Assembly (NCBI GenBank): GCA_963842525.1
Contig: CAWJGT010000019.1
Span: 1-64,000 of the forward strand
DNA: 64,000 bases
Reading direction: 5' to 3'
DNA from: an uncultured Holophagales bacterium
GTDB lineage: Bacteria; Acidobacteriota; Thermoanaerobaculia; Multivoradales; UBA5704
Part shown: positions 1-64,000 of the stretch, in pieces
Numbering within the stretch: the stretch's first letter is position 1
Layout: the number at the start of each line of letters is the position of its first letter
The notes under the pieces: generated by a model
Databases searched by the model: none
Told to the model about the DNA's origin: nothing
The model's input: only the letters and a program-made list of their open reading frames with translations
Made by a program: the position numbers and the translations under genes

Positions 1-320
1 AGCGTGGCCTTCAGCCCGGACGGAAAGACTCTCGCCAGCGGCTCCTACGACAAAACCGTCCGACTCTGGCAGGTCGACAGCGGCAGCGAAATCAGAGCCT
101 TGACGGGACACCAAAACGGGGTCAGGAGCGTGGCCTTCAGCCCGGACGGAAAGACTCTCGCCAGCGGCTCCGACGACAACACCGTCCGACTCTGGCAGGT
201 CGACAGCGGCAGCGAAATCAGAGCCTTGACGGGACACCAAAACGGGGTCTTGAGCGTGGCCTTCAGCCCGGACGGAAAGACTCTCGCCAGCGGCTCCGAC
301 GACAACACCGTCCGACTCTG
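1..320 (+). repeat. Near-identical 126-bp tandem repeats encoding WD40 blades
   Basis: agcgtggccttcagcccggacggaaagactctcgccagcggctcc recurs at 1, 127 and 253. Confidence 0.95.
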
Positions 321-573
321 GGACGTGGCGACCGGCCGGTGCCTGGCGGTTCTCCTTCCCCTTCCTGAAGGGTGGGTGGCGTTCTCTCCGGATGGCCGGT
401 ACAAGCTCGGCGGGGTGCCGGCCGGGGGGTTCTGGCACGCGATCAGCCTCTGCCGGTTCGAGCCCGGCGAGCTCGACGAGTGGATTCCCGGCCTGCGGCT
501 GGCGGACGAGGCGTCGTTCTTCGACCTGCCGGACTGGAAGCCGGAGGTGAGGTCGGCGCACCGGGCTTTGTAG
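1..573 (+). CDS. C-terminal part of a WD40-repeat protein (probably NACHT/NLR-like), 5'-truncated by the window edge
   Basis: Repeats SVAFSPDGKTLASGSxDxTVRLW...LTGH. The tail GWVAFSPDGRYK...FWHAISLCRFEPGELD is typical of bacterial NACHT-WD40 proteins. Confidence 0.9.
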   Translation, partial: SVAFSPDGKTLASGSYDKTVRLWQVDSGSEIRALTGHQNGVRSVAFSPDGKTLASGSDDNTVRLWQVDSGSEIRALTGHQNGVLSVAFSPDGKTLASGSDDNTVRLWDVATGRCLAVLLPLPEGWVAFSPDGRYKLGGVPAGGFWHAISLCRFEPGELDEWIPGLRLADEASFFDLPDWKPEVRSAHRAL

Positions 574-752
574 AGACGCACCACCGCGGTCAGGGCGTCT
601 CATGGCCCCCGCCACCACGAATGCCAGGGCCCCTCGCACGGGACCACAGCCGTCGCGTTACCTCTAGCGCCGCAAACCCGGTCCAACCCGCGGGGGTGCC
701 CCAACCTTATTTATATAGGCCCGCGGCGGCCGGGTCGCGGGATCGGCGTCGG

Positions 753-815
753 AAAAAAGCGGGGACCGGTGAAGGAGAAGGCACCCCTTCGAGGCGAGGA
801 AGCCGGTCCCCTACT
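753..815 (-). ncRNA. Putative sRNA 1 (~60 nt, hairpin plus U6 terminator)
   Basis: The minus strand reads GGGGACCGG-(CUUCCUC, inner hairpin, CCUUCUCCUUC)-CCGGUCCCC-GC-UUUUUU. An ECF-type promoter lies immediately upstream and there is no ORF for this hairpin to terminate. Confidence 0.5.
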
Positions 816-819
816 CTTA

Positions 820-846
820 TAGACACGGCTCTCTGCATTTGGGTTG
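820..846 (-). promoter_or_regulatory. ECF-type promoter CAAC-N18-GTCTA
   Basis: AAC at 845-843 and GTCTA at 824-820. Same spacing as the element at 6108-6135. Confidence 0.5.
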
Positions 847-868
847 AGACAAAGATCGTCTCTATCTA

Positions 869-896
869 TTGACTCTGCCGCCAATTAGCTTAGGAT
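869..896 (+). promoter_or_regulatory. Sigma70-type promoter of the S8 peptidase
   Basis: TTGACT-N16-TAGGAT in an AT-rich patch about 65 bp upstream of the ATG. Confidence 0.55.
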
Positions 897-959
897 CGAG
901 GATCTGAATCCTCGTATTTGTTGAGTCGGGATTTAATTTCTTCAGAAGGGGTGGTTTCC

Positions 960-3900
960 ATGTCATCATGGCTGTGTGGTCTCTCGCGCCGGCTGGCTCT
1001 GCCGGTGCTCCTGTCCCTGATGTGGGCTCAATGTTCCGGCGGCGGCCCAAGGCGCCCGAGCCCGGAATGGTGGAGACCTCGGCGGAGGCGGGTCCGGTCA
1101 AGGTCCTGGTCGAGCTGGCCGACGCTCCGGCGGCGGTTGTGTACGGCAACATGCTCCGCAACGCTCCGACGTCGCACGCGGCCGCGGTCGCCGCGGCGCG
1201 GAGCCAGATGCGGAAGATCGAGTCGGCGCAGCGCCGGTTCGAGAGCGCCCTCTCCTCCTTGCGCAGCCAGCCACAGGAGATCTTCCGGGTGAGCCGGGCG
1301 CTCAACGGCATGGCCTTCATCATGGATTCGGAGAGCTTGCGGGACCTCGCACGGCTGCCCGGCGTCAAGCGGATCCACCTCCTCGTCGACGAGTACCCGA
1401 CCAACGGGACGAGCGTGCCCTTCCTCGGCACGCCGAACCTCTGGGCCGACACGCTGGGCCTCGGCCTCAACGCGGACGGCACCGGGATCACGATCGGCAT
1501 CATCGACACCGGGATCGACTATCAGCACGCCGACTTCGGCGGCAACGGCGTCCTCGCCGACTATCAGGCGAACAACCGGACGGTCGCTCCGGACGCCTAT
1601 TTCCCGACCGCCAAGGTAGTGGGCGGACACGACTTTGCCGGCGACAACTACACCGGCGGCGTGCCGACGCCCGACCCCGATCCGATGGACTGCAACGGCC
1701 ACGGCTCGCACGTCGCCGGCACGGCGGCTGGCGTGGGGGTCAATGTGGACGGCACGCCGTACGCCGGCCCCTATACGCCGGCCGCGCCGCTCCGGGACCT
1801 GCGCATCGGCCCCGGCACGGCGCCCAGGGCGCTGCTCTACGCCCTGCGCGTCTTCGGCTGCGGCGGCGGCACGAACCTGACCGTGCCGGCGATCGACTGG
1901 GCGATCGACCCGAACAACGACGACGACTTTTCGGACCACCTGGACGTCATCAACATGTCGCTGGGCTCGCCCTTCGGCAGCGTGACGTCCGCTTCGGCGG
2001 TGGCGTCGGACAACGCCGTTCTCGCCGGGGTGATCGTGGTGACCTCGGCCGGCAACAACGGCGACACCTTCTTCATCTCGGGGGCGCCGGGCTCCGGCAG
2101 CCGGGTGATCGCGACGGCGGCCTCGGCCGACAACAACGTGGCCGGCCTGCTCGTCCGGGTCAACGTCCCGGGCGGCATCTCAGGCTTCTACAACGGCGGA
2201 CCGGCCCTGTTCGGTGCGATCCCGCCGATCGGCGGAGTGACCGGCAACGTCGTCATCGGCCTCGACCCGGCGGACGGCGCCGGCCCGCTGACCACGGACG
2301 CCTGCTCGCCCCTGACCAACGCCGGGGCGGTCGGCGGCAACATCGCCCTGGTCGACCGCGGCACCTGCGGCTTCGCCATCAAGGTGAAGAACGCCCAGGA
2401 CGCCGGAGCGATCGGCGTGATCGTGGCCAACAACGTCGCGGGCGTGCTCAACATGGTGGGCGTGGACCCGACGATCATCATCCCGGCGGTCAGCGTCAGC
2501 CTGGCGGACGGCAACACGTTCAAGGCCAACATCGCGACCCTCAATGCCACGCTCTTCCCGGCGTCGGACACGGTGGCCGCGTTCTCGTCCCGCGGCCCCC
2601 GCCGCGCCTCGTCGCCGGTGCGCCTGAAGCCGGACATCACGGCTCCGGGCCTCAACATCACCTCGGTGCAGACGGGGAACACCTGCACGGGCGTCGCCCC
2701 GTCGGCCGGCTGCCTGCTCGCCAATGCCACCGGGTTCATCCCCAACAGCCAGCCGCTGGGCCTCCAGGGGACCTCGATGGCCTCGCCGCACGTCGCAGGC
2801 ATCATGGCGCTGCTGCGCCAGCTCCATCCGACCTGGACGATCGAGGAGCTCAAGTCGCTGGCGATGAACTACGCCACCCACGACATCACCACCCAGACGG
2901 GCGGCAACGGGCTGCGGCACAACCCGAGCCGCATCGGCGCCGGCCGTGTCGACCCCTCGCAGTCGGCCGTCGGCCAGGTGATCGCCTTCAACGCCGACGA
3001 CGTCGGCCAGGTGAGCCTCGCCTTCGACACGGAGGTGTTGGGGCTGGTCACGCGGATCAAGAAGCTGCGCCTGGTCAACCAGGGCTCGACCGATCAGACC
3101 TATGACCTGGCGATCGACACCATCCTCGACGCTCCGGGCGTCTCCTTCTCCCTGCCGGGCGGGAGCTCCGTCGTCGTGCCGGCGGGCGACGCGGTGGAGA
3201 TCGACGTCCAGATGGACGCCGACGCCTCGCTGATGGACCACTTCCGGGATCCCATCCTCGCCACGGCCCAGGTGGTGGCGGCCCCAGGGTCCCTCGCCGG
3301 GCTGCTCATCCCCCGGCACTGGCTCACCGAAGAGTCGGGCTATGTGACGTTCAGCAGCGACGGCATCCTCGAGATGCGGGTGCCGGTCTATGTAGCGCCG
3401 CGGGCGGACTCCCTGATGGCCGCCGCCGATACGATCGTGACCGGCGGCGCGGGCTCGGGCTCGACGACGATCCCCCTCTCCGGCACCCACGTGTGCACCG
3501 GCACCCTCGGGGCCGGGCCGGCCTGCACCGGCACGTTCCCCAACGACGAGGTCTCCCTGGTCAGCCCCTTCGAGCTCCAGGTGGTCTCGCCGACCGACCC
3601 GGTGTTCGCTCCGCCCTACGCCGACCTCCAGTACGCGGGCGTGGCCGCGGACGCCAACCTGATCTGGTTCGGCGTTTCGACCTGGGCCGACTGGTCCTCG
3701 CCCATCGACACGTCGTTCAACATCTACGTCGACAACAACCTGGACGGGACCTACGACCGGATCATCTTCAACACGACGTCGGGCACCCTGGCGCGCGTCT
3801 TCTTCGGGCAGGGGGGCCAGTCCGACCTCGACACCTTCGTCGCCTCCGTCTTCACGCCGCCGAACCTCTTCTCGAACGTCATCGCGGCGGCGACCCCGAA

Positions 3901-5935
3901 CTTCGTCAACCGGTTGAGCGCGACAGCCATCGACAGCGCGCTGCACAACAACAACGTGATGTTCTTCGGCGCGACGCCGGCGCAGCTCGGCCTCGCCACG
4001 GTCAACACCCCCTTCCGGTACCGGATCGAGACCTGCCCCGGCTTCGCTCCCCTGTGCCAGACGTTCAACGGCTTCCACTTCGACGAGGCCGTGGGGCCCT
4101 TCGCCTGGAACGGCAGCGCCCGGGGCCTCGACTTCGGCGGCGGCACCCTGCTGGAGGACCTGAACGGCGACTCGATCCCGGTGACCTGGAACACCGCCAA
4201 CATGGCGACCAACGGCTCGCTGGGCGCGCTCCTGCTCCACCATCACAACGGAACAGGCAATCGGGCCGAGGTGGTGGTGCTCGAGGGAACGCCTACCTCC
4301 GACCTCGCGATCACCAAGTCGGTCGCGCCGCCGAACCCGGGCGTCGGCGACAACGTCACCTTCACCCTCACCGTGACCAACAACGGTCCGGCCGCGGCGG
4401 CCGGGATCGTGGTGGACGACTTCCTGCCGGCCGGCCTCACCTACGTCTCGGACAACGGCGGCGGCAGCTACGACCCGAACCTCGGCCTGTGGACGGTGGG
4501 CGCGCTCGCCAATGCAGCGAGCGCCAGCCTGCAGATCGTGGCGACGGTGGACACCAGCGACCCGATCGTCAACCACGCCACCATCACCGCGGGCACGCCG
4601 CTCGATACCGATCCGTCGGACAACGAGGCGAGCGTGGTCGTCTCGGCCCCGAACACGTCGGACCTGGCTCTCACGATGTCCGTGAGCGCCCCGACCGTGC
4701 TGGTCGGCGGCTCGGTCGACTACACCCTGACCGTCACCAACAACGGGGACGACCCGGCCTACAGCCTCGACGTGACCGAGGCGTTCCCCGCCTTCCCGGC
4801 CTTGAACCCCACGACCTTCACGGCCTCGCAGGGCGTCTACGACCCGGCGACCGGCCTGTGGAACCTGGCCAGCCTCGCCCCGGACGCCTCGGCGACGCTC
4901 CAGATCACGGTGACCGCGCCCAACACCGCCGGGCCGCTCACCAACGACGGGGCCGCGGCGTCCGGCGAAGCCGACCCCGACACGGCCAACAACACGGCGA
5001 GCGCCACGACCACCGTGCTCTCTCCGTCCACCGTCACCAGCGCGAAGAGCGTCACCGGGAGCTTCGTCGAAGGGGGCGCCATCACCTACACCGTGACGCT
5101 CAGCAACAGCAGCGCCTTCGACCAGCAGAACAACCCGGGCGACGAATTCACCGACGTCCTGCCGGCCCAGCTCACGCTGGTCGGCGCCTCGGCGACGAGC
5201 GGCACCGCGTCGACCGCCGGCAACACGGTGACCTGGAACGGGAGCGTCCCGGCGGGCGGGTCGGTGACCATCACGATCAACGCCACGGTCAACGCCGGCA
5301 CGGCCTTCCAGACCGTGACCAACACGGCCAGCTACAACCACGACCCGAACGGCGATGGCGTCAATGAGGATTCGGACACCACGAACTCCGCCAGCTTCGT
5401 CGTCCTCTCGCCGGGCGCAGTGGGCACGCGGACGAAGACCGTCACCGGTGACTTCCAGCCGGGCGGCGCCGTGACCTACACCGTCATCATCTCCAACCCG
5501 AGCCAGTCCATCCAGCAGGACAACCCGGGCGACGAGCTCACCGACGTCCTGCCGGCGCAGCTCGTGCTGGTGAGCGCATCCGCCTCCAGCGGCACGGCGG
5601 TGGCCAACGTCGGGACCAACACGGTGACCTGGAACGGGACCATCGCGGCCAACGGCGGCACGGTGACGATCACCATCAACGCCCTCATCGGTGACGGGAC
5701 CTACGGACAGACGATCTCCAACCAGGGCACCGTCCTCTTCGACGCGGACGGCAACGGCACCAACGAGTCTTCGGTCCTCACCGACGACCCGGCCGTCGGC
5801 GGCGCGGACGATCCGACGAGCTTCGTGGTGTCGGGCCTGATCGACATCCCGACCACCTCGGAGATCGGCCTCATGACCCTGATGCTCCTCCTGGCGGTTG
5901 CCTCCTTGCACTTCCTGCGCAAGATGGCCGCCTAG
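960..5935 (+). CDS. Secreted S8 (subtilisin-like) serine peptidase with PA domain, DUF11-like Ig repeats and IPTL-CTERM sorting signal; indel(s) near the 5' end
   Basis: Catalytic motifs IIDTGID, HGSHVAG and GTSMASP. PA domain IALVDRGTCGF. DLAITK/VTFTLTVTNNG repeats. C-terminal IPTTSEIGL-hydrophobic-RK. The signal-peptide-like MSSWLCGLSRRLALPVLLSL (ATG 960) is in a different frame from ORF 968..5935. Confidence 0.92.
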
Positions 5936-5955
5936 GACCCCACCCCAGGGACCTT

Positions 5956-5989
5956 CTCCTCTCCCGGCTTCAGCCCGCCGGGAGAGGAG
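5956..5989 (+). terminator. 13-bp stem-loop downstream of the peptidase
   Basis: ctcctctcccggc pairs with gccgggagaggag. Confidence 0.6.
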
Positions 5990-6031
5990 GCGGGATCGTC
6001 GAAGATTTGGAAATCCGGAAAAAGCGGAAGG

Positions 6032-6102
6032 AAAAAAGTAGGGGCCGGAGCGGGGACGCGGTCGCGCTCCCCTCCTGGCGCCTGTGCTCTCGGCCCCGTT
6101 GT
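6032..6102 (-). ncRNA. Putative sRNA 2 (~70 nt, hairpin plus U6 terminator)
   Basis: The minus strand reads GGGGCCGAGAGC...inner hairpin GGGGAGCGCGACCGCGUCCCC...GCUCCGGCCCC-UAC-UUUUUU, directly after an ECF-type promoter. It could also act as the tex terminator. Confidence 0.5.
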
Positions 6103-6106
6103 ACTG

Positions 6107-6135
6107 TTAGACGGACTCTTCTGAAAAATTGTTTA
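6107..6135 (-). promoter_or_regulatory. ECF-type promoter TAAAC-N17-CGTCTAA
   Basis: Matches the AAC...CGTC consensus of ECF promoters. AT-rich spacer. Confidence 0.55.
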
Positions 6136-6163
6136 GTGGGTCTCGAAAGTTGTGCGGCGGCCG

Positions 6164-6295
6164 AGCCCTCTCCCCCTGAGAGGGGGAACGCCGTGAGCGA
6201 CCCGTAGGAGGAGAGAATCGGCTGGGTGGTGGCGCCCCTCTCCCGCTCGGGGCGGCGGGATGGGGGACGCGCGGGGGAGGGGTCGGGGGAGGGGC
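6164..6295. repeat. CCCTCTCCC/GGGAGAGGG-type palindromic repeat pair
   Basis: 6235-6295 is nearly identical to 61954-62018 (cccctctcccgctcggggcgg...gcgcgggggaggggtc). Confidence 0.75.
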
Positions 6296-6298
6296 CGC

Positions 6299-8692
6299 TC
6301 AGCTCGGCCGGTTGAATTTCTTCATCAGATCCTCGATCGTGGCCGTCTGCTTGGACGGTTGCGGCTGCGGCTTCTCCATAGGCCTGGCTGCCGGGGCGGG
6401 CCTGGCCGGCTCGGGACGGCGCGCCCGCTCTGGACGATCGGGACGTTCCTGCCGGCCTTGCCTCTCCGGACGCCCCTGGGCGCTGCCGGCCGCGGGCGGC
6501 TGCTGGAGGGCCTTGATCGAGAGGCTGATCCGCTCGCGCTCGCGGTCCACCTCCAGGACCTTCACCTTGACGATCTGCCCCACCTGGACCGCCTCGCGGG
6601 GGTCGGCCACCCAGCGCCAGGTCAGCTCGGAGACGTGCACCAGGCCGTCGCGGTGGACGCCGACGTCCACGAAGGCGCCGAAGTTGGTGACGTTCGAGAC
6701 CCGCCCTTCGAGCACCATGCCGGGCAGGAGGTCGGCGACCGAGGTCACGTCCTGCCGCCATTCGGGGGTCTTGAACTCCGGGCGCGGATCGCGGCCCGGC
6801 CGCAGGAGCTCGGTGCGGATGTCTTCCAGGGTGAAGGCGCCAAGACCGTGCTCCTCGTCGGCGAAGCGGCCGAAGTCGAGCCGGGCGACGAGGTCGCGGT
6901 TGCCCACCAGGTCGGGGAGCGGCACGTCGAGGGCCTTCGCCATCTGCTGCACGACCGGGTAGCGCTCGGGGTGGACCCCGGTGGTATCGAGAGGGTTCTC
7001 GCTCCCGCGCACGCGAAGGAAGCCGGCGGCGAGCTCGAAGGTCTTGGGTCCGAAGCCGGTGACCTGGCGCAGGGCCTGGCGCGAGGGGAAGGCGCCCTTG
7101 GAGTCGCGGTGCTCCACCACGGCGCGGGCAAGCCGTTCCGACAGGCCCGAGACCCGCCGCAGCAGCGGCGCCGAGGCGGTGTTCAGCTCGACGCCCACCC
7201 GGTTGACCGCTCCTTCGACCGCCAGATCCAGCTCCTTTTCGAGCGACCGCTGGTCGACGTCGTGCTGGTACTGGCCGACGCCCATCGAGCGCGGCTCGAT
7301 CTTGACCAACTCGGCCAGCGGGTCCTGGAGCCGGCGGGCGATCGAGACCGCGCCGCGCAGCGAGACATCGAGCCCCGGCAGCTCCTCGCGCGCCACGCCC
7401 GAGGCCGAATAGACCGAGGCGCCGGTCTCGGGGACGATGGCGACGACGGCCTTCTGCAGCGTCTCCGACGGGGTCTCCTGCACCACCTTGCGGACGAAGG
7501 CCTCGGTCTCGCGGCCCGCCGTGCCGTTGCCGACGGCGATGGCGCGCACGCCGTGCCGCTCGGCCAGCTTGAGGATCGTGGCCGCGGCGCCGGCCTCGTT
7601 GGCGTGCGGCGGCACGGCGTGGATGACCTCGGTCGCGACGACCCGGCCGGTGCTGTCCACGACCGCCAGCTTGCAACCGGTGCGGAAGCCGGGGTCGAGC
7701 CCCATGACCGCCACCTGGCCGAGCGGCGCCTGGAGCAGCAGGGCCTCCAGGTTGGCGCGGAAGACGGCGATCGCCTGGGCCTCCGCGCGCTCGCGCATCT
7801 CGCCGCGCACCTCGTTGGTGATCGACGGGCGGAGCAGGCGCTTGTAGCTGTCCGCCGTGGCCTCGGCGAGCTGCCGGCCGCAGGGGGAGTCGAGCGGCGC
7901 GCCCCAGGAGCGTTCGAGGCGCTCGACCTCGCGGTCGTCGTCGACCTTCAGATCGGAGAGGAGGAAGCCCTCGCGCTCGCCGCGCAGGATGGCGAGCAGG
8001 CGGTGGGAGGGGATGTCCCGGCCCGGCTCGTCGTGCTCGAACCAGTCGCGGTAGACCGTCGCTTCGGGGTCGGTCTCCTTCCCGGGCACGACGCGGGAGC
8101 GGAGCACGCCCTCGCCGGCCAGGACACGGCGCAGATCGGCCCGCTGCTCGGCGTTCTCCGCCAGCCGCTCGGCCAGGATGTCGCGCGCTCCGGCAAGGGC
8201 CGCGGCGGCATCCTCCACGCCCTTTTCGGCGTCGATGAACGGCCGCGCCAGCTCCTCCGGCCGGTCGCTGCCGTGGGCGCCGGCGAGCAGGGCGTCGGCG
8301 AGCGGCTCGAGCCCCTTTTCGCGCGCGATCTGGGCGCGGGTGCGGCGCTTCGGCTTGTAGGGGAGGTAGAGGTCCTCCAGCTCCTGCTTGGTGACGGCGG
8401 CGCGGACCGCGGCTTCGAGCTCGTCCGTGAGCTTGCCCTGCTCGCGGATGCTCTCCAGGATGGCGTCGCGCCGTTCGGTCAGCTCCAGGAAGTACTCCCG
8501 CCGCTTGGCGAGGATCTCGAGCTGGAGGTCTTCGAGACCGCCGGTCGCCTCCTTGCGGTAGCGGGCCACGAACGGCACGGTCGCCCCTTCGGCGAACAGC
8601 TCGGCGGCGGCCTCGACCTGCCGGGTCCGGCAGCCCACCTCGGTGGCGATGATCTCGACGAAACGCGGCTCCAAAACGGCGGTCTTGCTCAT
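6299..8692 (-). CDS. tex: Tex/YhgF transcription accessory protein (YqgF-like, HhH and S1 domains)
   Basis: GATVPFVARYRKEATG, LEDLYLPYKPKRRT, GLDPGFRTGCK, GVGQYQHDV, and S1 motif NVTNFGAFVDVGV. Confidence 0.96.
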   Translation of the reverse strand: MSKTAVLEPRFVEIIATEVGCRTRQVEAAAELFAEGATVPFVARYRKEATGGLEDLQLEILAKRREYFLELTERRDAILESIREQGKLTDELEAAVRAAVTKQELEDLYLPYKPKRRTRAQIAREKGLEPLADALLAGAHGSDRPEELARPFIDAEKGVEDAAAALAGARDILAERLAENAEQRADLRRVLAGEGVLRSRVVPGKETDPEATVYRDWFEHDEPGRDIPSHRLLAILRGEREGFLLSDLKVDDDREVERLERSWGAPLDSPCGRQLAEATADSYKRLLRPSITNEVRGEMRERAEAQAIAVFRANLEALLLQAPLGQVAVMGLDPGFRTGCKLAVVDSTGRVVATEVIHAVPPHANEAGAAATILKLAERHGVRAIAVGNGTAGRETEAFVRKVVQETPSETLQKAVVAIVPETGASVYSASGVAREELPGLDVSLRGAVSIARRLQDPLAELVKIEPRSMGVGQYQHDVDQRSLEKELDLAVEGAVNRVGVELNTASAPLLRRVSGLSERLARAVVEHRDSKGAFPSRQALRQVTGFGPKTFELAAGFLRVRGSENPLDTTGVHPERYPVVQQMAKALDVPLPDLVGNRDLVARLDFGRFADEEHGLGAFTLEDIRTELLRPGRDPRPEFKTPEWRQDVTSVADLLPGMVLEGRVSNVTNFGAFVDVGVHRDGLVHVSELTWRWVADPREAVQVGQIVKVKVLEVDRERERISLSIKALQQPPAAGSAQGRPERQGRQERPDRPERARRPEPARPAPAARPMEKPQPQPSKQTATIEDLMKKFNRPS

Positions 8693-8730
8693 GGGGTCTC
8701 CTTCAGCGGCGGGAGGCCGTATCCTACCCT

Positions 8731-8756
8731 GGAACCTTTCGGTTGGACCGGCGTTA
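8731..8756 (+). promoter_or_regulatory. Probable autoregulated ECF promoter GGAAC-N16-CGTT
   Basis: ggaacctttcggttggaccggcgtta directly upstream of the ECF sigma gene. Confidence 0.6.
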
Positions 8757-8769
8757 TGGTGGGTTGGAG

Positions 8770-9375
8770 ATGATGATGAGCGGAGCCCGAGCGATCGAGC
8801 AGGAGCTGCCGGCGGACGCCGAGCTGATGGCACAGGTCCGGGCCGGGGACCGGGACGCGTTCGCCGACCTGGTCGAGCGCCACAAGGACGCGGTGGTCAA
8901 CTACCTCACGCGCCTGACCGGCAACCGAGACCGCGCCGAGGACCTGGCCCAGGAGACCTTCCTGCGCCTCTTCCGGTCGGCCGCCGGCTACACCGAGCAG
9001 GGATTCCTGCGCGCCTTCCTCTTCCGCATCGCCACCAACCTGGTGCGGTCGGAAGAGCGGCGCGAGAAGCGGCTGCGGCTGCTCCTGCCCTTCCTCGGCC
9101 GGCGCGACCACGACGAGCCGTCGGCCCCTTCGGGGCTGCTCCTCCAGGAGCTGCACCGGCAGGTGGCGGGGGCGGTCGCGAAGCTGCCGCTGCGCTACCG
9201 GGTGCCGCTCGTGCTCCACGAGATCGAGGGCTGGTCCTACGCGGACATCGCGCAGGAGCTGAGCTGCCGGGAAGGGACCATCAAGTCGCGCATCCATCGT
9301 GGACGCCAACACCTGAGGCAGACGCTCGAGCCCTATTGGAACGGAGGTATCGCAGCATGGAAGACCAGCGCATGA
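8770..9375 (+). CDS. ECF-subfamily RNA polymerase sigma factor
   Basis: Region 2 AEDLAQETFLRL...FLFRIATN and region 4 LHEIEGWSYADIAQEL...TIKSRIHRGR. Confidence 0.95.
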   Translation: MMMSGARAIEQELPADAELMAQVRAGDRDAFADLVERHKDAVVNYLTRLTGNRDRAEDLAQETFLRLFRSAAGYTEQGFLRAFLFRIATNLVRSEERREKRLRLLLPFLGRRDHDEPSAPSGLLLQELHRQVAGAVAKLPLRYRVPLVLHEIEGWSYADIAQELSCREGTIKSRIHRGRQHLRQTLEPYWNGGIAAWKTSA

Positions 9376-9785
9376 CCGATATGACCGAGCTCCTGCGGGA
9401 GCTGCCCCGCGAGCGCGCCCGGAGCGGCTTCACCGCCCGCGTCCTCGCCCGGCTCGATGGGATCGACGAGCCGCCGCAGGCACCGGTCCGACGGTGGCAT
9501 CCGCGGCTCGTTCCGGTGGCGCTCGCCGCGTCCCTGGCGCTCGTCGTCACCGCCGGAGTCGTGATCCAGGAGCAGCGCCAGGAGGCACAGGCGGAGGCGC
9601 TGCGGGCGGTGCAGGCGCTGCGCGCCGAGCACAGCCGGATCGAGCGCGAGCTCCAGGAGCTGTCCTCGGCCCCGCCGGTCTACTACCTCGGCGGCAACGA
9701 GGAGATGGATCTGATCGTGAACATGGGCGAGGTCCGGCCGGACCGTGGGCTGCAGCCCGCCACGTACCGTTACGACACGTTCTGA
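9357..9785 (+). CDS. Putative single-pass membrane anti-sigma factor
   Basis: Overlaps the sigma 3' end. GFTARVLARL motif, one TM helix, then a coiled coil. Confidence 0.75.
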   Translation: MEDQRMTDMTELLRELPRERARSGFTARVLARLDGIDEPPQAPVRRWHPRLVPVALAASLALVVTAGVVIQEQRQEAQAEALRAVQALRAEHSRIERELQELSSAPPVYYLGGNEEMDLIVNMGEVRPDRGLQPATYRYDTF

Positions 9786-9812
9786 ACCCGGGGTGTTGCC
9801 CCGTAGGAGGAG

Positions 9813-10561
9813 ATGATGGACAAGTCGAAGTGTGTTCGCATCCTGGCGGTCGCCGCGTCGCTGACCCTGGCCGGGTCGGCCGTCCAGGCGCAGACCTGGG
9901 TCGAGAAGGATGGCAAGGAAGAAGAAGGTCGAGAAGCACAGGATCGTGGTGGTCGACAAGGACGGCAAACAGCAGGTCTTCGAGGGCGGCGGCCTGCTGA
10001 GGCGCCGCGGCTTTCTCGGCGTGGGGCTCACCGACCTGACGCCCGAGCTTCCGCAGCCACTTCGGCGTGCCGGAGGGCGCCGGGGTGATGGTCTCCCACG
10101 TCGCGGAGGGGAGCCCGGCGGACAAGGCCGGGGTCAAGGTCGGCGACATCATTGCCCGCCTTGACGGCAAGGACCTCGAGTCGAGCTGGGACATACGGGC
10201 CCGGGTGCGGGAGTACAAGGACGGCGAGCAGGTGCCGCTCGAGGTCTGGCGCGACGGCAAGGCGCAGACGCTCAACCTGACGATCGCCGAGCGTGAGCGG
10301 CCGGAGATCGACATGGGGCCGCTCTTCATCCGGTCCGGGGAGGAGGGAGAGTCGTTCCAGATCCGCATCCCCGAGATGGGCGAAGGGCCGATGGCATGGA
10401 AGGTCGAACCAGGGGCGGGACCGGGGCCAGGGCCGAAGGGCGAGATGCCGCCCGGTACACGGATGTTCCGCATGCGCTCGCCGCGCGAAGCCGAGCTGGA
10501 GAAGAAGCTCGCGGAGCTGGAGAAGCGGCTGGCCGAGCTGGAAAAGAAGCTCAAGAAGTAG
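9813..10561 (+). CDS. Secreted PDZ-domain protein (split by two apparent indels)
   Basis: Signal peptide in 9813..; GFLGVGLTDLTPEL in the 9910 frame; GVMVSHVAEGSPADKAGVKVGDII in the 10067 frame. Confidence 0.85.
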
Positions 10562-10645
10562 ACCTCACCCCCTGCCCCGGGTTCACACCCGGGGCTACCG
10601 CCATTCGGTAGCCCAGGGTGTGAACCCGGGGCGAGGGGCGAGGTC
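10561..10645. repeat. REP-like long inverted repeat between convergent genes
   Basis: ccccgggttcacacccggggctaccg pairs with cggtagcccagggtgtgaacccgggg. Related copy at 51370-51454. Confidence 0.8.
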
Positions 10646-12774
10646 AAAACCTCAGCAGCGCCCGCGCCTCCGCCACCACCTTCTCCCGGCTCGGCTGCAA
10701 CGCGTTCTCGAGCACCCTTGCGTAGGGCACCGGCCGGTCGGGGAAGGTGACGCGGCGGACCGGGGCGTCGAGCCAGGGGAAGGCGGCGTCGGCGAGGCGG
10801 GCGGCGATCTCGGCCCCGAAGCCCAGGGTCAACGGCGCCTCGTGGACCACCAGGGCGCGGCCCGTCTTCTTCACCGAGGCGAGGACGGTCTCCTCGTCGT
10901 ATGGGACCAGCGTCCGCAGGTCGACCACTTCGGCCTCGATCCCCTCGCCGGCCAGCGTCTCGGCCGCCTCCAGGCAGGTCCAGGTCGTGGCGCCATAACC
11001 GATCAGCGTGAGCTGCCGGCCCGGCCGCATCACCCGCGCCTCGCCCAGCACTCCGGCTTCGTCTCCTGCCGGCAGCGCCTCCTTGATCCGCCGGTAGAGG
11101 AACTTGTGCTCGAAGAACATCACCGGGTTCGGATCGCGGATCGCGGCCTTGAGCAGAGCGCGGGCGTCCACCGCCGTGGCCGGGCAGACCACCTTGATCC
11201 CGGCGTGCTGCGCGAACCACCCCTCGGGGTTCTGCGAATGGAAAGGACCCGCTCCGACGCCGCCGCCCGAAGGGAGGCGGATGACGATCGGGCAGGGGAC
11301 CTGCCAGCGGTAATAGAGCTTGGCGGCCACGTTGATGAGCTGGTTGAAGCCGCAGGAGACGAAGTCGGCGAACTGCATCTCGACCACCGGCCGGTAGCCG
11401 AGGATCGCCGCGCCGATGGCGATGCCGATCGTGCCGCTCTCGGCGATCGGCGTGTCGAGGACCCGGTGAGGCCAGCGGCCGTGGAGGCCCCTGGTGGTGC
11501 GGAAGGGACCTTCGAAGGCGCCGATGTCCTGCCCGAACAGGACCACCGACTCGTCGCGCTCCATCTCCTCGCGCAGCGCCTGATTGATGGCGTCCACGTA
11601 GGTGGTTTTGATCCCGTCCCCCCTCTCCCCGGCCCTCTCCCCGTACCGGGTGGAGAGGCAGGTCCTCCCTCTCGACCGTGGGGGCGACCGGGGCGAAGGC
11701 CGGCCGGAAAGCGACCGACGGATCGGGGGGCGGCGCCTCGATGGCGCTCGTGATGGCCTTCTCGACCAGCTCGGCGATCCGCGCGTCCAGGCGCTCCCGC
11801 GTGGCGGCGTCGAGCACGCCCTCCTCTTCCAGGCGGCGCGCATAGGCCGGCACCGGGTCGGCGGCCAGGTAGCCGGCGAGCTCGTCGGGCGGGACGACCT
11901 TCAGAGAATCATCCCCCTCGCTGTGGCCGCGCATGCGGCCGAGCATCGCCTCGATCAGGGTGGGGCCTTCGCCGGCGCGGGCCCGCGCCACGGCGCGTGT
12001 AAGCGCTTCGGCCATGGCGTCGGGGTCGTTGCCGTCCACCGTCTCGCCGGCCATGCCGTAGCCCAGGGCGCGGTCGCTCAGGCGCTCGGCCGCGTACTGG
12101 AGGCGGGCGGGCGTCGAAAAGGCATAGCGGTTGTTCTCGATGACCAGGACGAAGGGGAGCTTCCAGACCGCGGCCATGTTGAGGCCCTCGTGGAAGTCGC
12201 CCGTCGAGGTGGCGCCGTCGCCGATGAAGTTGATGGCGACGCGGTCGCTCCCGTCCTGCTTGAAGGCGAACGCGCAGCCGGCCGCCACCGGGATCATGGT
12301 GCCGAGATGGCTGATCATGCCGACGTGCAGGATGCCGTGCCCGGGCGCGAGGTAGCCGTAGTGGAAGGAGCGCTCGACGCCCTGGGAGAAGCCTTCGCCC
12401 TTGCCCAGGAGCTGGCAGGCGAGGCGGTAGAGGATCGCCTCCGGCTCCGGGCGGCGCGCTTTGTGCGGGTCATCAGGCTCGAAACCGAAGCCGGGGAAGG
12501 CACGCGCCGGGTCCAGGTAGACCGCGAGGATGGCCCCGAGGTCGCGGTGGAGGGTGCAGAGCGCGTCGCCCGGTCCGAGCGCCAGCCCGGCCGGGATCGT
12601 GGTGGCCTCGTTGCCGACTTCGCTGTACCACTTGGAGACGCGTCCGGTCAGCAGCAGGGCCTCGAAGCGGGAATCGAAGTCCCGCGTCAGCTTCATGAAA
12701 GCGTAGCGCAGCAGCCGCTTGGATGGCTTCGGGGGAGCGGCTACGGCGTCGGTGTCGGGTGCGAGGATGGCCAT
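10644..12774 (-). CDS. 2-oxoacid (probably branched-chain) dehydrogenase E1, fused alpha+beta subunits; one indel in the linker near 11615
   Basis: Alpha TPP motif GDGATSTGDFHEGLN...ENN and GHS. Beta motifs DTPIAE, VEMQFADF and GPFHSQ. No stop after alpha and no start before beta KTTYVDAIN. Confidence 0.88.
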
Positions 12775-12790
12775 CGGGCGGGAGGATATC

Positions 12791-14807
12791 TCACCGCGCC
12801 AGGGCCCGGACCTGCTTTTCGAGGCGCTTGCGGTGGCGGTTCTCGGGGTCCATCTGGAGGAGGATCTTGAGCGCCAGCTCGGCCTTGGCGGCGTCTCCCT
12901 GCTCGACGAAGGTCTCGACCTGGCGGACGCCCTGCTCGACCGCCTGCTCGCGGCGGTGCCCGGCCTCCAACTGCTCGACCTCGGCGAACATCTGCGCCGC
13001 CCGCGGGCTCGACGGCAGGGCGCGCCCCAGCTCCACGGCCACCTCGCGGGCGGCAAACCAGTCGCGGTCGCCCAGGTGCTTGCGGTAGAGCCACTCCGAG
13101 CGGGAGGCCTGCTCCTTCTCCTCGCTGGCCCGGCGCGCCTCGTCGATCCGCTCGCGGTAGGAGTCGAGCGTCACCCGCGGCACGTCGAGCTTGGCGAGGG
13201 CTTCCAGCTCCAGCGAGGCGTCGCGGACCCGGAGCTCGGCCAGGGCGGCCTCCAGACGGCGCCGGATCTCGTCGGCCGTGGCCAGCTCGCGCGCGTCGCG
13301 CTCGGCGGCCTCCAACTGGCCGTGGAACGTTTCGGCGCGCTTGCCCGTGGGATCGTTGCGGGCGATGACCTCCAGCTCGCGGTGCGCGGCCTTGAAGTCC
13401 TTGCGGGCGAGCGCCTCCCGGCCGGCGGCGAGGGCGGTCTCCGCCCGCTTCTCCTGCTCCAGCTCCTTGCCGAGAAGGTCGATCCAGGCCTCGTAATCGG
13501 CCCGCTTGGGGTGGGCCGGGCTCAGCTCGATCAGGCTCTCGAGCGCGAGGCGCGCGAGCGGGAGCTGCTTGCGCTGGAGGTACTGGTTGAGCACCTGCTC
13601 GGTCTCGGCGACGCGGCCCGGCACGGCGCTCGCCTCGCGCAGCTCGTGCAGGCGCTGGCGGGCGCGGTCGAGCCCCGGGGCGCGCGGCTGGGTGGCTTCG
13701 AGCTGCGCGATCAGGCGCTCCGCCTCCGCGAGGTTGCCGGCTCCCAGCGCGGCCTCCACCCGGGCCATCTCGGCGGCGCCCTCCTGCACCCGGCGGGCGG
13801 CGCGGTCGATCTGCGCCAGCAGCTCGTCGCGCTCGACCCGGGAGAAGCTCGCTCGAGCTCCTCTGCCGCGGCGCCGCCGGCGGTCGGGCCTCGGGCGGGA
13901 AGCTCCAGATCGGGATCTCCCGGGTCTCGGCGGCGGTCATGCCCTGGAGCACCCGCTCCAGGGAGTCGGCGAAGGCCGAAGCCGCCGGATAGCGCCGGTC
14001 CCGGTCGCGCTCCAGGGCGCGCCGGACCACCCGGTCCAGCTCGGCGGGCACGTCGACCAGCGGGTTGCGGCCGGCGAGCGGCAGCGGGTCCTCGGAGAGC
14101 CGCTTGAAGATGAAGCCGGCCTGGTTCTCGGACTCGAAGGGAGGCAGGCCGGTGACCATCTCGTAGAGCACCAGGCCGAAGGAGTAGATGTCGCTGCGCG
14201 CGTCGAGCGGCTGGTTGCCGCTCGCGCCGGCCTGCTCGGGCGAGCAGTACTGGAGCTTGCCCATGAACATGCCGACCTGGGTGATCTCGACGCTGGCGTC
14301 GGCCTCCAGCGTCCGGGCAAGGCCGAGGTCGATGATCTTGAGCGTCGGCTGCCCGCGCCGGTTCTCCATGATCATGAGGTTGTCCGGGGACAGGTCGCGG
14401 TGGATGATGCCGCTGGCGTGGATCGCCTCCAGCCCGCGCAACGCCTGGACCCCGAGCTGGATGGCCAGCGGGATCGGAAAGGGGCCGAGGCGGCGCAGGC
14501 GGTCGCCCGCATCCTCGCCCTGGATGTGCTCCCAGACCATATAGAAGCTGCCGTCGGCCAGCCGCGAGAAGTCGTAGAGGATGGCGACGTTGGGGTGCTT
14601 GATCTGGGTGGCGAGGCGGGCCTCGCGCATGAACCGCTTCTGGGCCGACGGGTCGGTGGCCAGGTCCTGGCGCAGGATCTTGACCACCCGCAGCTCCTGG
14701 AGGTGGAGGTGGCGGACCAGGTAGACCTCTCCCATCCCGCCGCTCCCCAGGCGCTGCACGATCTCGTATTTGCCGTCGAGGACGGACCCGGTCTCCCGCG
14801 CGTTCAG
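12791..14807 (-). CDS. Hanks-type Ser/Thr protein kinase with helical/TPR-like C-terminal region (indel near 13845)
   Basis: LGSGGMGEVY, HRDLSPDN, IDLGLA, YCSPEQ and SDIYSFG. The helical tail continues in ORF 12791..13789. Exact start uncertain. Confidence 0.88.
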
Positions 14808-14897
14808 GCGACACCTCCGAACGGAAGAGCCTATTGTACCTGGGACCTCACCCCCTGTCCCCTCTCCGGTCGACCGCGCGTGCTATTCTCGATCAAC

Positions 14898-15905
14898 ATG
14901 AAACGCATGCGGCACCAGGGCCTGGGGAGGCAGCTCGAGGCGGACCGGCGGGTCTCCGGGCTGACCAAGGGCCTCCTGGTCGCCGGAGCGGTCGTCGGCG
15001 TGCCGTTGCTGGTGAGCGAGGTGATCCGCCGGCGCGCCGAGCCGCCGCAGTCGCCGCGCTGGGGGCGGACCCACCGCTTTGCGGGCGTGCTCGGCGAGAT
15101 CGTCTTCCAGGAGCTGGGGGCCGGCTCGCCCCCTCTCGTGCTGCTCCACTCCTTCGGGCCGGGGTACGACGGCGACCAATGGCGCCGGGCCTCGGAGCTG
15201 CTCGCCGAGCGCCACACGGTCTACGTGCCGGACCTGCCGGGCTGGGGCCGCTCCGAGGCGCCGCGGGGCGGCTATGTGCCGGAGAGCTATGTCGACGCGA
15301 TCGACGGTTTCCTGCGCCGCGTGGTGCGCGACCGGGCCGTGGTGGTGGCCGCCGGGATGGCCGCCGCCTACGCCGTGCGGATCGCGGCGGCGCATCCGGA
15401 GCGGGTGGGAGCGCTCGTGCTGGCGACCCCCCTGGGCATTGAGGCCGACGCGGCCGTCTTCGACAACGCCCGGACCACCTTCTTCCGCCAGCTCCTCCAT
15501 CTCCCCATCCTGCGCACCACCGCCCTCGACTGGCTGACCAGCCGGCCGGCCCTGGCCCAGCACCTGCGCAAAGAGGTCTACGCGGCCCCGGAGCGGGTCG
15601 ACGCCGCGTTGCTCGACCACCACTACCGGGCGAGCCACCAGCCGCGTGCCCGCGCCGCGCTGGCCGCCTGGCTGGGGGGCGACCTCTGGATGGCCGTGGA
15701 GGACGACCTCGAGCGGCTCGAGGTGCCCCTGCTGCTCACCTGGGGCCGCGCCGCCAAGTCCGCCCCGCCGGAGAACGCCGACCTGTGGCTCCGCGGCGCG
15801 CCGCACGCCCACATCGAGGTCTTCGAAGGCAGCGGCGAGCTCCCCCACGTCGAGAGCCCGACCGCCTTCAGCCGGGCGGTCGAGCGATTTCTCGGCGGCG
15901 GATAG
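14898..15905 (+). CDS. Alpha/beta-fold hydrolase with N-terminal hydrophobic segment
   Basis: LVLLHSFG, PDLPGWGRS, PLLLTWG and ELPHVESP. The nucleophile elbow is atypical (AAGMAA). Confidence 0.85.
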   Translation: MKRMRHQGLGRQLEADRRVSGLTKGLLVAGAVVGVPLLVSEVIRRRAEPPQSPRWGRTHRFAGVLGEIVFQELGAGSPPLVLLHSFGPGYDGDQWRRASELLAERHTVYVPDLPGWGRSEAPRGGYVPESYVDAIDGFLRRVVRDRAVVVAAGMAAAYAVRIAAAHPERVGALVLATPLGIEADAAVFDNARTTFFRQLLHLPILRTTALDWLTSRPALAQHLRKEVYAAPERVDAALLDHHYRASHQPRARAALAAWLGGDLWMAVEDDLERLEVPLLLTWGRAAKSAPPENADLWLRGAPHAHIEVFEGSGELPHVESPTAFSRAVERFLGGG

Positions 15906-15929
15906 GACCTCGAGGACCGGCAGGCGCGG

Positions 15930-17381
15930 TCAACCGACCTTGCGGTTCTCGCCCGCGCGTTCGAGGGCGGGCCGGGCGGGGACCGCCCGCGCGGCCGGGC
16001 GTTGCTCTGCTTCCGCACGCTGGCGCACGGCGCGGCGCCGCGCCCGGCCATTGCGCAGATAGACCCAGAGCGTGACCACCCCCACGACCAGGTCGAGCCC
16101 CAGCCAACGGGCGGTGCGCTCCTGCCGGCGATGGCGCTCCACGCACTCCGCGTAGGGAATGTTGGAGTGCGAGACCATCGTGTAGAGGGGGATCGAATGC
16201 TGCCGGAACAGACGGTTGAGGAAGATCGACGTGCTCTTGCGCGCCGCCACGATGGGCCGCCGCACGGTATCGCGCAGCTCGCTGAAATTCTGGATCGAGA
16301 GGTCGGCGAGCACGTCCGTGTTGTGCTTGCGCAGCCGCTGGTACTCGACGAACGCGGCCTCCCAGTCCTCGCCATGGCGCTCCAGGCACTTGTCGAGCAC
16401 CGAGCAGTCCTCGAAGGCGGCGTTCATCCCCTGGCCATAGAACGGGACCACTGTGTGGACGGCGTCGCCGATCAACACGACCCTGCCCTTGTGGTGCCAG
16501 CGCGAGGTGCGGATGGTCAGGAAATCGGAGATCGGGCGCGTCTCGTACTCCTCCACGATGTTGGGCATGCACTCCAGGGCGTCGCCGAAATGAGCCTTGA
16601 ACAGGCCGACCACGTCCTCGCCCGTGCGGATCGAGCCGAAGCTGTGCTCGCCGTCGAGCGGCAGGCAGCAGACACCGTTGAAGGAGCCGTCCGTGTTGGG
16701 CAGGGCGAACAGCATGTGGTCGCCGCACGGCCAGATGTGCAGGGCGTTGACGTCCATCTGCGGCCGGCCGTCGCCGCCGCCGAGGATGGTCAGCTCCTTG
16801 TAGGCCCAGGGGAGGAAGTCCTGCCGGTAGTCCGCCCGCTCGCCGCGCTGCATCTGCTGGCGGATGGTGGAGAAGGCCCCGTCGGCCCCGATCAGGAAGT
16901 CCGCCTCGGCGCGGTGGATCTCGCCGGTCTTGTCGTCCTGGAGGACGGCGGAGGCGGTCTCCCTGTCGACATGGGTGCACTTCTTGTGGAAGTGGATGCG
17001 GATGTTCGGATGTTCCTCGGCGCGGTCGAGCAGGAGGCTGTTGAGATCGGTCCGCGAGAAGCACCAGATGACCTCGCGGTCGTCCTTGCCGTAGGCGATG
17101 AAGGCGACGTCCCCCTTGCCGGAGTGGACCGCGCGCCCGCGCAACGGGACGCAGCACTTCTCCTTCACCTCGTCTTCGAGACCGAGCTCCCGCAAGGCGT
17201 GCAGACCGCGCTCGGCGAGCGTCAGCTTGATCGACTTGCCCGCCTCGACCCATTCGCGGCGCATGTCGCCGCGGCGCTCGTAGATATCGACCTGGAACCC
17301 GCGCCGGGCCAGGTACATGGCCATGAGAGGACCGCTCAGGCCCCCGCCGATGATGGTCACTCTGGTCGTGGAACCTGACAT
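15930..17381 (-). CDS. kmo: Kynurenine 3-monooxygenase-like FAD-dependent monooxygenase
   Basis: IIGGGLSG, GKSIKLTLAERG, GADGAFS, YKELTI, ALHIWP and GDAVHTVVPFYGQGMNAAFED. Confidence 0.85.
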   Translation of the reverse strand: MSGSTTRVTIIGGGLSGPLMAMYLARRGFQVDIYERRGDMRREWVEAGKSIKLTLAERGLHALRELGLEDEVKEKCCVPLRGRAVHSGKGDVAFIAYGKDDREVIWCFSRTDLNSLLLDRAEEHPNIRIHFHKKCTHVDRETASAVLQDDKTGEIHRAEADFLIGADGAFSTIRQQMQRGERADYRQDFLPWAYKELTILGGGDGRPQMDVNALHIWPCGDHMLFALPNTDGSFNGVCCLPLDGEHSFGSIRTGEDVVGLFKAHFGDALECMPNIVEEYETRPISDFLTIRTSRWHHKGRVVLIGDAVHTVVPFYGQGMNAAFEDCSVLDKCLERHGEDWEAAFVEYQRLRKHNTDVLADLSIQNFSELRDTVRRPIVAARKSTSIFLNRLFRQHSIPLYTMVSHSNIPYAECVERHRRQERTARWLGLDLVVGVVTLWVYLRNGRARRRAVRQRAEAEQRPAARAVPARPALERAGENRKVG

Positions 17382-17530
17382 AGGGTTGCTGACTCCGAAA
17401 CGTCTTCGATCCTGCCGGAACGGCTTGGCCGGCGCACGAACCGTCAATCTAAAGGTAGACCGGAGGCCGGAAACCGGGACAATCGCGGGGCCGGACCACG
17501 CCGCGCGGTAAGATCCGCAACGGAGACGGA

Positions 17531-17713
17531 ATGTCACTGCCGACGATCTTGTTCGCCTTGTTTGCGCTCTTCAGCGGTGTAGGCGCCTATCTGACCCTCG
17601 CCCACAACCGCGGCCGGGCGGCCGGAATCCTGGGTGCACTGCTGGTCTTCCTCTTCTTCGCCGTCCTCTACACAGGAGTGATGGCCTTGATCCGGGACGC
17701 CGGCGGAACCTGA
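17531..17713 (+). CDS. Small two-TM membrane protein
   Basis: 60 aa, two hydrophobic segments, GGAG upstream of the ATG. Confidence 0.65.
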   Translation: MSLPTILFALFALFSGVGAYLTLAHNRGRAAGILGALLVFLFFAVLYTGVMALIRDAGGT

Positions 17714-17747
17714 CCGGCCGGGCCCGGGACTTGCGAGCCATTCTGTC

Positions 17748-18428
17748 ATGGACGAGAAATACGAGCTCGAGAAGCTGATCACCGTGGGGGTCTTCGCCTC
17801 CGCCTGGGAGGCACGCCTCGCCCAGGCGCGCCTCGAGGCCGAAGGCATCGACGCCATGGTCAACGACGAGCACACCGGCCATCTCTACGGCGCCAACCTG
17901 GTGGGCGGGGTCAAGCTGCGGGTCCGCGCGGACGAAGCCGGGCGGGCCGGCGATCTCCTGCGTGAGCGCCGGCCGCTCCCCGAGATCTACCTGGTCACCG
18001 AAGAGGACGCAATCCAGCCCCGCTGTCCGAGCTGCCGGTCGGACAACATCTTCTTCGAGCGCTGGTCTCTCCTCGGCCTGCTGGGCTCCTGGCTCCTGCT
18101 CGGCGTGGCACTGCCGGTCCCCCGTCGCCGCTGGAGCTGCCGCGGCTGCGGTGCGGAGTGGAAAGAGGGGGAGGAGCCGGAGATGGAGACCGCCCTGGTG
18201 ACCGTCGGCCGCTTCCACTCCCCGTGGGAGGCGCATCTGGCGCGCACCCTCCTGGAATCGGAGGGGATCGAAGCCTGCGTCCTGGAAGAGCGCCTCCCCG
18301 CCCTCAACCTGCTGGCCGGCGAGCCGCCGGCCCCGCACCGCCTCGAGGTCCATCCCGACGACGCCGACCGTGCTTTAGAGCTTCTCTCAGCGGTCGAGGA
18401 GCCTGCCGAAGGAGCCGCGTCGGAGTAG
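17748..18428 (+). CDS. Tandem DUF2007 (PII-like) protein with central CxxC-hydrophobic-CxxC module
   Basis: Two copies of LxTVGxFxSxWEAxLAxxxLExEGI, with CPSC and CRGC flanking a hydrophobic stretch. Confidence 0.8.
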   Translation: MDEKYELEKLITVGVFASAWEARLAQARLEAEGIDAMVNDEHTGHLYGANLVGGVKLRVRADEAGRAGDLLRERRPLPEIYLVTEEDAIQPRCPSCRSDNIFFERWSLLGLLGSWLLLGVALPVPRRRWSCRGCGAEWKEGEEPEMETALVTVGRFHSPWEAHLARTLLESEGIEACVLEERLPALNLLAGEPPAPHRLEVHPDDADRALELLSAVEEPAEGAASE

Positions 18429-18902
18429 GGGCGCAGCCTGCTGCGCCTGCGGCTCATCGCCAGGCGGTTCCGCCTCCCGCTCTTCGGCCGCCTTCTCCTT
18501 GGCCCGCTCCAGCACCACCTCTTTCCTCTTCGCCTCCAGCTTCTCGGACTTGACCTCCTGGCGCAGCCGCGCGAAGGCGCTGATGTAGGCGTTGGCCACC
18601 GCGACCAGGGCAAAGAACGAGATGAGGTAGCCCCGCCAGTCATCGAGCAGCAGCCTGTAGCGGGTGAGGAACAGGAAGAAGATCGCCACATAGTGGCTGA
18701 AGCAGTACTCGCAGGTGAAAATATAGAAGAGCTTGCGCACGGCCAGGCTGCGTCCGTTCTTGGAACGCTCGGCACAGTAATCGCGCGGCTCCCGGAAGAG
18801 CTCCTCGTGCGTCACGGTCCACGCCACGCACGCGATCGGGATCGCCAGGACGAAGAGCCAGACGAGCTGAAGAATCCACTGGGTATGGTCAGGGGGTGCC
18901 AT
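18387..18902 (-). CDS. Hypothetical membrane protein (DUF1360-like, FTCEYC motif)
   Basis: Three hydrophobic segments, CxxC, and host-like codon usage. Confidence 0.7.
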   Translation of the reverse strand: MAPPDHTQWILQLVWLFVLAIPIACVAWTVTHEELFREPRDYCAERSKNGRSLAVRKLFYIFTCEYCFSHYVAIFFLFLTRYRLLLDDWRGYLISFFALVAVANAYISAFARLRQEVKSEKLEAKRKEVVLERAKEKAAEEREAEPPGDEPQAQQAAPLLRRGSFGRLLDR

Positions 18903-18916
18903 ACCGGACGCCCTGC

Positions 18917-18932
18917 TGCAAGAATGAGGCCC
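18917..18932 (-). promoter_or_regulatory. Possible sigma54 promoter
   Basis: GGGCCTCATTCTTGCA (GG-N10-GC) just upstream of ATG 18902. Confidence 0.35.
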
Positions 18933-19625
18933 TTATGCCTCCGCCAGCGTCCGCGGTGTGAGCGGCTCCTCTTCCCGCCAGACCGGTGGACCCTCGGTGT
19001 AGTGCTCCCTCTTCCAGATGGGGATCTCGGTCTTGAGCCGCTCCAGGGCGGTGCGGCTCGCCTCGTAGGCGGCGGCCCGGTGGGGTGAGGCCACGGCGAT
19101 CGCCACGCTCGGCTCGCCGACCGGCACCTCCCCGAGACGGTGGACGATCGCCGCCCGCAGCCCGGAGCCCGAGGCTTCGAGATCCTCCACGATCCGCCGC
19201 AGCCCCGTCAGGGCCATGGCCCGGTAGGCGCTGTAGGTGAGCTTCTCGACCCGGCGCCCCTGGTGGTTGTCGCGGACCGTCCCCAGGAAGACCAGGACCG
19301 CACCGCGCCCGGGACCGGACACGCTCGCGACCACCTCCTCCACATCGATGGGGCCGTCCACCAAGCCGGCCCGCTCCGGGCTGCCGCCCGAAACGGGAGG
19401 GAGGAGCGCCACCTCGACGCCCTCCCGCAGCGGCTCCTCCAGCGGCACCACCCGGCCGTCGACAGCCACAGCCAGCCGCGGCCAGAGCGGGGCCAGCTTC
19501 GGATACTCGCGGTCGAGCCGCTCCCTCAGGTCGACCACCCGGCTCCCTGCGGGCACCTCGATCTCAAGCTCGCTCGCGCCCAACGCATCTCCAGCGCTGG
19601 CGAAGGCCAGGAGGCGGATCTTCAT
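18933..19625 (-). CDS. moaE: Molybdopterin synthase MoaD-MoaE fusion (MoaX-like)
   Basis: MoaD part ends VALLPPVSGG. MoaE part has FLGTVR, HRLG, SPHR and LKTEIPIWKRE. Confidence 0.93.
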   Translation of the reverse strand: MKIRLLAFASAGDALGASELEIEVPAGSRVVDLRERLDREYPKLAPLWPRLAVAVDGRVVPLEEPLREGVEVALLPPVSGGSPERAGLVDGPIDVEEVVASVSGPGRGAVLVFLGTVRDNHQGRRVEKLTYSAYRAMALTGLRRIVEDLEASGSGLRAAIVHRLGEVPVGEPSVAIAVASPHRAAAYEASRTALERLKTEIPIWKREHYTEGPPVWREEEPLTPRTLAEA

Positions 19626-19700
19626 GGGAGGAATGCTACATCAGGGACAGAGAGGACGGCCGGAGCCGTCCTCTCGGGTGTTGGCGCGTGGTTGGACCGG

Positions 19701-19937
19701 CTAGTAGCGGTCCGTCTTGGTGCCCGCTCCTGCCGGGGTCCGGACGGACTCCAGGAAACGGTCGAAATCGGACTCGGCCCGGGTCTTCTCCCAGCCGTAA
19801 CGCTCCTGCAGAGAGCCGACCAGCTTGTCGCGGTTGCCCTCCGCCTTGTCCAGATCGTCGTCGGTGAGCTTGCCCCAGAACCGCTTGGCATCTCCCTTGA
19901 TCTGCTTCCAGCGTCCCTCGAAGACGTCGTCGTTCAT
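19701..19937 (-). CDS. CsbD family stress protein
   Basis: MNDDVFEGRWKQIKG...WGKLTDDDL...LQERYG; RBS AAAGGAG. Confidence 0.92.
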   Translation of the reverse strand: MNDDVFEGRWKQIKGDAKRFWGKLTDDDLDKAEGNRDKLVGSLQERYGWEKTRAESDFDRFLESVRTPAGAGTKTDRY

Positions 19938-20002
19938 GATGTTCTCCTTTCGTCGAGGTTGCAGCCGGACCGTCAAGGAGCGTCCGGCCGCAGATTCAGA
20001 TT

Positions 20003-20018
20003 TGCAAGAACGTTGCCT
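20003..20018 (-). promoter_or_regulatory. Probable sigma54 promoter of the csbD-like gene
   Basis: AGGCAACGTTCTTGCA (GG-N10-GC). Confidence 0.5.
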
Positions 20019-20062
20019 GTCCTTCTCCCCATATAATCCCGGGCCGCAAGGAAGGGGGATTC

Positions 20063-21730
20063 GTGACGACGATCCTGGAGAGCAAGGTCCAGCGCGGCGA
20101 GGCGTTCGAGCGGCAGGCGGAGCACTGGCGGGCGGAGGTGCAGCGCCTCCGCGAGCAGGAGGACCGCATCCGGCTCGGCGGCGGCCTCAAGGCCCAGGAC
20201 CGGCAGCGCGCCCAGGGGAAGATGACCGCCCGCAAGCGCGTCGAGGCCCTCTGCGATCCGGGAGCCCCCTTCCTCGAGCTCGGCCTCTGGGCGGCTCACG
20301 GCTTCTATGAAGAGTACGGCGGCGCCCCGGCGGCCGGCGTTGTCGTGGGGATCGGAAAGATCCATGGCCGCGACGTGGTGGTGGTCTCCAACGACGCCAC
20401 GGTCAAGGCCGGCGCCTGGTTCCCCATGACCTGCAAGAAGGTCCTGCGCGCCCAGGAGATCGCCCTGGAAAACCGGTTGCCGATCGTCTACCTGGTGGAT
20501 TCGGCGGGCGTCTTCCTCCCCCTCCAGGACGAGATCTTCCCGGACAGGGAGCACTTCGGCCGGGCCTTCTACAACAACGCCCGTCTCTCCGCCGAAGGGG
20601 TCTTCCAGATGGCGGCTATCATGGGCTCCTGCGTGGCCGGCGGCGCCTACCTCCCCATCATGAGCGACGAGTCCCACATCGTGGAGGGGACAGGCTCGAT
20701 CTTCCTCGCCGGCTCGCACCTGGTGAAGGCGGCGATCGGCGAGCAGGTCGACAACGAGGAGCTCGGCGGCGCCCTGGTCCAGTGCGACATCTCCGGCGTG
20801 GTGGACCACCGCCATCCGGACGACGCCTCGTGCCTGGCGAAGATCCGCAGCCAGTTCGCCCAGCTCGCCGTTCCACCGATGGCCCCTTTCGCCCGCCGCG
20901 AGCCCGTGGAGCCCCTTTACCCGGCCGAGGACCTCTACGGCCTGATGCCGGTCGACCGGTCGCGCCCGTACGACACCTACGAGGTCCTGGCGCGCCTGCT
21001 CGACGGCAGCGAGCTCGACGAGTACAAGGCCACCTACGGCCGCACCCTGATCTGCGGCACCGGCTGGATCGGCGGCTGGCCCGTGGGCATCGTGGCCAAC
21101 CAGCGCTCGATCGTGCCGCGGAAGATTGGCACCGGCCAGCAGGACCGCGAGCTCCAGATCGGCGGCGTCATCTATTCCGATTCGGCGGACAAGGCGGCGC
21201 GCTTCGTCGAGCTGTGCAACCAGAAGAAGATCCCGCTCTTCTTCCTCCAGGACGTGACCGGCTTCATGGTAGGGAGCCGGGCCGAGCGCGGCGGCATCAT
21301 CAAGGACGGCGCCAAGCTGGTCAACGCCGTCGCCAACTCGACGGTCCCCAAGATCGCCCTTTTCGCCGGCAATTCCTATGGCGCCGGCAACTACGCCATG
21401 TGCGGCAAGGCCTACGGCCCGCGCTTCCTCTATGCCTGGCCCTCGGCCTCCATCGCGGTGATGGGAGGAGACCAGGCGAGCAACACCCTGCTCTCGATCC
21501 AGCTCAAGAACCGGGGCGCCGACGTCTCCGAGGAGGAGAAGCAGCAGCGCCTCGCCGAGATCCGCGCCCGCTACGCCGCCGCCATGGACCCCCGCTACGC
21601 CGCCGCCCGCCTCTGGGTGGACGCCCTCATCGACCCCGCCGAGACCCGTCAGATCCTCGCCCGCTCGCTGGCCAGCGCGGCGATGAACCCGAACATCCCG
21701 GAGTTCAGGACGGGCGTGCTTCAGACGTAG
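20063..21730 (+). CDS. Acyl-CoA carboxylase carboxyltransferase subunit (methylcrotonyl-CoA carboxylase beta-like, called mccB here)
   Basis: NDATVKAG, YLVDSAGVFLPLQ, GSCVAGGAY, QDVTGFMVG, SYGAGNYAMCG and ARLWVDALIDP. Confidence 0.95.
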   Translation: MTTILESKVQRGEAFERQAEHWRAEVQRLREQEDRIRLGGGLKAQDRQRAQGKMTARKRVEALCDPGAPFLELGLWAAHGFYEEYGGAPAAGVVVGIGKIHGRDVVVVSNDATVKAGAWFPMTCKKVLRAQEIALENRLPIVYLVDSAGVFLPLQDEIFPDREHFGRAFYNNARLSAEGVFQMAAIMGSCVAGGAYLPIMSDESHIVEGTGSIFLAGSHLVKAAIGEQVDNEELGGALVQCDISGVVDHRHPDDASCLAKIRSQFAQLAVPPMAPFARREPVEPLYPAEDLYGLMPVDRSRPYDTYEVLARLLDGSELDEYKATYGRTLICGTGWIGGWPVGIVANQRSIVPRKIGTGQQDRELQIGGVIYSDSADKAARFVELCNQKKIPLFFLQDVTGFMVGSRAERGGIIKDGAKLVNAVANSTVPKIALFAGNSYGAGNYAMCGKAYGPRFLYAWPSASIAVMGGDQASNTLLSIQLKNRGADVSEEEKQQRLAEIRARYAAAMDPRYAAARLWVDALIDPAETRQILARSLASAAMNPNIPEFRTGVLQT

Positions 21731-21962
21731 AATGTGAAAATTGGAGGACCGGTCCATGGGCATCATCCACATCGACCTGCCCGAGAGCGTCCTGTTCGCG
21801 ACAGGCCAATCGGAAGAGGAATTCGTCCGCGAGGCGAAGCTCGTCCTCGCATTACGGATGTTCGAGCAGGGCCGGATCTCTTCCGGCCGGGCAGCCGAGC
21901 TCTGCGGCCTGCCCAGAGTGGACTTCCTCTTCGCTGCCGGACGGGCGGGCATCCCTGTCGCA
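21600..21962 (+). repeat. 363-bp direct repeat, copy 1 (mccB 3' end plus UPF0175 gene)
   Basis: Collinear with 28642-29004. Confidence 0.95.
21756..21962 (+). pseudogene. UPF0175 antitoxin-like gene, 3'-truncated and chimeric
   Basis: Same protein as 28798..29049 up to GIPVA, then runs into an srkA-derived fragment. Confidence 0.85.
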
Positions 21963-21963
21963 C

Positions 21964-22092
21964 GGGTTGCACCGCAAGCCGCCGGCTTCGACGGCGGCCA
22001 GTACCTTCTCGGGCGTCAGAGTCGAGTCAGGAACAGGTCGGTCGCGGGCTCGAGGTGGGTCGAAGACGTCATGGGGACAATGTAGCACGGCC
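21964..22092 (-). pseudogene. Diverged copy of the srkA 5' end and upstream region
   Basis: Aligns to 35520-35646 (LTPEKVLAAVEAGGLRCNP) with synonymous substitutions, a 5-bp duplication and a 3-bp deletion. Confidence 0.9.
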
Positions 22093-22174
22093 GGTCCGGG
22101 CAAGCAGAGGTAGCCGTAAACATTTTGCCGGGCGTCGGTGTCTAAAGCTTTGTCGCTCGGCCCAGAGCGCTTCA

Positions 22175-22335
22175 GTGTTCTTCGATCCCTTCAGAAAACG
22201 ATCTGCCACAAGGTTAAGTCTGACATTATGCTCAAGAAACGCTTTGAGGCCCGCGAGCACCGAGGAGAACCCCTGCGTCGAGTCGGTCACCTGTTTCACA
22301 AGCTCGTCTCCGTCGCCGGTGAAACCGGCCTTCGA
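22175..22335 (-). pseudogene. C-terminal fragment of an SRPBCC/AHSA1-like protein
   Basis: AGFTGDGDELVKQVTDSTQGFSSVLAGLKAFLEHNVRLNLVADRF resembles the terminal helix of SRPBCC proteins. No 5' part present. Confidence 0.65.
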
Positions 22336-22839
22336 TTCCTTGCGGCAGCGGCAATACTATTGCTCAGCTTCTTCATTTTCTCGCGACCAGCCCCTGCGGC
22401 GGTGAAGGGCGTCGTAGACGTTGACGAGGATGCTCTGGCTCGGCTGCCCGCCGAAGCACAGGAAACTGTTCGCAAGGTGCTCGTTCCCGTGTTGGGACCC
22501 CGAGATGGTGCCTCTGCAGATCAGGCGAAGGTCCTCGTCCTGGGCCGTGGTGAGCACTACAGCCTGAAGGTGGCGATGCCTGATTATGGCTGGATCCTCT
22601 ATGGCGGAGGTCCGCCGCTTACAGACATGCCTGAGCCCAAGCCCCGCCTCGCGCATATCAAGCTCCGAGGCGAAGGAGGAATGATTTCGGTCAGTGAAGA
22701 GGTGTGGAACCTGGTCTGGACCGAGAACGGCGTGCGCTATCACCTGACGTTTGCGTGTGAAATGTGGGCGGCTCATTTGTGCGCGACGCCTGATGCCGCA
22801 GTCGATGTGATGGACGATCTCGTGCTCATCCGGAGGTAA
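22228..22839 (+). CDS. Exported hypothetical protein, partner of the M23 peptidase (start uncertain)
   Basis: Signal-like LAAAAILLLSFFIFSRPAPA and C-terminal WTENGVRYHLTFAC...C. The stop is 2 bp before the M23 start. Confidence 0.7.
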   Translation: MLKKRFEAREHRGEPLRRVGHLFHKLVSVAGETGLRFLAAAAILLLSFFIFSRPAPAAVKGVVDVDEDALARLPAEAQETVRKVLVPVLGPRDGASADQAKVLVLGRGEHYSLKVAMPDYGWILYGGGPPLTDMPEPKPRLAHIKLRGEGGMISVSEEVWNLVWTENGVRYHLTFACEMWAAHLCATPDAAVDVMDDLVLIRR

Positions 22840-22841
22840 AC

Positions 22842-25800
22842 GTGCGGCATACGCGGATCACGTCTCTCTTTCTCTTTTTCGCTGTAATTCACTCTGTCCT
22901 CCTGTTCGCCGAGGACTTCAACTACTTGCCGCCGGGTGACTTGATCCCCGGCACCGGCACGGGCGTCAACGACTGCACGACGCATGTTCCGTCGCCGCTC
23001 CTGTACCCGATCCGTCAGTACCCTTCCTTCCCCAAGTCCCAGGTGCACAACGACCCCCAGGGCTTGTGCCTGTCCGCCAGCAAATATGATCACCCCTGGC
23101 GCGACAACTTCTGCGAGTGCCGTTCCCGGGAAGCCAGCGACACCCCGGAATGCCCTGCCCAGGGCAGCAACTGTACTTCTGGCGAAGACGGCCACCATCA
23201 AGGCGTGGATATCCTCCCTCCGACGTGCGCCAATAATTCGACCTACGAGGTCGTCGCCGTGGCCTCCGGGAATCTTCAGCGCGTCAACAGCTACGTCGTC
23301 GATCTCACGCCGGACAACGCACCGGGGATCACCTATCGATACCTGCACATGTCGAACGTCATCGCCGACCAGCATGTCGAGCGCGGAGCCGTGATCGGGA
23401 ACGTCTCCAACGTATTCACGGCGCCGACAACGATACATCTGCACTTCGAGATTCTTGTCAATGGACGCCACGTCTCGCCATACATGACCTTGCTCGATGC
23501 CTATCGACAGACGATCGGCAGGATCGCGCCCGGCGCCCGGGTCCGCGCCACAAAAGCCCTGACTGTGCATGGCAGCGCGGCGGGAAGCACGATCACCTCC
23601 AAGGCAGCAGGTGCGACCGGAGTCGTTGTGGGGAACACGCAGCAAGCCAACTACGAGGGCAACTGTTGGATCTGGAAGCAGATTCAGTGGGATGATGGCC
23701 TGGTCGGATACTCCCAGGATAACTACCTCGCCGTCGTTGCGCCGACCAGCCTCGTACAGGTCAATCATGCCGGGAGCCTGATGCCGGCCGGCTCCTCCAG
23801 CAACGCCTCTGTCGTCACTCTTGGGGGCCACGTGACCTCGCCGACAGGGAAAGACGTGGCTCTGGAAGTCGAGCTGCGACGTCTGGATGAGTTTGGCGGC
23901 TCGTTCACCGGCTCGAAGACCCACGAAGCGGCTCTACGACCCAGCGGCACGACAACCAGCCTTTGCGTTTCGGGTTTGATCAATGGGACCTACCATTGGC
24001 GGGCTCGGGTCCGCGACAGCAACGGCAGCTTTACGCCCTGGCAGTCCTTCGGAGGAAACTCCGACAGCGCAGGAGACTTCTCGGTTCAGGAGACCGTCTG
24101 CGGTGTCTGTGCTCCGTGGCCCAGCGAGCCGGATAATCCAATGCTGGCCGCAGGCGCATGTACGCCAACAGCGCAAGCGCCCGCAGTAACCACCACGGAT
24201 GCAACAGGCATCACGCAGGCGAGCGCCAGCCTCAACATGTCGGTCGATCCGAACGGGGCGTCAACCAACGTCTATTTCGACTATGGCCCGACGACAAGCA
24301 TGTCCCTGGTCACGAGCTCAAAAAATGTCGGCGCAGGAAACGCCTCGATTCCGGCGAGTATCACGGTGACTGGCCTTGCCTGCAATACGAAGTACTACTA
24401 CCGGGCGCGCGCATCGAATTCCGCCGGAGCTGCAACACCACCTGGGGGAATGCTCTCCTTCACGACCAGCTCCTGCGGAGGCGGCTCCCAGGCTCTGCAG
24501 CTCGTAGCAGACCCAAGCTTCGAGGCTGGACCCAACGGCTGGTGGGTTGCAAGCCCCGCTTTCTATATCGATGGCAGACCCAGCTTCACCAATCCCCGCA
24601 CGGGAAACAACTATGCATTCCTCTCCAATCCCGATGGGAGCCGGGGGAACAACTTGACTGGAGGGATGATCTCGCCCTCCGTCACGATCCCTTCAAATGC
24701 GACCGACCTGGATCTCCGGTTCTGGTACAGCATCACTAGCGACGAGGCTACGTCGAGCCCGGCCCTCGACAAGCTGGAGGTCTTCCTCGTCCGACCAGGA
24801 AATCAGCTCACCCTGATCACGACTCTGTCCAATGTGAATGAAAACGGGACCACGTACAGCCTGCGGTCCGAGGATATCTCCTCGTCGTTCTACGGCGACA
24901 CCGTGCAGATCTTCTTCAGAGGTACGACCAACGGAAGCCTGCCGACCGTCTTCCGGATCGATGATGTGACGCTCGAGGTTGCTCGGCCTTCCGGCGGCCC
25001 GCCGACGGTCTCGACGTCACCGGCCGACCAGGTGACGGCGGTCTCCGCGCGGCTCGGCATGACCGTCAATCCCAATGGGGCGAACACAGAGGTATGGTTC
25101 AACCTCGACCCGAACGACTCGACTCCCTCGACCGATACAGAGCGCTTCTCAGTCGGCGCCGGAACCCAGAATCAGGCCGTCTCCTGGACTGCCTATGGGC
25201 TGACCTGCGGCACGACCTACTATTTCCGCGCGCATGCGGGCAATAGTTTTGACTCGAGCGAAAGCGGCAGCATCCTGTCCTTTACGACATCTGCCTGCTC
25301 TGGTGGCGCCCCGCGAGCCGACACGGAAGCGGCAACGAACATCACACGGGATGCGGCAACATTGAATGCAAGGCCGGACGCCAATGGTCTTGCCACGGAG
25401 GCTTGGTTCGAGTGGGGAGAGACCAGCAGCCTGGGCCTGCAAACCCCGCGGCAACCGATCGGCTCGGCGGTCGGCAGGGTCAACTATTCGTACCGCCTGA
25501 CCGGCCTCTCCTGTGGACGGACCTACTATTTCGAAAATCACGCGGCGAACGCCGCGGACGAGGATGACGGCGCAACCCTCTCGTTCACGACAGCTTCGTG
25601 CGACCTCCCGTCTCCGAGCAGTGAGCTGCTGCTCTTCACCTCGCGGCAGGCGTGCTCTGGAACCGCGCCGGCCGTGCTCCTGGGATGGACCATGCCTCAA
25701 GGCGCCGACCCTCTGGTTACCATCCGCAGGGCCGACGGCCAGTATGCCGCCACGGTCAACACAGCGGTCAAAGGGCCGGTGCATGAGATCGACTCCGGGC

Positions 25801-27966
25801 TCGCGTTCGGGAATGTCTATCGATTCACCGTGGAGGCGCAGGTTGGTGGAGCGACACTCGTCTCGAATCGAGCTCGCCATCCCCATAGCGTCTGATGAGT
25901 GCAGGCTTCCGGCCGCCGAAGGAGATCCGCCGCATCGGCCGGTGCTCTGGGCGGAGAGGCCCTTCTGTGAAAACGGTGTCGCGAAGGTGAGGCTGTGGTG
26001 GACCGAGGCCCTGGGGGCGCAATCCTACTCACTCCAGCGGATCGGTGCCTACATGCCGTCGGCGACCTACGACAACATCACGGAAAGAAGCTTCGTGGAC
26101 TCCAACCTCACGCCCGGAGGTGGTACGGTCTATCAGCTCAGCGCGCGCAACAACAGCGGCTCGATCAGCTCGTGGAATGTGAGCGTGATCGTCCCCGGGA
26201 CCGTCTGCAGCACGGCAGGAGCGCCAGGGTCGTTCTCGGCAACGATGGGGGATCCCGTCTGCGACGAGGGTGAGGGGACAGCAACCCTTCAATGGGGGCA
26301 GAGCACCGGTTCTGCACAGGACTATCGCCTCTTTGAGTTTTCAGACCACCTGCTCTGGCGGTTGGATGATGACCAGGACGATTTCAGCGACGATGTTAAC
26401 CACCTTGACCTCGGAACAGTGGCTCGTGTAGTGGTTCAAGCAGAATCCGCAACGACTCCTGGCAGGTTCCGCGAAGCACACCCGGTGGCAAAGCTCATTC
26501 CGCTCGACGTGTGTGGCGCGAGCACCGCACGCCCGACCGTGGGGACCGCAACAGCATCGTCTGTGCGTACGGATCAGGCACTCTTGAAAGTCAGTGTCAC
26601 TGCCAACGGCTCGGACACCAGCGCCCAATTCCAGTGGGGCACATCCAGCGCCTACGGTTTCCAGACACCTTCCCGGGTGATCGGCAACAAGCACAGCGCC
26701 GTCACTCTTGGAGAGGTCCTGACCGGCCTCTCCTGCGGCACGACCTATCATTTCCGCGCCGTGGCATCCAACGCGCAGGGAACCACGCTTGGAAACGGCG
26801 GAACCTTTACAACGCTGCCGTGCACGCCACCGCCTGTCTGCACAGTCGGCATGGTCAACCCCGCAGGGGGCGAGACATGGGTCAAGGGCAGCGCACAGAC
26901 CATCCGGTGGAGCGCAGGGCCGGGGTGTGTCGAATTCGCTGTACGCCTGGTGCGCACCGCCTCCGGCGACAACCTTTCGATCGCAAGCTTCCTGGCCGGC
27001 GACAGCTTCGCGTTCGTGCCACCGGCCTGGCTTGTGCCGGGCTCGGGCTATCAGGTCAAAGTCATCGGCTTCAACTCGGATGGGCTTGGCACTCCCGAGA
27101 GCACGGCGACTTCAAACGCTTTCAGCGTCGTCAATCCCTCGGTCCTGCCGGCCGTCATCTTCGAGGACACGGTGGAGGGCAATGACGACCTCAACTGGTC
27201 CAGTTATGGATGGGGCATCATCGGAGGCGATGAGTTTTCCCACAGCCCGACACACTCCCATGCGAACATCCCGGCGTTCTTCGGGACGGATGTCACGAGC
27301 TATCTCTTGAGCCCGAAGCTGGACCTCGGCGGGCGCAGTTCCCTCCTCCTGACCTTCTGGCAGCGCTTCGAGTCTCCGAGCTTCGGGAGCGTTCAGATCT
27401 GGATCAAGGATGCGGAGGGAGGCTACTGGCACGTGCGCCAGCTCACTGACTGGCATACCGATTGGCGGCCGGTGACCATTGACTTGAGCCGCTTCCTGGG
27501 AGAGCCCTGGATCCAGCTTTCTTTCGAGTCCTATACTCCGAATGGCCCGGCGGCGGGCTCCTGGTTTGTCGACGACATTCGTGTCTATGAGCCCGGGCCG
27601 ACCGACTTTTACACTGTAGCCCCGTGCCGGGTCGTAGACACCAGGCAAGGGCAGTCGCCGCTTCTTCCAGGAGCCGTGCGGTCGTTTGCCGTGGCAGGTG
27701 CCTGCGGAATACCTCCGACGGCCCGCGCCGTGTCACTCAACGTCACTGCCGTGAATCCCACATCGGGAGGCTATATCAACCTCTTTCCAGCCGATCGCGC
27801 ACAGCCGGCCACGAGCACGGTCAATTTCACCGCAGGCCGGGTTCGGGCAAACAATGCAATTCTCGGTCTGTCCGAGGACGGGCGGCTTGCCGCCTCTGTC
27901 AGCAGCGCCGGCCAGGTGGATCTGGTGATCGACGTCAACGGATATTTTGCAGACAGCCCTCCGTAG
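22842..27966 (+). CDS. Giant secreted multidomain M23 metallopeptidase (~1700 aa; indel near 25870): M23, SH3-like, FN3-like repeats, jelly-roll domains and C-terminal PCRVVDTR domain
   Basis: Signal peptide, HQGVD and HLH zinc motifs, four GLxCxxxYxxxxxAxN FN3-like units, GGETW...IRW module, and terminal FYTVAPCRVVDTR...IDVNGYF. Visibly lower GC than flanks. Confidence 0.85.
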
Positions 27967-28057
27967 GTGGGCTTTGCCCAGGAGTTCTACCCCCGCTGAC
28001 CCGGCACACAAGGGGCCGGTGGATTTCCCTGGCCTCCGAGTTTGCGGAGCGCGCGGT

Positions 28058-28642
28058 GGTATCATTCCACTCCATGCTCCCCTCAAGGCTGCGGCGTGGC
28101 GCTCTGGCGCTCTTCCTCTGTTCCATTCCCTGCCTCTGCCAGGCCGGCCTTACGCCGCGCCTGGTGCGTGACATCGATGAGACTTCCTATGCCGGCAGCT
28201 CCAGCCCGCGACAGTTCGTGGGTGTGGAGCACGGCGTGGCGTTCACCGCTTTCGGAGGACGCGAGCTGTGGATCCTCGCGCCGCAGGACCCGCTTGAAGT
28301 CAACGTTCCGCTCGGAGTGGACAGGCGCCTCCTCCTCACGATCTCCGGCGGCGGACTCGGCCTTCCCAATCCACGGGAAGCGCGTGGGCCGGCTCGGGCG
28401 CGGTCTACACGAATCCACTTCAGTGGTACAGCCCCGTCCAGCCCCGTCGTCTTCGAGGCCGACCGGGGAACGGGGCGTGGCCTGTGGACAGTCAACTATG
28501 GGACCGGCCCCGTCGAGCTCGCCAAGCCGCTGCCGCTGGAGGATGGCAGTCTGCTGCGGGATTTCATACCCGAGAGATGGACGAGCTACTTCATCGCCCG
28601 CCATCGCACGCTGGGGACCGCCCTGTGGAAGACCGATGGCAC
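28058..28642 (+). pseudogene. Scrambled copy of the 5' end of the ELWxxDGT gene at 39643
   Basis: Aligns to 39629-40253 with an inversion, an out-of-order segment, a deletion and a 10-bp duplication. Confidence 0.92.
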
Positions 28643-29004
28643 CGCCGCCCGCCTCTGGGTCGACGCCCTCATCGACCCCGCCGAGACCCGCCAGGTCCTC
28701 ACCCGCTCGCTGGCCGCTGCGGCGATGAACCCGAACATCCCGGAGTTCAAGACCGGGGTGCTGCAGACGTAGAATGTGAAGATCGGAGGACCGGTCCATG
28801 GGCATCATCCACATCGACCTGCCCGAGAGCGTCCTGTTCGCGACAGGCCAATCGGAAGAGGAATTCGTCCGCGAGGCGAAGCTCGTCCTCGCATTACGGA
28901 TGTTCGAGCAGGGCCGGATCTCTTCCGGTCGGGCAGCCGAGCTCTGCGGCCTGCCCAGAGTGGACTTCCTCTTCGCTGCCGGACGGGCGGGCATCCCTGT
29001 CGCA
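28642..29004 (+). repeat. 363-bp direct repeat, copy 2 (mccB 3' end plus UPF0175 gene)
   Basis: Collinear with 21600-21962. Confidence 0.95.
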
Positions 29005-29049
29005 GACCTCGATGCAGCCGAATTGGATCGAGAGTTTGCGGATGACTGA
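28798..29049 (+). CDS. UPF0175 family putative antitoxin
   Basis: LALRMFEQGRISSGRAAELCGLPRVDF...ELDRE; overlaps a PIN gene. Confidence 0.88.
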   Translation: MGIIHIDLPESVLFATGQSEEEFVREAKLVLALRMFEQGRISSGRAAELCGLPRVDFLFAAGRAGIPVADLDAAELDREFADD

Positions 29050-29272
29050 AGGGCCAATCGTCTGTAACGCCGGACCTCTCATCGCCCTCTCGATCGTTGG
29101 ACAGCTCGGGCTCCTCGAAAAGCTCTATCGCCGCGTGCTGGTTCCGCATGCTGTCATCCAGGAGGTCGTGGGCGCCGGAGCCGGCAGGATCGGGGCTGCC
29201 GAGGTTGCGGTCGAAACGCCGGTAAAGTCGATCTGCAGCCGATACCAGTTTGCGACGCTGTGTCTTCGGTAG
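29042..29272 (+). pseudogene. PIN-domain (DUF3368/VapC-like) toxin, truncated after ~56 codons
   Basis: IVCNAGPLIALSIVGQLGLLEKLYRRVLVPHAVIQEV, followed by unrelated sequence. Confidence 0.8.
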
Positions 29273-29414
29273 ACCCGCGCCATCTCTTTTACGGCATGAT
29301 CTACGAGGGTTCCTGCCTTGACATATGTTAACTCATCTGAGAGTTCGGCTAGCAGCGTTGGATCGGGCAATTCGACGAGGTTCGCACGTTCCTTGCCGAT
29401 CGCCTCGACGTCGA

Positions 29415-29585
29415 GAGAAACAGCAGCGCCTCGCCGAAATCCGTGCCCGCTACGCCGCCGCCCGCCTCTGGGTCGACGCCCTCATCGACCCCGCCGAGAC
29501 CCGCCAGGTCCTCACCCGCTCGCTGGCAAGCGCGGCGATGAATCCGAACATCCCGGAGCTCAGGACCGGGGTGTTGCAGACTTAG
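29415..29585 (+). pseudogene. Third copy of the mccB 3' end
   Basis: Aligns to 21536-21730 with a 24-bp deletion between cccgctacgccgccgcc repeats. Confidence 0.93.
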
Positions 29586-30900
29586 GGCTCGTCACAAAAT
29601 AACTGTCCCAGATTGGACTTCCTCCATTGGGCGGATCGTATAGTTCCATTCACCGTGGAAACTGTCGCAACTGAGGCGCACTTTCTTCACCTCCTGCCGG
29701 GTTATTTTACGTCCTGGCGGATACTTCCTTGTGTCGATCTCCGCACGGACCTTGAGCCCCGTCTTGGTCGTTGTCGCGGCGATCAGGTTAACGATGACCT
29801 GATGGCTGACGAGGGGCTTTCCTCGCCAATTTTGGCTGATGAAGGAGAACAGCCGATGTTCGATCTTGTTCCACTTACTCGTGCCAGGAGGGAGATGGCA
29901 CACCGAGATCGGTATCCCAAGCTCATTGGCCAGTTGCTGAAGCTCAATTTTCCACAGGCGGAGACGAGCGCCATTGCTGCCGCCTCCATCAGCGGTAATC
30001 AGAAGACGCCGAGCGTCGGGAAAGGCCTCCAGCCCCATTGACCGCCACCAGCGGCGAATTGTTTCCACCGCGAAACTGGCTGTATCGTGGTCCGTACCCA
30101 CGCTGACCCAGCCTCTGTTGTTCGCCAGATCGTACACACCATAAGGAATGGCGCGGCCCAACTCGGGTATCACAAAGTCATGAACCTTGACCCTTTCGGG
30201 AGTGCCTTGAGGCCGTAGCTCACGGCCTCCATTTTTGAACTCACCCACCAGCTCTTTCTTCTTCGTGTCCACCGAGATCACAGGATCGCCGGTTGCTTGA
30301 TACTCCTCCACCAGCCGATTGATATGCCCGAACTGTGCATCCCTGTCCGGGTGGCTGGAGCCTTCCAGAGTCTTGCTGTTGGCCTGAAGGCTGTATCCAA
30401 GCTCATGCAGGATCGAGGCAACCATGCGATGGCTCGTCTGATGCCCGATCCGCTTTAATTCGTCGGCCAAACGGCGAACACTTTTACAGGTCCAGCGAAG
30501 GGGCGACTCGGGATCTCCGCGCATGGTGGGATTGACGAGTTGCTCCAGGTCCGTCTTCAACGTCTGATCCACTTCGGCAGTTTTCTTCCTGCCGCCGCCC
30601 GGTCGGCGAGTTCTCCTGGCAGGAGACCGAGGCGCCGAAACCTGCCGTAACTCTTTGAGGCCTCTGTTGATCGTACGGCGAGAAATCCCGGTGGCTCGCG
30701 CCACTACGGAAGCGCCCCCAAATCCAAGTGCTTCCGCTTCTGCAGCGGCGAAAAGTCGGCGCATCCTCTCGTCAAGGTTCTCTTCAAGCAACTCAAACCT
30801 TCGCCGAATCGCCGTTTCGTCGTACATCCAACCCGAGTATACAGCAGAAAACACTTGACATGGACACCCAAATGTGGGACAGTTATTTTGTGACGAGCCC
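29585..30900 (-). mobile_element. ISAzo13-family insertion sequence, 1316 bp
   Basis: Perfect 26-bp terminal IRs gggctcgtcacaaaataactgtccca (29585-29610 / 30875-30900) and TTA target duplication (29582-84, 30901-03). Confidence 0.95.
29592..30827 (-). CDS. ISAzo13-family DDE transposase
   Basis: RGDPESPLRWTCKS, ISVDTKKKELVG, LITADGGGSNG, HLPPGTSKWNKIEHRLFS and FHGEWNYTI. Confidence 0.95.
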   Translation of the reverse strand: MYDETAIRRRFELLEENLDERMRRLFAAAEAEALGFGGASVVARATGISRRTINRGLKELRQVSAPRSPARRTRRPGGGRKKTAEVDQTLKTDLEQLVNPTMRGDPESPLRWTCKSVRRLADELKRIGHQTSHRMVASILHELGYSLQANSKTLEGSSHPDRDAQFGHINRLVEEYQATGDPVISVDTKKKELVGEFKNGGRELRPQGTPERVKVHDFVIPELGRAIPYGVYDLANNRGWVSVGTDHDTASFAVETIRRWWRSMGLEAFPDARRLLITADGGGSNGARLRLWKIELQQLANELGIPISVCHLPPGTSKWNKIEHRLFSFISQNWRGKPLVSHQVIVNLIAATTTKTGLKVRAEIDTRKYPPGRKITRQEVKKVRLSCDSFHGEWNYTIRPMEEVQSGTVIL

Positions 30901-31325
30901 TTAGGAGACGTCAGGGGCTGGAGAAGATCGATTCTCTCTTCGGTCTCGGCGATCTCCACTTCGAGCAGGGAGAACGACCACTCGCCCGCGGATTTCCTCG
31001 CCTCGAGATAGATGGTGGCCTTTCCCTTGGGCCCGGAAATCGGGATGGACAGATTGGCATCCCCCGATGGGCCGCTCACATTGATATTGCCGGAGGTAAA
31101 GTAGCCCGCCTTGATCGGCGTTCCGAGCGCCTCAGCCACGGCCGGGCTGGCCTGGGCCCTGGCCAGGGCCTCCTTGTAGACATCGGACGACCTCATCACC
31201 CCAAAGACGATCCCCAGAATGAAGGCGACGAGGCCCGCCACACAAACGATCCCTGCCAGGCAACCGGCCGGCAGAACCCACTTCCAGTTGCGATCCCACC
31301 AATTCCTCTCTGGTGCCTGAGTCAT
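30901..31325 (-). CDS. Coa1-like membrane protein; 3' end interrupted by the IS and reading through in frame into the transposase
   Basis: WWDRNWKWVLP-TM-...ALGTPI...GDANLSIPISGPKGKATIYLEA. Confidence 0.82.
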
Positions 31326-31343
31326 AGTTTGCCCGTTTCGATT

Positions 31344-31646
31344 TTACAGCACCACCTCGAATCCTTCAAACACTGGATGCCCGGCGAGGGTGCCCTGGGG
31401 GGAGCGGGCGTCGCCGTGGGCCTTGTGGAAGGCCTCGGACTCGGTCCAGGCGGTGAAGGCTTCTTGCGAGTCCCAGGTGGAGTGGGAGACGAAGACGGTC
31501 ATCCCCTCCTTCGTCTCGCCGCGCAGCAGGTGGAAGGTGCGGAAGCCGGGCACTTCATGGAGATAGCTGTCGCGCCGGCGCCACATCTCCTCGAAGACCT
31601 CTTCGCGGCCGGCGTTCACCCGAAAGCGGTTCATCGCGATGTACAT
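31344..31646 (-). CDS. ABM-domain monooxygenase (IsdG/HmuQ-like heme-degrading type)
   Basis: MYIAMNRFRV...VPGF...FHLLRG...W...F.AWTESEAF..AH. Confidence 0.9.
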   Translation of the reverse strand: MYIAMNRFRVNAGREEVFEEMWRRRDSYLHEVPGFRTFHLLRGETKEGMTVFVSHSTWDSQEAFTAWTESEAFHKAHGDARSPQGTLAGHPVFEGFEVVL

Positions 31647-31651
31647 GGCGG

Positions 31652-32630
31652 TCAGTCCTCCAACAGGCCCTTTTTCTGCAGCCAGTTCTTGTTGAGCTTC
31701 GAGAGGTAGCGCTCGCCCGAGTCCGGGAAGAGGGTGACGACCAGGCCGTCCGCGCCGAGGCCCTGCGCCACCTGGCGGGCGCCGGCGGCCGCGGCGCCGG
31801 AGGAGGAGCCCACGAAGATCGCGTCGTTCCGCGCCAGGTCCATCGTCGCCTTGTAGGCGGTCTTGTCGTCGATGGTCACGATGCCGTCGATATAGTCCCA
31901 CCAGACGCAGGTCGGCAGGAAATCCTCGCCGATGCCATCGATCAGATATTGATGGATCTGGTCCTCCGGCGGCAGCTCGCGGTGCTCGAAGTAGTAGGCG
32001 TAGACGCTCCCCACGGTGTCGACGCCGATCACCTGGATCTCCGGATTCTGCTCCTTGAGATACTTGGCGACGCCGCTGATCGTGCCGCCGGTGCCCACGC
32101 CGACCACCCAATGCGTGATCTTTCCGTCGGTCTGGCGCCAGATCTCCGGGCCGGTCGTGCGGTAGTGCGCCTCAGGGTTGGCCTGGTTGTAGTACTGATA
32201 AGGAAGATAGGCTCCCTCCTCGTCGCGGATGCGTTCCGCCACCTTGTAGTAGGAGCGGGGATCGTCCGCCGCCAGATTGGTCGGGACAGGGGATCACGGT
32301 GGCGCCGAGGGCCTCGAGGAGCGCGATCTTCTCCTGGGGGATCTTGTCGGGGGCGGTGCAGATCAGCCGGTAACCTTTGAGGTTGGCCGCCATGGCCAGG
32401 CCCACGCCCGTGTTGCCCGAGGTCGGCTCGACAATGGTGCCGCCCGGCTTCAACAGGCCCGCCTTCTCGCCCGCCTCGATCATGGCGATGCCGATCCGGT
32501 CCTTCACGCTGGAGCCGGGGTTGAAGTACTCGAGCTTGGCCGCCAGGGTGGCGGGGCCGGGGAAGAACCGGCCGAGCTTGACCAGGGGGGTGTTCCCCAG
32601 GGTCTCCAGGACGTTCTCGTAGATCTCCAT
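31652..32630 (-). CDS. Cysteine synthase / cystathionine beta-synthase family PLP enzyme (indels near 32250-32290)
   Basis: GNTPLV, NPGSSVKDRI, EPTSGNTG, GVGTGGT, DGIGEDF and FPDSGERYLSK. Confidence 0.92.
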
Positions 32631-32662
32631 ATCAGCTCCGATCGCGGCGCGCCGCGAAGGTG

Positions 32663-32826
32663 TCAGTCCAGGAAAATCGCCGCCAGCTCCATGGCCTCGT
32701 CCTCGGCAAAGCCCGCACGGGAGAGGTTGGCGAGTTCTGCGGCGCGGTCTGCCCCTGCAGGGCCGCCGTGATCAGGCAGACGGCCAGGAAGAGACGTGCT
32801 CGGTGGAGGCTCGGATGGGATTTCAT
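32663..32826 (-). CDS. Possible small hypothetical protein (frame ambiguous)
   Basis: MKSHPSLHRARLFLAVCLITAAL in one frame and ELANLSRAGFAEDEAMELAAIFLD* in another. Confidence 0.3.
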
Positions 32827-32963
32827 CGGGTGGCCCGCAAAAGGCCGGCATGCTAGCACACGGGGTTAGAATCGAATGCGTAAACCCTGAAGGTCGGCGG
32901 CTCGGCCTCGCGCCGTAACGCGAAGGGGCACGGGAGCGCCTGAACAGCGGGAGGAGATCGCCC

Positions 32964-34533
32964 ATGCGCACGAAGCTGGAGCACGAGGCCAACGGCACGG
33001 TGCCGCAGGAGGGCTCGCCCGAAGAGGCCGCCTGGGCGCGGCGGCAGGCCAAGCGCGCGAGCCGGACGATCCTCCTCCCCTTCCTCCTCATGGTGGGCCT
33101 GTGCCTGGCGCTGCGGCTGTTCAGCCTGTCCGGGGCGACCGCCGACCTCACCAGCCTGGCGGGGAAGACCGCCCCGCAGGGGGCCCCGGAGCCGATCAAC
33201 CGCATGGCCAGCCGCCTGGCCGAGGAGGTCTACGGTCGCGAGCATCATGACGACGAGGTCAAGCGGTACGAGCACCTCGTGCGGGTCATCGCCAACCGCG
33301 TCAACGACATCCAGGAGTCCGAAAGCGCGGGACCGGGGGCGGTCCTCTGGCTCTCCCGGGCGGGCCTCCGGGGCGATCCCTGCGCCCAGGCGGCGGGCCG
33401 GGCGGCCGTGTTCTGCCGCCAGACCTACGTCACCATGCTGGCGAACCTCTGGTTCCCCGCCTCGTTCCAGGCCGTGCTGATCCTCTTCTTCCCGGCGCTG
33501 TTCATCGCCAGCTTCTGGCGCGCGGCCCAGGGAGTCGAGAAGGGCTCGGCGCTCGCCCGGCAAGGCTTCCCGACCTTCGCCTCGGAAGTCTGGTACCGGC
33601 GGTACCGCTCCCTGCTGGAGGACCAGAACCACGCCTTCTTCTGGCGCCGGGCGGGTTTCGCCTTCCTGCTCGGCTACGGCTCGCTCTATCTGCTGGCGCC
33701 GCTGGGCTTGAAGGCGATGACGATCGGCGAGTACCTGGCGCTGCACGCGATCCCGGGCGAGCCGACCTATCCCTTCCTGCTCACCGCCTTCCAGCGGGCG
33801 CAGCCCTTCACGATCGGCTTCGCCGGCTACTTCCTCTACGCCCTGACCGCGTTCGTGCGCCGCTATTCCACCCACGAGCTGCACGACCGGATCTTCATGC
33901 CGCTCTTCATCCGTGGCATCACCGTGGCGCTCCTGAGCTGGGTGCTCGCCACCCTGGGCGAGGCGGGGGCCTCTCGCGGGTCCTTGTCTTCGCGGCCGGC
34001 ATCTTTCCCCAGGCCGGGCTTCAGGCCATCGCCAAGATGACGCAGACAACGGTCGACCGCCTCTCGGCCGAGGGGACGTCGGGCTTCAAGACCATCCCGG
34101 AGATCGACTTCTGGAAGGAGACGACGCTCCAGGAGATCGGGGTCAACGACTTCAACGACCTCGCCAAGGCGGATCTGCGGGAGCTGGTCGTGACCCTCGG
34201 GATGAATCCGGCGGTGCTGGTGCGCGCGGCGGACCGCGCGGTGCTGGTCCACCTGCTGGGTGCAGCGGCGGCCGAAAGCTCGCCGCCGTGCCGCTCTACA
34301 CGGGGAGCGAGGCGTCCTCTACACCCGCGGCGCGGGCGCCTGGTCAGGAGTGCCGCCCGAGAAGGTCCGCCACCCCCTGGTCCGGCCGCTCACCGAGGAG
34401 CAAAAGACGGAGCGGGAAAAGAGGGTCGAGAAGGTCCTGGGAGCCGAGGACGTCGCCTGCAGCTCGACCGGCTCGCGATCGAAGGCAAACCCGCTACGTG
34501 ATCGAGAGCCGGCTGACCTACGGGAGCCTGTGA
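32964..34533 (+). CDS. Multi-pass membrane protein with cytoplasmic helical C-terminal domain (several indels after 33970)
   Basis: RBS GGAGGAG and several TM helices. Continues as ...IPEIDFWKETTLQEIGVNDFNDLAKAD in ORF 34037. 3' end approximate. Confidence 0.65.
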
Positions 34534-34540
34534 CCGGAGG

Positions 34541-35626
34541 CTACCCTTCCCAGTCCCAGAAGAAATCCTTGTTGGTGAGCACGGATTCCTCCTCCCGCCG
34601 TTGCTCCTCCTCGGCGGTGAGGCCGCCTTCCTCGGGCTTGAGCTCGCCGCGGGCCACGGCGAGCTGGTCCACCAGGTCGTCGGTCTCCTGCTGCCAGTAG
34701 TCGGGAGCGCCGAACTGCGGCCAGGCGGCCGGGAAGGCCGGATCGTGCCAGCGGCGGGCGATCCAGGCGGCATAGTGGACCATCCGCAGGCCGCGCAGCG
34801 GCTCGATCAGCACCAGCGTCGAACGATCGAACTCACGGAGCTGCTCGTACCCCTCCAGGAACATCTCCCGCTGCCGCAGCGCCCAGGCGTCACGGCCGGG
34901 GAGGGCCAACCAGAGGTCCTGCACCGCCGGACCGGCCACCATGTCGTCGAAGTCGAGGACGTGCAGCAGGCCGTCGCGGAACAGCAGGTTGCCCAGGTGG
35001 AGGTCGCCGTGGATGCGGTGGACGAGGACGTCCTTCAGCAGGCTGTCCACGATGTCGGCGAGAGCGAGGGCCGCATCGAAATACCGGTTGCGCAGCGTCT
35101 TCGGCAGCACCTCGTGCTCGGCAAGCCAGTCGACGTCCTCGCGGATGAAGAGGTCAGCGTTCAGGGGCAGCCGGTGCGCAGCCGGGCGCCGGGCCCCGGT
35201 GTTGTGCATCCGCGCGACGAGCATGCCCAGCCGGCGGACCGTGGCGTTGTCGAGCTCGTCGGGAGCGCGGCCTCCCTGGCGGTCCGACAGGGTGTACCAG
35301 ATGCCGTCGATCTGCCGCAGGGTGCCGCCGCCCGGGAACTCGCGCACGGTGCAGACGGGGATCTCGTCGGCCGCGAGGTCGTCCAGGAACTGGTGCTCTT
35401 CGAGGATCTGCGCCTCGGACCACCGCCCCGGGCGGTAGAACTTGGCCACCACGCGGCTGCGGTCCTCGAGCTCGACCTCATAGACCCGGTTCTCGAAGGA
35501 GTTCAGGACATAGCAGACTGGGTTGCACCGCAGCCCGCCCGCCTCGACGGCGGCGAGCACCTTCTCGGGCGTCAGGGTCAGGAACAGGTCGGTCGCGGGC
35601 TCGACGAGGTGGGTCGAAAACTTCAT
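34541..35626 (-). CDS. srkA: Stress response kinase SrkA (RdoA/YihE)
   Basis: LNSFENRVY, VAKFYRPGRWS..QILEEH.F, IHGDLHLGN, LDFDD, GPAVQDLW and ARRWHDPAFP. Confidence 0.95.
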   Translation of the reverse strand: MKFSTHLVEPATDLFLTLTPEKVLAAVEAGGLRCNPVCYVLNSFENRVYEVELEDRSRVVAKFYRPGRWSEAQILEEHQFLDDLAADEIPVCTVREFPGGGTLRQIDGIWYTLSDRQGGRAPDELDNATVRRLGMLVARMHNTGARRPAAHRLPLNADLFIREDVDWLAEHEVLPKTLRNRYFDAALALADIVDSLLKDVLVHRIHGDLHLGNLLFRDGLLHVLDFDDMVAGPAVQDLWLALPGRDAWALRQREMFLEGYEQLREFDRSTLVLIEPLRGLRMVHYAAWIARRWHDPAFPAAWPQFGAPDYWQQETDDLVDQLAVARGELKPEEGGLTAEEEQRREEESVLTNKDFFWDWEG

Positions 35627-35789
35627 GAGGCCAATGTAGCACGGCCCTGAAGACGCAGCAGGTAGAGTGCGAACCGAGGCTGCGAGAGTGAACCTGTTGT
35701 CATCTGCGGCCGAGCCATGCCGCAGGCGACTTCACACGCCAAGTCGTTGACAGCTCATGAGATGCCATCGAGATCGAGGCTCTGCCCAT

Positions 35790-36116
35790 GGACCGGGCAC
35801 AACGTGCCACAGTCTCTGGACCGTGCTTCAAGGACCGCACTTCATGTGCCACGGACCGCGGTCAACGTGACGTTTCCTACAGTCAATGCTTGAAAGCCCC
35901 GGGTCCGCGTGACGTTTCCTGTAGTCAATGCTTGAAGGCCCCGGGTCCGCGTGACGTTTCCTGTAGTCAATGCTACAGGGACCCGGGTCCGCGTGGCGTT
36001 TCCTGTAATCAATGCTTCAAGGCCCCGGGTCCGCGCCCCGTTTCCTACAGTCAATGCTTGAAGGACCGCGGTCCGCGTGACTTTTTCTCCAATCCTTACC
36101 TGAGGCACCGCGGTCT
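35790..36116. repeat. Tandem array of 42-bp units (21-bp sub-period), ~7.5 copies
   Basis: Consensus ggmccsgggtccgcgtgacgtttcctryagtcaatgcttgaa. Open in one frame on each strand. Confidence 0.92.
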
Positions 36117-36193
36117 GTGAGGCCTGCCGCGCGGACGACGTCGCTCGAAGTGCACCCGACGTGACGATGGGCGGTCGATCCTCTGTCGTCACG

Positions 36194-38932
36194 CTACGGA
36201 ACGACGTCCGCCTTCGGGATGGCCCACGGCTCGTAGCCGTGGACGCCGTCGTTGGCGCCGGTCATCACCAGGTTCCGGATCGTGGTGAACGGACCCGGGG
36301 ACGAGGCGTCGCGGCCGGCGTTGATGTCGCCGACCTGGCGAGTGCCGGCGGCGGTTCCGTCGGTGCGCCAGGGCTCCAGGCCGGTGAGGCCGTCGTCGGC
36401 GGCGAAGAGGAGGATGCCGCCGGTTCCTCCGACCAGGGTCAGGGACTGCGGCGAAGAGTTGCCGGGACCGGGATTCAGATCGATCAGGAGGCCGGTGCCG
36501 GCGGTTTCGCCAGTGCTCGCCCACAGCTCGGCGCCGGTGGTTTCGTTATAGACGGTGAAGTAGAGGCGGCTGCCGGCGACCGTCAGGCTGCGCCCCCAGG
36601 AGGGATGGCCGTCCAGGGCGAGGTCGCGCACGCGGACGGTGCCTTGGGCCGAGCCATCGGTCCGCCAGAGCGATTCTCCCAGACCGGTGTTGGCGGCATT
36701 GGCGGCGAGGAAGTAGACGCGGTTGCCCAGGCGCACGAGGTCGTGCGGTTCGGAGCCCTGAGGGCCGGGGAGGATGTCGGCCACGCGGTGGGTGCCGCGG
36801 AAGGTGCCGTTGGAGATCCACAGCTCGCGCCCATGGGTGCCGTCGTCGGCGGTGAAGAGGGCGGCGCTGCCGAGGAGCACGAAGCTCTGGGGGTCCGAGC
36901 CGAGGCCGGTGTCGGGCCGGTGTCGGGGGTGAGACAGGTCCTCGCAGGGCGAGGGGGCGCCGGGGATGCGCCCGGAGTTGATGTCACGCACCCGCACGGT
37001 GCCCGCCGGCGTGCCGTCGCTCGCCCACAGCTCGCGGCCGTAACGGCCCTCGTCGGCGGCGAAGAGCAGCCGCCCCCCCACCACGGCGCCGAGGACCGGA
37101 CGGGAGGATTCGGCCTCGCACAGGTGGTGCGGCGCCGCCACGATGTACGGATCGATGTCTTTCACCAAGCCGGCGGGCCGTCTGAGCCCATCGGTCTTCC
37201 ACAGCTCGGTGCCGATCGAAGAATTGAGCCCGCCGAACAGGACCTGGCCGCCGAGCACGACCGGGTTGGAGAACCCGGTTTGGCCCGCCAGCAGCACGGT
37301 GCCGCCGGGCGTGCCGTCGGTCGACCACGTCCGGGGACTGTAGAAATGGTACCCGACGGAGGAGAAGAGGAGCCGGTTGCCGAACCGGAAGAACGACGTG
37401 GCCCAGTCGGCGTTCGTGCTGAGGAGCTGCGTTCCGGCGTCGGTGCCGTCGGACACGAAGAGGGGTGCGCGCGAGGACGTGGTCAGCGCGGAAAAGACGA
37501 GCTTCCCTCCCAAAGCGGCCTGGTCGATCGGCCCCGACGAGCTCGGCCCTGTGCTGAAGTCCCGCACCTGGTGCGTTCCGGCGTCGGTGCCGTCGGTGAC
37601 CCACAGCTCGATCCCCGGCTCGTTGCGGAAGAAGAACGCATGGTCCCCGGCCGGAAAGAGGTCCCGGCCGAGCGTGAGCCCGGGGGAGACCGGGAGCCGC
37701 CGCGTGCCCGCCGCGGTCCCGTCGGTCACCCAGAGCTGGCTGGGGTAGAAGGTCCCCGGTCCCCCGCGCAGGAAGACGAGGCGGTCGCCGAGGCTGACCA
37801 GGAACCGCACGTCGGCCACCGTGCCCAGGTCGAGCTTCGGACCGGTGGTCTCCACCGATCCGCGGGAGCTCCACAGGACGTTGTGGGCCACCGCCTGATT
37901 GTCCGCCACCGTGAAGAGGACCTCGCTGTCCGTGTTCACGAGATTGCTCAGGAAGGCCTCGTCGGGGACTTTCGTCATCCGGAAGGTTCCCTCGGGGGTG
38001 CCGTCCGAGCGAATGATCTCCCCTTGCGCCAGGGCCCCGACGAGGAGCCCGTGCCAGACCGTCCACCGATTCAACGCGTGGTCCCCCGGCGTTGGCGTGG
38101 CGAGCTCGTCGATGCTCTTGAGGCGGAAGGTCCCGGTGGTGGTCCCGTCCGTGCGCCAAAGCCCGTCGGGCGTCCAGAACCAGGCGAAGCCGTCCCCCGG
38201 AATCACATAGGAATTGCGTTGCAGAGGAATGTCGTCGGGGGACTCGAAGCGATGGGTGCCGCCCGCGGTGCCGTCCGTCACCCACAGCTCCAGGTCCGGC
38301 GTGTAGAGGTAAAACAGCGCCTTCCGGGCCGGAGTGTCGAGCGGGATGAGCGACGACAGGGTGTAGCAGCCGGTGCAGAATTCTTGCAGCGGGACCGTCC
38401 CCTCGGCCGTGCCGTCGGTCTGCCAGAGCGCGGCATGGAACGGTTCCTCCGAGTAGATTGTGGAGAGGAAGAGAAGCCGGCCCCCCACCTCTTCGACCGG
38501 GCTGGGCGAGGTGCCGCAGGGTCCCGGGCAGATGTCCTTCAGCCGCCGCTCGCTTCCCGGCGTGCCGTCGCTCACCCATATCTCCTGGCCTGAAAAGCCG
38601 TCGTCCGCCGTGAAGTACGCCTGCCCCGCGTGGACCGTGATCCCGGACGGCCCTGATGAGCCGCAATGCCCGGCCCCGGCGCAGACGTCGGTCACGCGCT
38701 CGGTGCCGCCGGACGTGCCGTCCGTCCGCCACAGCTCGTTGCCGTGCACCGGGTCGTCGACGGTGAAGTACGAAGCCGCCTGGGAGAATCCGCGCGGCTC
38801 CGCCGCCAGGAGGCCCCCAATATACGGGAGGGTGTTCAGATCCTTCACGAGATGAGGAGCTGCCGGGAGCGCCTGCGGGAGGAGGGCGGTGAGAGCTGCT
38901 GCCAGAGCGAAGCCAAGGGGACGCCTTACCAT
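36194..38932 (-). CDS. Secreted ELWxxDGT-repeat protein 1
   Basis: Signal peptide MVRRPLGFALAAAL and more than 12 (E)LWxTDGT repeats. Confidence 0.92.
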   Translation of the reverse strand: MVRRPLGFALAAALTALLPQALPAAPHLVKDLNTLPYIGGLLAAEPRGFSQAASYFTVDDPVHGNELWRTDGTSGGTERVTDVCAGAGHCGSSGPSGITVHAGQAYFTADDGFSGQEIWVSDGTPGSERRLKDICPGPCGTSPSPVEEVGGRLLFLSTIYSEEPFHAALWQTDGTAEGTVPLQEFCTGCYTLSSLIPLDTPARKALFYLYTPDLELWVTDGTAGGTHRFESPDDIPLQRNSYVIPGDGFAWFWTPDGLWRTDGTTTGTFRLKSIDELATPTPGDHALNRWTVWHGLLVGALAQGEIIRSDGTPEGTFRMTKVPDEAFLSNLVNTDSEVLFTVADNQAVAHNVLWSSRGSVETTGPKLDLGTVADVRFLVSLGDRLVFLRGGPGTFYPSQLWVTDGTAAGTRRLPVSPGLTLGRDLFPAGDHAFFFRNEPGIELWVTDGTDAGTHQVRDFSTGPSSSGPIDQAALGGKLVFSALTTSSRAPLFVSDGTDAGTQLLSTNADWATSFFRFGNRLLFSSVGYHFYSPRTWSTDGTPGGTVLLAGQTGFSNPVVLGGQVLFGGLNSSIGTELWKTDGLRRPAGLVKDIDPYIVAAPHHLCEAESSRPVLGAVVGGRLLFAADEGRYGRELWASDGTPAGTVRVRDINSGRIPGAPSPCEDLSHPRHRPDTGLGSDPQSFVLLGSAALFTADDGTHGRELWISNGTFRGTHRVADILPGPQGSEPHDLVRLGNRVYFLAANAANTGLGESLWRTDGSAQGTVRVRDLALDGHPSWGRSLTVAGSRLYFTVYNETTGAELWASTGETAGTGLLIDLNPGPGNSSPQSLTLVGGTGGILLFAADDGLTGLEPWRTDGTAAGTRQVGDINAGRDASSPGPFTTIRNLVMTGANDGVHGYEPWAIPKADVVP

Positions 38933-39084
38933 GGAGATCTCCGATCTGAGGGTCGAGGTCGATCCTCTGCTGTCGTTCGGCCTGTGCAACTTCTCTCAGC
39001 AATACGGACGGATGCAACGGATCGTCTACGGTAATGCCATCATACCAGGAGCGCGTTGACAGCTTCTCTCAGGCTTCGTCTGAT

Positions 39085-39170
39085 CGTAGATACCGTGCTC
39101 TTCCCCGCCCACGCGGCCGCCGACGATGCGTTCGTCGCCGAGCTACGCAAGGCCTTGCAGTCGGAGGGCG
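39085..39170 (+). pseudogene. Possible TIR-domain N-terminal remnant
   Basis: VLFPAHAAADDAFVAELRKAL resembles the FxSHAxxDxxFVxxLxxAL start of TIR_2 domains. Confidence 0.3.
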
Positions 39171-39428
39171 GGGGTTTGAGATCGGAGAGTTTCTGTGGCT
39201 GGACGCCGAGGCGGACGCCGCCCTCGCGGGTTGTCGCAAGGACGTCTCTTTTCCCAACAAGCTGACCTTGATCCCTCAGGCTGATCGCGCGATCACAGTA
39301 ACAGAAGGTGTTTCAGTTCGCATCTTGAAGGCCAGCACGGGCGAGGTACATGAAAATCTAACTCTAAATATCCGAGGAGCAGCAGACCGAAGTTTTTTCA
39401 GCTCGTGAGGAAAGACGCTGCGAGCTCT

Positions 39429-39492
39429 CTGCGGCACGTGGCGACGTCCCTCTCGCGGGACAACATCCAGGCGGCGGTCAGCCGGCTCAAGG
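39429..39492 (+). pseudogene. 64-bp internal fragment of the GspE-like gene
   Basis: Matches 42940-43003 with two synonymous changes. Confidence 0.9.
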
Positions 39493-39549
39493 GGCTCCTC
39501 GCACGTCCTGGTGGACGCCGTCGGATACTTCGCCCCCGGCAGCCCGTAG
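39493..39549 (+). pseudogene. 3'-terminal remnant of a PCRVVDTR-domain secreted protein
   Basis: GSSHVLVDAVGYFAPGSP* compared with the M23 protein end GQVDLVIDVNGYFADSPP*. Confidence 0.6.
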
Positions 39550-39642
39550 CGCGTTCTGAAAGAGGTCGAATCACCCGGAGCCTCGGCCCCCACAGGTGCC
39601 AGAGGCTCCTTCCGGATCCCTGTTTTCGGGTATCCTTTCTCC

Positions 39643-42240
39643 ATGCTCCCCTCCATGCTGCGGCGAGGCGCTCTGGCGCTCTTCCTCTGTTCCATTCCCT
39701 GCCTCTGCCAGGCCGGCCTTACGCCGCGACTGGTGCGCGACATCGATGAGACCTCCTATGCCGGCAGCTCCAGCCCGCGACAGTTCGGGGGTGTGGAGCA
39801 CGGTGTGGCGTTCACCGCTTTCGGAGGGCGCGAGCTGTGGATCCACTCCGAGCGGAACGTCGACTTCAAGCGGGTCCTGCGGCGCGAGGAGATCCGGCAA
39901 TTGGGTGGCCCCTTCTATGCCGCCCGCGAGGCGGAAGGGGGCTGGAGCTTCTGGCTCGCGGAGGGCAATCCGTACGACTCGGCCTTCCCAATCCACGGGA
40001 AGCGCGTGGGCCGGCTCGGCGCGGTCTACACGAATCCACTTCAGTGGTACAGCCCCGTCGTCTTCGAGGCCGACCGGGGAACGGGGCGTGGCCTGTGGAC
40101 GGTCAACTATGGGACCGGTCCCTTCGAGCTTGCGCGGCCGCTGCCGCTGGAGGATGGCAGTCTGCTGCTGGACTTCACGCCCGAGAGATGGACAAGCTAC
40201 TTCATCGCCCGCCATCGCACGCTGGGGACCGCCCTATGGAAGACCGATGGCACGAAGGCGGGCACCCTGGCGGTCACCGCTCCGTCCCCCGGGCAGACGG
40301 TCCCTCTGCGGCTCGCCGGCCGCCTGCACAGGCGCCTCCTCCTCACGATCTCCGGCGGCGAGCCCGAGCTGTGGTGGAGCGACGGCTCGCCCCGTGGCCT
40401 TCGCCCCTTCCTGGAGATCGTCCCTGGCCGTGAGGCGGCCACGGTGTCCGCAGCGCGCGTGGTCAACGGCCGGGCGTTCCTCGTGATCGACGACGGCCGG
40501 CACGGCCGGCAGCTCTGGACCAGCGATGGGACGGCGGCCGGCACGGTCCCGATCACGAGCTTCGAGCCCGATCCGCTCCGGCAGATCGACCTCCCTGTCC
40601 TCCGTCGAGCCGGGCGCTGGTACTTTGTCGCCGCCGACGGCATCCACGGCCGCGAGCTCTGGCGGACCGATGGAACGCCACAAGGGACGCAGCTCGTCAC
40701 CGATCTCTGCCCGGGGCCGTGCAACAGCGACCCGCAGGACCTCTCCTTCGAGAATTACTACAGCGCTCCCGGCATCTACTTCACCGCGTCCGCGCCGGAG
40801 GGCCAGCGAGCTCTCTGGCGGACGAACGGCACGGCGCAGGGGACGTCGCGGCTGACCCCGCCCGGTGTCGAAGCCACGACCGGGCTCCAGTACGACAATG
40901 CCTTCTCCGCACGAGCCGACGGGCTGGGCGACGAGCTGTGGATCACCGGCGGAACGCCCGAGACCACGAGGCTGTGGGCCGATCTGGCGCTCGAAGAGGA
41001 TAGCGGCTCCCATCCTTCCCTCATCGCCGCCGCCGGAAACCGGGTCCTTTTCCAGACCCAGGCCCCATCCATGGAATACGGGCTGTGGACGAGCGATGGC
41101 ACCGCGGCCGGGACCCATCCGATTCCGACGCCCCCGGTCCTGCTGATGGACGAGTGGAGCAGCCTCTCCGGGATGGGCCTCGGTGAGCACATGCTTTCCA
41201 CCGGATTGACCGTTGAGCCTGGGACCGACTACGCCTATCCCGCCCTCTGGTCGACCGACGGCACAGCGGGAGTCGTGCGGCTCACGCCGCCGGGAGTCAT
41301 CGTGCGGGAGCCTCCGGTCATCGTCGGGTCCCGTGCCGTCTTCTTCACCGGGGACGCGGAGAAAGGCGACAAGCTCTGGGTGAGCGAAGGCACGCTGGAA
41401 TCGACCCGCGTCACCGTCGATCTCGGAGCGAACAATGTGACTCGGTACCCATCCCTCCTGCGCGGTCAGCTCGTCTTCCAAATGGTCCCGGTGTCCGGGG
41501 GCATCCCCGAACCCTGGGTCACGGACGGCACGGCTGAAGGCACGCGCCGTCTGCTCGACGTCGATCCTTCCCTCGCGCCGATGCGCGCCGGGGATCTCAT
41601 GCTGGTCGAGGCCGCAGGCAAGGTCTTCTTCTTCGGGCCGGCTGAGGCCGAAAACGAGCGCAGGCTGTGGGTGTCGGACGGCACGGCGGCCGGGACTGCG
41701 CCGTTTGACTTTGCGGATAACACGGGAAACGTATACTTTGAAGGTTTCTACCCTGCCGGCGACCGACTGTACTTCAAGGTGATCGTCTACCCTCCTGACG
41801 ACGAAAGCTCCGCGCACCTGTGGATCACCGACGGAACTCCGGCCGGAACCCGCCAGATTCCTGCACGGCCGCTCGATTTCCGCTTGGACGCGCCGCCGCT
41901 GATGGCGTTCGGCGATCGCCTCGTGTTCAACGGTGAAGATTTCGATTACTGGATCACCGACGGAACCGCGGAGGGGACGTTCCCGCTCCGCGATGCACGG
42001 GGCAACAAGATCTCGAGGTACGAAAGCCATTCCATCGTGTTCAAGGACCAACTGGTCTTCACCGCCATCGACGACTTCGGCCACGACGGCCCGTGCTACG
42101 TCTGGAACGGCACCGGCACGACGGTCCGGCAGCTCGAAAACCTTTCCTGCAGCTCTTTTCTTGCCGTGGGAGACCGCCTCTACTTCAACGGCTTCCAGCC
42201 GCAGACCGGGGCGGAGCTTTGGGTCATGGAGGAGAAATAA
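39643..42240 (+). CDS. Secreted ELWxxDGT-repeat protein 2
   Basis: Signal peptide and multiple LWxTDGT repeats. Ends TGAELWVMEEK. Confidence 0.92.
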   Translation: MLPSMLRRGALALFLCSIPCLCQAGLTPRLVRDIDETSYAGSSSPRQFGGVEHGVAFTAFGGRELWIHSERNVDFKRVLRREEIRQLGGPFYAAREAEGGWSFWLAEGNPYDSAFPIHGKRVGRLGAVYTNPLQWYSPVVFEADRGTGRGLWTVNYGTGPFELARPLPLEDGSLLLDFTPERWTSYFIARHRTLGTALWKTDGTKAGTLAVTAPSPGQTVPLRLAGRLHRRLLLTISGGEPELWWSDGSPRGLRPFLEIVPGREAATVSAARVVNGRAFLVIDDGRHGRQLWTSDGTAAGTVPITSFEPDPLRQIDLPVLRRAGRWYFVAADGIHGRELWRTDGTPQGTQLVTDLCPGPCNSDPQDLSFENYYSAPGIYFTASAPEGQRALWRTNGTAQGTSRLTPPGVEATTGLQYDNAFSARADGLGDELWITGGTPETTRLWADLALEEDSGSHPSLIAAAGNRVLFQTQAPSMEYGLWTSDGTAAGTHPIPTPPVLLMDEWSSLSGMGLGEHMLSTGLTVEPGTDYAYPALWSTDGTAGVVRLTPPGVIVREPPVIVGSRAVFFTGDAEKGDKLWVSEGTLESTRVTVDLGANNVTRYPSLLRGQLVFQMVPVSGGIPEPWVTDGTAEGTRRLLDVDPSLAPMRAGDLMLVEAAGKVFFFGPAEAENERRLWVSDGTAAGTAPFDFADNTGNVYFEGFYPAGDRLYFKVIVYPPDDESSAHLWITDGTPAGTRQIPARPLDFRLDAPPLMAFGDRLVFNGEDFDYWITDGTAEGTFPLRDARGNKISRYESHSIVFKDQLVFTAIDDFGHDGPCYVWNGTGTTVRQLENLSCSSFLAVGDRLYFNGFQPQTGAELWVMEEK

Positions 42241-42283
42241 AGGCGCAAGGAAGGCCGTTGTTGCCCGGCCGGCGTCCAGGTTC

Positions 42284-42388
42284 GTAGGGGCAACCCTTGT
42301 GGTTGCCCTGGTCTCGCCACGATTGCCGATTCGCAGTCCCTCATCACAGGGGCAATCCCAACAGGGCAACCACAAGGATTGCCCCTGC
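42284..42388. repeat. GTAG-type REP doublet (REPIN-like)
   Basis: gtaggggcaacccttgtggttgccctg ... cagggcaaccacaaggattgcccctgc. Confidence 0.8.
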
Positions 42389-42462
42389 ACGTGCACATTC
42401 GGACCGCCCTGGCAATCGGGTTGGCCGCCGGCCACTCTCCGCAACCTGTAAAATGCAGCACC

Positions 42463-44004
42463 ATGGAACGCGACACGCCCACCCCCCCGACCGGTTCCGG
42501 CTTCGTGGAGCTCGGCCAGTTCGAGATCGACGAGCGCTCGGTGCGCCTGCTGCGGCGGGAGTACTGCATGGAGAACGACGTCGTGGTCCTCGGGGTGGTG
42601 GACCGGACGAGCCGCGAGCCGGTCACGGTCGGCATGCTCGATCCGTCCCGCCGCGCCGTTGTCCACGAGGTCGGCAACGTCCTCAATCGGCCTGTGCAGT
42701 CTGTGCGGCTCAACGCCTGGGAGATCCGCCGCGCCCTCGACCAGGGGTGGGGCGTCGCCGAGCAGGACCGGCGCCGGCTGATCCTGGGGCCGGTCCGCGA
42801 CTTCTCCTTCGAGCGCGACAGCGAGGTCACCCAGATCCTCGACGAGATCCTCGGCCGCGCCGTGGAGCTGCGGGCGAGCGACGTCCACATCGAGACCTAT
42901 GAAAATGATGTGGACGTCCGGCTCCGCATCGACGGCGTGCTGCGACACGTGGCGACATCCCTCTCGCGGGACAACATCCAGGCGGCGGTCAGCCGGCTCA
43001 AGGTCCTGGCGGACCTGGACGTGGCCGAGCGGCGACGCGCCCAGGACGGGCGGATCAAGGCCACCTTCGAGGAAAACCGGAAGGACAGCCGCGAGGTCGA
43101 CTTCCGCCTCTCGGTCGTCCCCGGCCCATTCGGGGAGGACGCGGTCCTGCGCATCCTCGACAGCGCGGCCCCTCTCCCCCTCGAGAGGCTCGGCTTCGAC
43201 GCGGGCACGCTGGCCACCTTCGAGCGCCTGATCGCCAACCCCGAGGGGCTGATCCTGGTGACCGGCCCCACCGGCAGCGGCAAGACGACAACCCTCTACG
43301 CCGCCATCGACCGCATCAACACGCCGGAGAACAAGATCCTCACGGTCGAAGACCCCATCGAGTACCACTTCCCGAAGACGAACCAGAAACAGCTCTCGTC
43401 CCAGATGAGCTTCGCCGACTATGCCCGCGCCTTCATGCGGCAGAACCCGGACGTGATCCTGATCGGGGAGATCCGCGACGAGGACACGGCGAGCGCCGCC
43501 GTGCGCGCCGCCCAGACCGGGCACCTTGTGCTCTCGACTCTGCACACCCAGGATGCCGTGCGCACCGTCTCGCGTCTGCTCACCCTGGGCGTCGATCCCG
43601 GCCGGATCGCCGGCTCGCTGCTCGGCGCCATGTCGCAGCGGCTGGTCCGCCGGCTCTGTCCGCAGTGCCGGGCCGAAACCGCGCCCGACGAGAACACAGC
43701 CCGCCGCCTCGGCCTGGCACCCGGAGACGGCCCGTTCTTCCGGCCGCAGCCCGACTCCCGCTGCGGCACCTGCGGCGGCGCCGGCTACAAAGGCCGGCTC
43801 GGCGTCTACGAGCTTTTCGTGCTGGATGGCGAGCTGGCCGACCGGGTCGCCGAAGGCGCGCCCATTCACCAGATCCGCGTCCTCGCCCGCGACCGGGGGA
43901 TGAAAAGCCTCCTCGACGACGCCCTGGACAAGGCCCGCGCCGGGGTCACCTCTCTCGATGAGGTACTGCGGACCGTGCCCTATCGGATGATGGCAGGAGG
44001 GTGA
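42463..44004 (+). CDS. GspE/PilB family secretion ATPase
   Basis: [53 protein letters not shown] and CxxC pairs. Confidence 0.95.
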
Positions 44005-44009
44005 ACCCC

Positions 44010-44231
44010 ATGCGTGTGATCGACCAGCAGATCATGAACCGCCTCTTCGAGGTGACCGACGAGATCCCGCTCGACCGCGAGGCCATCACCGTGCCCCTCC
44101 TGATGCAGGGCGAGGGCAAGGTCGAGCGCCTGAAGAACGGGAAGGTCGAGATCACCCTGCCCGACAGCGACGACCTCGGCCCGTTCCTGGCGGAGCTGCC
44201 GGAGCGGCTGCGGGCCCTGGGCACGGCCTGA
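44010..44231 (+). CDS. Small hypothetical protein
   Basis: Coupled to the ATPase gene, with host-like codon usage. Confidence 0.7.
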
Positions 44232-44329
44232 GAGAGAGCCCGGGCATTCATGCCCGGGCAGTTGCGCTACAATGCTCTGCCTGGCCCTGTCTTCTGGTCC
44301 CCAGGAAATCCTGCAAAGCTGAGGTACAT

Positions 44330-46015
<1,686 letters not shown>

Positions 46016-46025
46016 CCCGTCTCCA

Positions 46026-46058
46026 GGGCCCCGCGAGAAATCCTTCGCGGGGCACCCA
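46026..46058 (+). terminator. Stem-loop after ettA
   Basis: gccccgcga...tcgcggggc followed closely by atttt. Confidence 0.55.
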
Positions 46059-46094
46059 TTTTCCGCTCCCGGTGGCACGTCGGGTCTCCTCGCT

Positions 46095-46110
46095 TGGCAT
46101 CCCCGTTGCA
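46095..46110 (+). promoter_or_regulatory. Sigma54 promoter
   Basis: TGGCAT-N5-TTGCA, 25 bp upstream of ATG 46136. Confidence 0.65.
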
Positions 46111-46135
46111 GAAAGCTGAAACCGAGGAGAAGGAT

Positions 46136-46501
46136 ATGAAACGGCAGAGCACGATTCTCACGACGACCGCTTTGATGCTCCTCCTGACGGGCACCCTCTT
46201 CGCCCAGAGCGGCGGGAGCGGTACGCCTGTCGATCCTGTCCCGCAGGCCCGGCAGTCGGTCCCCTTGGCCGACCGGGAACCGCTGGACCGGAACGAGCTC
46301 ACCACGACCGACCGTACCGACCTGCCGCAGGAGACGACCGTCGGCACACCGGACGCCGCCGCGCCCCAGGGCACCACGGCCGGCACGGTTGGCAGCGGGC
46401 AGGGTACCCTTCCGCAGACCGGCAGCGAAGTGCCGCTGGTCGGCCTGCTCGGCTTCATGGCGCTGTTCGGCGGGATCGTGATCCGCGCCCTTCGCTGGTA
46501 A
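46136..46501 (+). CDS. Small secreted low-complexity protein with LPXTG-type sorting signal
   Basis: Signal peptide, Thr/Gly-rich body, then LPQTG-hydrophobic helix-RALR. RBS GAGGAG. Confidence 0.85.
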   Translation: MKRQSTILTTTALMLLLTGTLFAQSGGSGTPVDPVPQARQSVPLADREPLDRNELTTTDRTDLPQETTVGTPDAAAPQGTTAGTVGSGQGTLPQTGSEVPLVGLLGFMALFGGIVIRALRW

Positions 46502-46529
46502 GACGCTCCTTTCCTTCCGCAATGCTCCC

Positions 46530-46554
46530 AAGGCCCGCGATCTCGCGGGCCTTT
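46530..46554 (+). terminator. Intrinsic terminator
   Basis: aaggcccgcga-tc-tcgcgggccttt. Confidence 0.75.
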
Positions 46555-46642
46555 CTGCTTTCCGATGATTCCACCTCGGTTGTAGCCAATCCAGGATACG
46601 TAGAGTCGTCCATTGTGGACATCTTCGGCTACAATGCGCGCA

Positions 46643-49600
46643 ATGGCGCTACTCCCCTCTCTGGACTGGGAAGGTCCATCCGGCGAGCACACCCCGCTCC
46701 GCACGTACCTGCGGAGCCTCGCCGCAACGGAGCAGTGCGGAGACGCCCGGGAAGAGAGCTTCTATCCCTGCTTGCGGGACCTCCTGCTGGACCATGCGGA
46801 AAGGACCGGGCGCAGGGGGGCCGCCGTGACCGTGATCCCCCGCAAGACGGCGGAGTGCCTTCTGGACTTTCAGGTCTGGAGCGGTCCGCACCAGGTCGCC
46901 GGGTATGTCGAGGCGAAACGGCCGGGGACGGACCTCGACCGCGCCGCGCAGTCCGCGCAGGTCCGGCGCTACCTGGCGACCTTCCCCAACCTGATCCTGA
47001 CGGACTTCTACGAGCTCCGGCTCTACCGCAACGGACAGGCCGCCGGACAGGCGGGCGTCGGCTGGGGAGAGGACGGGCGACCGGGGGGCGGAGAGGATCT
47101 GGCGCGGCTCCTCGACGATTTTTTCGCTTTCTGCACCCCCGGCCTCCGGAGCTACGCCTCTCTCGCCACCGCCCTCGCCGGGAGGGCCAGGGTGCTCGCC
47201 GCGCGCATCGAGGAGCGCCTGCTCCGCGAGGAGGCCGGCGAAGCCCGGACGCGGCTCACCGGTTTCTTCGAGGCCTTCAAGACCTTCCTCCTTTCCGGCC
47301 TGACGGTGCGCGAGTTCGCCGACCTGTACGCCCAGACCGTGACCTACGGCCTGCTTGCCGCCCGCTGGCATGCCCCGGAGAGCTTCGACCCCCACAGCGC
47401 ATTCGCGAACATTCCTCTGGGCAGCGGCATCCTGCGCGAGGTCTTCCAGTACATCACCCTGGGCTCGCCGCCGCCGGAGATCGATTGGATCATCGGCGAC
47501 CTCACCGGTCTGCTGGGCGGCTCCTCGATCTTCGGCCGCCGTGCCTGGGACGTCTACGAGGACAAGCACCGCGACCCGGTCCACCATTTCTACGAGACCT
47601 TCCTCGCCTCGTACAATCGGGAGCTGCGCGCCCGCCGGGGCGTCTATTACACGCCGTTGCCGGTGGTCGCCTGGATCGTCCGCTCGGTCCACTGGTTGCT
47701 GCAGACCCGCTTCAGCCGGCCTGGCGGCCTCGCGGACCCGAGCGTCACCCTCCTCGACCCGGCCGCGGGGACGATGACCTTCGTGGCCGAGGCCTGCCGG
47801 GTGGCGGTGGACGCCCACCGGCGCGCGGCCGGCAGCGGCGGCGTGCCCGCCCTCCTGCGCGACCACCTGCTGCCGCACTTCCAGGCCTTCGAGCTGATGA
47901 TGGCCCCCTACGCGATCGGCCACCTGAAGATGAGCCTCTTCCTGGAGCAGCACGGCTACCGCCTGGCCGACGGCGAGCGGGTCCACCTCTATCTGGCGGA
48001 TGCCCTGCGCCAGGACGACCCTCCGCAGACCAGCCTGCCGTACGTGGACGCGCTGGCGCAGGAGGCCCAGGCCGCCGCGCGGATCAAGTCGGAGGAGCGG
48101 ATCTTCGTGGTCCTGGGCAACCCGCCCTGGTCCGGGACCTCGGCCAACCGGGGGGCGTGGATCCAGGACCTCCTCAAGGGCTACACCCTCCCCGACGGCA
48201 GCCGCGACGAGGGCTATTACCGGGCGGACGGACGGCCCCTCGGGGAACGCAACCCGAAGTGGCTGCAGGACGACTATGTGAAATTCCTGCGCTTTGCCCA
48301 GTGGAAGATCGACCAGAACGGCGAAGGGATCGTCGCCTTCGTCACCAACCACGGATGGCTGGACAATCCGACCTTCCGCGGGATGCGCCAGTCGCTGCTG
48401 CGCACGTTCGACGAGGTCTTCGTGCTCGACCTGCACGGCAACCGCCGCAAGGGGGAGCGCCGTCCGGACGGGCAGCCGGACGACAACGTCTTCGACGACA
48501 TCGAACAGGGCGTGGCCATCACGCTGCTGGTCAAGAAGCCGGGCCTGCCGAAGCGCATCCTGCGGGCCGACCTCTGGGGCAACCGCCTCTGGAAGCGCCG
48601 GTGGCTCGACACCACGTCCGCACAGACCACCCTCTGGGCATTGCTATCCCCGTCCTCGCATCTCCTGGTGGCGAGCGACGCCGGGATCGAGGAGGAGTAC
48701 AGGCGCGGTGTGCCGCTTCCCGAGATTTTTCCAATCCACAGCGTGGGGATCGTGACGGGGCGGGACGCCGCGGTGACCGGCTGCGATCGCGCAGAGCTGA
48801 TGGAACGGGTCCGCTCGCTCCGTTGCGCTCTCTGGAGGGGTGGACCGATCGATCCAGCCTGGAAGCTCGATGCCGCGGCCATGGACCGCGCTCGGCGCGA
48901 CGGCCTGTGGGAGAGGCGCTTCACCCCTTACCTCCCGCGCCCGTTCGACCGCCGCTGGCTCTTCTACGCCGACTACCTGGTCGAGCGTCCGCGCGAGGCC
49001 GTGATGCGCCACCTGCGCGGCGGCGGAAACCTGGCGCTCATCGCGCCCCGCCAGCACAAGGAGGAGCCGGGGGCGCTGGTGACCGACCGCATCGCCGGGC
49101 ACAAGGCGGTCAGCGCCTACGACATCAACTACGTCTTCCCGCTCTGGCTCGATCCTCCTCAGGGGACGATCGGACAGAGCCGGATCGACGGCCGGGTCCC
49201 GAACCTCGCACCCGGCCTCCTGTGCCGCCTCGCCGAGGTCCTCGGCGAGGAGCCCGCGCCGGAGGACGTCCTCGGCTATGTCTATGCCGTGCTCTACAGC
49301 CCTTCCTACCGGACCCGCTACGCCGACCTGCTGCGGCGGGACTTCCCGCGCATCCCGTTCCCTGAAGAGCGCGAGCCCTTCCTCCGCCTCGCCGCGCTGG
49401 GCCGGGAGCTGGTCGGGCTCCACCTGTTGACCGACCCGCGCCTGGACGGCTCTCCCGTGCGGTTTGTCGGCGACGGTGGCCGGCCTTTGGGAAAAACCCG
49501 GGCCACCCTGCGCCACTATCGTCCGGACGAGCGCCGGGTCTACGTCAACGCCGAAGGCCTCTGCTTCGAAGGGATCGAGCCGGCGGTCTGGAGCTATCAG

Positions 49601-49744
49601 CTCGGAGGCCACCAGGTGCTCGACCGCTGGCTGCAGGGCCGCGCGGGCAGAGTCCTCGGCCTGGAGGAGATCCGGGACTTTCGCCGTGCCGCGGAGGCGT
49701 TGCGGCTCACGCTGGAGGTGCAGAGGCGGATCGACGAGGTGTGA
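46643..49744 (+). CDS. Single-polypeptide restriction-modification enzyme (nuclease, N6-MTase and Type ISP-like specificity domain; no helicase)
   Basis: DF...GYVEAK nuclease motif, YAQTVTYG, FYETFL, GVYYTP, LDPAAGT, GNPPW, DDYVKF, and C-terminal RPFD/DFPRIP/VWSYQLGG. Confidence 0.9.
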   Translation: MALLPSLDWEGPSGEHTPLRTYLRSLAATEQCGDAREESFYPCLRDLLLDHAERTGRRGAAVTVIPRKTAECLLDFQVWSGPHQVAGYVEAKRPGTDLDRAAQSAQVRRYLATFPNLILTDFYELRLYRNGQAAGQAGVGWGEDGRPGGGEDLARLLDDFFAFCTPGLRSYASLATALAGRARVLAARIEERLLREEAGEARTRLTGFFEAFKTFLLSGLTVREFADLYAQTVTYGLLAARWHAPESFDPHSAFANIPLGSGILREVFQYITLGSPPPEIDWIIGDLTGLLGGSSIFGRRAWDVYEDKHRDPVHHFYETFLASYNRELRARRGVYYTPLPVVAWIVRSVHWLLQTRFSRPGGLADPSVTLLDPAAGTMTFVAEACRVAVDAHRRAAGSGGVPALLRDHLLPHFQAFELMMAPYAIGHLKMSLFLEQHGYRLADGERVHLYLADALRQDDPPQTSLPYVDALAQEAQAAARIKSEERIFVVLGNPPWSGTSANRGAWIQDLLKGYTLPDGSRDEGYYRADGRPLGERNPKWLQDDYVKFLRFAQWKIDQNGEGIVAFVTNHGWLDNPTFRGMRQSLLRTFDEVFVLDLHGNRRKGERRPDGQPDDNVFDDIEQGVAITLLVKKPGLPKRILRADLWGNRLWKRRWLDTTSAQTTLWALLSPSSHLLVASDAGIEEEYRRGVPLPEIFPIHSVGIVTGRDAAVTGCDRAELMERVRSLRCALWRGGPIDPAWKLDAAAMDRARRDGLWERRFTPYLPRPFDRRWLFYADYLVERPREAVMRHLRGGGNLALIAPRQHKEEPGALVTDRIAGHKAVSAYDINYVFPLWLDPPQGTIGQSRIDGRVPNLAPGLLCRLAEVLGEEPAPEDVLGYVYAVLYSPSYRTRYADLLRRDFPRIPFPEEREPFLRLAALGRELVGLHLLTDPRLDGSPVRFVGDGGRPLGKTRATLRHYRPDERRVYVNAEGLCFEGIEPAVWSYQLGGHQVLDRWLQGRAGRVLGLEEIRDFRRAAEALRLTLEVQRRIDEV

Positions 49745-49752
49745 TCCTGGCG

Positions 49753-50083
49753 TCACCGCCGGCCCGGCCGGCGCTCGGGCCGGGCGGTCCAGGGGTCCTG
49801 CGGCCAGGCGTGCTTCGGATAGCGGCCCTGGAGCTCCTTGCGGACCTGCGGATAGGTGTTCTCCCAGAAGCTCCGCAGGTCGTGGGTGACCTGCTGCGGG
49901 CGCTGGTTGGGGGCGAGGAGGTGGAGGAGGACGGGGACCCGGCCGGCCGCGACCCGCGGGGTCTCCGCCAGGCCGAACATCTCCTGGATGCGCGCGGCGA
50001 GGACCGGCGGCTTCCCCTCTTCATAGTCGATCTTGATGCGGCTGCCGCTCGGCACCTCCAGCCGCTCGGGCGCCTCCCGGTCG
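49753..50083 (-). pseudogene. hrpB: Orphan 3' fragment of ATP-dependent helicase HrpB
   Basis: VPSGSRIKIDY...LAARIQEMFG...LLAPNQRPQQVTHDLRSFW..TYPQVRKELQGRYPKHAWP. The 5' side is cut at a palindromic repeat. Confidence 0.88.
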
Positions 50084-50084
50084 A

Positions 50085-50135
50085 GGGGCGGGGGATGGAA
50101 GGGAGATGGGAGAGGGGGCCAGGGGGGTGAGGATC
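50085..50135 (-). repeat. Truncated CCTCACCCCC..CCCCTCTCCC palindromic element
   Basis: Reverse complement matches the left arm of 57068-57127. The right arm is missing. Confidence 0.7.
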
Positions 50136-50195
50136 TGTGACGTCCAAGGCTGCAGATCCGTACATCTCGCGGAAGCGATAACATCCGGGCGTCAG

Positions 50196-51965
50196 ATGTC
50201 CCCTTCGAACGAACGGCCCTTTCAGCTCCTCGACCCTCTCGCCCGTGCGGCCGTTCCGCTGGCCGCCTGGGCGGCGATGGTCGCGTATGCGGTCCGCGAG
50301 GCGGACCCGACCGCCCTTGCCGAGGGGCGCTACCTGGCGCTGTTGGCGGCCGCGGCGCTGCTTGCGGTGGCCGCCCTGGCGCCGGCTCCGGCCTGGGAGG
50401 CGGGCCTCGGAGCCGTCCTGGCGGTGACGGCCGTCTGGGCGCTCCCGGCCGGCCCGGGGCGGGGAGCCGCTCTCGTGCTGTTGCTCGCGGCCGTCCTGGC
50501 GGTGGCCGCGGTGCGGCGGCTCGCGCGAGACCTCCCCGGGTTGTCTTTCGAGGCCGCGATCCCGCTCGCCCTCGGCGCCCAGCTCCTGCTGCGCGGCGAG
50601 CTCCTTCTGGCGCCGGCATTGAGCCCGCGCACCCTGGTCGCCCTGCTCGTGCTCCCTCTTGCCGGCGCGGCGGCGATGGCGGTCCTGGCGCAACGGCACG
50701 GAGCCGCCAGGACGCTGATCGCCACGGGCACCGCGCTCCTCCTCGCGCCGGGCTGGAACGTGGCCGCGACGCTCGCCCTGCTGGCGCTGGCCGCCGGGGA
50801 CCTGCTGGGGCGGTCCGCGCTCGGGAAGCCGGTCCGGGGGGCGGCGCTTCTGGTCCTCCTGGCGCCGATCGCCTGGCAACCCGGCCCGGGCCTGGCCGCC
50901 GCCGCAGCAGGGCTCGCGCTCGCCTGGCCGCGGCTCGCCCTGGCCTTGAGCGTGCCTCTGGCCGCGGGACTCTGGCTCGCCTGGCCGCAGCCGGTCGATC
51001 TGAGGATTCAGCAGGTCCTCTGGCTGCCCCTGCTGTTGCCGGCCGTGCTGCTCCCGGGCCGGGACCGCGTCTGGATCGTGCCGACGGCGGTGCTGCTCGC
51101 CGCGGCCACGCCTCCGATCCCCGACATGTCGCCCCTGGCCGCGGCGCTGGCGCTCGCGGCCCTGGCGCAACGGCCGGAGGGGCCCGCGGTCGTCGCGCAG
51201 CGGGTCTGGACCGGATCGCTCCTCTTCGGGGTGTTTCTCCTCTCCTCGTACCCTTGGCTGCGCGACGAGCCGCTGCCGGCGGTGCTCGGGCTTCTCGGTC
51301 TGGAGCCGGGGGTGGTGGCGGCTGCTGTGGTGATGGGGGGCTGGCTGGTGATCGCGGCCCTCGCCCTTCGCCCAGGGTTTACACCCTGGGCTACCCAATG
51401 GCGCCCTCCGGGCTCAACACCAGAGCAGGGTAGCTCCGGGTGTGAACCCGGGGCGCGGCTGGGCGCCGCGGTTGCGGGATTTGCGATTTTCCTCGCCCTC
51501 CTCCTCCACATCCCCCCCGCCACCAAACCGCTCCTGCCGTTCGGCAGCGCGGTGCTCGACGCGGCCCATCCGGCCTGGGAGGTCCCGCTCGCCGGTGAGG
51601 CCGGCGAGGTCGGCGCCGTCGTCCTGGAGTCGAGCCTGTCCAACGGGGCGGCCCTGGCCGCGGGGACGCCGGTTGCCGTGGCCCGCCTGCGCGGAGCGGA
51701 CGGCATGGACCGGGTGTGGATGGTGCGGGCCGGGATGGAGACGGGCGAATGGGCCGCGCGGCGGCCGGACGTCGAACGGACGAGCCGGCTGCGGTCTCCC
51801 GCGGGGTGGGTCTCGTTCGTGGCGGGCGACTTCTTCGGCCAGCGCTACCGGGCCTGGTGGCGGCTCGGCGAGCCCGGCCGGTTCGCACGGCTGCGGATCG
51901 AGCGGAGCCCCGGCCTGCCGGCCGACCTCGTCCTGGCCCTCCACCAGGTGGAGGTCCGGCCGTGA
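50196..51965 (+). CDS. Polytopic membrane protein with soluble C-terminal domain
   Basis: Many Ala/Leu-rich TM segments. First gene of the coupled glycosylation cluster. Confidence 0.75.
   Translation: MSPSNERPFQLLDPLARAAVPLAAWAAMVAYAVREADPTALAEGRYLALLAAAALLAVAALAPAPAWEAGLGAVLAVTAVWALPAGPGRGAALVLLLAAVLAVAAVRRLARDLPGLSFEAAIPLALGAQLLLRGELLLAPALSPRTLVALLVLPLAGAAAMAVLAQRHGAARTLIATGTALLLAPGWNVAATLALLALAAGDLLGRSALGKPVRGAALLVLLAPIAWQPGPGLAAAAAGLALAWPRLALALSVPLAAGLWLAWPQPVDLRIQQVLWLPLLLPAVLLPGRDRVWIVPTAVLLAAATPPIPDMSPLAAALALAALAQRPEGPAVVAQRVWTGSLLFGVFLLSSYPWLRDEPLPAVLGLLGLEPGVVAAAVVMGGWLVIAALALRPGFTPWATQWRPPGSTPEQGSSGCEPGARLGAAVAGFAIFLALLLHIPPATKPLLPFGSAVLDAAHPAWEVPLAGEAGEVGAVVLESSLSNGAALAAGTPVAVARLRGADGMDRVWMVRAGMETGEWAARRPDVERTSRLRSPAGWVSFVAGDFFGQRYRAWWRLGEPGRFARLRIERSPGLPADLVLALHQVEVRP
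51370..51454. repeat. REP-like inverted repeat located in frame within a CDS
   Basis: gcccagggtttacaccctgggctaccc / gggtagctccgggtgtgaacccggggc, the same family as 10575-10632. Confidence 0.85.
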
Positions 51966-51970
51966 GGTCC

Positions 51971-54202
51971 ATGGGCGGAACGCGCGCCGTGCTGGAAACC
52001 GGCCCGGTCTTCGCCACCGCGGCGGTGGCCATGGCGCTTGCCGCGCGCTGGCTGCCGCTGCCGCCGGATGACCCGTTCCGCGGCACCCTCGTGGCCCTGC
52101 CGCTGATCCTTGCGGGTCTGCACGAGATCCGCCGTTGGGCGGAGTGGAAAGGCGGAAGGCCGCTCTCCCCGGGCGGCACGGCGGGCGAGCTTGTCGCCCT
52201 CGGCCTGCTGGTCCTGCTCGTGCTCGCCCGCCCGCACCTGCGGCTGACCGGGGCGGACGAGGTCGTGGCGGCCGGCCTGCTGCTGGTGCTCGCCCACCGG
52301 ATCGCACGCCAGGTCCGCGCCCTGCGCCCGCTCCTGGGCACGCGCATCCCCCGGCGCCCGTCCTGCCTCTTCTTCTTCCTGCCGCTGGTGGTCTACCTGG
52401 CGATCCTCCCGTGGTCGGCCCGCCACCGGCAGCCGGACGGGGACGAGCCCTACTACCTGCTGATCACTCACAGCCTGGCCTACGACTTCGACGCCGAGCT
52501 GACGAACAACTACGCCCGGCAGGACTGGCGCCGCTTCATGGACCGCCGGATCGAGCCGCAGCCGGGCGACCCGGTGGGGCCGCGCGGCGAGCTCTACTCC
52601 CGCCACAACGAGCTGCTGCCGCTCGTGCTGGTCCCGGCCTATCGCCTGGGCGGCAAGCTCGGAGCCCTCGCGGTGATGGCGGCGCTCACCGCGGCGCTCG
52701 CCTGGATGACCTTGCGCCTGGCGCGGCACTATGTCGCGGACCGCCCGGGCGAGGTCCTGGCGGCCTGGGCGCTGACGGCGTTCCTGCCGCCGCTCCTCCT
52801 CTACTCCTACCAGGTGTGGGTGGAGGTGCCGGCGGCGCTGCTGCTGGCCGCGGCCCTGGACCGCATCCTCGACCTCGACGGCGAGCGCCACTGGAGCTGG
52901 AAGGAATGGATGGGGATCGGCCTCTCGGTCCTCCTCCTGCCGCTGTTGAAGATCCGCCTCCTCCTGCTGGCCGGCCCTCTGCTTGCGCTGGGATGGTGGC
53001 ATGCCGGCCGGCCGCGGCGGCCGGTGATGATCCTCGGCGGGCTGCTCGCCCTGGTGGCGGCCGGTATCCTGCTCCACAACCAGCTCCTCTATTCGAACCC
53101 GCTCAAGATCCACACCTGGGAGGAGGTCGACCCGCACCGCTACGCGCTGGATTCCTACCTCAAGGGCGGGCTCGGGCTTTTCTGGGATGCGGCGTTCGGC
53201 CTGTTCGCCTGCGCGCCGGTCTGGCTCCTGCTGGTCCCGGCCACTCTCCTGCTCCTGCTCCGCGGCCGGCGGCTCCTGGCGCATCTGGTGGTGCTGACGT
53301 TCCCCTACCTGGTGATCGTCGCGCCGCGGATGGAGTGGTACGGCGGGTGGTCTCCCCCGTTCCGCTATGCCCTGGTCGCCCTGCCGCTGCTCGGCCTGGC
53401 GCTGGTGCCGCTGCTGGTGCGCCGCGACCGGCCGGGTGCCCGCGCCCTGCTCGCCGGGCTCGGCGTGCTGACGCTGGTGTTGACGCTCGTCTGGGTCACG
53501 CTTCCCGGGTGGACGTACAACTTCGCGAACGGCCGGACCTACGTGCTCGACCGCCTCGACGAGCGGCTGAGCCTCGACCTGGCGCGCTTCTTCCCCAGCT
53601 CGGTCCGCCCGCGGACCGCCACATGGGTCTGGCCGCCGGTGACGCTGGTCCTGCTGCCCCTCGTCTGGTGGCTGCCGGGAAGAAAGAGAACGGGATCAGG
53701 CTCACTCTCTCCCGGTACATGGGAGAGGGCCGGCATCGCCGTCGTGCTGCTGGCCGCGGCGGTGCTGCCGGTCGCCGCCGCGCGCCTGCCCACCCGGACC
53801 GTCGAGCTGGAGGACCCGCAGGTGTGGAAGAGCGGCGGCCATCTCCACCCCGACCTCTGGGTGATCGAGCGGACGCGCTACCGCGGCGGCTGGGTGCTGC
53901 GGGTGAGCGAGGCGCTGCGGGCGCCCGTCACGCCCGGGGGACGGCGGGCGCGGGTCACCCTGCACGCCCAGTTCATCCGCAACCAGCCGGTCCCCTACCA
54001 CCTCGACCTGCTGGCCGGCCCCCGCAAGCTCGCCACCTGGAGCCCGGTCCGGCCGCGGGTCTGGCAGGAGGTCTCCTTCGGACCGTTCGACTGGCCGGGC
54101 TCGGCGCCGCTGGTCCTCTACGGCCACGGGCCGCACCTGCCCGGGGACACGGACCTCAACGGCGTGATCCTGGATCGGGTCGAGATCGAATGGCTGGACT
54201 GA
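51971..54202 (+). CDS. GT-C-fold membrane glycosyltransferase-like protein
   Basis: DGDEPYYLLITHSL motif, GLF..APV, WYGGWSPPFRY and many TM helices. Confidence 0.8.
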   Translation: MGGTRAVLETGPVFATAAVAMALAARWLPLPPDDPFRGTLVALPLILAGLHEIRRWAEWKGGRPLSPGGTAGELVALGLLVLLVLARPHLRLTGADEVVAAGLLLVLAHRIARQVRALRPLLGTRIPRRPSCLFFFLPLVVYLAILPWSARHRQPDGDEPYYLLITHSLAYDFDAELTNNYARQDWRRFMDRRIEPQPGDPVGPRGELYSRHNELLPLVLVPAYRLGGKLGALAVMAALTAALAWMTLRLARHYVADRPGEVLAAWALTAFLPPLLLYSYQVWVEVPAALLLAAALDRILDLDGERHWSWKEWMGIGLSVLLLPLLKIRLLLLAGPLLALGWWHAGRPRRPVMILGGLLALVAAGILLHNQLLYSNPLKIHTWEEVDPHRYALDSYLKGGLGLFWDAAFGLFACAPVWLLLVPATLLLLLRGRRLLAHLVVLTFPYLVIVAPRMEWYGGWSPPFRYALVALPLLGLALVPLLVRRDRPGARALLAGLGVLTLVLTLVWVTLPGWTYNFANGRTYVLDRLDERLSLDLARFFPSSVRPRTATWVWPPVTLVLLPLVWWLPGRKRTGSGSLSPGTWERAGIAVVLLAAAVLPVAAARLPTRTVELEDPQVWKSGGHLHPDLWVIERTRYRGGWVLRVSEALRAPVTPGGRRARVTLHAQFIRNQPVPYHLDLLAGPRKLATWSPVRPRVWQEVSFGPFDWPGSAPLVLYGHGPHLPGDTDLNGVILDRVEIEWLD

Positions 54203-55104
54203 CCGCGGTCGTCCCCACGCTGGGCCGGAGCCCGCTGCTGCTCCCCTGCCTGGAGGCCCTGCGGAAGGACGGCGGCGCCGGGCTGGAGCTGTTGGTGGTG
54301 GACCAGGGGGAGAGCCCGGCCGAGCTGCCACCAGGGCTCGCCGACCGCGTCCTGCGGCCGGGCCGCAACCTCGGCTTCGCCGCGGGGACGAACCTGGGGA
54401 TCGCCGAGGCCGCGGGCGAGCTGATCGCGACGGTCAACGACGACGTGCTCGTCGAGCCCGGATGGCTCTCCCGCCTCGCCCCGGCGCTCGCTGCCGATCC
54501 GCGCGCCGCCGCGGCGCAGGGGGTGAACCTGCTCCTCGACGACCCCGAGAGGGCCGACGGCTGCGGCCTTGCCTGGAACCGCTGGTGGCAGGCCGTCCAG
54601 GTCGGCCACGGCGAGCCGGCGCCGCCGGGGCCGGACGGAAAGCCGCGGGAGGTCTTCGGCGTCTCGGCGACGGCAGCGCTCTTCCGGCGCGAGGCCCTGC
54701 TGGCGGTGTCGCAATCGGGGCAGGCCTTCGATCCCCGGCTGGTCTCCTATTACGAGGACGTCGAGCTTGCAGGCCGCCTGCGCGGCGCCGGATACAAGGC
54801 CCTGCTGGTGCCGGCGGCACGGGCGCGGCACGCCGGGTCGGCGACCGGGAAGACGATAGGCCGCGAGCGCTGGCGGCTGATCTACGGCAACCGCTATCTC
54901 GCTGCGGCAGATCTGCTGGGGTGGGGGTTCTGGCCGCGTCTGCCTTGGATGGCGGTCCGCGATGGGCTTGATCTTCTGAGAGGAGAGGGAGAGCAGATCG
55001 CCGGAATCCTGGCGGGGTGGGGGAGGGCGGTGCGGTGCCTCCCGGGCTTCGCCCGGTCGGGTCGGCCGCGGGTGCCGTTGGGCGAGATCGAGCGGTTCCG
55101 GTAA
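54190..55104 (+). CDS. Glycosyltransferase family 2
   Basis: VVPT, LVVDQG, NLGFAAGTN, VNDD and YYEDVEL. Confidence 0.9.
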   Translation: MAGLTAVVPTLGRSPLLLPCLEALRKDGGAGLELLVVDQGESPAELPPGLADRVLRPGRNLGFAAGTNLGIAEAAGELIATVNDDVLVEPGWLSRLAPALAADPRAAAAQGVNLLLDDPERADGCGLAWNRWWQAVQVGHGEPAPPGPDGKPREVFGVSATAALFRREALLAVSQSGQAFDPRLVSYYEDVELAGRLRGAGYKALLVPAARARHAGSATGKTIGRERWRLIYGNRYLAAADLLGWGFWPRLPWMAVRDGLDLLRGEGEQIAGILAGWGRAVRCLPGFARSGRPRVPLGEIERFR

Positions 55105-55140
55105 CCTGTGCCGGTGACCTCACCCCCTAGTCCCCTCTCC
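54970..55140 (+). repeat. 171-bp direct repeat, copy 1 (GT2 3' end plus half palindrome)
   Basis: Collinear with 56921-57091. Confidence 0.93.
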
Positions 55141-55239
55141 GCGCCGTGTTGTCAGCGGGCGCACAAGCCGGCCGTTGACCACGAAGAAGCGGCTTAAGAT
55201 TTGGCTTCCAATAGAAAGCGCGGGCCTTCCTCTTTCTTG

Positions 55240-56667
55240 TCAGTTGCTGTTCGCGGCGACTTGCTCGACCGCCGTCTTCATCGCCTGAAGATCTGACGCA
55301 GCCAGCCAGCGCCCGTTCACCATCACGCCCGCGATGGCCCGCGTCGCGGCGATGTTGCGGGAGGGGTCGGCCGAAAGCAGGAGGAGATCCGCCCGCTTTC
55401 CCGCCTCGATGGTCCCGCGCAGCTTCTCTTGGCCCATGAGCCGCGCGGCGTCCCGAGTCGCGGCGATCAACGCCTCCATCGGCGTCAAGCCGGCCTCGAC
55501 CAGGTTGGCCAGCTCCTCGTGGAGAGAGAGCCCGGGAAAGACGAACGGATTGGGCGTGTCGGTCCCGGCGGCCAGCTTCACGCCCGCCCGATGAAACGCC
55601 CCGACCAGCGCGCGGCGCGTGGCGCGACCCTGCTCCACCTGCTGCCAGTCGGACGGGGTGAGGCCGCGGCGGCCGCGCTCGCTGACGCCTTTCCAGTAGC
55701 TCACGATGCCGCGGTCGACCGCTCGGATCTCCGGACCCGAGAGCCACCGATCGACCGTGGCATCGGGCGCCAGTGCCCGGTCGTTATTCACGACGGTGGG
55801 CACCGACCAGACACCCGACTGGACGATCTCCGTCGCGAGGCGCTCCATCTTCGCGGGGTCGGCCGGTATGGCGAGACGGCGCTTCGACCAGTGCGTGGCC
55901 TGTCCGCGCAGCGGGGAGTCGTTGCGCTCGATCGCATCCGCATAGTCGCCCTGGTGCTCGATGGACGTGATTCCGCTGGTGAGGATCTGGGACAGGCCGA
56001 CGGCCCGGGGAATGTGCCCCGCGAACGGCAAGCGGCGTTCGCGGGCTGCCGTCACGATGGCCGAGAACGCCTCCTGGGAGAGATTCGTGTAGATCTTGAT
56101 GAAGTCGTAGCCGGCATCCGCCTGGGCATTCACCGCGTTCCGGGCCTCTTGCGCGTTCCTGACGACCGTGTTGTCGGGCCGCGCGGGCGGATCGCCGTCC
56201 AGCACCGGACCGGCCGTGTAGATGGCCGGCGAGGGCAGGGCGCCGCTCTCGGCCTGACGCCTCCAGTCCAGGATGTATGGCCGGCCGTCCATGCTCCGGA
56301 CGGAGGTCACGCCGTAGACCAGGAAGAGTTGCAAGTAGGCGGGCGTCTCGAAATGTTCGAGATGGACGTGCGTGTCGGAAAGACCGGGAACGAGGTAATG
56401 GCCGCGCCCATCGATCGATCGCGCGCCCTTGGGGACCGACGCGCCCGAGCGCGGGCCCACCGCCTCGATCCGGCCGCCCCGGACCACGACCGTCTGGTCG
56501 CGAAGGACGACGGGACGGTCCATCGGCAACAGATCGACGCCGACGAATGCGAACGCGTCCCCCGCGGCGGCTTCCCCTTGACCCTGTCCAGCCGCTCGAA
56601 GCAGCAGCAAGCCGATAACGCAGGAAAGCAACACGGCGAAACCGCGAGGAATCGCTCTGATAGCCAT
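55240..56667 (-). CDS. Secreted amidohydrolase-family protein (inserted, antisense to the operon)
   Basis: PGLSDTHVH, GYDFIKIY, GH, SIEH, AGTD and GTIEAGKRADLLLL. Confidence 0.92.
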   Translation of the reverse strand: MAIRAIPRGFAVLLSCVIGLLLLRAAGQGQGEAAAGDAFAFVGVDLLPMDRPVVLRDQTVVVRGGRIEAVGPRSGASVPKGARSIDGRGHYLVPGLSDTHVHLEHFETPAYLQLFLVYGVTSVRSMDGRPYILDWRRQAESGALPSPAIYTAGPVLDGDPPARPDNTVVRNAQEARNAVNAQADAGYDFIKIYTNLSQEAFSAIVTAARERRLPFAGHIPRAVGLSQILTSGITSIEHQGDYADAIERNDSPLRGQATHWSKRRLAIPADPAKMERLATEIVQSGVWSVPTVVNNDRALAPDATVDRWLSGPEIRAVDRGIVSYWKGVSERGRRGLTPSDWQQVEQGRATRRALVGAFHRAGVKLAAGTDTPNPFVFPGLSLHEELANLVEAGLTPMEALIAATRDAARLMGQEKLRGTIEAGKRADLLLLSADPSRNIAATRAIAGVMVNGRWLAASDLQAMKTAVEQVAANSN

Positions 56668-56801
56668 TTGTCTCCTGGCGCCAAAGCTCACCTGCCGCGG
56701 CGGCAGATGAAGGTTGGAACCAGAATAACACGCAACGCCGCGCGGTCAGGCGTAGCGTTTTCGCCGCTGGCAACCTTCGCAGCTTTCCGGCCGACCGCTG
56801 A

Positions 56802-57091
56802 CGTGGTCGGCCCGCCACCGGCAGCCGGACGGGGACGAGCCTTACTACTCCCGCCACAACGAGCTGCTGCCGCTCGTGCTGGTCCCGGCCTATCGCCTGG
56901 GCGACAAGCTCGGAGCCCTCGATCTGCTGAAAGGAGAGGGAGAGCAGATCGCCGGAATCCTGGCGGGGTGGGGGAGGGCGGCGCGGTGCCTCCCGGGCTT
57001 CGCCCGGTCGGGTGGGCCGCGGGTGCCGTTGGGCGAGATCGAGCGGTTCCGGTAACCTGTGCCGGTGACCTCACCCCCTAGCCCCCTCTCC
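56802..57091 (+). pseudogene. Patchwork of three upstream host segments
   Basis: 56802-56848 = 52410-52456; 56845-56921 = 52594-52670; 56921-57091 = 54970-55140. Confidence 0.92.
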
Positions 57092-58194
57092 CATCTCCCG
57101 CCCGCCCAACCCCGGGAGAGGGGGAACGCGGGCACCTTCGATCAGCCCGGCAGGGAGGGTGGGCCTGGGAGCGCCGGCGCTCCCAGGATTCCCTCCGGCG
57201 CAGAGTTAGACCGCGCGCAGGGGGCCAGAGCTACGTCCCCCCTCTCCCATCGCCCCCCCTTCCCCCGGGAGAGGGGGGAGGGGGTGAGGTCTCCGGCATC
57301 GTCGTCCACTGGCACAACGAAGACCTGCTCGCCGAGCTGACCGCGGCGTGGCCCCGGGACCCGCGCTTCGAGCTGATCGTGGTGGACAACGGCTCGTCCG
57401 CGCCGCTCCGGCTCGGTCCGGCGCGGCTCGTCCGGCCCGGCCGGAACCTGGGCTTCGCCGGCGGGGCCAATGCGGGCATTGCGGCGGCCGGGGCTCCCAT
57501 CCTTCTGATCCTCAATCCCGATGCGATCCCGGAGGAGGGCGCGCTCGACCGGCTGGTCGAGGGTTTTGCGGCTTTTCCCGACGCCGCGGGCCTGGCGCCG
57601 CGGCTGACGGGGCCGGACGGCGAGCCCCAGCACGGCTGGCAGCTCCGGCGCATTCCGTCGGTGGGGCGGCTCCTGCTTCACACACTCCCCCTGGGCGGCG
57701 GGCCGGACGTCCGCGAGGAGCCGGCCGCGGGCTCCGCGGTCGAGCAGCCGGCGGCGGCGGCTCTGGCTCTGCGGCGCGAGGCGGTCCAGGCGGTAGGGGG
57801 CTTCGACGAAAGCTTCCATCCGGCCTGGTTCGAGGACGTGGACCTTGCCCGGCGGCTGCGGGACAAGGGCCTCGTGCTGCGCTACTGGCCGCGGGCCCGG
57901 TTTCGCCACGCGCTGGGGAGCACGGTGCCGCGCCTCGGCTATGGCCCGTTCCTCTGGATCTACTACCGAAACCTCACCCGGTACCTCGCCAAGCACCACG
58001 GCCAGGCCTGGGCCCTGGCGGCGCGTTTACTGCTCCTGCCGGGAATCCTGATCCGGCTCGTGCTCCTGCCACTGCGGCGCCCGCGGCGGGCGGCCTCCAG
58101 GGCCGAGGCCTTCCGCGGCCTCCTGGCGGTGCTGGCCGGTGCAGTGAGCGGCTGGCACCGGCCGCGCCGGTTCGGATCGGAGGCCGCCGCGTGA
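57059..58194 (+). CDS. Glycosyltransferase family 2; N-terminus apparently encoded by two palindromic repeats, with a probable homopolymer indel near 57250-57285
   Basis: EVSGIVVHWH...IVVDNG, NLGFAGGAN, LNPD and WFEDVD. Start uncertain. Confidence 0.8.
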
Positions 58195-59204
58195 CGGAAG
58201 GGGCGGGGGTGAGCGTCTGCATCGTCACCCACGATTCGGCCGCCGACCTGCCCGGCTGCCTGGAGGCGGTCGGCCGGCTCGTGCACCGGCCCCTCGAAAT
58301 CGTAGTGGTCGACTGCGCCAGCCAGGATGGCAGCCTGGAAGCCGCCCGCCGGAGCGCTCCGGAAGGGGTCCCCTTCCAGGCCATCGGACTGGCCGAGAAT
58401 GAAGGGTTCGCCGGCGGCATGAACCGGGCGCTGGGGATCGCCAGGCTCCCGTTCGTCCTCACCCTGAACGCCGATGCCCGTCCCGCACCCGACTACGTCA
58501 CGCTCCTGCTGGCCCGGGCGGACGCAGATCCAAAGCTGCGGGTGGGTGCGGTCGCCGGCCGGCTGGTGCGTCCGGCCGATCCGACAGAGAAAACGGACGG
58601 GCTGCGCCGGCTGGATGCCTGCGGTATGCGGCTGACGCGCACGTGGCGGCACCTCGACCGTGGGTCCGGCGAGCCGGATCGGGGCCAGTTGAGTGCTCCC
58701 GAGCGGGTCTTCGGCGCCACGGGGGCCGCCTCGCTGTTCCGCCGCGCGGCGCTGGACGACGCGGCCGTGGACGGAGCGGCCTTCGATCCCCGGTTCCATT
58801 CGTTCCGTGAGGACGCGGAGCTCTGCTTCCGCCTCCGCGAGCGCGGCTGGGAGGTGCTCTACGAGCCGGCCGCGGTCGCCGAGCACCGCCGCTGGAACCT
58901 GCCCGAGCGGCGGTCGGCCATGCCGGCGATGGTCAACTACCACTCGCTCAAGAACCGCTATCTGCTCCGGCTCTACCACCAGACCGCGGGCAACTTCGTC
59001 CGCACGTTGTTCCCGGCTCTGATCCGGGACCTCCTGGCGCTGGGCTACGTCCTGCTGCGCGAGCCCTCGTCGCTCGCCGCCTATGCATGGCTGTGGCGGC
59101 ACCGGGCCGAGATCCTGGACCGGCGGCGGGCGATCCAGGGGCGGCGCACGGTCGCAGCGAGGGACATCGACCGGTGGTTCTTCACCGAGGGGATACCGCT
59201 GTGA
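58191..59204 (+). CDS. Glycosyltransferase family 2
   Basis: VSVCIVTH, VVDCAS, NEGFAGGMN, LNAD, FREDAEL and KNRY. Confidence 0.9.
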   Translation: MTEGAGVSVCIVTHDSAADLPGCLEAVGRLVHRPLEIVVVDCASQDGSLEAARRSAPEGVPFQAIGLAENEGFAGGMNRALGIARLPFVLTLNADARPAPDYVTLLLARADADPKLRVGAVAGRLVRPADPTEKTDGLRRLDACGMRLTRTWRHLDRGSGEPDRGQLSAPERVFGATGAASLFRRAALDDAAVDGAAFDPRFHSFREDAELCFRLRERGWEVLYEPAAVAEHRRWNLPERRSAMPAMVNYHSLKNRYLLRLYHQTAGNFVRTLFPALIRDLLALGYVLLREPSSLAAYAWLWRHRAEILDRRRAIQGRRTVAARDIDRWFFTEGIPL

Positions 59205-60323
59205 AGCCCCTCAACGTGGCCCTGCTCGGCAGCCGCGGCATCCCCGGCCGCTATGGCGGCTACGAGACGCTGATGGAGGAGCTGGCGGTCCGGCTGGTGG
59301 ACCGCGGCTTCCGGGTGACTGTCTACTGCCGGTCGCACTCGACGCCTTCGTCCCTGACCTCCTGGCGCGGCGCCCGTCTCGTCGTGCTGCCCACAGTGCG
59401 CACCAAGTACCTGGACACGCCGGTCCATACGTTCCTCTCCACCCTGCATGCGGCGCGCGAGCCGTTCGACGCCGCGCTGGTCGTCAACTCGGCCAATGCC
59501 CTGTTCGTGCCGCTGCTCCAGGCGAGCGGCGTGCCTGTGGCTCTGCACGTGGACGGCATCGAGAAGCGCCGCGCCAAATGGGGTCCGGCCGGCCGGGCGG
59601 TCTATGCGCTTTCCGAGCGTCTCGCCTGCGTGCTGCCCGACGCGCTCGTCACCGACGCCGAGGTCATCCGCCGCCACTACCTCGACCGCTACGGGGTCGA
59701 CTCGACGCCGATCGCCTATGGCGTCGACCCGCGCCCGCCCCGGGAGACAGGGGTGCTGGAGCGGCTGGGGCTGCGCAGCCGCGGCTTCTTCCTCTACGTC
59801 AGCCGGTTCGAGCCGGAGAACAACCCGCACCGGGTGGCAGAGGCCTATCGGCAGGCCGGCGGCGACCTGCCGCTGGTGATGGTCGGTGGAGCGCCCTACG
59901 CCAGCCGTTTTATCGCTAGCTTCACGCAGGGCGCCGATCCCCGGATCCTCTTCCCGGGCCCGATCTATGGAGAGGGCTATCGCGAGCTGCTGTTGCACGC
60001 CTTCGCCTATGTGCACGCGACCGAGGTGGGAGGGACCCACCCTGCGCTCGTGGAGGCCATGGGCTACGGCAACTGCGTCGTGGTCAACGACACGCCCGAG
60101 AACCGCGAGGTGGCCGCGGAGGCCGGCCTCTGGTTCCGGGCGGCCGACCCTTCCTCGCTGGCCGAGCAGCTCGACCGCGTGCGGCGGGACCCTGAAGAGG
60201 CCGCGGAGCTGCGGCCGGACGGCGGCGCGGCGGGCAGCGCTCCACTATTCCTGGGACCGGGTGGCGGACCAATATGGCCGTCTTTTTGCATTAATTTCAG
60301 GACGAGAACACGAAGATGGATGA
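59201..60323 (+). CDS. Glycosyltransferase family 4 (DUF1972-type); indel near 60213
   Basis: GSRGIPGRYGGYET, HVDGIE..RAKW, SRFEPEN and EVGGTHPALVEAMG. The tail YSWDRVADQY is in the next frame. Confidence 0.9.
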
Positions 60324-60392
60324 AAGGGGCGGTTCGCCCGTACAATAAGCAACGTTGCGACGAGGCGGAATTTCGATCCTGCACACCTGTTC

Positions 60393-61850
60393 ATGCTGAA
60401 AGAACGAGCCCGGATCCTCGCGGTCACCGTTTTCCTGCTCGACCTGTCTCTCGTCTCCGCCGCCTTCCTGGCGGCATACTGGGTGCGCGACGCGGTCCTG
60501 CCATGGCTCGCGCATGGCACGTTCCCGAGCCGGCTGTACCCTCTGAGCGAGTACCTCCCGCTGCTGCCGCTGGCGGCGGTGATCTGGGGAATTCTGCTGC
60601 TGCTCTCCGGCCGCTACCGCTCGCACCGGACCGCGCCCCTCCTCGACGAGGCGTGGGCGATCATCCGGGTCTGCGCCTCCGGGGCGGTGGTCTTCACGCT
60701 GCTGCTCTATGCCGCGCGCATCGACGAGCAGCTCCTCGGCAACGACCAGATCAGCCGTTTCTGGATCCTCCTTTTCGCAATTTTCTCCGTCCTCTTCCTG
60801 CTCAGCGAGAAGCTGGCGCTGCGCATCACCGCCCGCTATGCCCGGGTGCACGGGTTCAACTACCGGACGGTGCTGATCGTCGGCACCGGCCCCGATGCGC
60901 TCAAGATCGCCGACTCGATCCACGGCCACCGCTACTGGGGGTTCCGCATCCTCGGCTTCATCGCCAACGGCAGCCCGGTCCCCGACGAGCTGCGGAGGGG
61001 CCGCTACCAGGTGCTGGGCGAGGTCGACGACATCCCCCGGATCGTCGAGAGCAATGTGGTCGACGACGTCATCTTCGCCGTCCACCGGCGGGAGCTGGAC
61101 CGGCTGGAGGACCTGTTCCTGAGCCTCCAGGAGCAGGGCATCCGCACCCGCTTCGCCATGGACCTCTTCCCGCACACCCGGGCCCGCGTGCAGCTCGAGG
61201 AGCTGGACGGCATGCCGCTGCTGAGCTTCGCGACGGTCCCGACGAGCCAGATCCAGCTCATGGCCAAGCGCGCCGTGGACGTTGCCATTGCCCTGCTCCT
61301 GCTGGTGCTCGGCCTGCCGATGGCGCTGTTCATCGCTCTGGCGGTCAAGATCACCTCGGGCGGCAACGTGCTGTTCCGCCAGACCCGGTGCGGGCTCAAC
61401 GGCCGGTTTTTCACTTTGTACAAGTTCCGCACGATGGTCGAGGGCGCCGAGGAGCGCCGCCGCGAGCTGATGCACCTCAATGAGATGAACGGGCCGGTAT
61501 TCAAGCTGCGCAGCGATCCGCGGGTGACCTGGCTCGGCCGCTTCCTGCGCCGCTTCAGCCTGGACGAGCTGCCGCAGCTCTGGAACGTGCTGCGCGGCGA
61601 CATGAGCCTGGTCGGGCCGCGCCCGCCGATCCCCGAGGAGGTGGCCAAGTACCAGCGCTGGCAGCGCCGCCGCCTCGCCATGAAGCCGGGCATGACCTGT
61701 CTCTGGCAGGTCAGCGGGCGCAACGAGCTGGACTTCGACCGCTGGATGCAGCTCGACCTCGAATACATCGACTCCTGGTCGCCGATGCTCGATCTCAAGA
61801 TCCTGCTGCGGACGATTCCGGCCGTGCTCAGTGGGAAGGGCGCGTCGTAG
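60393..61850 (+). CDS. Initiating polyprenyl glycosylphosphotransferase (WcaJ/WbaP family)
   Basis: KRAVD, QTRCG, YKFRTM, DPRVT, SLDELPQLWNV, SLVGPRP and KPGMT. Confidence 0.95.
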   Translation: MLKERARILAVTVFLLDLSLVSAAFLAAYWVRDAVLPWLAHGTFPSRLYPLSEYLPLLPLAAVIWGILLLLSGRYRSHRTAPLLDEAWAIIRVCASGAVVFTLLLYAARIDEQLLGNDQISRFWILLFAIFSVLFLLSEKLALRITARYARVHGFNYRTVLIVGTGPDALKIADSIHGHRYWGFRILGFIANGSPVPDELRRGRYQVLGEVDDIPRIVESNVVDDVIFAVHRRELDRLEDLFLSLQEQGIRTRFAMDLFPHTRARVQLEELDGMPLLSFATVPTSQIQLMAKRAVDVAIALLLLVLGLPMALFIALAVKITSGGNVLFRQTRCGLNGRFFTLYKFRTMVEGAEERRRELMHLNEMNGPVFKLRSDPRVTWLGRFLRRFSLDELPQLWNVLRGDMSLVGPRPPIPEEVAKYQRWQRRRLAMKPGMTCLWQVSGRNELDFDRWMQLDLEYIDSWSPMLDLKILLRTIPAVLSGKGAS

Positions 61851-62018
61851 CCCCCTCCCCCGTCCCCTCCCCCGCGCGGCCCCCACACGCCCACCCCGAG
61901 CGGGAGTGGGGCGCCCCCACCCACCCCTTAAAAGCAGGCTCTCTTGCTGGTTTCCCCCTCTCCCGCTCGGGGCGGGGGGCCGGGGGCCGCGCGGGGGAGG
62001 GGGTCAGGGGGAGGGGGT
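61851..62018. repeat. Inverted pair of GC-rich palindromic repeats between convergent genes
   Basis: 61851-61895 is inverted relative to 61954-62018, which matches 6235-6295 and contains the pdxA stop codon. Confidence 0.75.
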
Positions 62019-63038
62019 TTTCCTAGGAAGTCTCCCCTCGATCAACCCCAGAGTCGTCTCCACCACCGCCTGAAGCGGCCCAACGTCCGCCTTGCCGGTG
62101 CCGGCGAGGGCGAAGGCTGTGCCGTGGTCGACCGAGGTGCGCAGGAAGGGGAGGCCGAGGGTCCAGTTGGTGGCCAGGCCGAAGGCGGCGGTCTTGACCG
62201 CGATCAGGCCCTGGTCGTGGTAGAGGGCGAGGACCCAGTCGTGCTCGCCGCGCCGGGCGCGGGCGAAGAGGGAGTCGGCGCTCTCCGGGCCGTGGACGTC
62301 GATGGCGCGCTCGCGGGCCGCGGCCACCGCCGGCGCGAGCACGCGGCCGTCCTCCTCCCCCAGGAGCCCTCCCTCTCCGGCGTGCGGGTTGAGGCCGGCC
62401 AGGGCGATCTTCCCTCCGGCATGGCGGTGGAGGCAGTCGAGCGCCTGGCCGAGCAGAGGCTCCCGGATCGCCTCCAGGGCGTCGCGCAGCGGGAGGTGGA
62501 CGGTGAGCAGCGCCACCTGGAGGTCGGGGGCCAGGAAGGCCATCAGGTAGTCGCGGCCGTAGCGCTCCAGGCCGCAGGCCTCGGCCAGATAGTCCGTATG
62601 ACCCCTGAAATCGGGCAGGCATTGGCGGGCGATCGACTCCTTGCTGACCGGCGCGGTGACCAGGGCGTCCGCCACGCCGGAGCGGACCAGCGCCATGCCG
62701 GCGTCGAGGGCCGCCAGGGCGCCGGCGGCGTCGGCCGGGCCCGAGGCGCCGAACGCGAGGCTGCGCCGGGAGCCGACCGGATCGAGCACCGGGATGCCGT
62801 CCAGGCGCTCCAGCTCCTCGCGGGAGGGCGGCGCGTCCAGGTAGAGCAGGCGGTCCCAGGGGATGCCCGCGTCGGACAGCACCGGCCGCAGCGGCTCCAG
62901 CGCCGCGCGCTCGGCGACGAGGAGCGGCTCCCATCCCGGCGCGGCGCTGGAAGGAGAGGCCAGCAGCTTGAGGAGGATCTCCGGCCCGATGCCCGCAGGG
63001 TCACCCTGCGTCAGGGCGAGGCGAGAACGCCGGCTCAT
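62004..63038 (-). CDS. pdxA: 4-hydroxythreonine-4-phosphate dehydrogenase PdxA
   Basis: GDPAGIGPE, TAPVSK, GHT, GLNPHAGE, YHDQG and RTSVDHGTA. Confidence 0.96.
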   Translation of the reverse strand: MSRRSRLALTQGDPAGIGPEILLKLLASPSSAAPGWEPLLVAERAALEPLRPVLSDAGIPWDRLLYLDAPPSREELERLDGIPVLDPVGSRRSLAFGASGPADAAGALAALDAGMALVRSGVADALVTAPVSKESIARQCLPDFRGHTDYLAEACGLERYGRDYLMAFLAPDLQVALLTVHLPLRDALEAIREPLLGQALDCLHRHAGGKIALAGLNPHAGEGGLLGEEDGRVLAPAVAAARERAIDVHGPESADSLFARARRGEHDWVLALYHDQGLIAVKTAAFGLATNWTLGLPFLRTSVDHGTAFALAGTGKADVGPLQAVVETTLGLIEGRLPRKTPSP

Positions 63039-63063
63039 GAGGTCCGTGCGAAAAGAGGGTGGA

Positions 63064-63409
63064 TCAGGCGCGGTCCGCGATCTCGCCGTTGTTGACCTTC
63101 CTGCGCTGCCGCTTCAGCTCTTCCTCTTTGAACATGTAGCGGATGTACTGCTTCTGGATCAGGAGATTGGGGCCGCTGTGCCGGTTGAGCTTGATCGCCC
63201 CCTTGTCGTACCACTCGATCCATCCGCGCAGCTCTTCGCCGCCGTCGAGGATGACCACCATCGGCGTCTTCGACGCCATCTGCTTGAGGTAGTAGAACTC
63301 CTCGGCGTTGGTCTGCTCGGGCGGCGATCTGTTTACGGCGCACGCTGCGCGAGGGGAGCTCCTTCTTGAGCTCGTTCATATCCGGGCGGATCAGTTTCCG
63401 GTTGGCCAT
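63064..63409 (-). CDS. hfq: Hfq/Sm-like RNA chaperone with N-terminal extension (indel near 63325)
   Basis: [45 protein letters not shown]...[11 protein letters not shown] fits the Sm1/Sm2 pattern. Confidence 0.75.
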
Positions 63410-64000
63410 TTTGGGTTCCATGGACCGTATGCCAGTCTCGAGCGGGAGCGGCGGCGGACCGAAGGTCCGGGTTCCGCCCCTTGTACTGTTCGTCCTCGTA
63501 GGCCAGGCAGCAAAGGAGCCGCCCGCACTGGCCCGAGATCTTCGACGGATTGAGGCTCAGGTTCTGCCGCTTCGCCATCTGGATCGAGATCGGCCGGAAG
63601 TCCTTCAGCCAGGTCGAGCAGCAGAGCGTGCGCCCGCAGACGCCGATGCCGCCGATCAGGCCGGCCTCGTCCCGGGCGCCCACCTGGACCATCTTCACCC
63701 GCACCGAAAAGCGGGTCGACAGGTCGCGCACCAGTTGTCGGAAGTCCACTCTGCCTTCAGACGTGAAGTAAAAAGTCGCCTTCTTGCCATTGAAGGAGAA
63801 GTCGACCAGGGAGACCTTCATGTCGAGCCCGAGGGCGCGCGACCGCTCCTGCGCGTAGAGCTTGCCCTGTCATCTCGCTCTGGCACTGGCGCTCGTAGGC
63901 CGCCTTGTCCGCCTCGTCGGCCGCCCGCACGATCGGCCGGGCGCTCGACTTCTGGCACGGCTTGAACACCGGCATCGGAGACTGCTCGACGTGGCCGTAG
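63333..64000 (-). CDS. ricT: RicT/YaaT (PSP1) Fe-S family protein, 5'-truncated by the window edge; indels present
   Basis: [58 protein letters not shown]. 3' end approximate. Confidence 0.92.

Follow-up and report, generated by a model that had tools for sequence, protein, structure and literature searches.

Homology-facilitated illegitimate recombination (HFIR) is known in naturally transformable Acinetobacter baylyi, Streptococcus pneumoniae and Pseudomonas stutzeri, and it resembles the case described here in that foreign DNA lies beside a homologous anchor, with an illegitimate far joint and no integrase. According to one account, HFIR products combine an insertion with the loss of a similar length of DNA (∼1 kb), usually at 3–10 bp of microhomology (PMC3240628). 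Compared with the products so described, the inserts here measure 0.6–7 kb, the outcome is a duplicated gene segment, and two key joints have 0–1 bp. Single-crossover (Campbell-type) integration of re-circularised DNA leaves the homologous segment beside the insert in two direct copies, as is found here, and in one experiment on Escherichia coli conjugation it accounted for 56/60 clones versus 4/60 for HFIR, i.e. was 14 times commoner than HFIR (PMC3240628). In pneumococcal transformation, tandem duplications arise via bridged sister chromatids (PMC3784515); this merodiploidy needs long repeats (e.g. IS copies) at both ends and spans 100–900 kb, whereas here just 1 bp of homology is found at the head-to-tail joint, for a duplicated unit of at most ∼20 kb.

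Rhs, CDI and T6SS arrays are polymorphic toxins with a conserved core, a variable tip and an immunity gene. For Rhs tip arrays, Jackson et al. (2009) put forward a model of homologous recombination through circular intermediates (PMC2935791), and the C-terminal displacement described there is like the three mccB ends of the present locus, namely serial same-orientation 3′ fragments that build up downstream of an intact gene with each arrival of a new end and its cargo. For effector-immunity displacement in the Vibrio cholerae T6SS, Kirchberger et al. (2017) present an integrase-free, HFIR-like model that covers additive arrays beyond homologous recombination alone, the acquired genes resembling those of other strains (PMC5361080). 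The V. cholerae T6SS keeps whole immunity genes under selection, whereas non-functional stubs remain here; its cargo is of the effector-immunity kind, while that of the present locus is unrelated to toxin-immunity, a small UPF0175/PIN cassette excepted. Unlike in Rhs, CDI and T6SS arrays, the anchors here are ordinary genes (carboxyltransferase, kinase, secretion ATPase and glycosyltransferases), and 5′ and internal stubs occur as well.

Results

Direct repeats of host genes beside accessory blocks

The window analysed is a 64,000-nt stretch of an uncultured Holophagales bacterium (contig CAWJGT010000019.1, positions 1 to 64,000). The segment is of a soil-type Acidobacteria genome and holds several foreign-gene blocks, each accompanied by a short, decaying duplicate of a host gene from the vicinity. 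Self-blastn and a repeat search of the window located the repeat pairs (Table 1) and recovered all those reported in an initial annotation made from the sequence; they stand far above chance (E 1e-15 to 1e-169, 86–99% identity by self-BLAST). The reported common orientation of the copies was likewise borne out, as 6/6 independent fragment blocks are direct (p = 1/64 if orientation were random), and so were the gene identities, i.e. mccB-like carboxyltransferase, T2SSE ATPase and GT2 by Pfam, and SrkA (PRK11768) and ELWxxDGT (TIGR04534) by NCBIfam. Taken as a whole, that annotation's observation is confirmed in part.

Table 1. Coordinates of genes, cargo, stubs, joints and repeat pairs in the window
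Feature	Position	Strand	Remarks
Intact mccB-like acyl-CoA carboxyltransferase gene	20063..21730	+	Pfam Carboxyl_trans E 2e-137
UPF0175 antitoxin gene, truncated second copy	21741..21962	+	codons 1–69 of 83; Pfam UPF0175 E 8e-18
srkA stub	21964..22092	-	first 107 nt of the gene and 20 nt upstream
E1 cargo	22093..28057	+	GC 0.618; Pfam and NCBIfam
233-aa ORF without assigned family, E1 cargo	22138-22839	+	
M23 peptidase/FN3 protein, E1 cargo	22842-25895	+	
FN3 protein, E1 cargo	ends at 27966	+	
ELW2 5′ pseudogene fragment	28058..28642	+	copies of 39629-40253 region
mccB 3′ end, copy 2	28642..28772	+	joined to ELW2 fragment at 28642 (J7)
E2 cargo	28798..29272	+	UPF0175 gene overlapping 76-aa ORF
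Complete UPF0175 antitoxin gene	28798-29049	+	Pfam E 7e-22
76-aa PIN/DUF3368-like ORF	29042-29272	+	Atlas score 0.92; 28/30 matches in DUF3368 set
mccB 3′ end, copy 3	29415..29585	+	tblastn aa 492-555, 83%
ISAzo13-family insertion sequence	29586..30899	-	∼29-nt terminal inverted repeats
Resident srkA (stress-response kinase), source-type of stub	34541..35626	-	NCBIfam PRK11768 E 7e-116; orthologues in 80 loci
Accessory block between srkA and gspE, absent from relatives	35647..39428	.	srkA/gspE adjacent in relatives, e.g. L001, L002, L003
Content of this block			42-bp tandem-repeat ORF; ELW1 (36194-38989, minus; TIGR04534); ORF 39034-39408
gspE stub, 64-bp piece	39429..39492	+	codons 188–208; 2 synonymous differences
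Resident ELW2 (ELWxxDGT repeat protein), source-type of 28058-28642	39643..42240	+	TIGR04534 E 3e-92
Resident gspE/T2SSE ATPase gene	42379..44004	+	Pfam T2SSE E 5e-109
Intact glycosyltransferase (GT) pair	51965..55140	+	GC3 frame plot; NCBIfam and Pfam
Membrane GT-like gene	ends 54202	+	
GT2 gene	54199-55104	+	
Third-insert cargo	55141..56801	-	amidohydrolase gene 55240-56691, Pfam Amidohydro_1 E 4e-22
GT stub, three colinear pieces	56802..57091	+	equivalent to 52410-52456, 52594-52670, 54967-55140
Joint J9	29414/29415		
Joint J13	56801/56802		
Pair, mccB end/UPF0175	21600-21962 ~ 28642-29004		96.1%, 363 bp, E 1e-169
Pair, mccB end copies 1 and 3	21591-21730 ~ 29446-29585		91.4%
Pair, mccB end copies 2 and 3	28642-28772 ~ 29455-29585		93.1%
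Pair, srkA	21964-22092 ~ 35520-35646		85.6%, 2 gaps
Pair, ELW2, first	28058-28275 ~ 39629-39844		94.0%
Pair, ELW2, second	28354-28642 ~ 39976-40253		91.7%
Pair, gspE	39429-39492 ~ 42940-43003		96.9%
Pairs, GT	56802-56848 ~ 52410-52456; 56845-56921 ~ 52594-52670; 56918-57091 ~ 54967-55140		96.6–98.7%

The mccB 3′-end is triplicated, with 21536-21730 of the intact gene as copy 1. The left 363-bp direct repeat, comprising the mccB end and the truncated UPF0175 gene, consists mostly of the latter (Pfam), which had been overlooked; over 28798-29004 the two UPF0175 copies are identical at 69/69 residues, with 1 synonymous difference. The C-terminal layout of the intact mccB is common to 120/120 homologues among the matches listed. 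At the protein level (tblastn), the extension of copy 3 back to 29415 was confirmed as proposed; its alignment shows 24 bp lost in frame between 17-nt direct repeats, a segment that is present in 120/120 homologues among the matches listed. The copies have 6 variable C-terminal positions, at which the I/V, A/T, F/L and R/K variants and the A of copy 2 all occur in the full-length homologues listed, T is rare (3/120 among the matches listed), and the S common to copies 1 and 3 is found in 0/120 of those listed. For the 76-aa ORF of the E2 cassette, the Pfam search gave no match. Copy 3 is followed by the ISAzo13-family element, whose DDE transposase ORF (29592-31325, minus; Pfam E 4e-146, NCBIfam E 5e-181) contradicts the earlier statement that the window holds no integrase or recombinase; the 5 bp of target sequence that it duplicated (CTTAG, 29581-29585 and again 30900-30904) show this to be a simple, unrelated IS insertion. 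Before it arrived, mccB copy 3 and the Coa1-like gene were contiguous.

Insert E1 (21600-28641) repeats the resident 28.6–40.3 kb segment colinearly but with heavy deletions; it is attached head-to-tail to the resident copy and carries low-GC M23/FN3 cargo. Its host fragments follow the resident order and orientation, namely mccB 3′ end, UPF0175, srkA 5′ end and ELW2 5′ end, and this order together with the head-to-tail joint is the expected look of a whole second copy after deletion. The srkA stub is nearer to the resident srkA than is any of 35 relatives. Of seven silent codon pairs listed for it initially, six match and seven silent changes were found, but two non-synonymous changes (K2T, F3S) and two indels (5 bp gained and 3 bp lost) are there too. 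The stub breaks off at the equivalent of 35646, and the similarity with relatives likewise stops at 35641-35646; the E1 cargo and the resident ELW1 block are thus alternative contents of one intergenic slot. Parts A and B of the ELW2 fragment have 15 synonymous and 7 non-synonymous changes. Further alterations of this fragment had been missed before: 49 bp are inverted (28273-28321), a 36-bp piece is displaced (28318-28353), 10 bp are duplicated in tandem, and there is a +1 frameshift. As the 36-bp piece matches ELW2 sequence beyond the J7 boundary, the right end of E1 has undergone a rearrangement not foreseen by the simple model.

The gspE stub is an internal stretch rather than a gene end, and the sequence beyond it aligns no more closely than shuffled sequence does (score 25 versus a shuffled mean of 26). 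The GT stub represents a second copy of the gene pair from which two deletions, of 137 and 2296 bp, took out sequence, and its pieces meet across them at 2–4 bp microhomologies. In the junction sequence, the hairpin downstream of the intact GT pair is halved at 55140, whereas the one following the stub is complete.

Joints, trimming and search for integration machinery

The joints have 0–4 bp of microhomology, those of the GT and ELW pieces 2–4 bp. J1 (21962/21964) marks a 6.5-kb deletion with one untemplated base, and J7 (28642) is a head-to-tail, tandem-type joint with 1-bp microhomology between the equivalents of 40253 and 21600, so that J7 and J1 have just 0–1 bp. Trimming is seen in the two GT deletions, the J1 deletion, the slippage in mccB copy 3, and the frameshift, duplication and inversion of the ELW2 fragment. 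The proposed merodiploid stage with later trimming can be seen directly in both the colinearity of E1 and the twice-cut GT stub. Cargo GC is 0.61–0.62 versus 0.68 for the window. An integrase with a defined att core, which the initial annotation had named as the opposing explanation of the repeats, was looked for: the ORFs scanned in 21.5–57.1 kb (Pfam, NCBIfam) include no integrase and no recombinase of the tyrosine or serine type, the window has no tRNA gene, and neither terminal repeats of ≥9 nt bounding any cargo nor a conserved att core were seen.

Substitution patterns of the fragments

Over 419 codons, the pooled comparisons gave 33 synonymous versus 17 non-synonymous substitutions (dN/dS 0.18), rejecting neutral decay (p 7e-9) and one-copy decay after in-situ duplication (p 5e-5 to 3e-4); in the srkA stub lineage, 4/4 polarisable changes are synonymous. 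The claimed synonymous excess therefore stood, though non-silent changes, frameshifts, an inversion and internal deletions accompany it, and these data support a descent of the fragments from alleles that were functional as they evolved, and not from decayed duplicates, as had been suggested. Synonymous divergence differs among the E1 segments (UPF0175 0.02, ELW2 0.12–0.14, mccB 0.17, srkA 0.32; chi-square p 0.02), so that a single transfer would be insufficient, unless the donor was mosaic or gene conversion followed; otherwise more than one event would be needed.

Comparison with relatives

The comparison set comprised 80 orthologous loci of relatives (1.37 Mb in total), all of them MAG contigs, which makes a MAG origin probable for the window too. 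These loci contain 14 such repeats (0.66 per 64 kb), 6 of them direct, versus 14 repeats, 11 direct, in the window, a scar density ∼20× that of the relatives; a habitual mechanism in the lineage is thus not supported. The cargo (that of E1 included), the ELW genes, UPF0175 and the Coa1-like gene occur in 0/80 of the relatives' loci, nor was a donor genome found; mccB lies near srkA in 0/80 as well. A conserved PALP gene of the window has a +1 homopolymer-type frameshift that could be a sequencing error.

Discussion

On the observed layout, colinearity, stub alleles, illegitimate joints, trimming and absence of integrase or att features, we lean, with some reserve, towards the stubs and cargo being footprints of homology-anchored additive integration of related-strain DNA followed by illegitimate trimming. 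Incoming DNA would have come from closely related strains with a different set of genes in this part of the chromosome, recombined with the chromosome via a shared flanking gene, and been joined at the far end without homology, producing a partial merodiploid of the order gene, cargo and second copy of a gene part. The redundant copy, with the imported one becoming either the stub or the intact gene, would then have been cut by illegitimate deletions, inversion and slippage, leaving new cargo and a short stub. At least four nested or adjacent events may be envisaged: E2 as a toxin-antitoxin cassette after mccB, E1 as M23/FN3 cargo with the srkA and ELW2 stubs, the ELW2 block with the gspE stub, and the amidohydrolase with the GT stub. 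For the joining step there are two candidates, HFIR acting on linear DNA and a single homologous crossover that involves a re-circularised fragment; judged from the sequence, the two are indistinguishable, since they would yield an identical layout. The illegitimate joints with their 0–4 bp microhomology agree with the type of capture first proposed without singling out HFIR, and that interpretation as a whole is partly supported.

A strain-chimeric or otherwise faulty metagenome assembly, in which two strains were threaded into one contig and the stubs are the other strain's alleles, is unlikely. The MAG origin of all related loci and probably of the window, the excess of scars over relatives and the PALP frameshift would fit it, a contig end cuts 33/80 loci so that the neighbourhood assembles poorly, and J7 falls within a GC-rich run and a repeated ELWxxDGT motif, both typical places of contig breakage. 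Yet the few bases shared at the joints are far below any assembler overlap or k-mer, the stubs are 47–363 bp islands with unique sequence on both sides, the window has zero Ns, and haplotype threading does not make the stubs' own indels, inversion and slippage deletions; the GT stub is colinear in three pieces with two internal deletions, and the IS has a clean target duplication across copy 3. An internal history of sister-chromosome tandem duplications, decay and later allelic replacement of the intact genes, the cargo having come separately, is rather improbable: J7 has precisely the form of a tandem-duplication joint, no more than 1/207 coding positions separates the UPF0175 copies and slippage trimming is evident, but more steps are demanded (duplication, separate cargo into the same slot, and separate mccB, srkA and ELW2 imports), along with three tandem full-length mccB genes, and one-branch decay is rejected, the 4/4 synonymous changes polarised onto the srkA stub lineage placing the stub itself, and not just the intact gene, under constraint.

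Capture by end-joining, i.e. NHEJ or MMEJ break repair with nearby or foreign filler DNA and no part for homology, would account for the microhomologies, the untemplated base at J1, and the gspE piece and scrambled centre of the ELW fragment, which resemble short templated patches; random capture, however, predicts neither six direct blocks nor the colinearity of E1 with the resident locus, every stub is from a gene of the same neighbourhood, and pieces 1–14% off the local template were not recently copied from it, leaving this route very unlikely. Least probable of all are site-specific islands that target gene ends and supply a surrogate end, as at tRNA genes and the 3′ ends of some protein genes, and have since lost their integrase genes. 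Three serial direct mccB 3′ ends do resemble attL, internal att and attR of tandem islands, and a surrogate gene end would likewise show purifying selection. But beyond the lack of a tyrosine or serine recombinase among the scanned ORFs and of conserved cores, terminal repeats and tRNA, the left limits of the mccB repeats are unequal (21536 versus 21600), one of these repeats extends 232 bp beyond the stop codon into another gene, and the pieces of srkA, ELW2, gspE and the upstream GT derive from 5′ or inner parts of genes, with no fixed att.

Homology-anchored additive integration with subsequent trimming, as favoured here, is a kind of event already known from Rhs, CDI and T6SS loci and from other bacteria.

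Partial second copies of host genes border the accessory inserts

By self-blastn and a repeat search of the window (68% GC, without any N), every host-gene repeat pair listed in the initial annotation was recovered, with E values of 1e-15 to 1e-169, and the observation as a whole was essentially right. The gene names held as well, carboxyltransferase, T2SSE ATPase and GT2 being assigned by Pfam, and the SrkA kinase and ELWxxDGT repeat proteins by NCBIfam. Direct copies detected by self-blastn flank three cargoes, namely the first insert E1 (363-bp copies), the UPF0175/PIN cassette E2 (131-171-bp copies) and the amidohydrolase insert (290-bp copies, trimmed). On one side of each cargo lies a host-gene copy; on the other, the joined sequences share 0-4 bp.

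Repeat pairs formed by partial copies (stubs) of host genes in the window
Segment	Matching segment	Host gene	Identity	Remark
21600-21962	28642-29004	mccB and UPF0175	96.1%	363 bp
21591-21730	29446-29585	mccB	91.4%	
28642-28772	29455-29585	mccB	93.1%	
21964-22092	35520-35646	srkA	85.6%	two gaps
28058-28275	39629-39844	ELW2	94.0%	
28354-28642	39976-40253	ELW2	91.7%	
39429-39492	42940-43003	gspE	96.9%	
56802-56848	52410-52456	GT pair	97.9%	abutting piece 1
56845-56921	52594-52670	GT pair	98.7%	abutting piece 2
56918-57091	54967-55140	GT pair	96.6%	abutting piece 3

E1 retains the skeleton of a duplicated resident segment

The intact carboxyltransferase gene (mccB) ends at 21730, and three mccB 3′ ends occur in direct order at 21536-21730, 28642-28772 and 29415-29585 (copies 1 to 3), the third extending back to 29415 at the protein level. 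The 363-bp repeat comprises the last 131 nt of mccB and the first 69 codons of the UPF0175 antitoxin gene; the left limits of the mccB repeats differ (21536 versus 21600), and one repeat continues 232 bp past the stop codon. At 21963 the 363-bp repeat meets the start of srkA, of which 107 nt and a further 20 nt upstream are present, and a chimeric ORF of 114 aa is predicted here (21741-22085, +), in which the UPF0175 N-terminus is fused to antisense srkA. The E1 cargo that follows (6 kb, 62% GC) carries an ORF without assigned function, an M23 peptidase/FN3 protein and an FN3 protein (Pfam, NCBIfam). The right part of E1 is a 585-bp fragment of the 5′ end of the ELWxxDGT gene ELW2 (ELW′). The second mccB end starts at 28642, and behind it lie an entire UPF0175 gene, a 76-aa ORF and the third mccB end. 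The 76-aa ORF had no Pfam match even at E 1; an atlas look-alike search scored it 0.92 as PIN/DUF3368-like, a putative identity that serves as a lead, not as a test. When 10 proteins (three of the E1 cargo, both E2 ORFs and five other unannotated ORFs) were run against PHROGs, only weak M23/endolysin-type matches were returned, giving no sign of a prophage among them.

The fragment ELW′ is privately altered: its frame is shifted by +1, 10 bp are duplicated in tandem, 49 bp are inverted between the words GGATC and GATCC, and one 36-bp piece matches ELW2 sequence past the boundary at joint J7 (28642). A second chimeric ORF (28042-28728, +; 228 aa) is predicted in a non-native frame, spanning the stubs of ELW2 and mccB. 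Because the four host fragments of E1 match their resident counterparts in order and orientation, and because E1 ends in a head-to-tail joint of the positions equivalent to 40253 and 21600, E1 is what remains of a duplicate of the entire resident segment 28.6-40.3 kb. In this copy the UPF0175-to-srkA stretch is deleted, and the M23/FN3 cargo stands in place of the block containing the other ELWxxDGT gene, ELW1.

The srkA-gspE slot and the glycosyltransferase site

For comparison, a one-genome-per-species scan with the srkA-like protein yielded 80 srkA-centred loci (L001-L080), of which 77 are metagenome-assembled genomes, mostly labelled Thermoanaerobaculia or Acidobacteriota, and the remaining three are Sorangium chromosomes; the top match had 82-84% protein identity, and none of the 80 was identical. 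The window accordingly stems from an uncultured representative of this class and is probably metagenome-assembled too. Because srkA and gspE are adjacent and divergent in relatives (e.g. L001, L002 and L003), whose homology to the window ends at 35641-35646 and restarts at 42484-42508, the entire ELW1/ELW2 block (ELW1, 36194-38989, -; ELW2, 39643-42240, +) is to be read as an insertion. The srkA stub ends at the position equivalent to 35646, exactly where the homology of relatives ends, and the E1 cargo and the ELW1 block are therefore alternative contents of one slot. A 64-bp gspE stub sits within the ELW1/ELW2 block; a longer gspE match (tblastn, 79 aa, 44%) was rejected, its score beyond the 64 bp being 25 against a shuffle mean of 26. 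Beside srkA, a coding tandem array with a 42-bp period and about 8 copies (35808-36143, within the ORF 35788-36120) is absent from relatives, and another, with a 126-bp period, occupies positions 1-378.

By GC3 frame analysis the glycosyltransferase (GT) site comprises a gene with its end at 54202 and a second gene at 54199-55104. The GT stub at 56802-57091 consists of three colinear pieces of this pair, joined over 137- and 2296-bp deletions with microhomologies of 2-4 bp. The amidohydrolase insert cuts the hairpin downstream of the intact GT gene midway, at 55140, and a complete hairpin, with arms CCCCCTCTCCC and GGGAGAGGGGG, lies 3′ of the stub. At gathering thresholds the sole Rfam match was Acido-Lenti-1 at 51371-51414 (40.5 bits), which is unrelated to the joints; a related 45-nt sequence lies inside the palindromic pair 10561-10645, the hairpin 3′ of the GT stub (57068-57130) begins with the same GACCTCACCCCCT word, and these sequences may represent a dispersed REP-like or terminator element. 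Elsewhere in the window, an intergenic repeat of 60-75 nt occurs in three copies of 87-90% identity (6220-6294, 61852-61926 and 61955-62016), two of which form a large hairpin between convergent genes, and a Type ISP restriction-modification gene (46613-49744, +; Type_ISP_C E 9e-65, with an N6 methylase domain) lies directly 3′ of a conserved ABC-F gene.

The stubs resemble alleles of functional genes

Over 419 aligned codons the pooled differences between the copies are 33 synonymous and 17 non-synonymous (dN/dS 0.18), against a neutral expectation of 27% synonymous (p 7e-9), and the allele-like origin proposed from the sequence is thereby supported. Neutral decay of one copy from an in-situ duplication onward, which predicts 38-41% synonymous differences, was rejected (p 5e-5 to 3e-4). 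The srkA copy had been described as differing by silent changes throughout; seven silent changes are present, but so are two non-synonymous ones, a 5-bp insertion and a 3-bp deletion. None of 35 relatives comes as near to the resident srkA (all 78.5% or less) as the stub does (85.6%), and on the stub's own lineage all four placeable changes are synonymous.

The three mccB C-termini differ at six positions and are otherwise near-identical. Among the 120 full-length homologues listed, the I/V, A/T, F/L and R/K variants are all present, the T common to copies 2 and 3 being rare (3/120); at the fifth position the A of copy 2 occurs in nine, C in 111 and the S of copies 1 and 3 in none, and the sixth variable position is the first residue of copy 2, at J7. 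Eight residues absent from copy 3, lost by slippage between 17-nt repeats, are present in all 120. Given the synonymous excess, the four of four synonymous changes in srkA and the presence of the mccB variants in homologues, the comparison indicates that the stubs derive from genes functional until recently; indels and rearrangements have gathered in them since then. Copy 1 matches the nearest homologue, P0001, at two residues, the only informative ones, a match too weak to decide on a putative native mccB end. By context the outer end of a stub is native, and the imported part may be either the stub or the adjoining part of the intact gene. Synonymous divergence within E1 is uneven (0.02 to 0.32, p 0.02), which would fit a donor of mosaic make-up, gene conversion or additional events.

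Mobile elements, assembly and the nature of the joints

Contrary to the initial statement that the window has no integrase or recombinase, the ORF 29592-31325(-) encodes an ISAzo13-family DDE transposase (Pfam E 4e-146; NCBIfam E 5e-181). The insertion sequence (29586-30899) has terminal inverted repeats of roughly 29 nt, is flanked by the 5-bp direct repeat CTTAG (29581-29585 and 30900-30904) and encloses no cargo; it is a bystander that transposed in the ordinary way and landed precisely on the stop codon of mccB copy 3. Copy 3 was therefore formerly contiguous with the Coa1-like gene at 30905-31325. Apart from this transposase, neither tyrosine nor serine recombinases were found among the ORFs scanned at 21.5-57.1 kb (Pfam, NCBIfam, PHROGs), and the capture can still be called integrase-free in that range, considering also that tRNA genes and terminal words of 9 nt or more are absent.

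Mobilization of the cargoes by a transposon or insertion sequence was rejected on the lack of terminal inverted repeats with target-site duplication at the cargo ends: no terminal direct or inverted words of at least 9 nt occur at the ends of any cargo, the E2 ends share none of 8 nt or more, and those of the amidohydrolase insert have merely two 8-nt inverted matches. An integrase island with a surrogate gene end fared no better, as the ORFs scanned include no tyrosine or serine recombinase, the repeat starts vary and the other stubs are 5′ or internal; a scan of the entire window gave no tRNA genes and therefore no tRNA-type att site. At joints whose two parents are both known, 0-4 bp are shared, with one extra base at J1 (21962/21964); microhomology amounts to 2-4 bp at the internal joints of the GT and ELW stubs, 1 bp at J7 and 0-1 bp at J1 and J6. 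Overlaps this short would not suffice for an assembler of any kind, and the stubs have indels of their own, so that an assembly artefact behind the junctions is unlikely. A reminder of possible artefact is the +1 frameshift in the conserved pyridoxal-phosphate enzyme (PALP) gene (31652-32630, -), where a single additional C at about 32285 (CCC in the window versus CC in L001, L002 and L033) breaks the reading frame in two; either the gene is a true pseudogene or the C is a sequencing indel.

Two routes to the same layout

DNA added beside a shared anchor gene without an integrase would produce the order gene, cargo and partial second copy, later trimmed. In homology-facilitated illegitimate recombination (HFIR), an illegitimate joint lying downstream of the crossover and still within the anchor gene would give the observed layout, including the duplicated segment; a single crossover with a re-circularised fragment would give it as well. 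From the arrangement the two routes cannot be separated. The capture model is partly supported, in its allele-like, integrase-free and later-trimmed merodiploid aspects, with HFIR specifically no more than a candidate route. The one-sided homology of each cargo, with the other side joined over 0-4 bp, resembles HFIR, and the direct duplications flanking E1, E2 and the amidohydrolase insert resemble a Campbell-type single crossover. In the E. coli conjugation study, 56 of 60 recombinants are attributed to single crossover and 4 to HFIR, which is summarized there as insertion plus deletion with 3-10 bp of microhomology in most cases, three of the four HFIR clones described being without microhomology (PMC3240628). 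Pneumococcal transformation is reported to generate merodiploids via bridging of sister chromatids (PMC3784515). No competence, Ku or LigD genes were found among the ORFs scanned in the 64-kb window.

The three serial mccB 3′ ends, counting that of the intact gene, are reminiscent of Rhs, CDI and T6SS arrays, which have been explained by circular intermediates for Rhs tips (PMC2935791) and by HFIR-like displacement in V. cholerae T6SS (PMC5361080). Those arrays involve polymorphic toxins whose variable tip is paired with an immunity gene, whereas the anchor here is a carboxyltransferase with three near-identical C-termini; Rhs, CdiA and VgrG domains were not detected by Pfam.

Relatives and significance

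In the 80 related loci, mccB near srkA and the donor arrangement were each found in none, and the cargo, ELW, UPF0175 and Coa1-like proteins had no matches at E 1e-8. Window 10644-14838 has its homologue in L001 (14624-18786) and L003 (14264-15932), about 2 kb past PALP, its relative orientation being opposite, and therefore an inversion or translocation has occurred between the lineages, with ends near 10644 and left of 31345.

A contig end within 10 kb of srkA shortens 33 of the 80 loci, which suggests that in many class members this neighbourhood varies or contains repeats. The window contains 14 repeats, 11 of them direct and 10 of these at 21536-57091, versus 14 (6 direct) from 9 of the 80 loci in 1.37 Mb of relatives, a comparison weakened by those contig ends. 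The proposal that such capture is habitual in the lineage thus finds no support in the relatives, and the pattern is specific to this genome. At least four putative captures, nested or adjacent, lie in 36 kb, with repeats about 20 times as dense as in the same neighbourhood of the 80 relatives. One reading, which seems improbable to us, is that integrase-free addition of related-strain DNA beside shared genes is unusually active in this genome or in its immediate lineage. Were it so, a repair or uptake trait peculiar to the lineage would be implied, e.g. one-ended recombination coupled to end joining, and capture would be routine rather than rare.

Bacterial gene gain is mostly ascribed to integrases, transposases or clean double-crossover replacement at hotspots, and additive capture with leftover stubs is documented mainly at toxin loci (Rhs, CDI, T6SS). 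The footprint is the same in this window, but the genes are ordinary ones (metabolic, kinase, secretion and glycosyltransferase) and the host belongs to an uncultured class of Acidobacteria. One more natural case is thereby added to a known class of events, with unusual loci, an unusual phylum and a well-preserved intermediate, and not a new mechanism. E1 still displays the colinear skeleton of the merodiploid intermediate, and if the junctions hold in reads, this would be a clear natural example of partial diploidy made and then pruned to the new genes, in which the stubs would allow the events to be dated and ordered.
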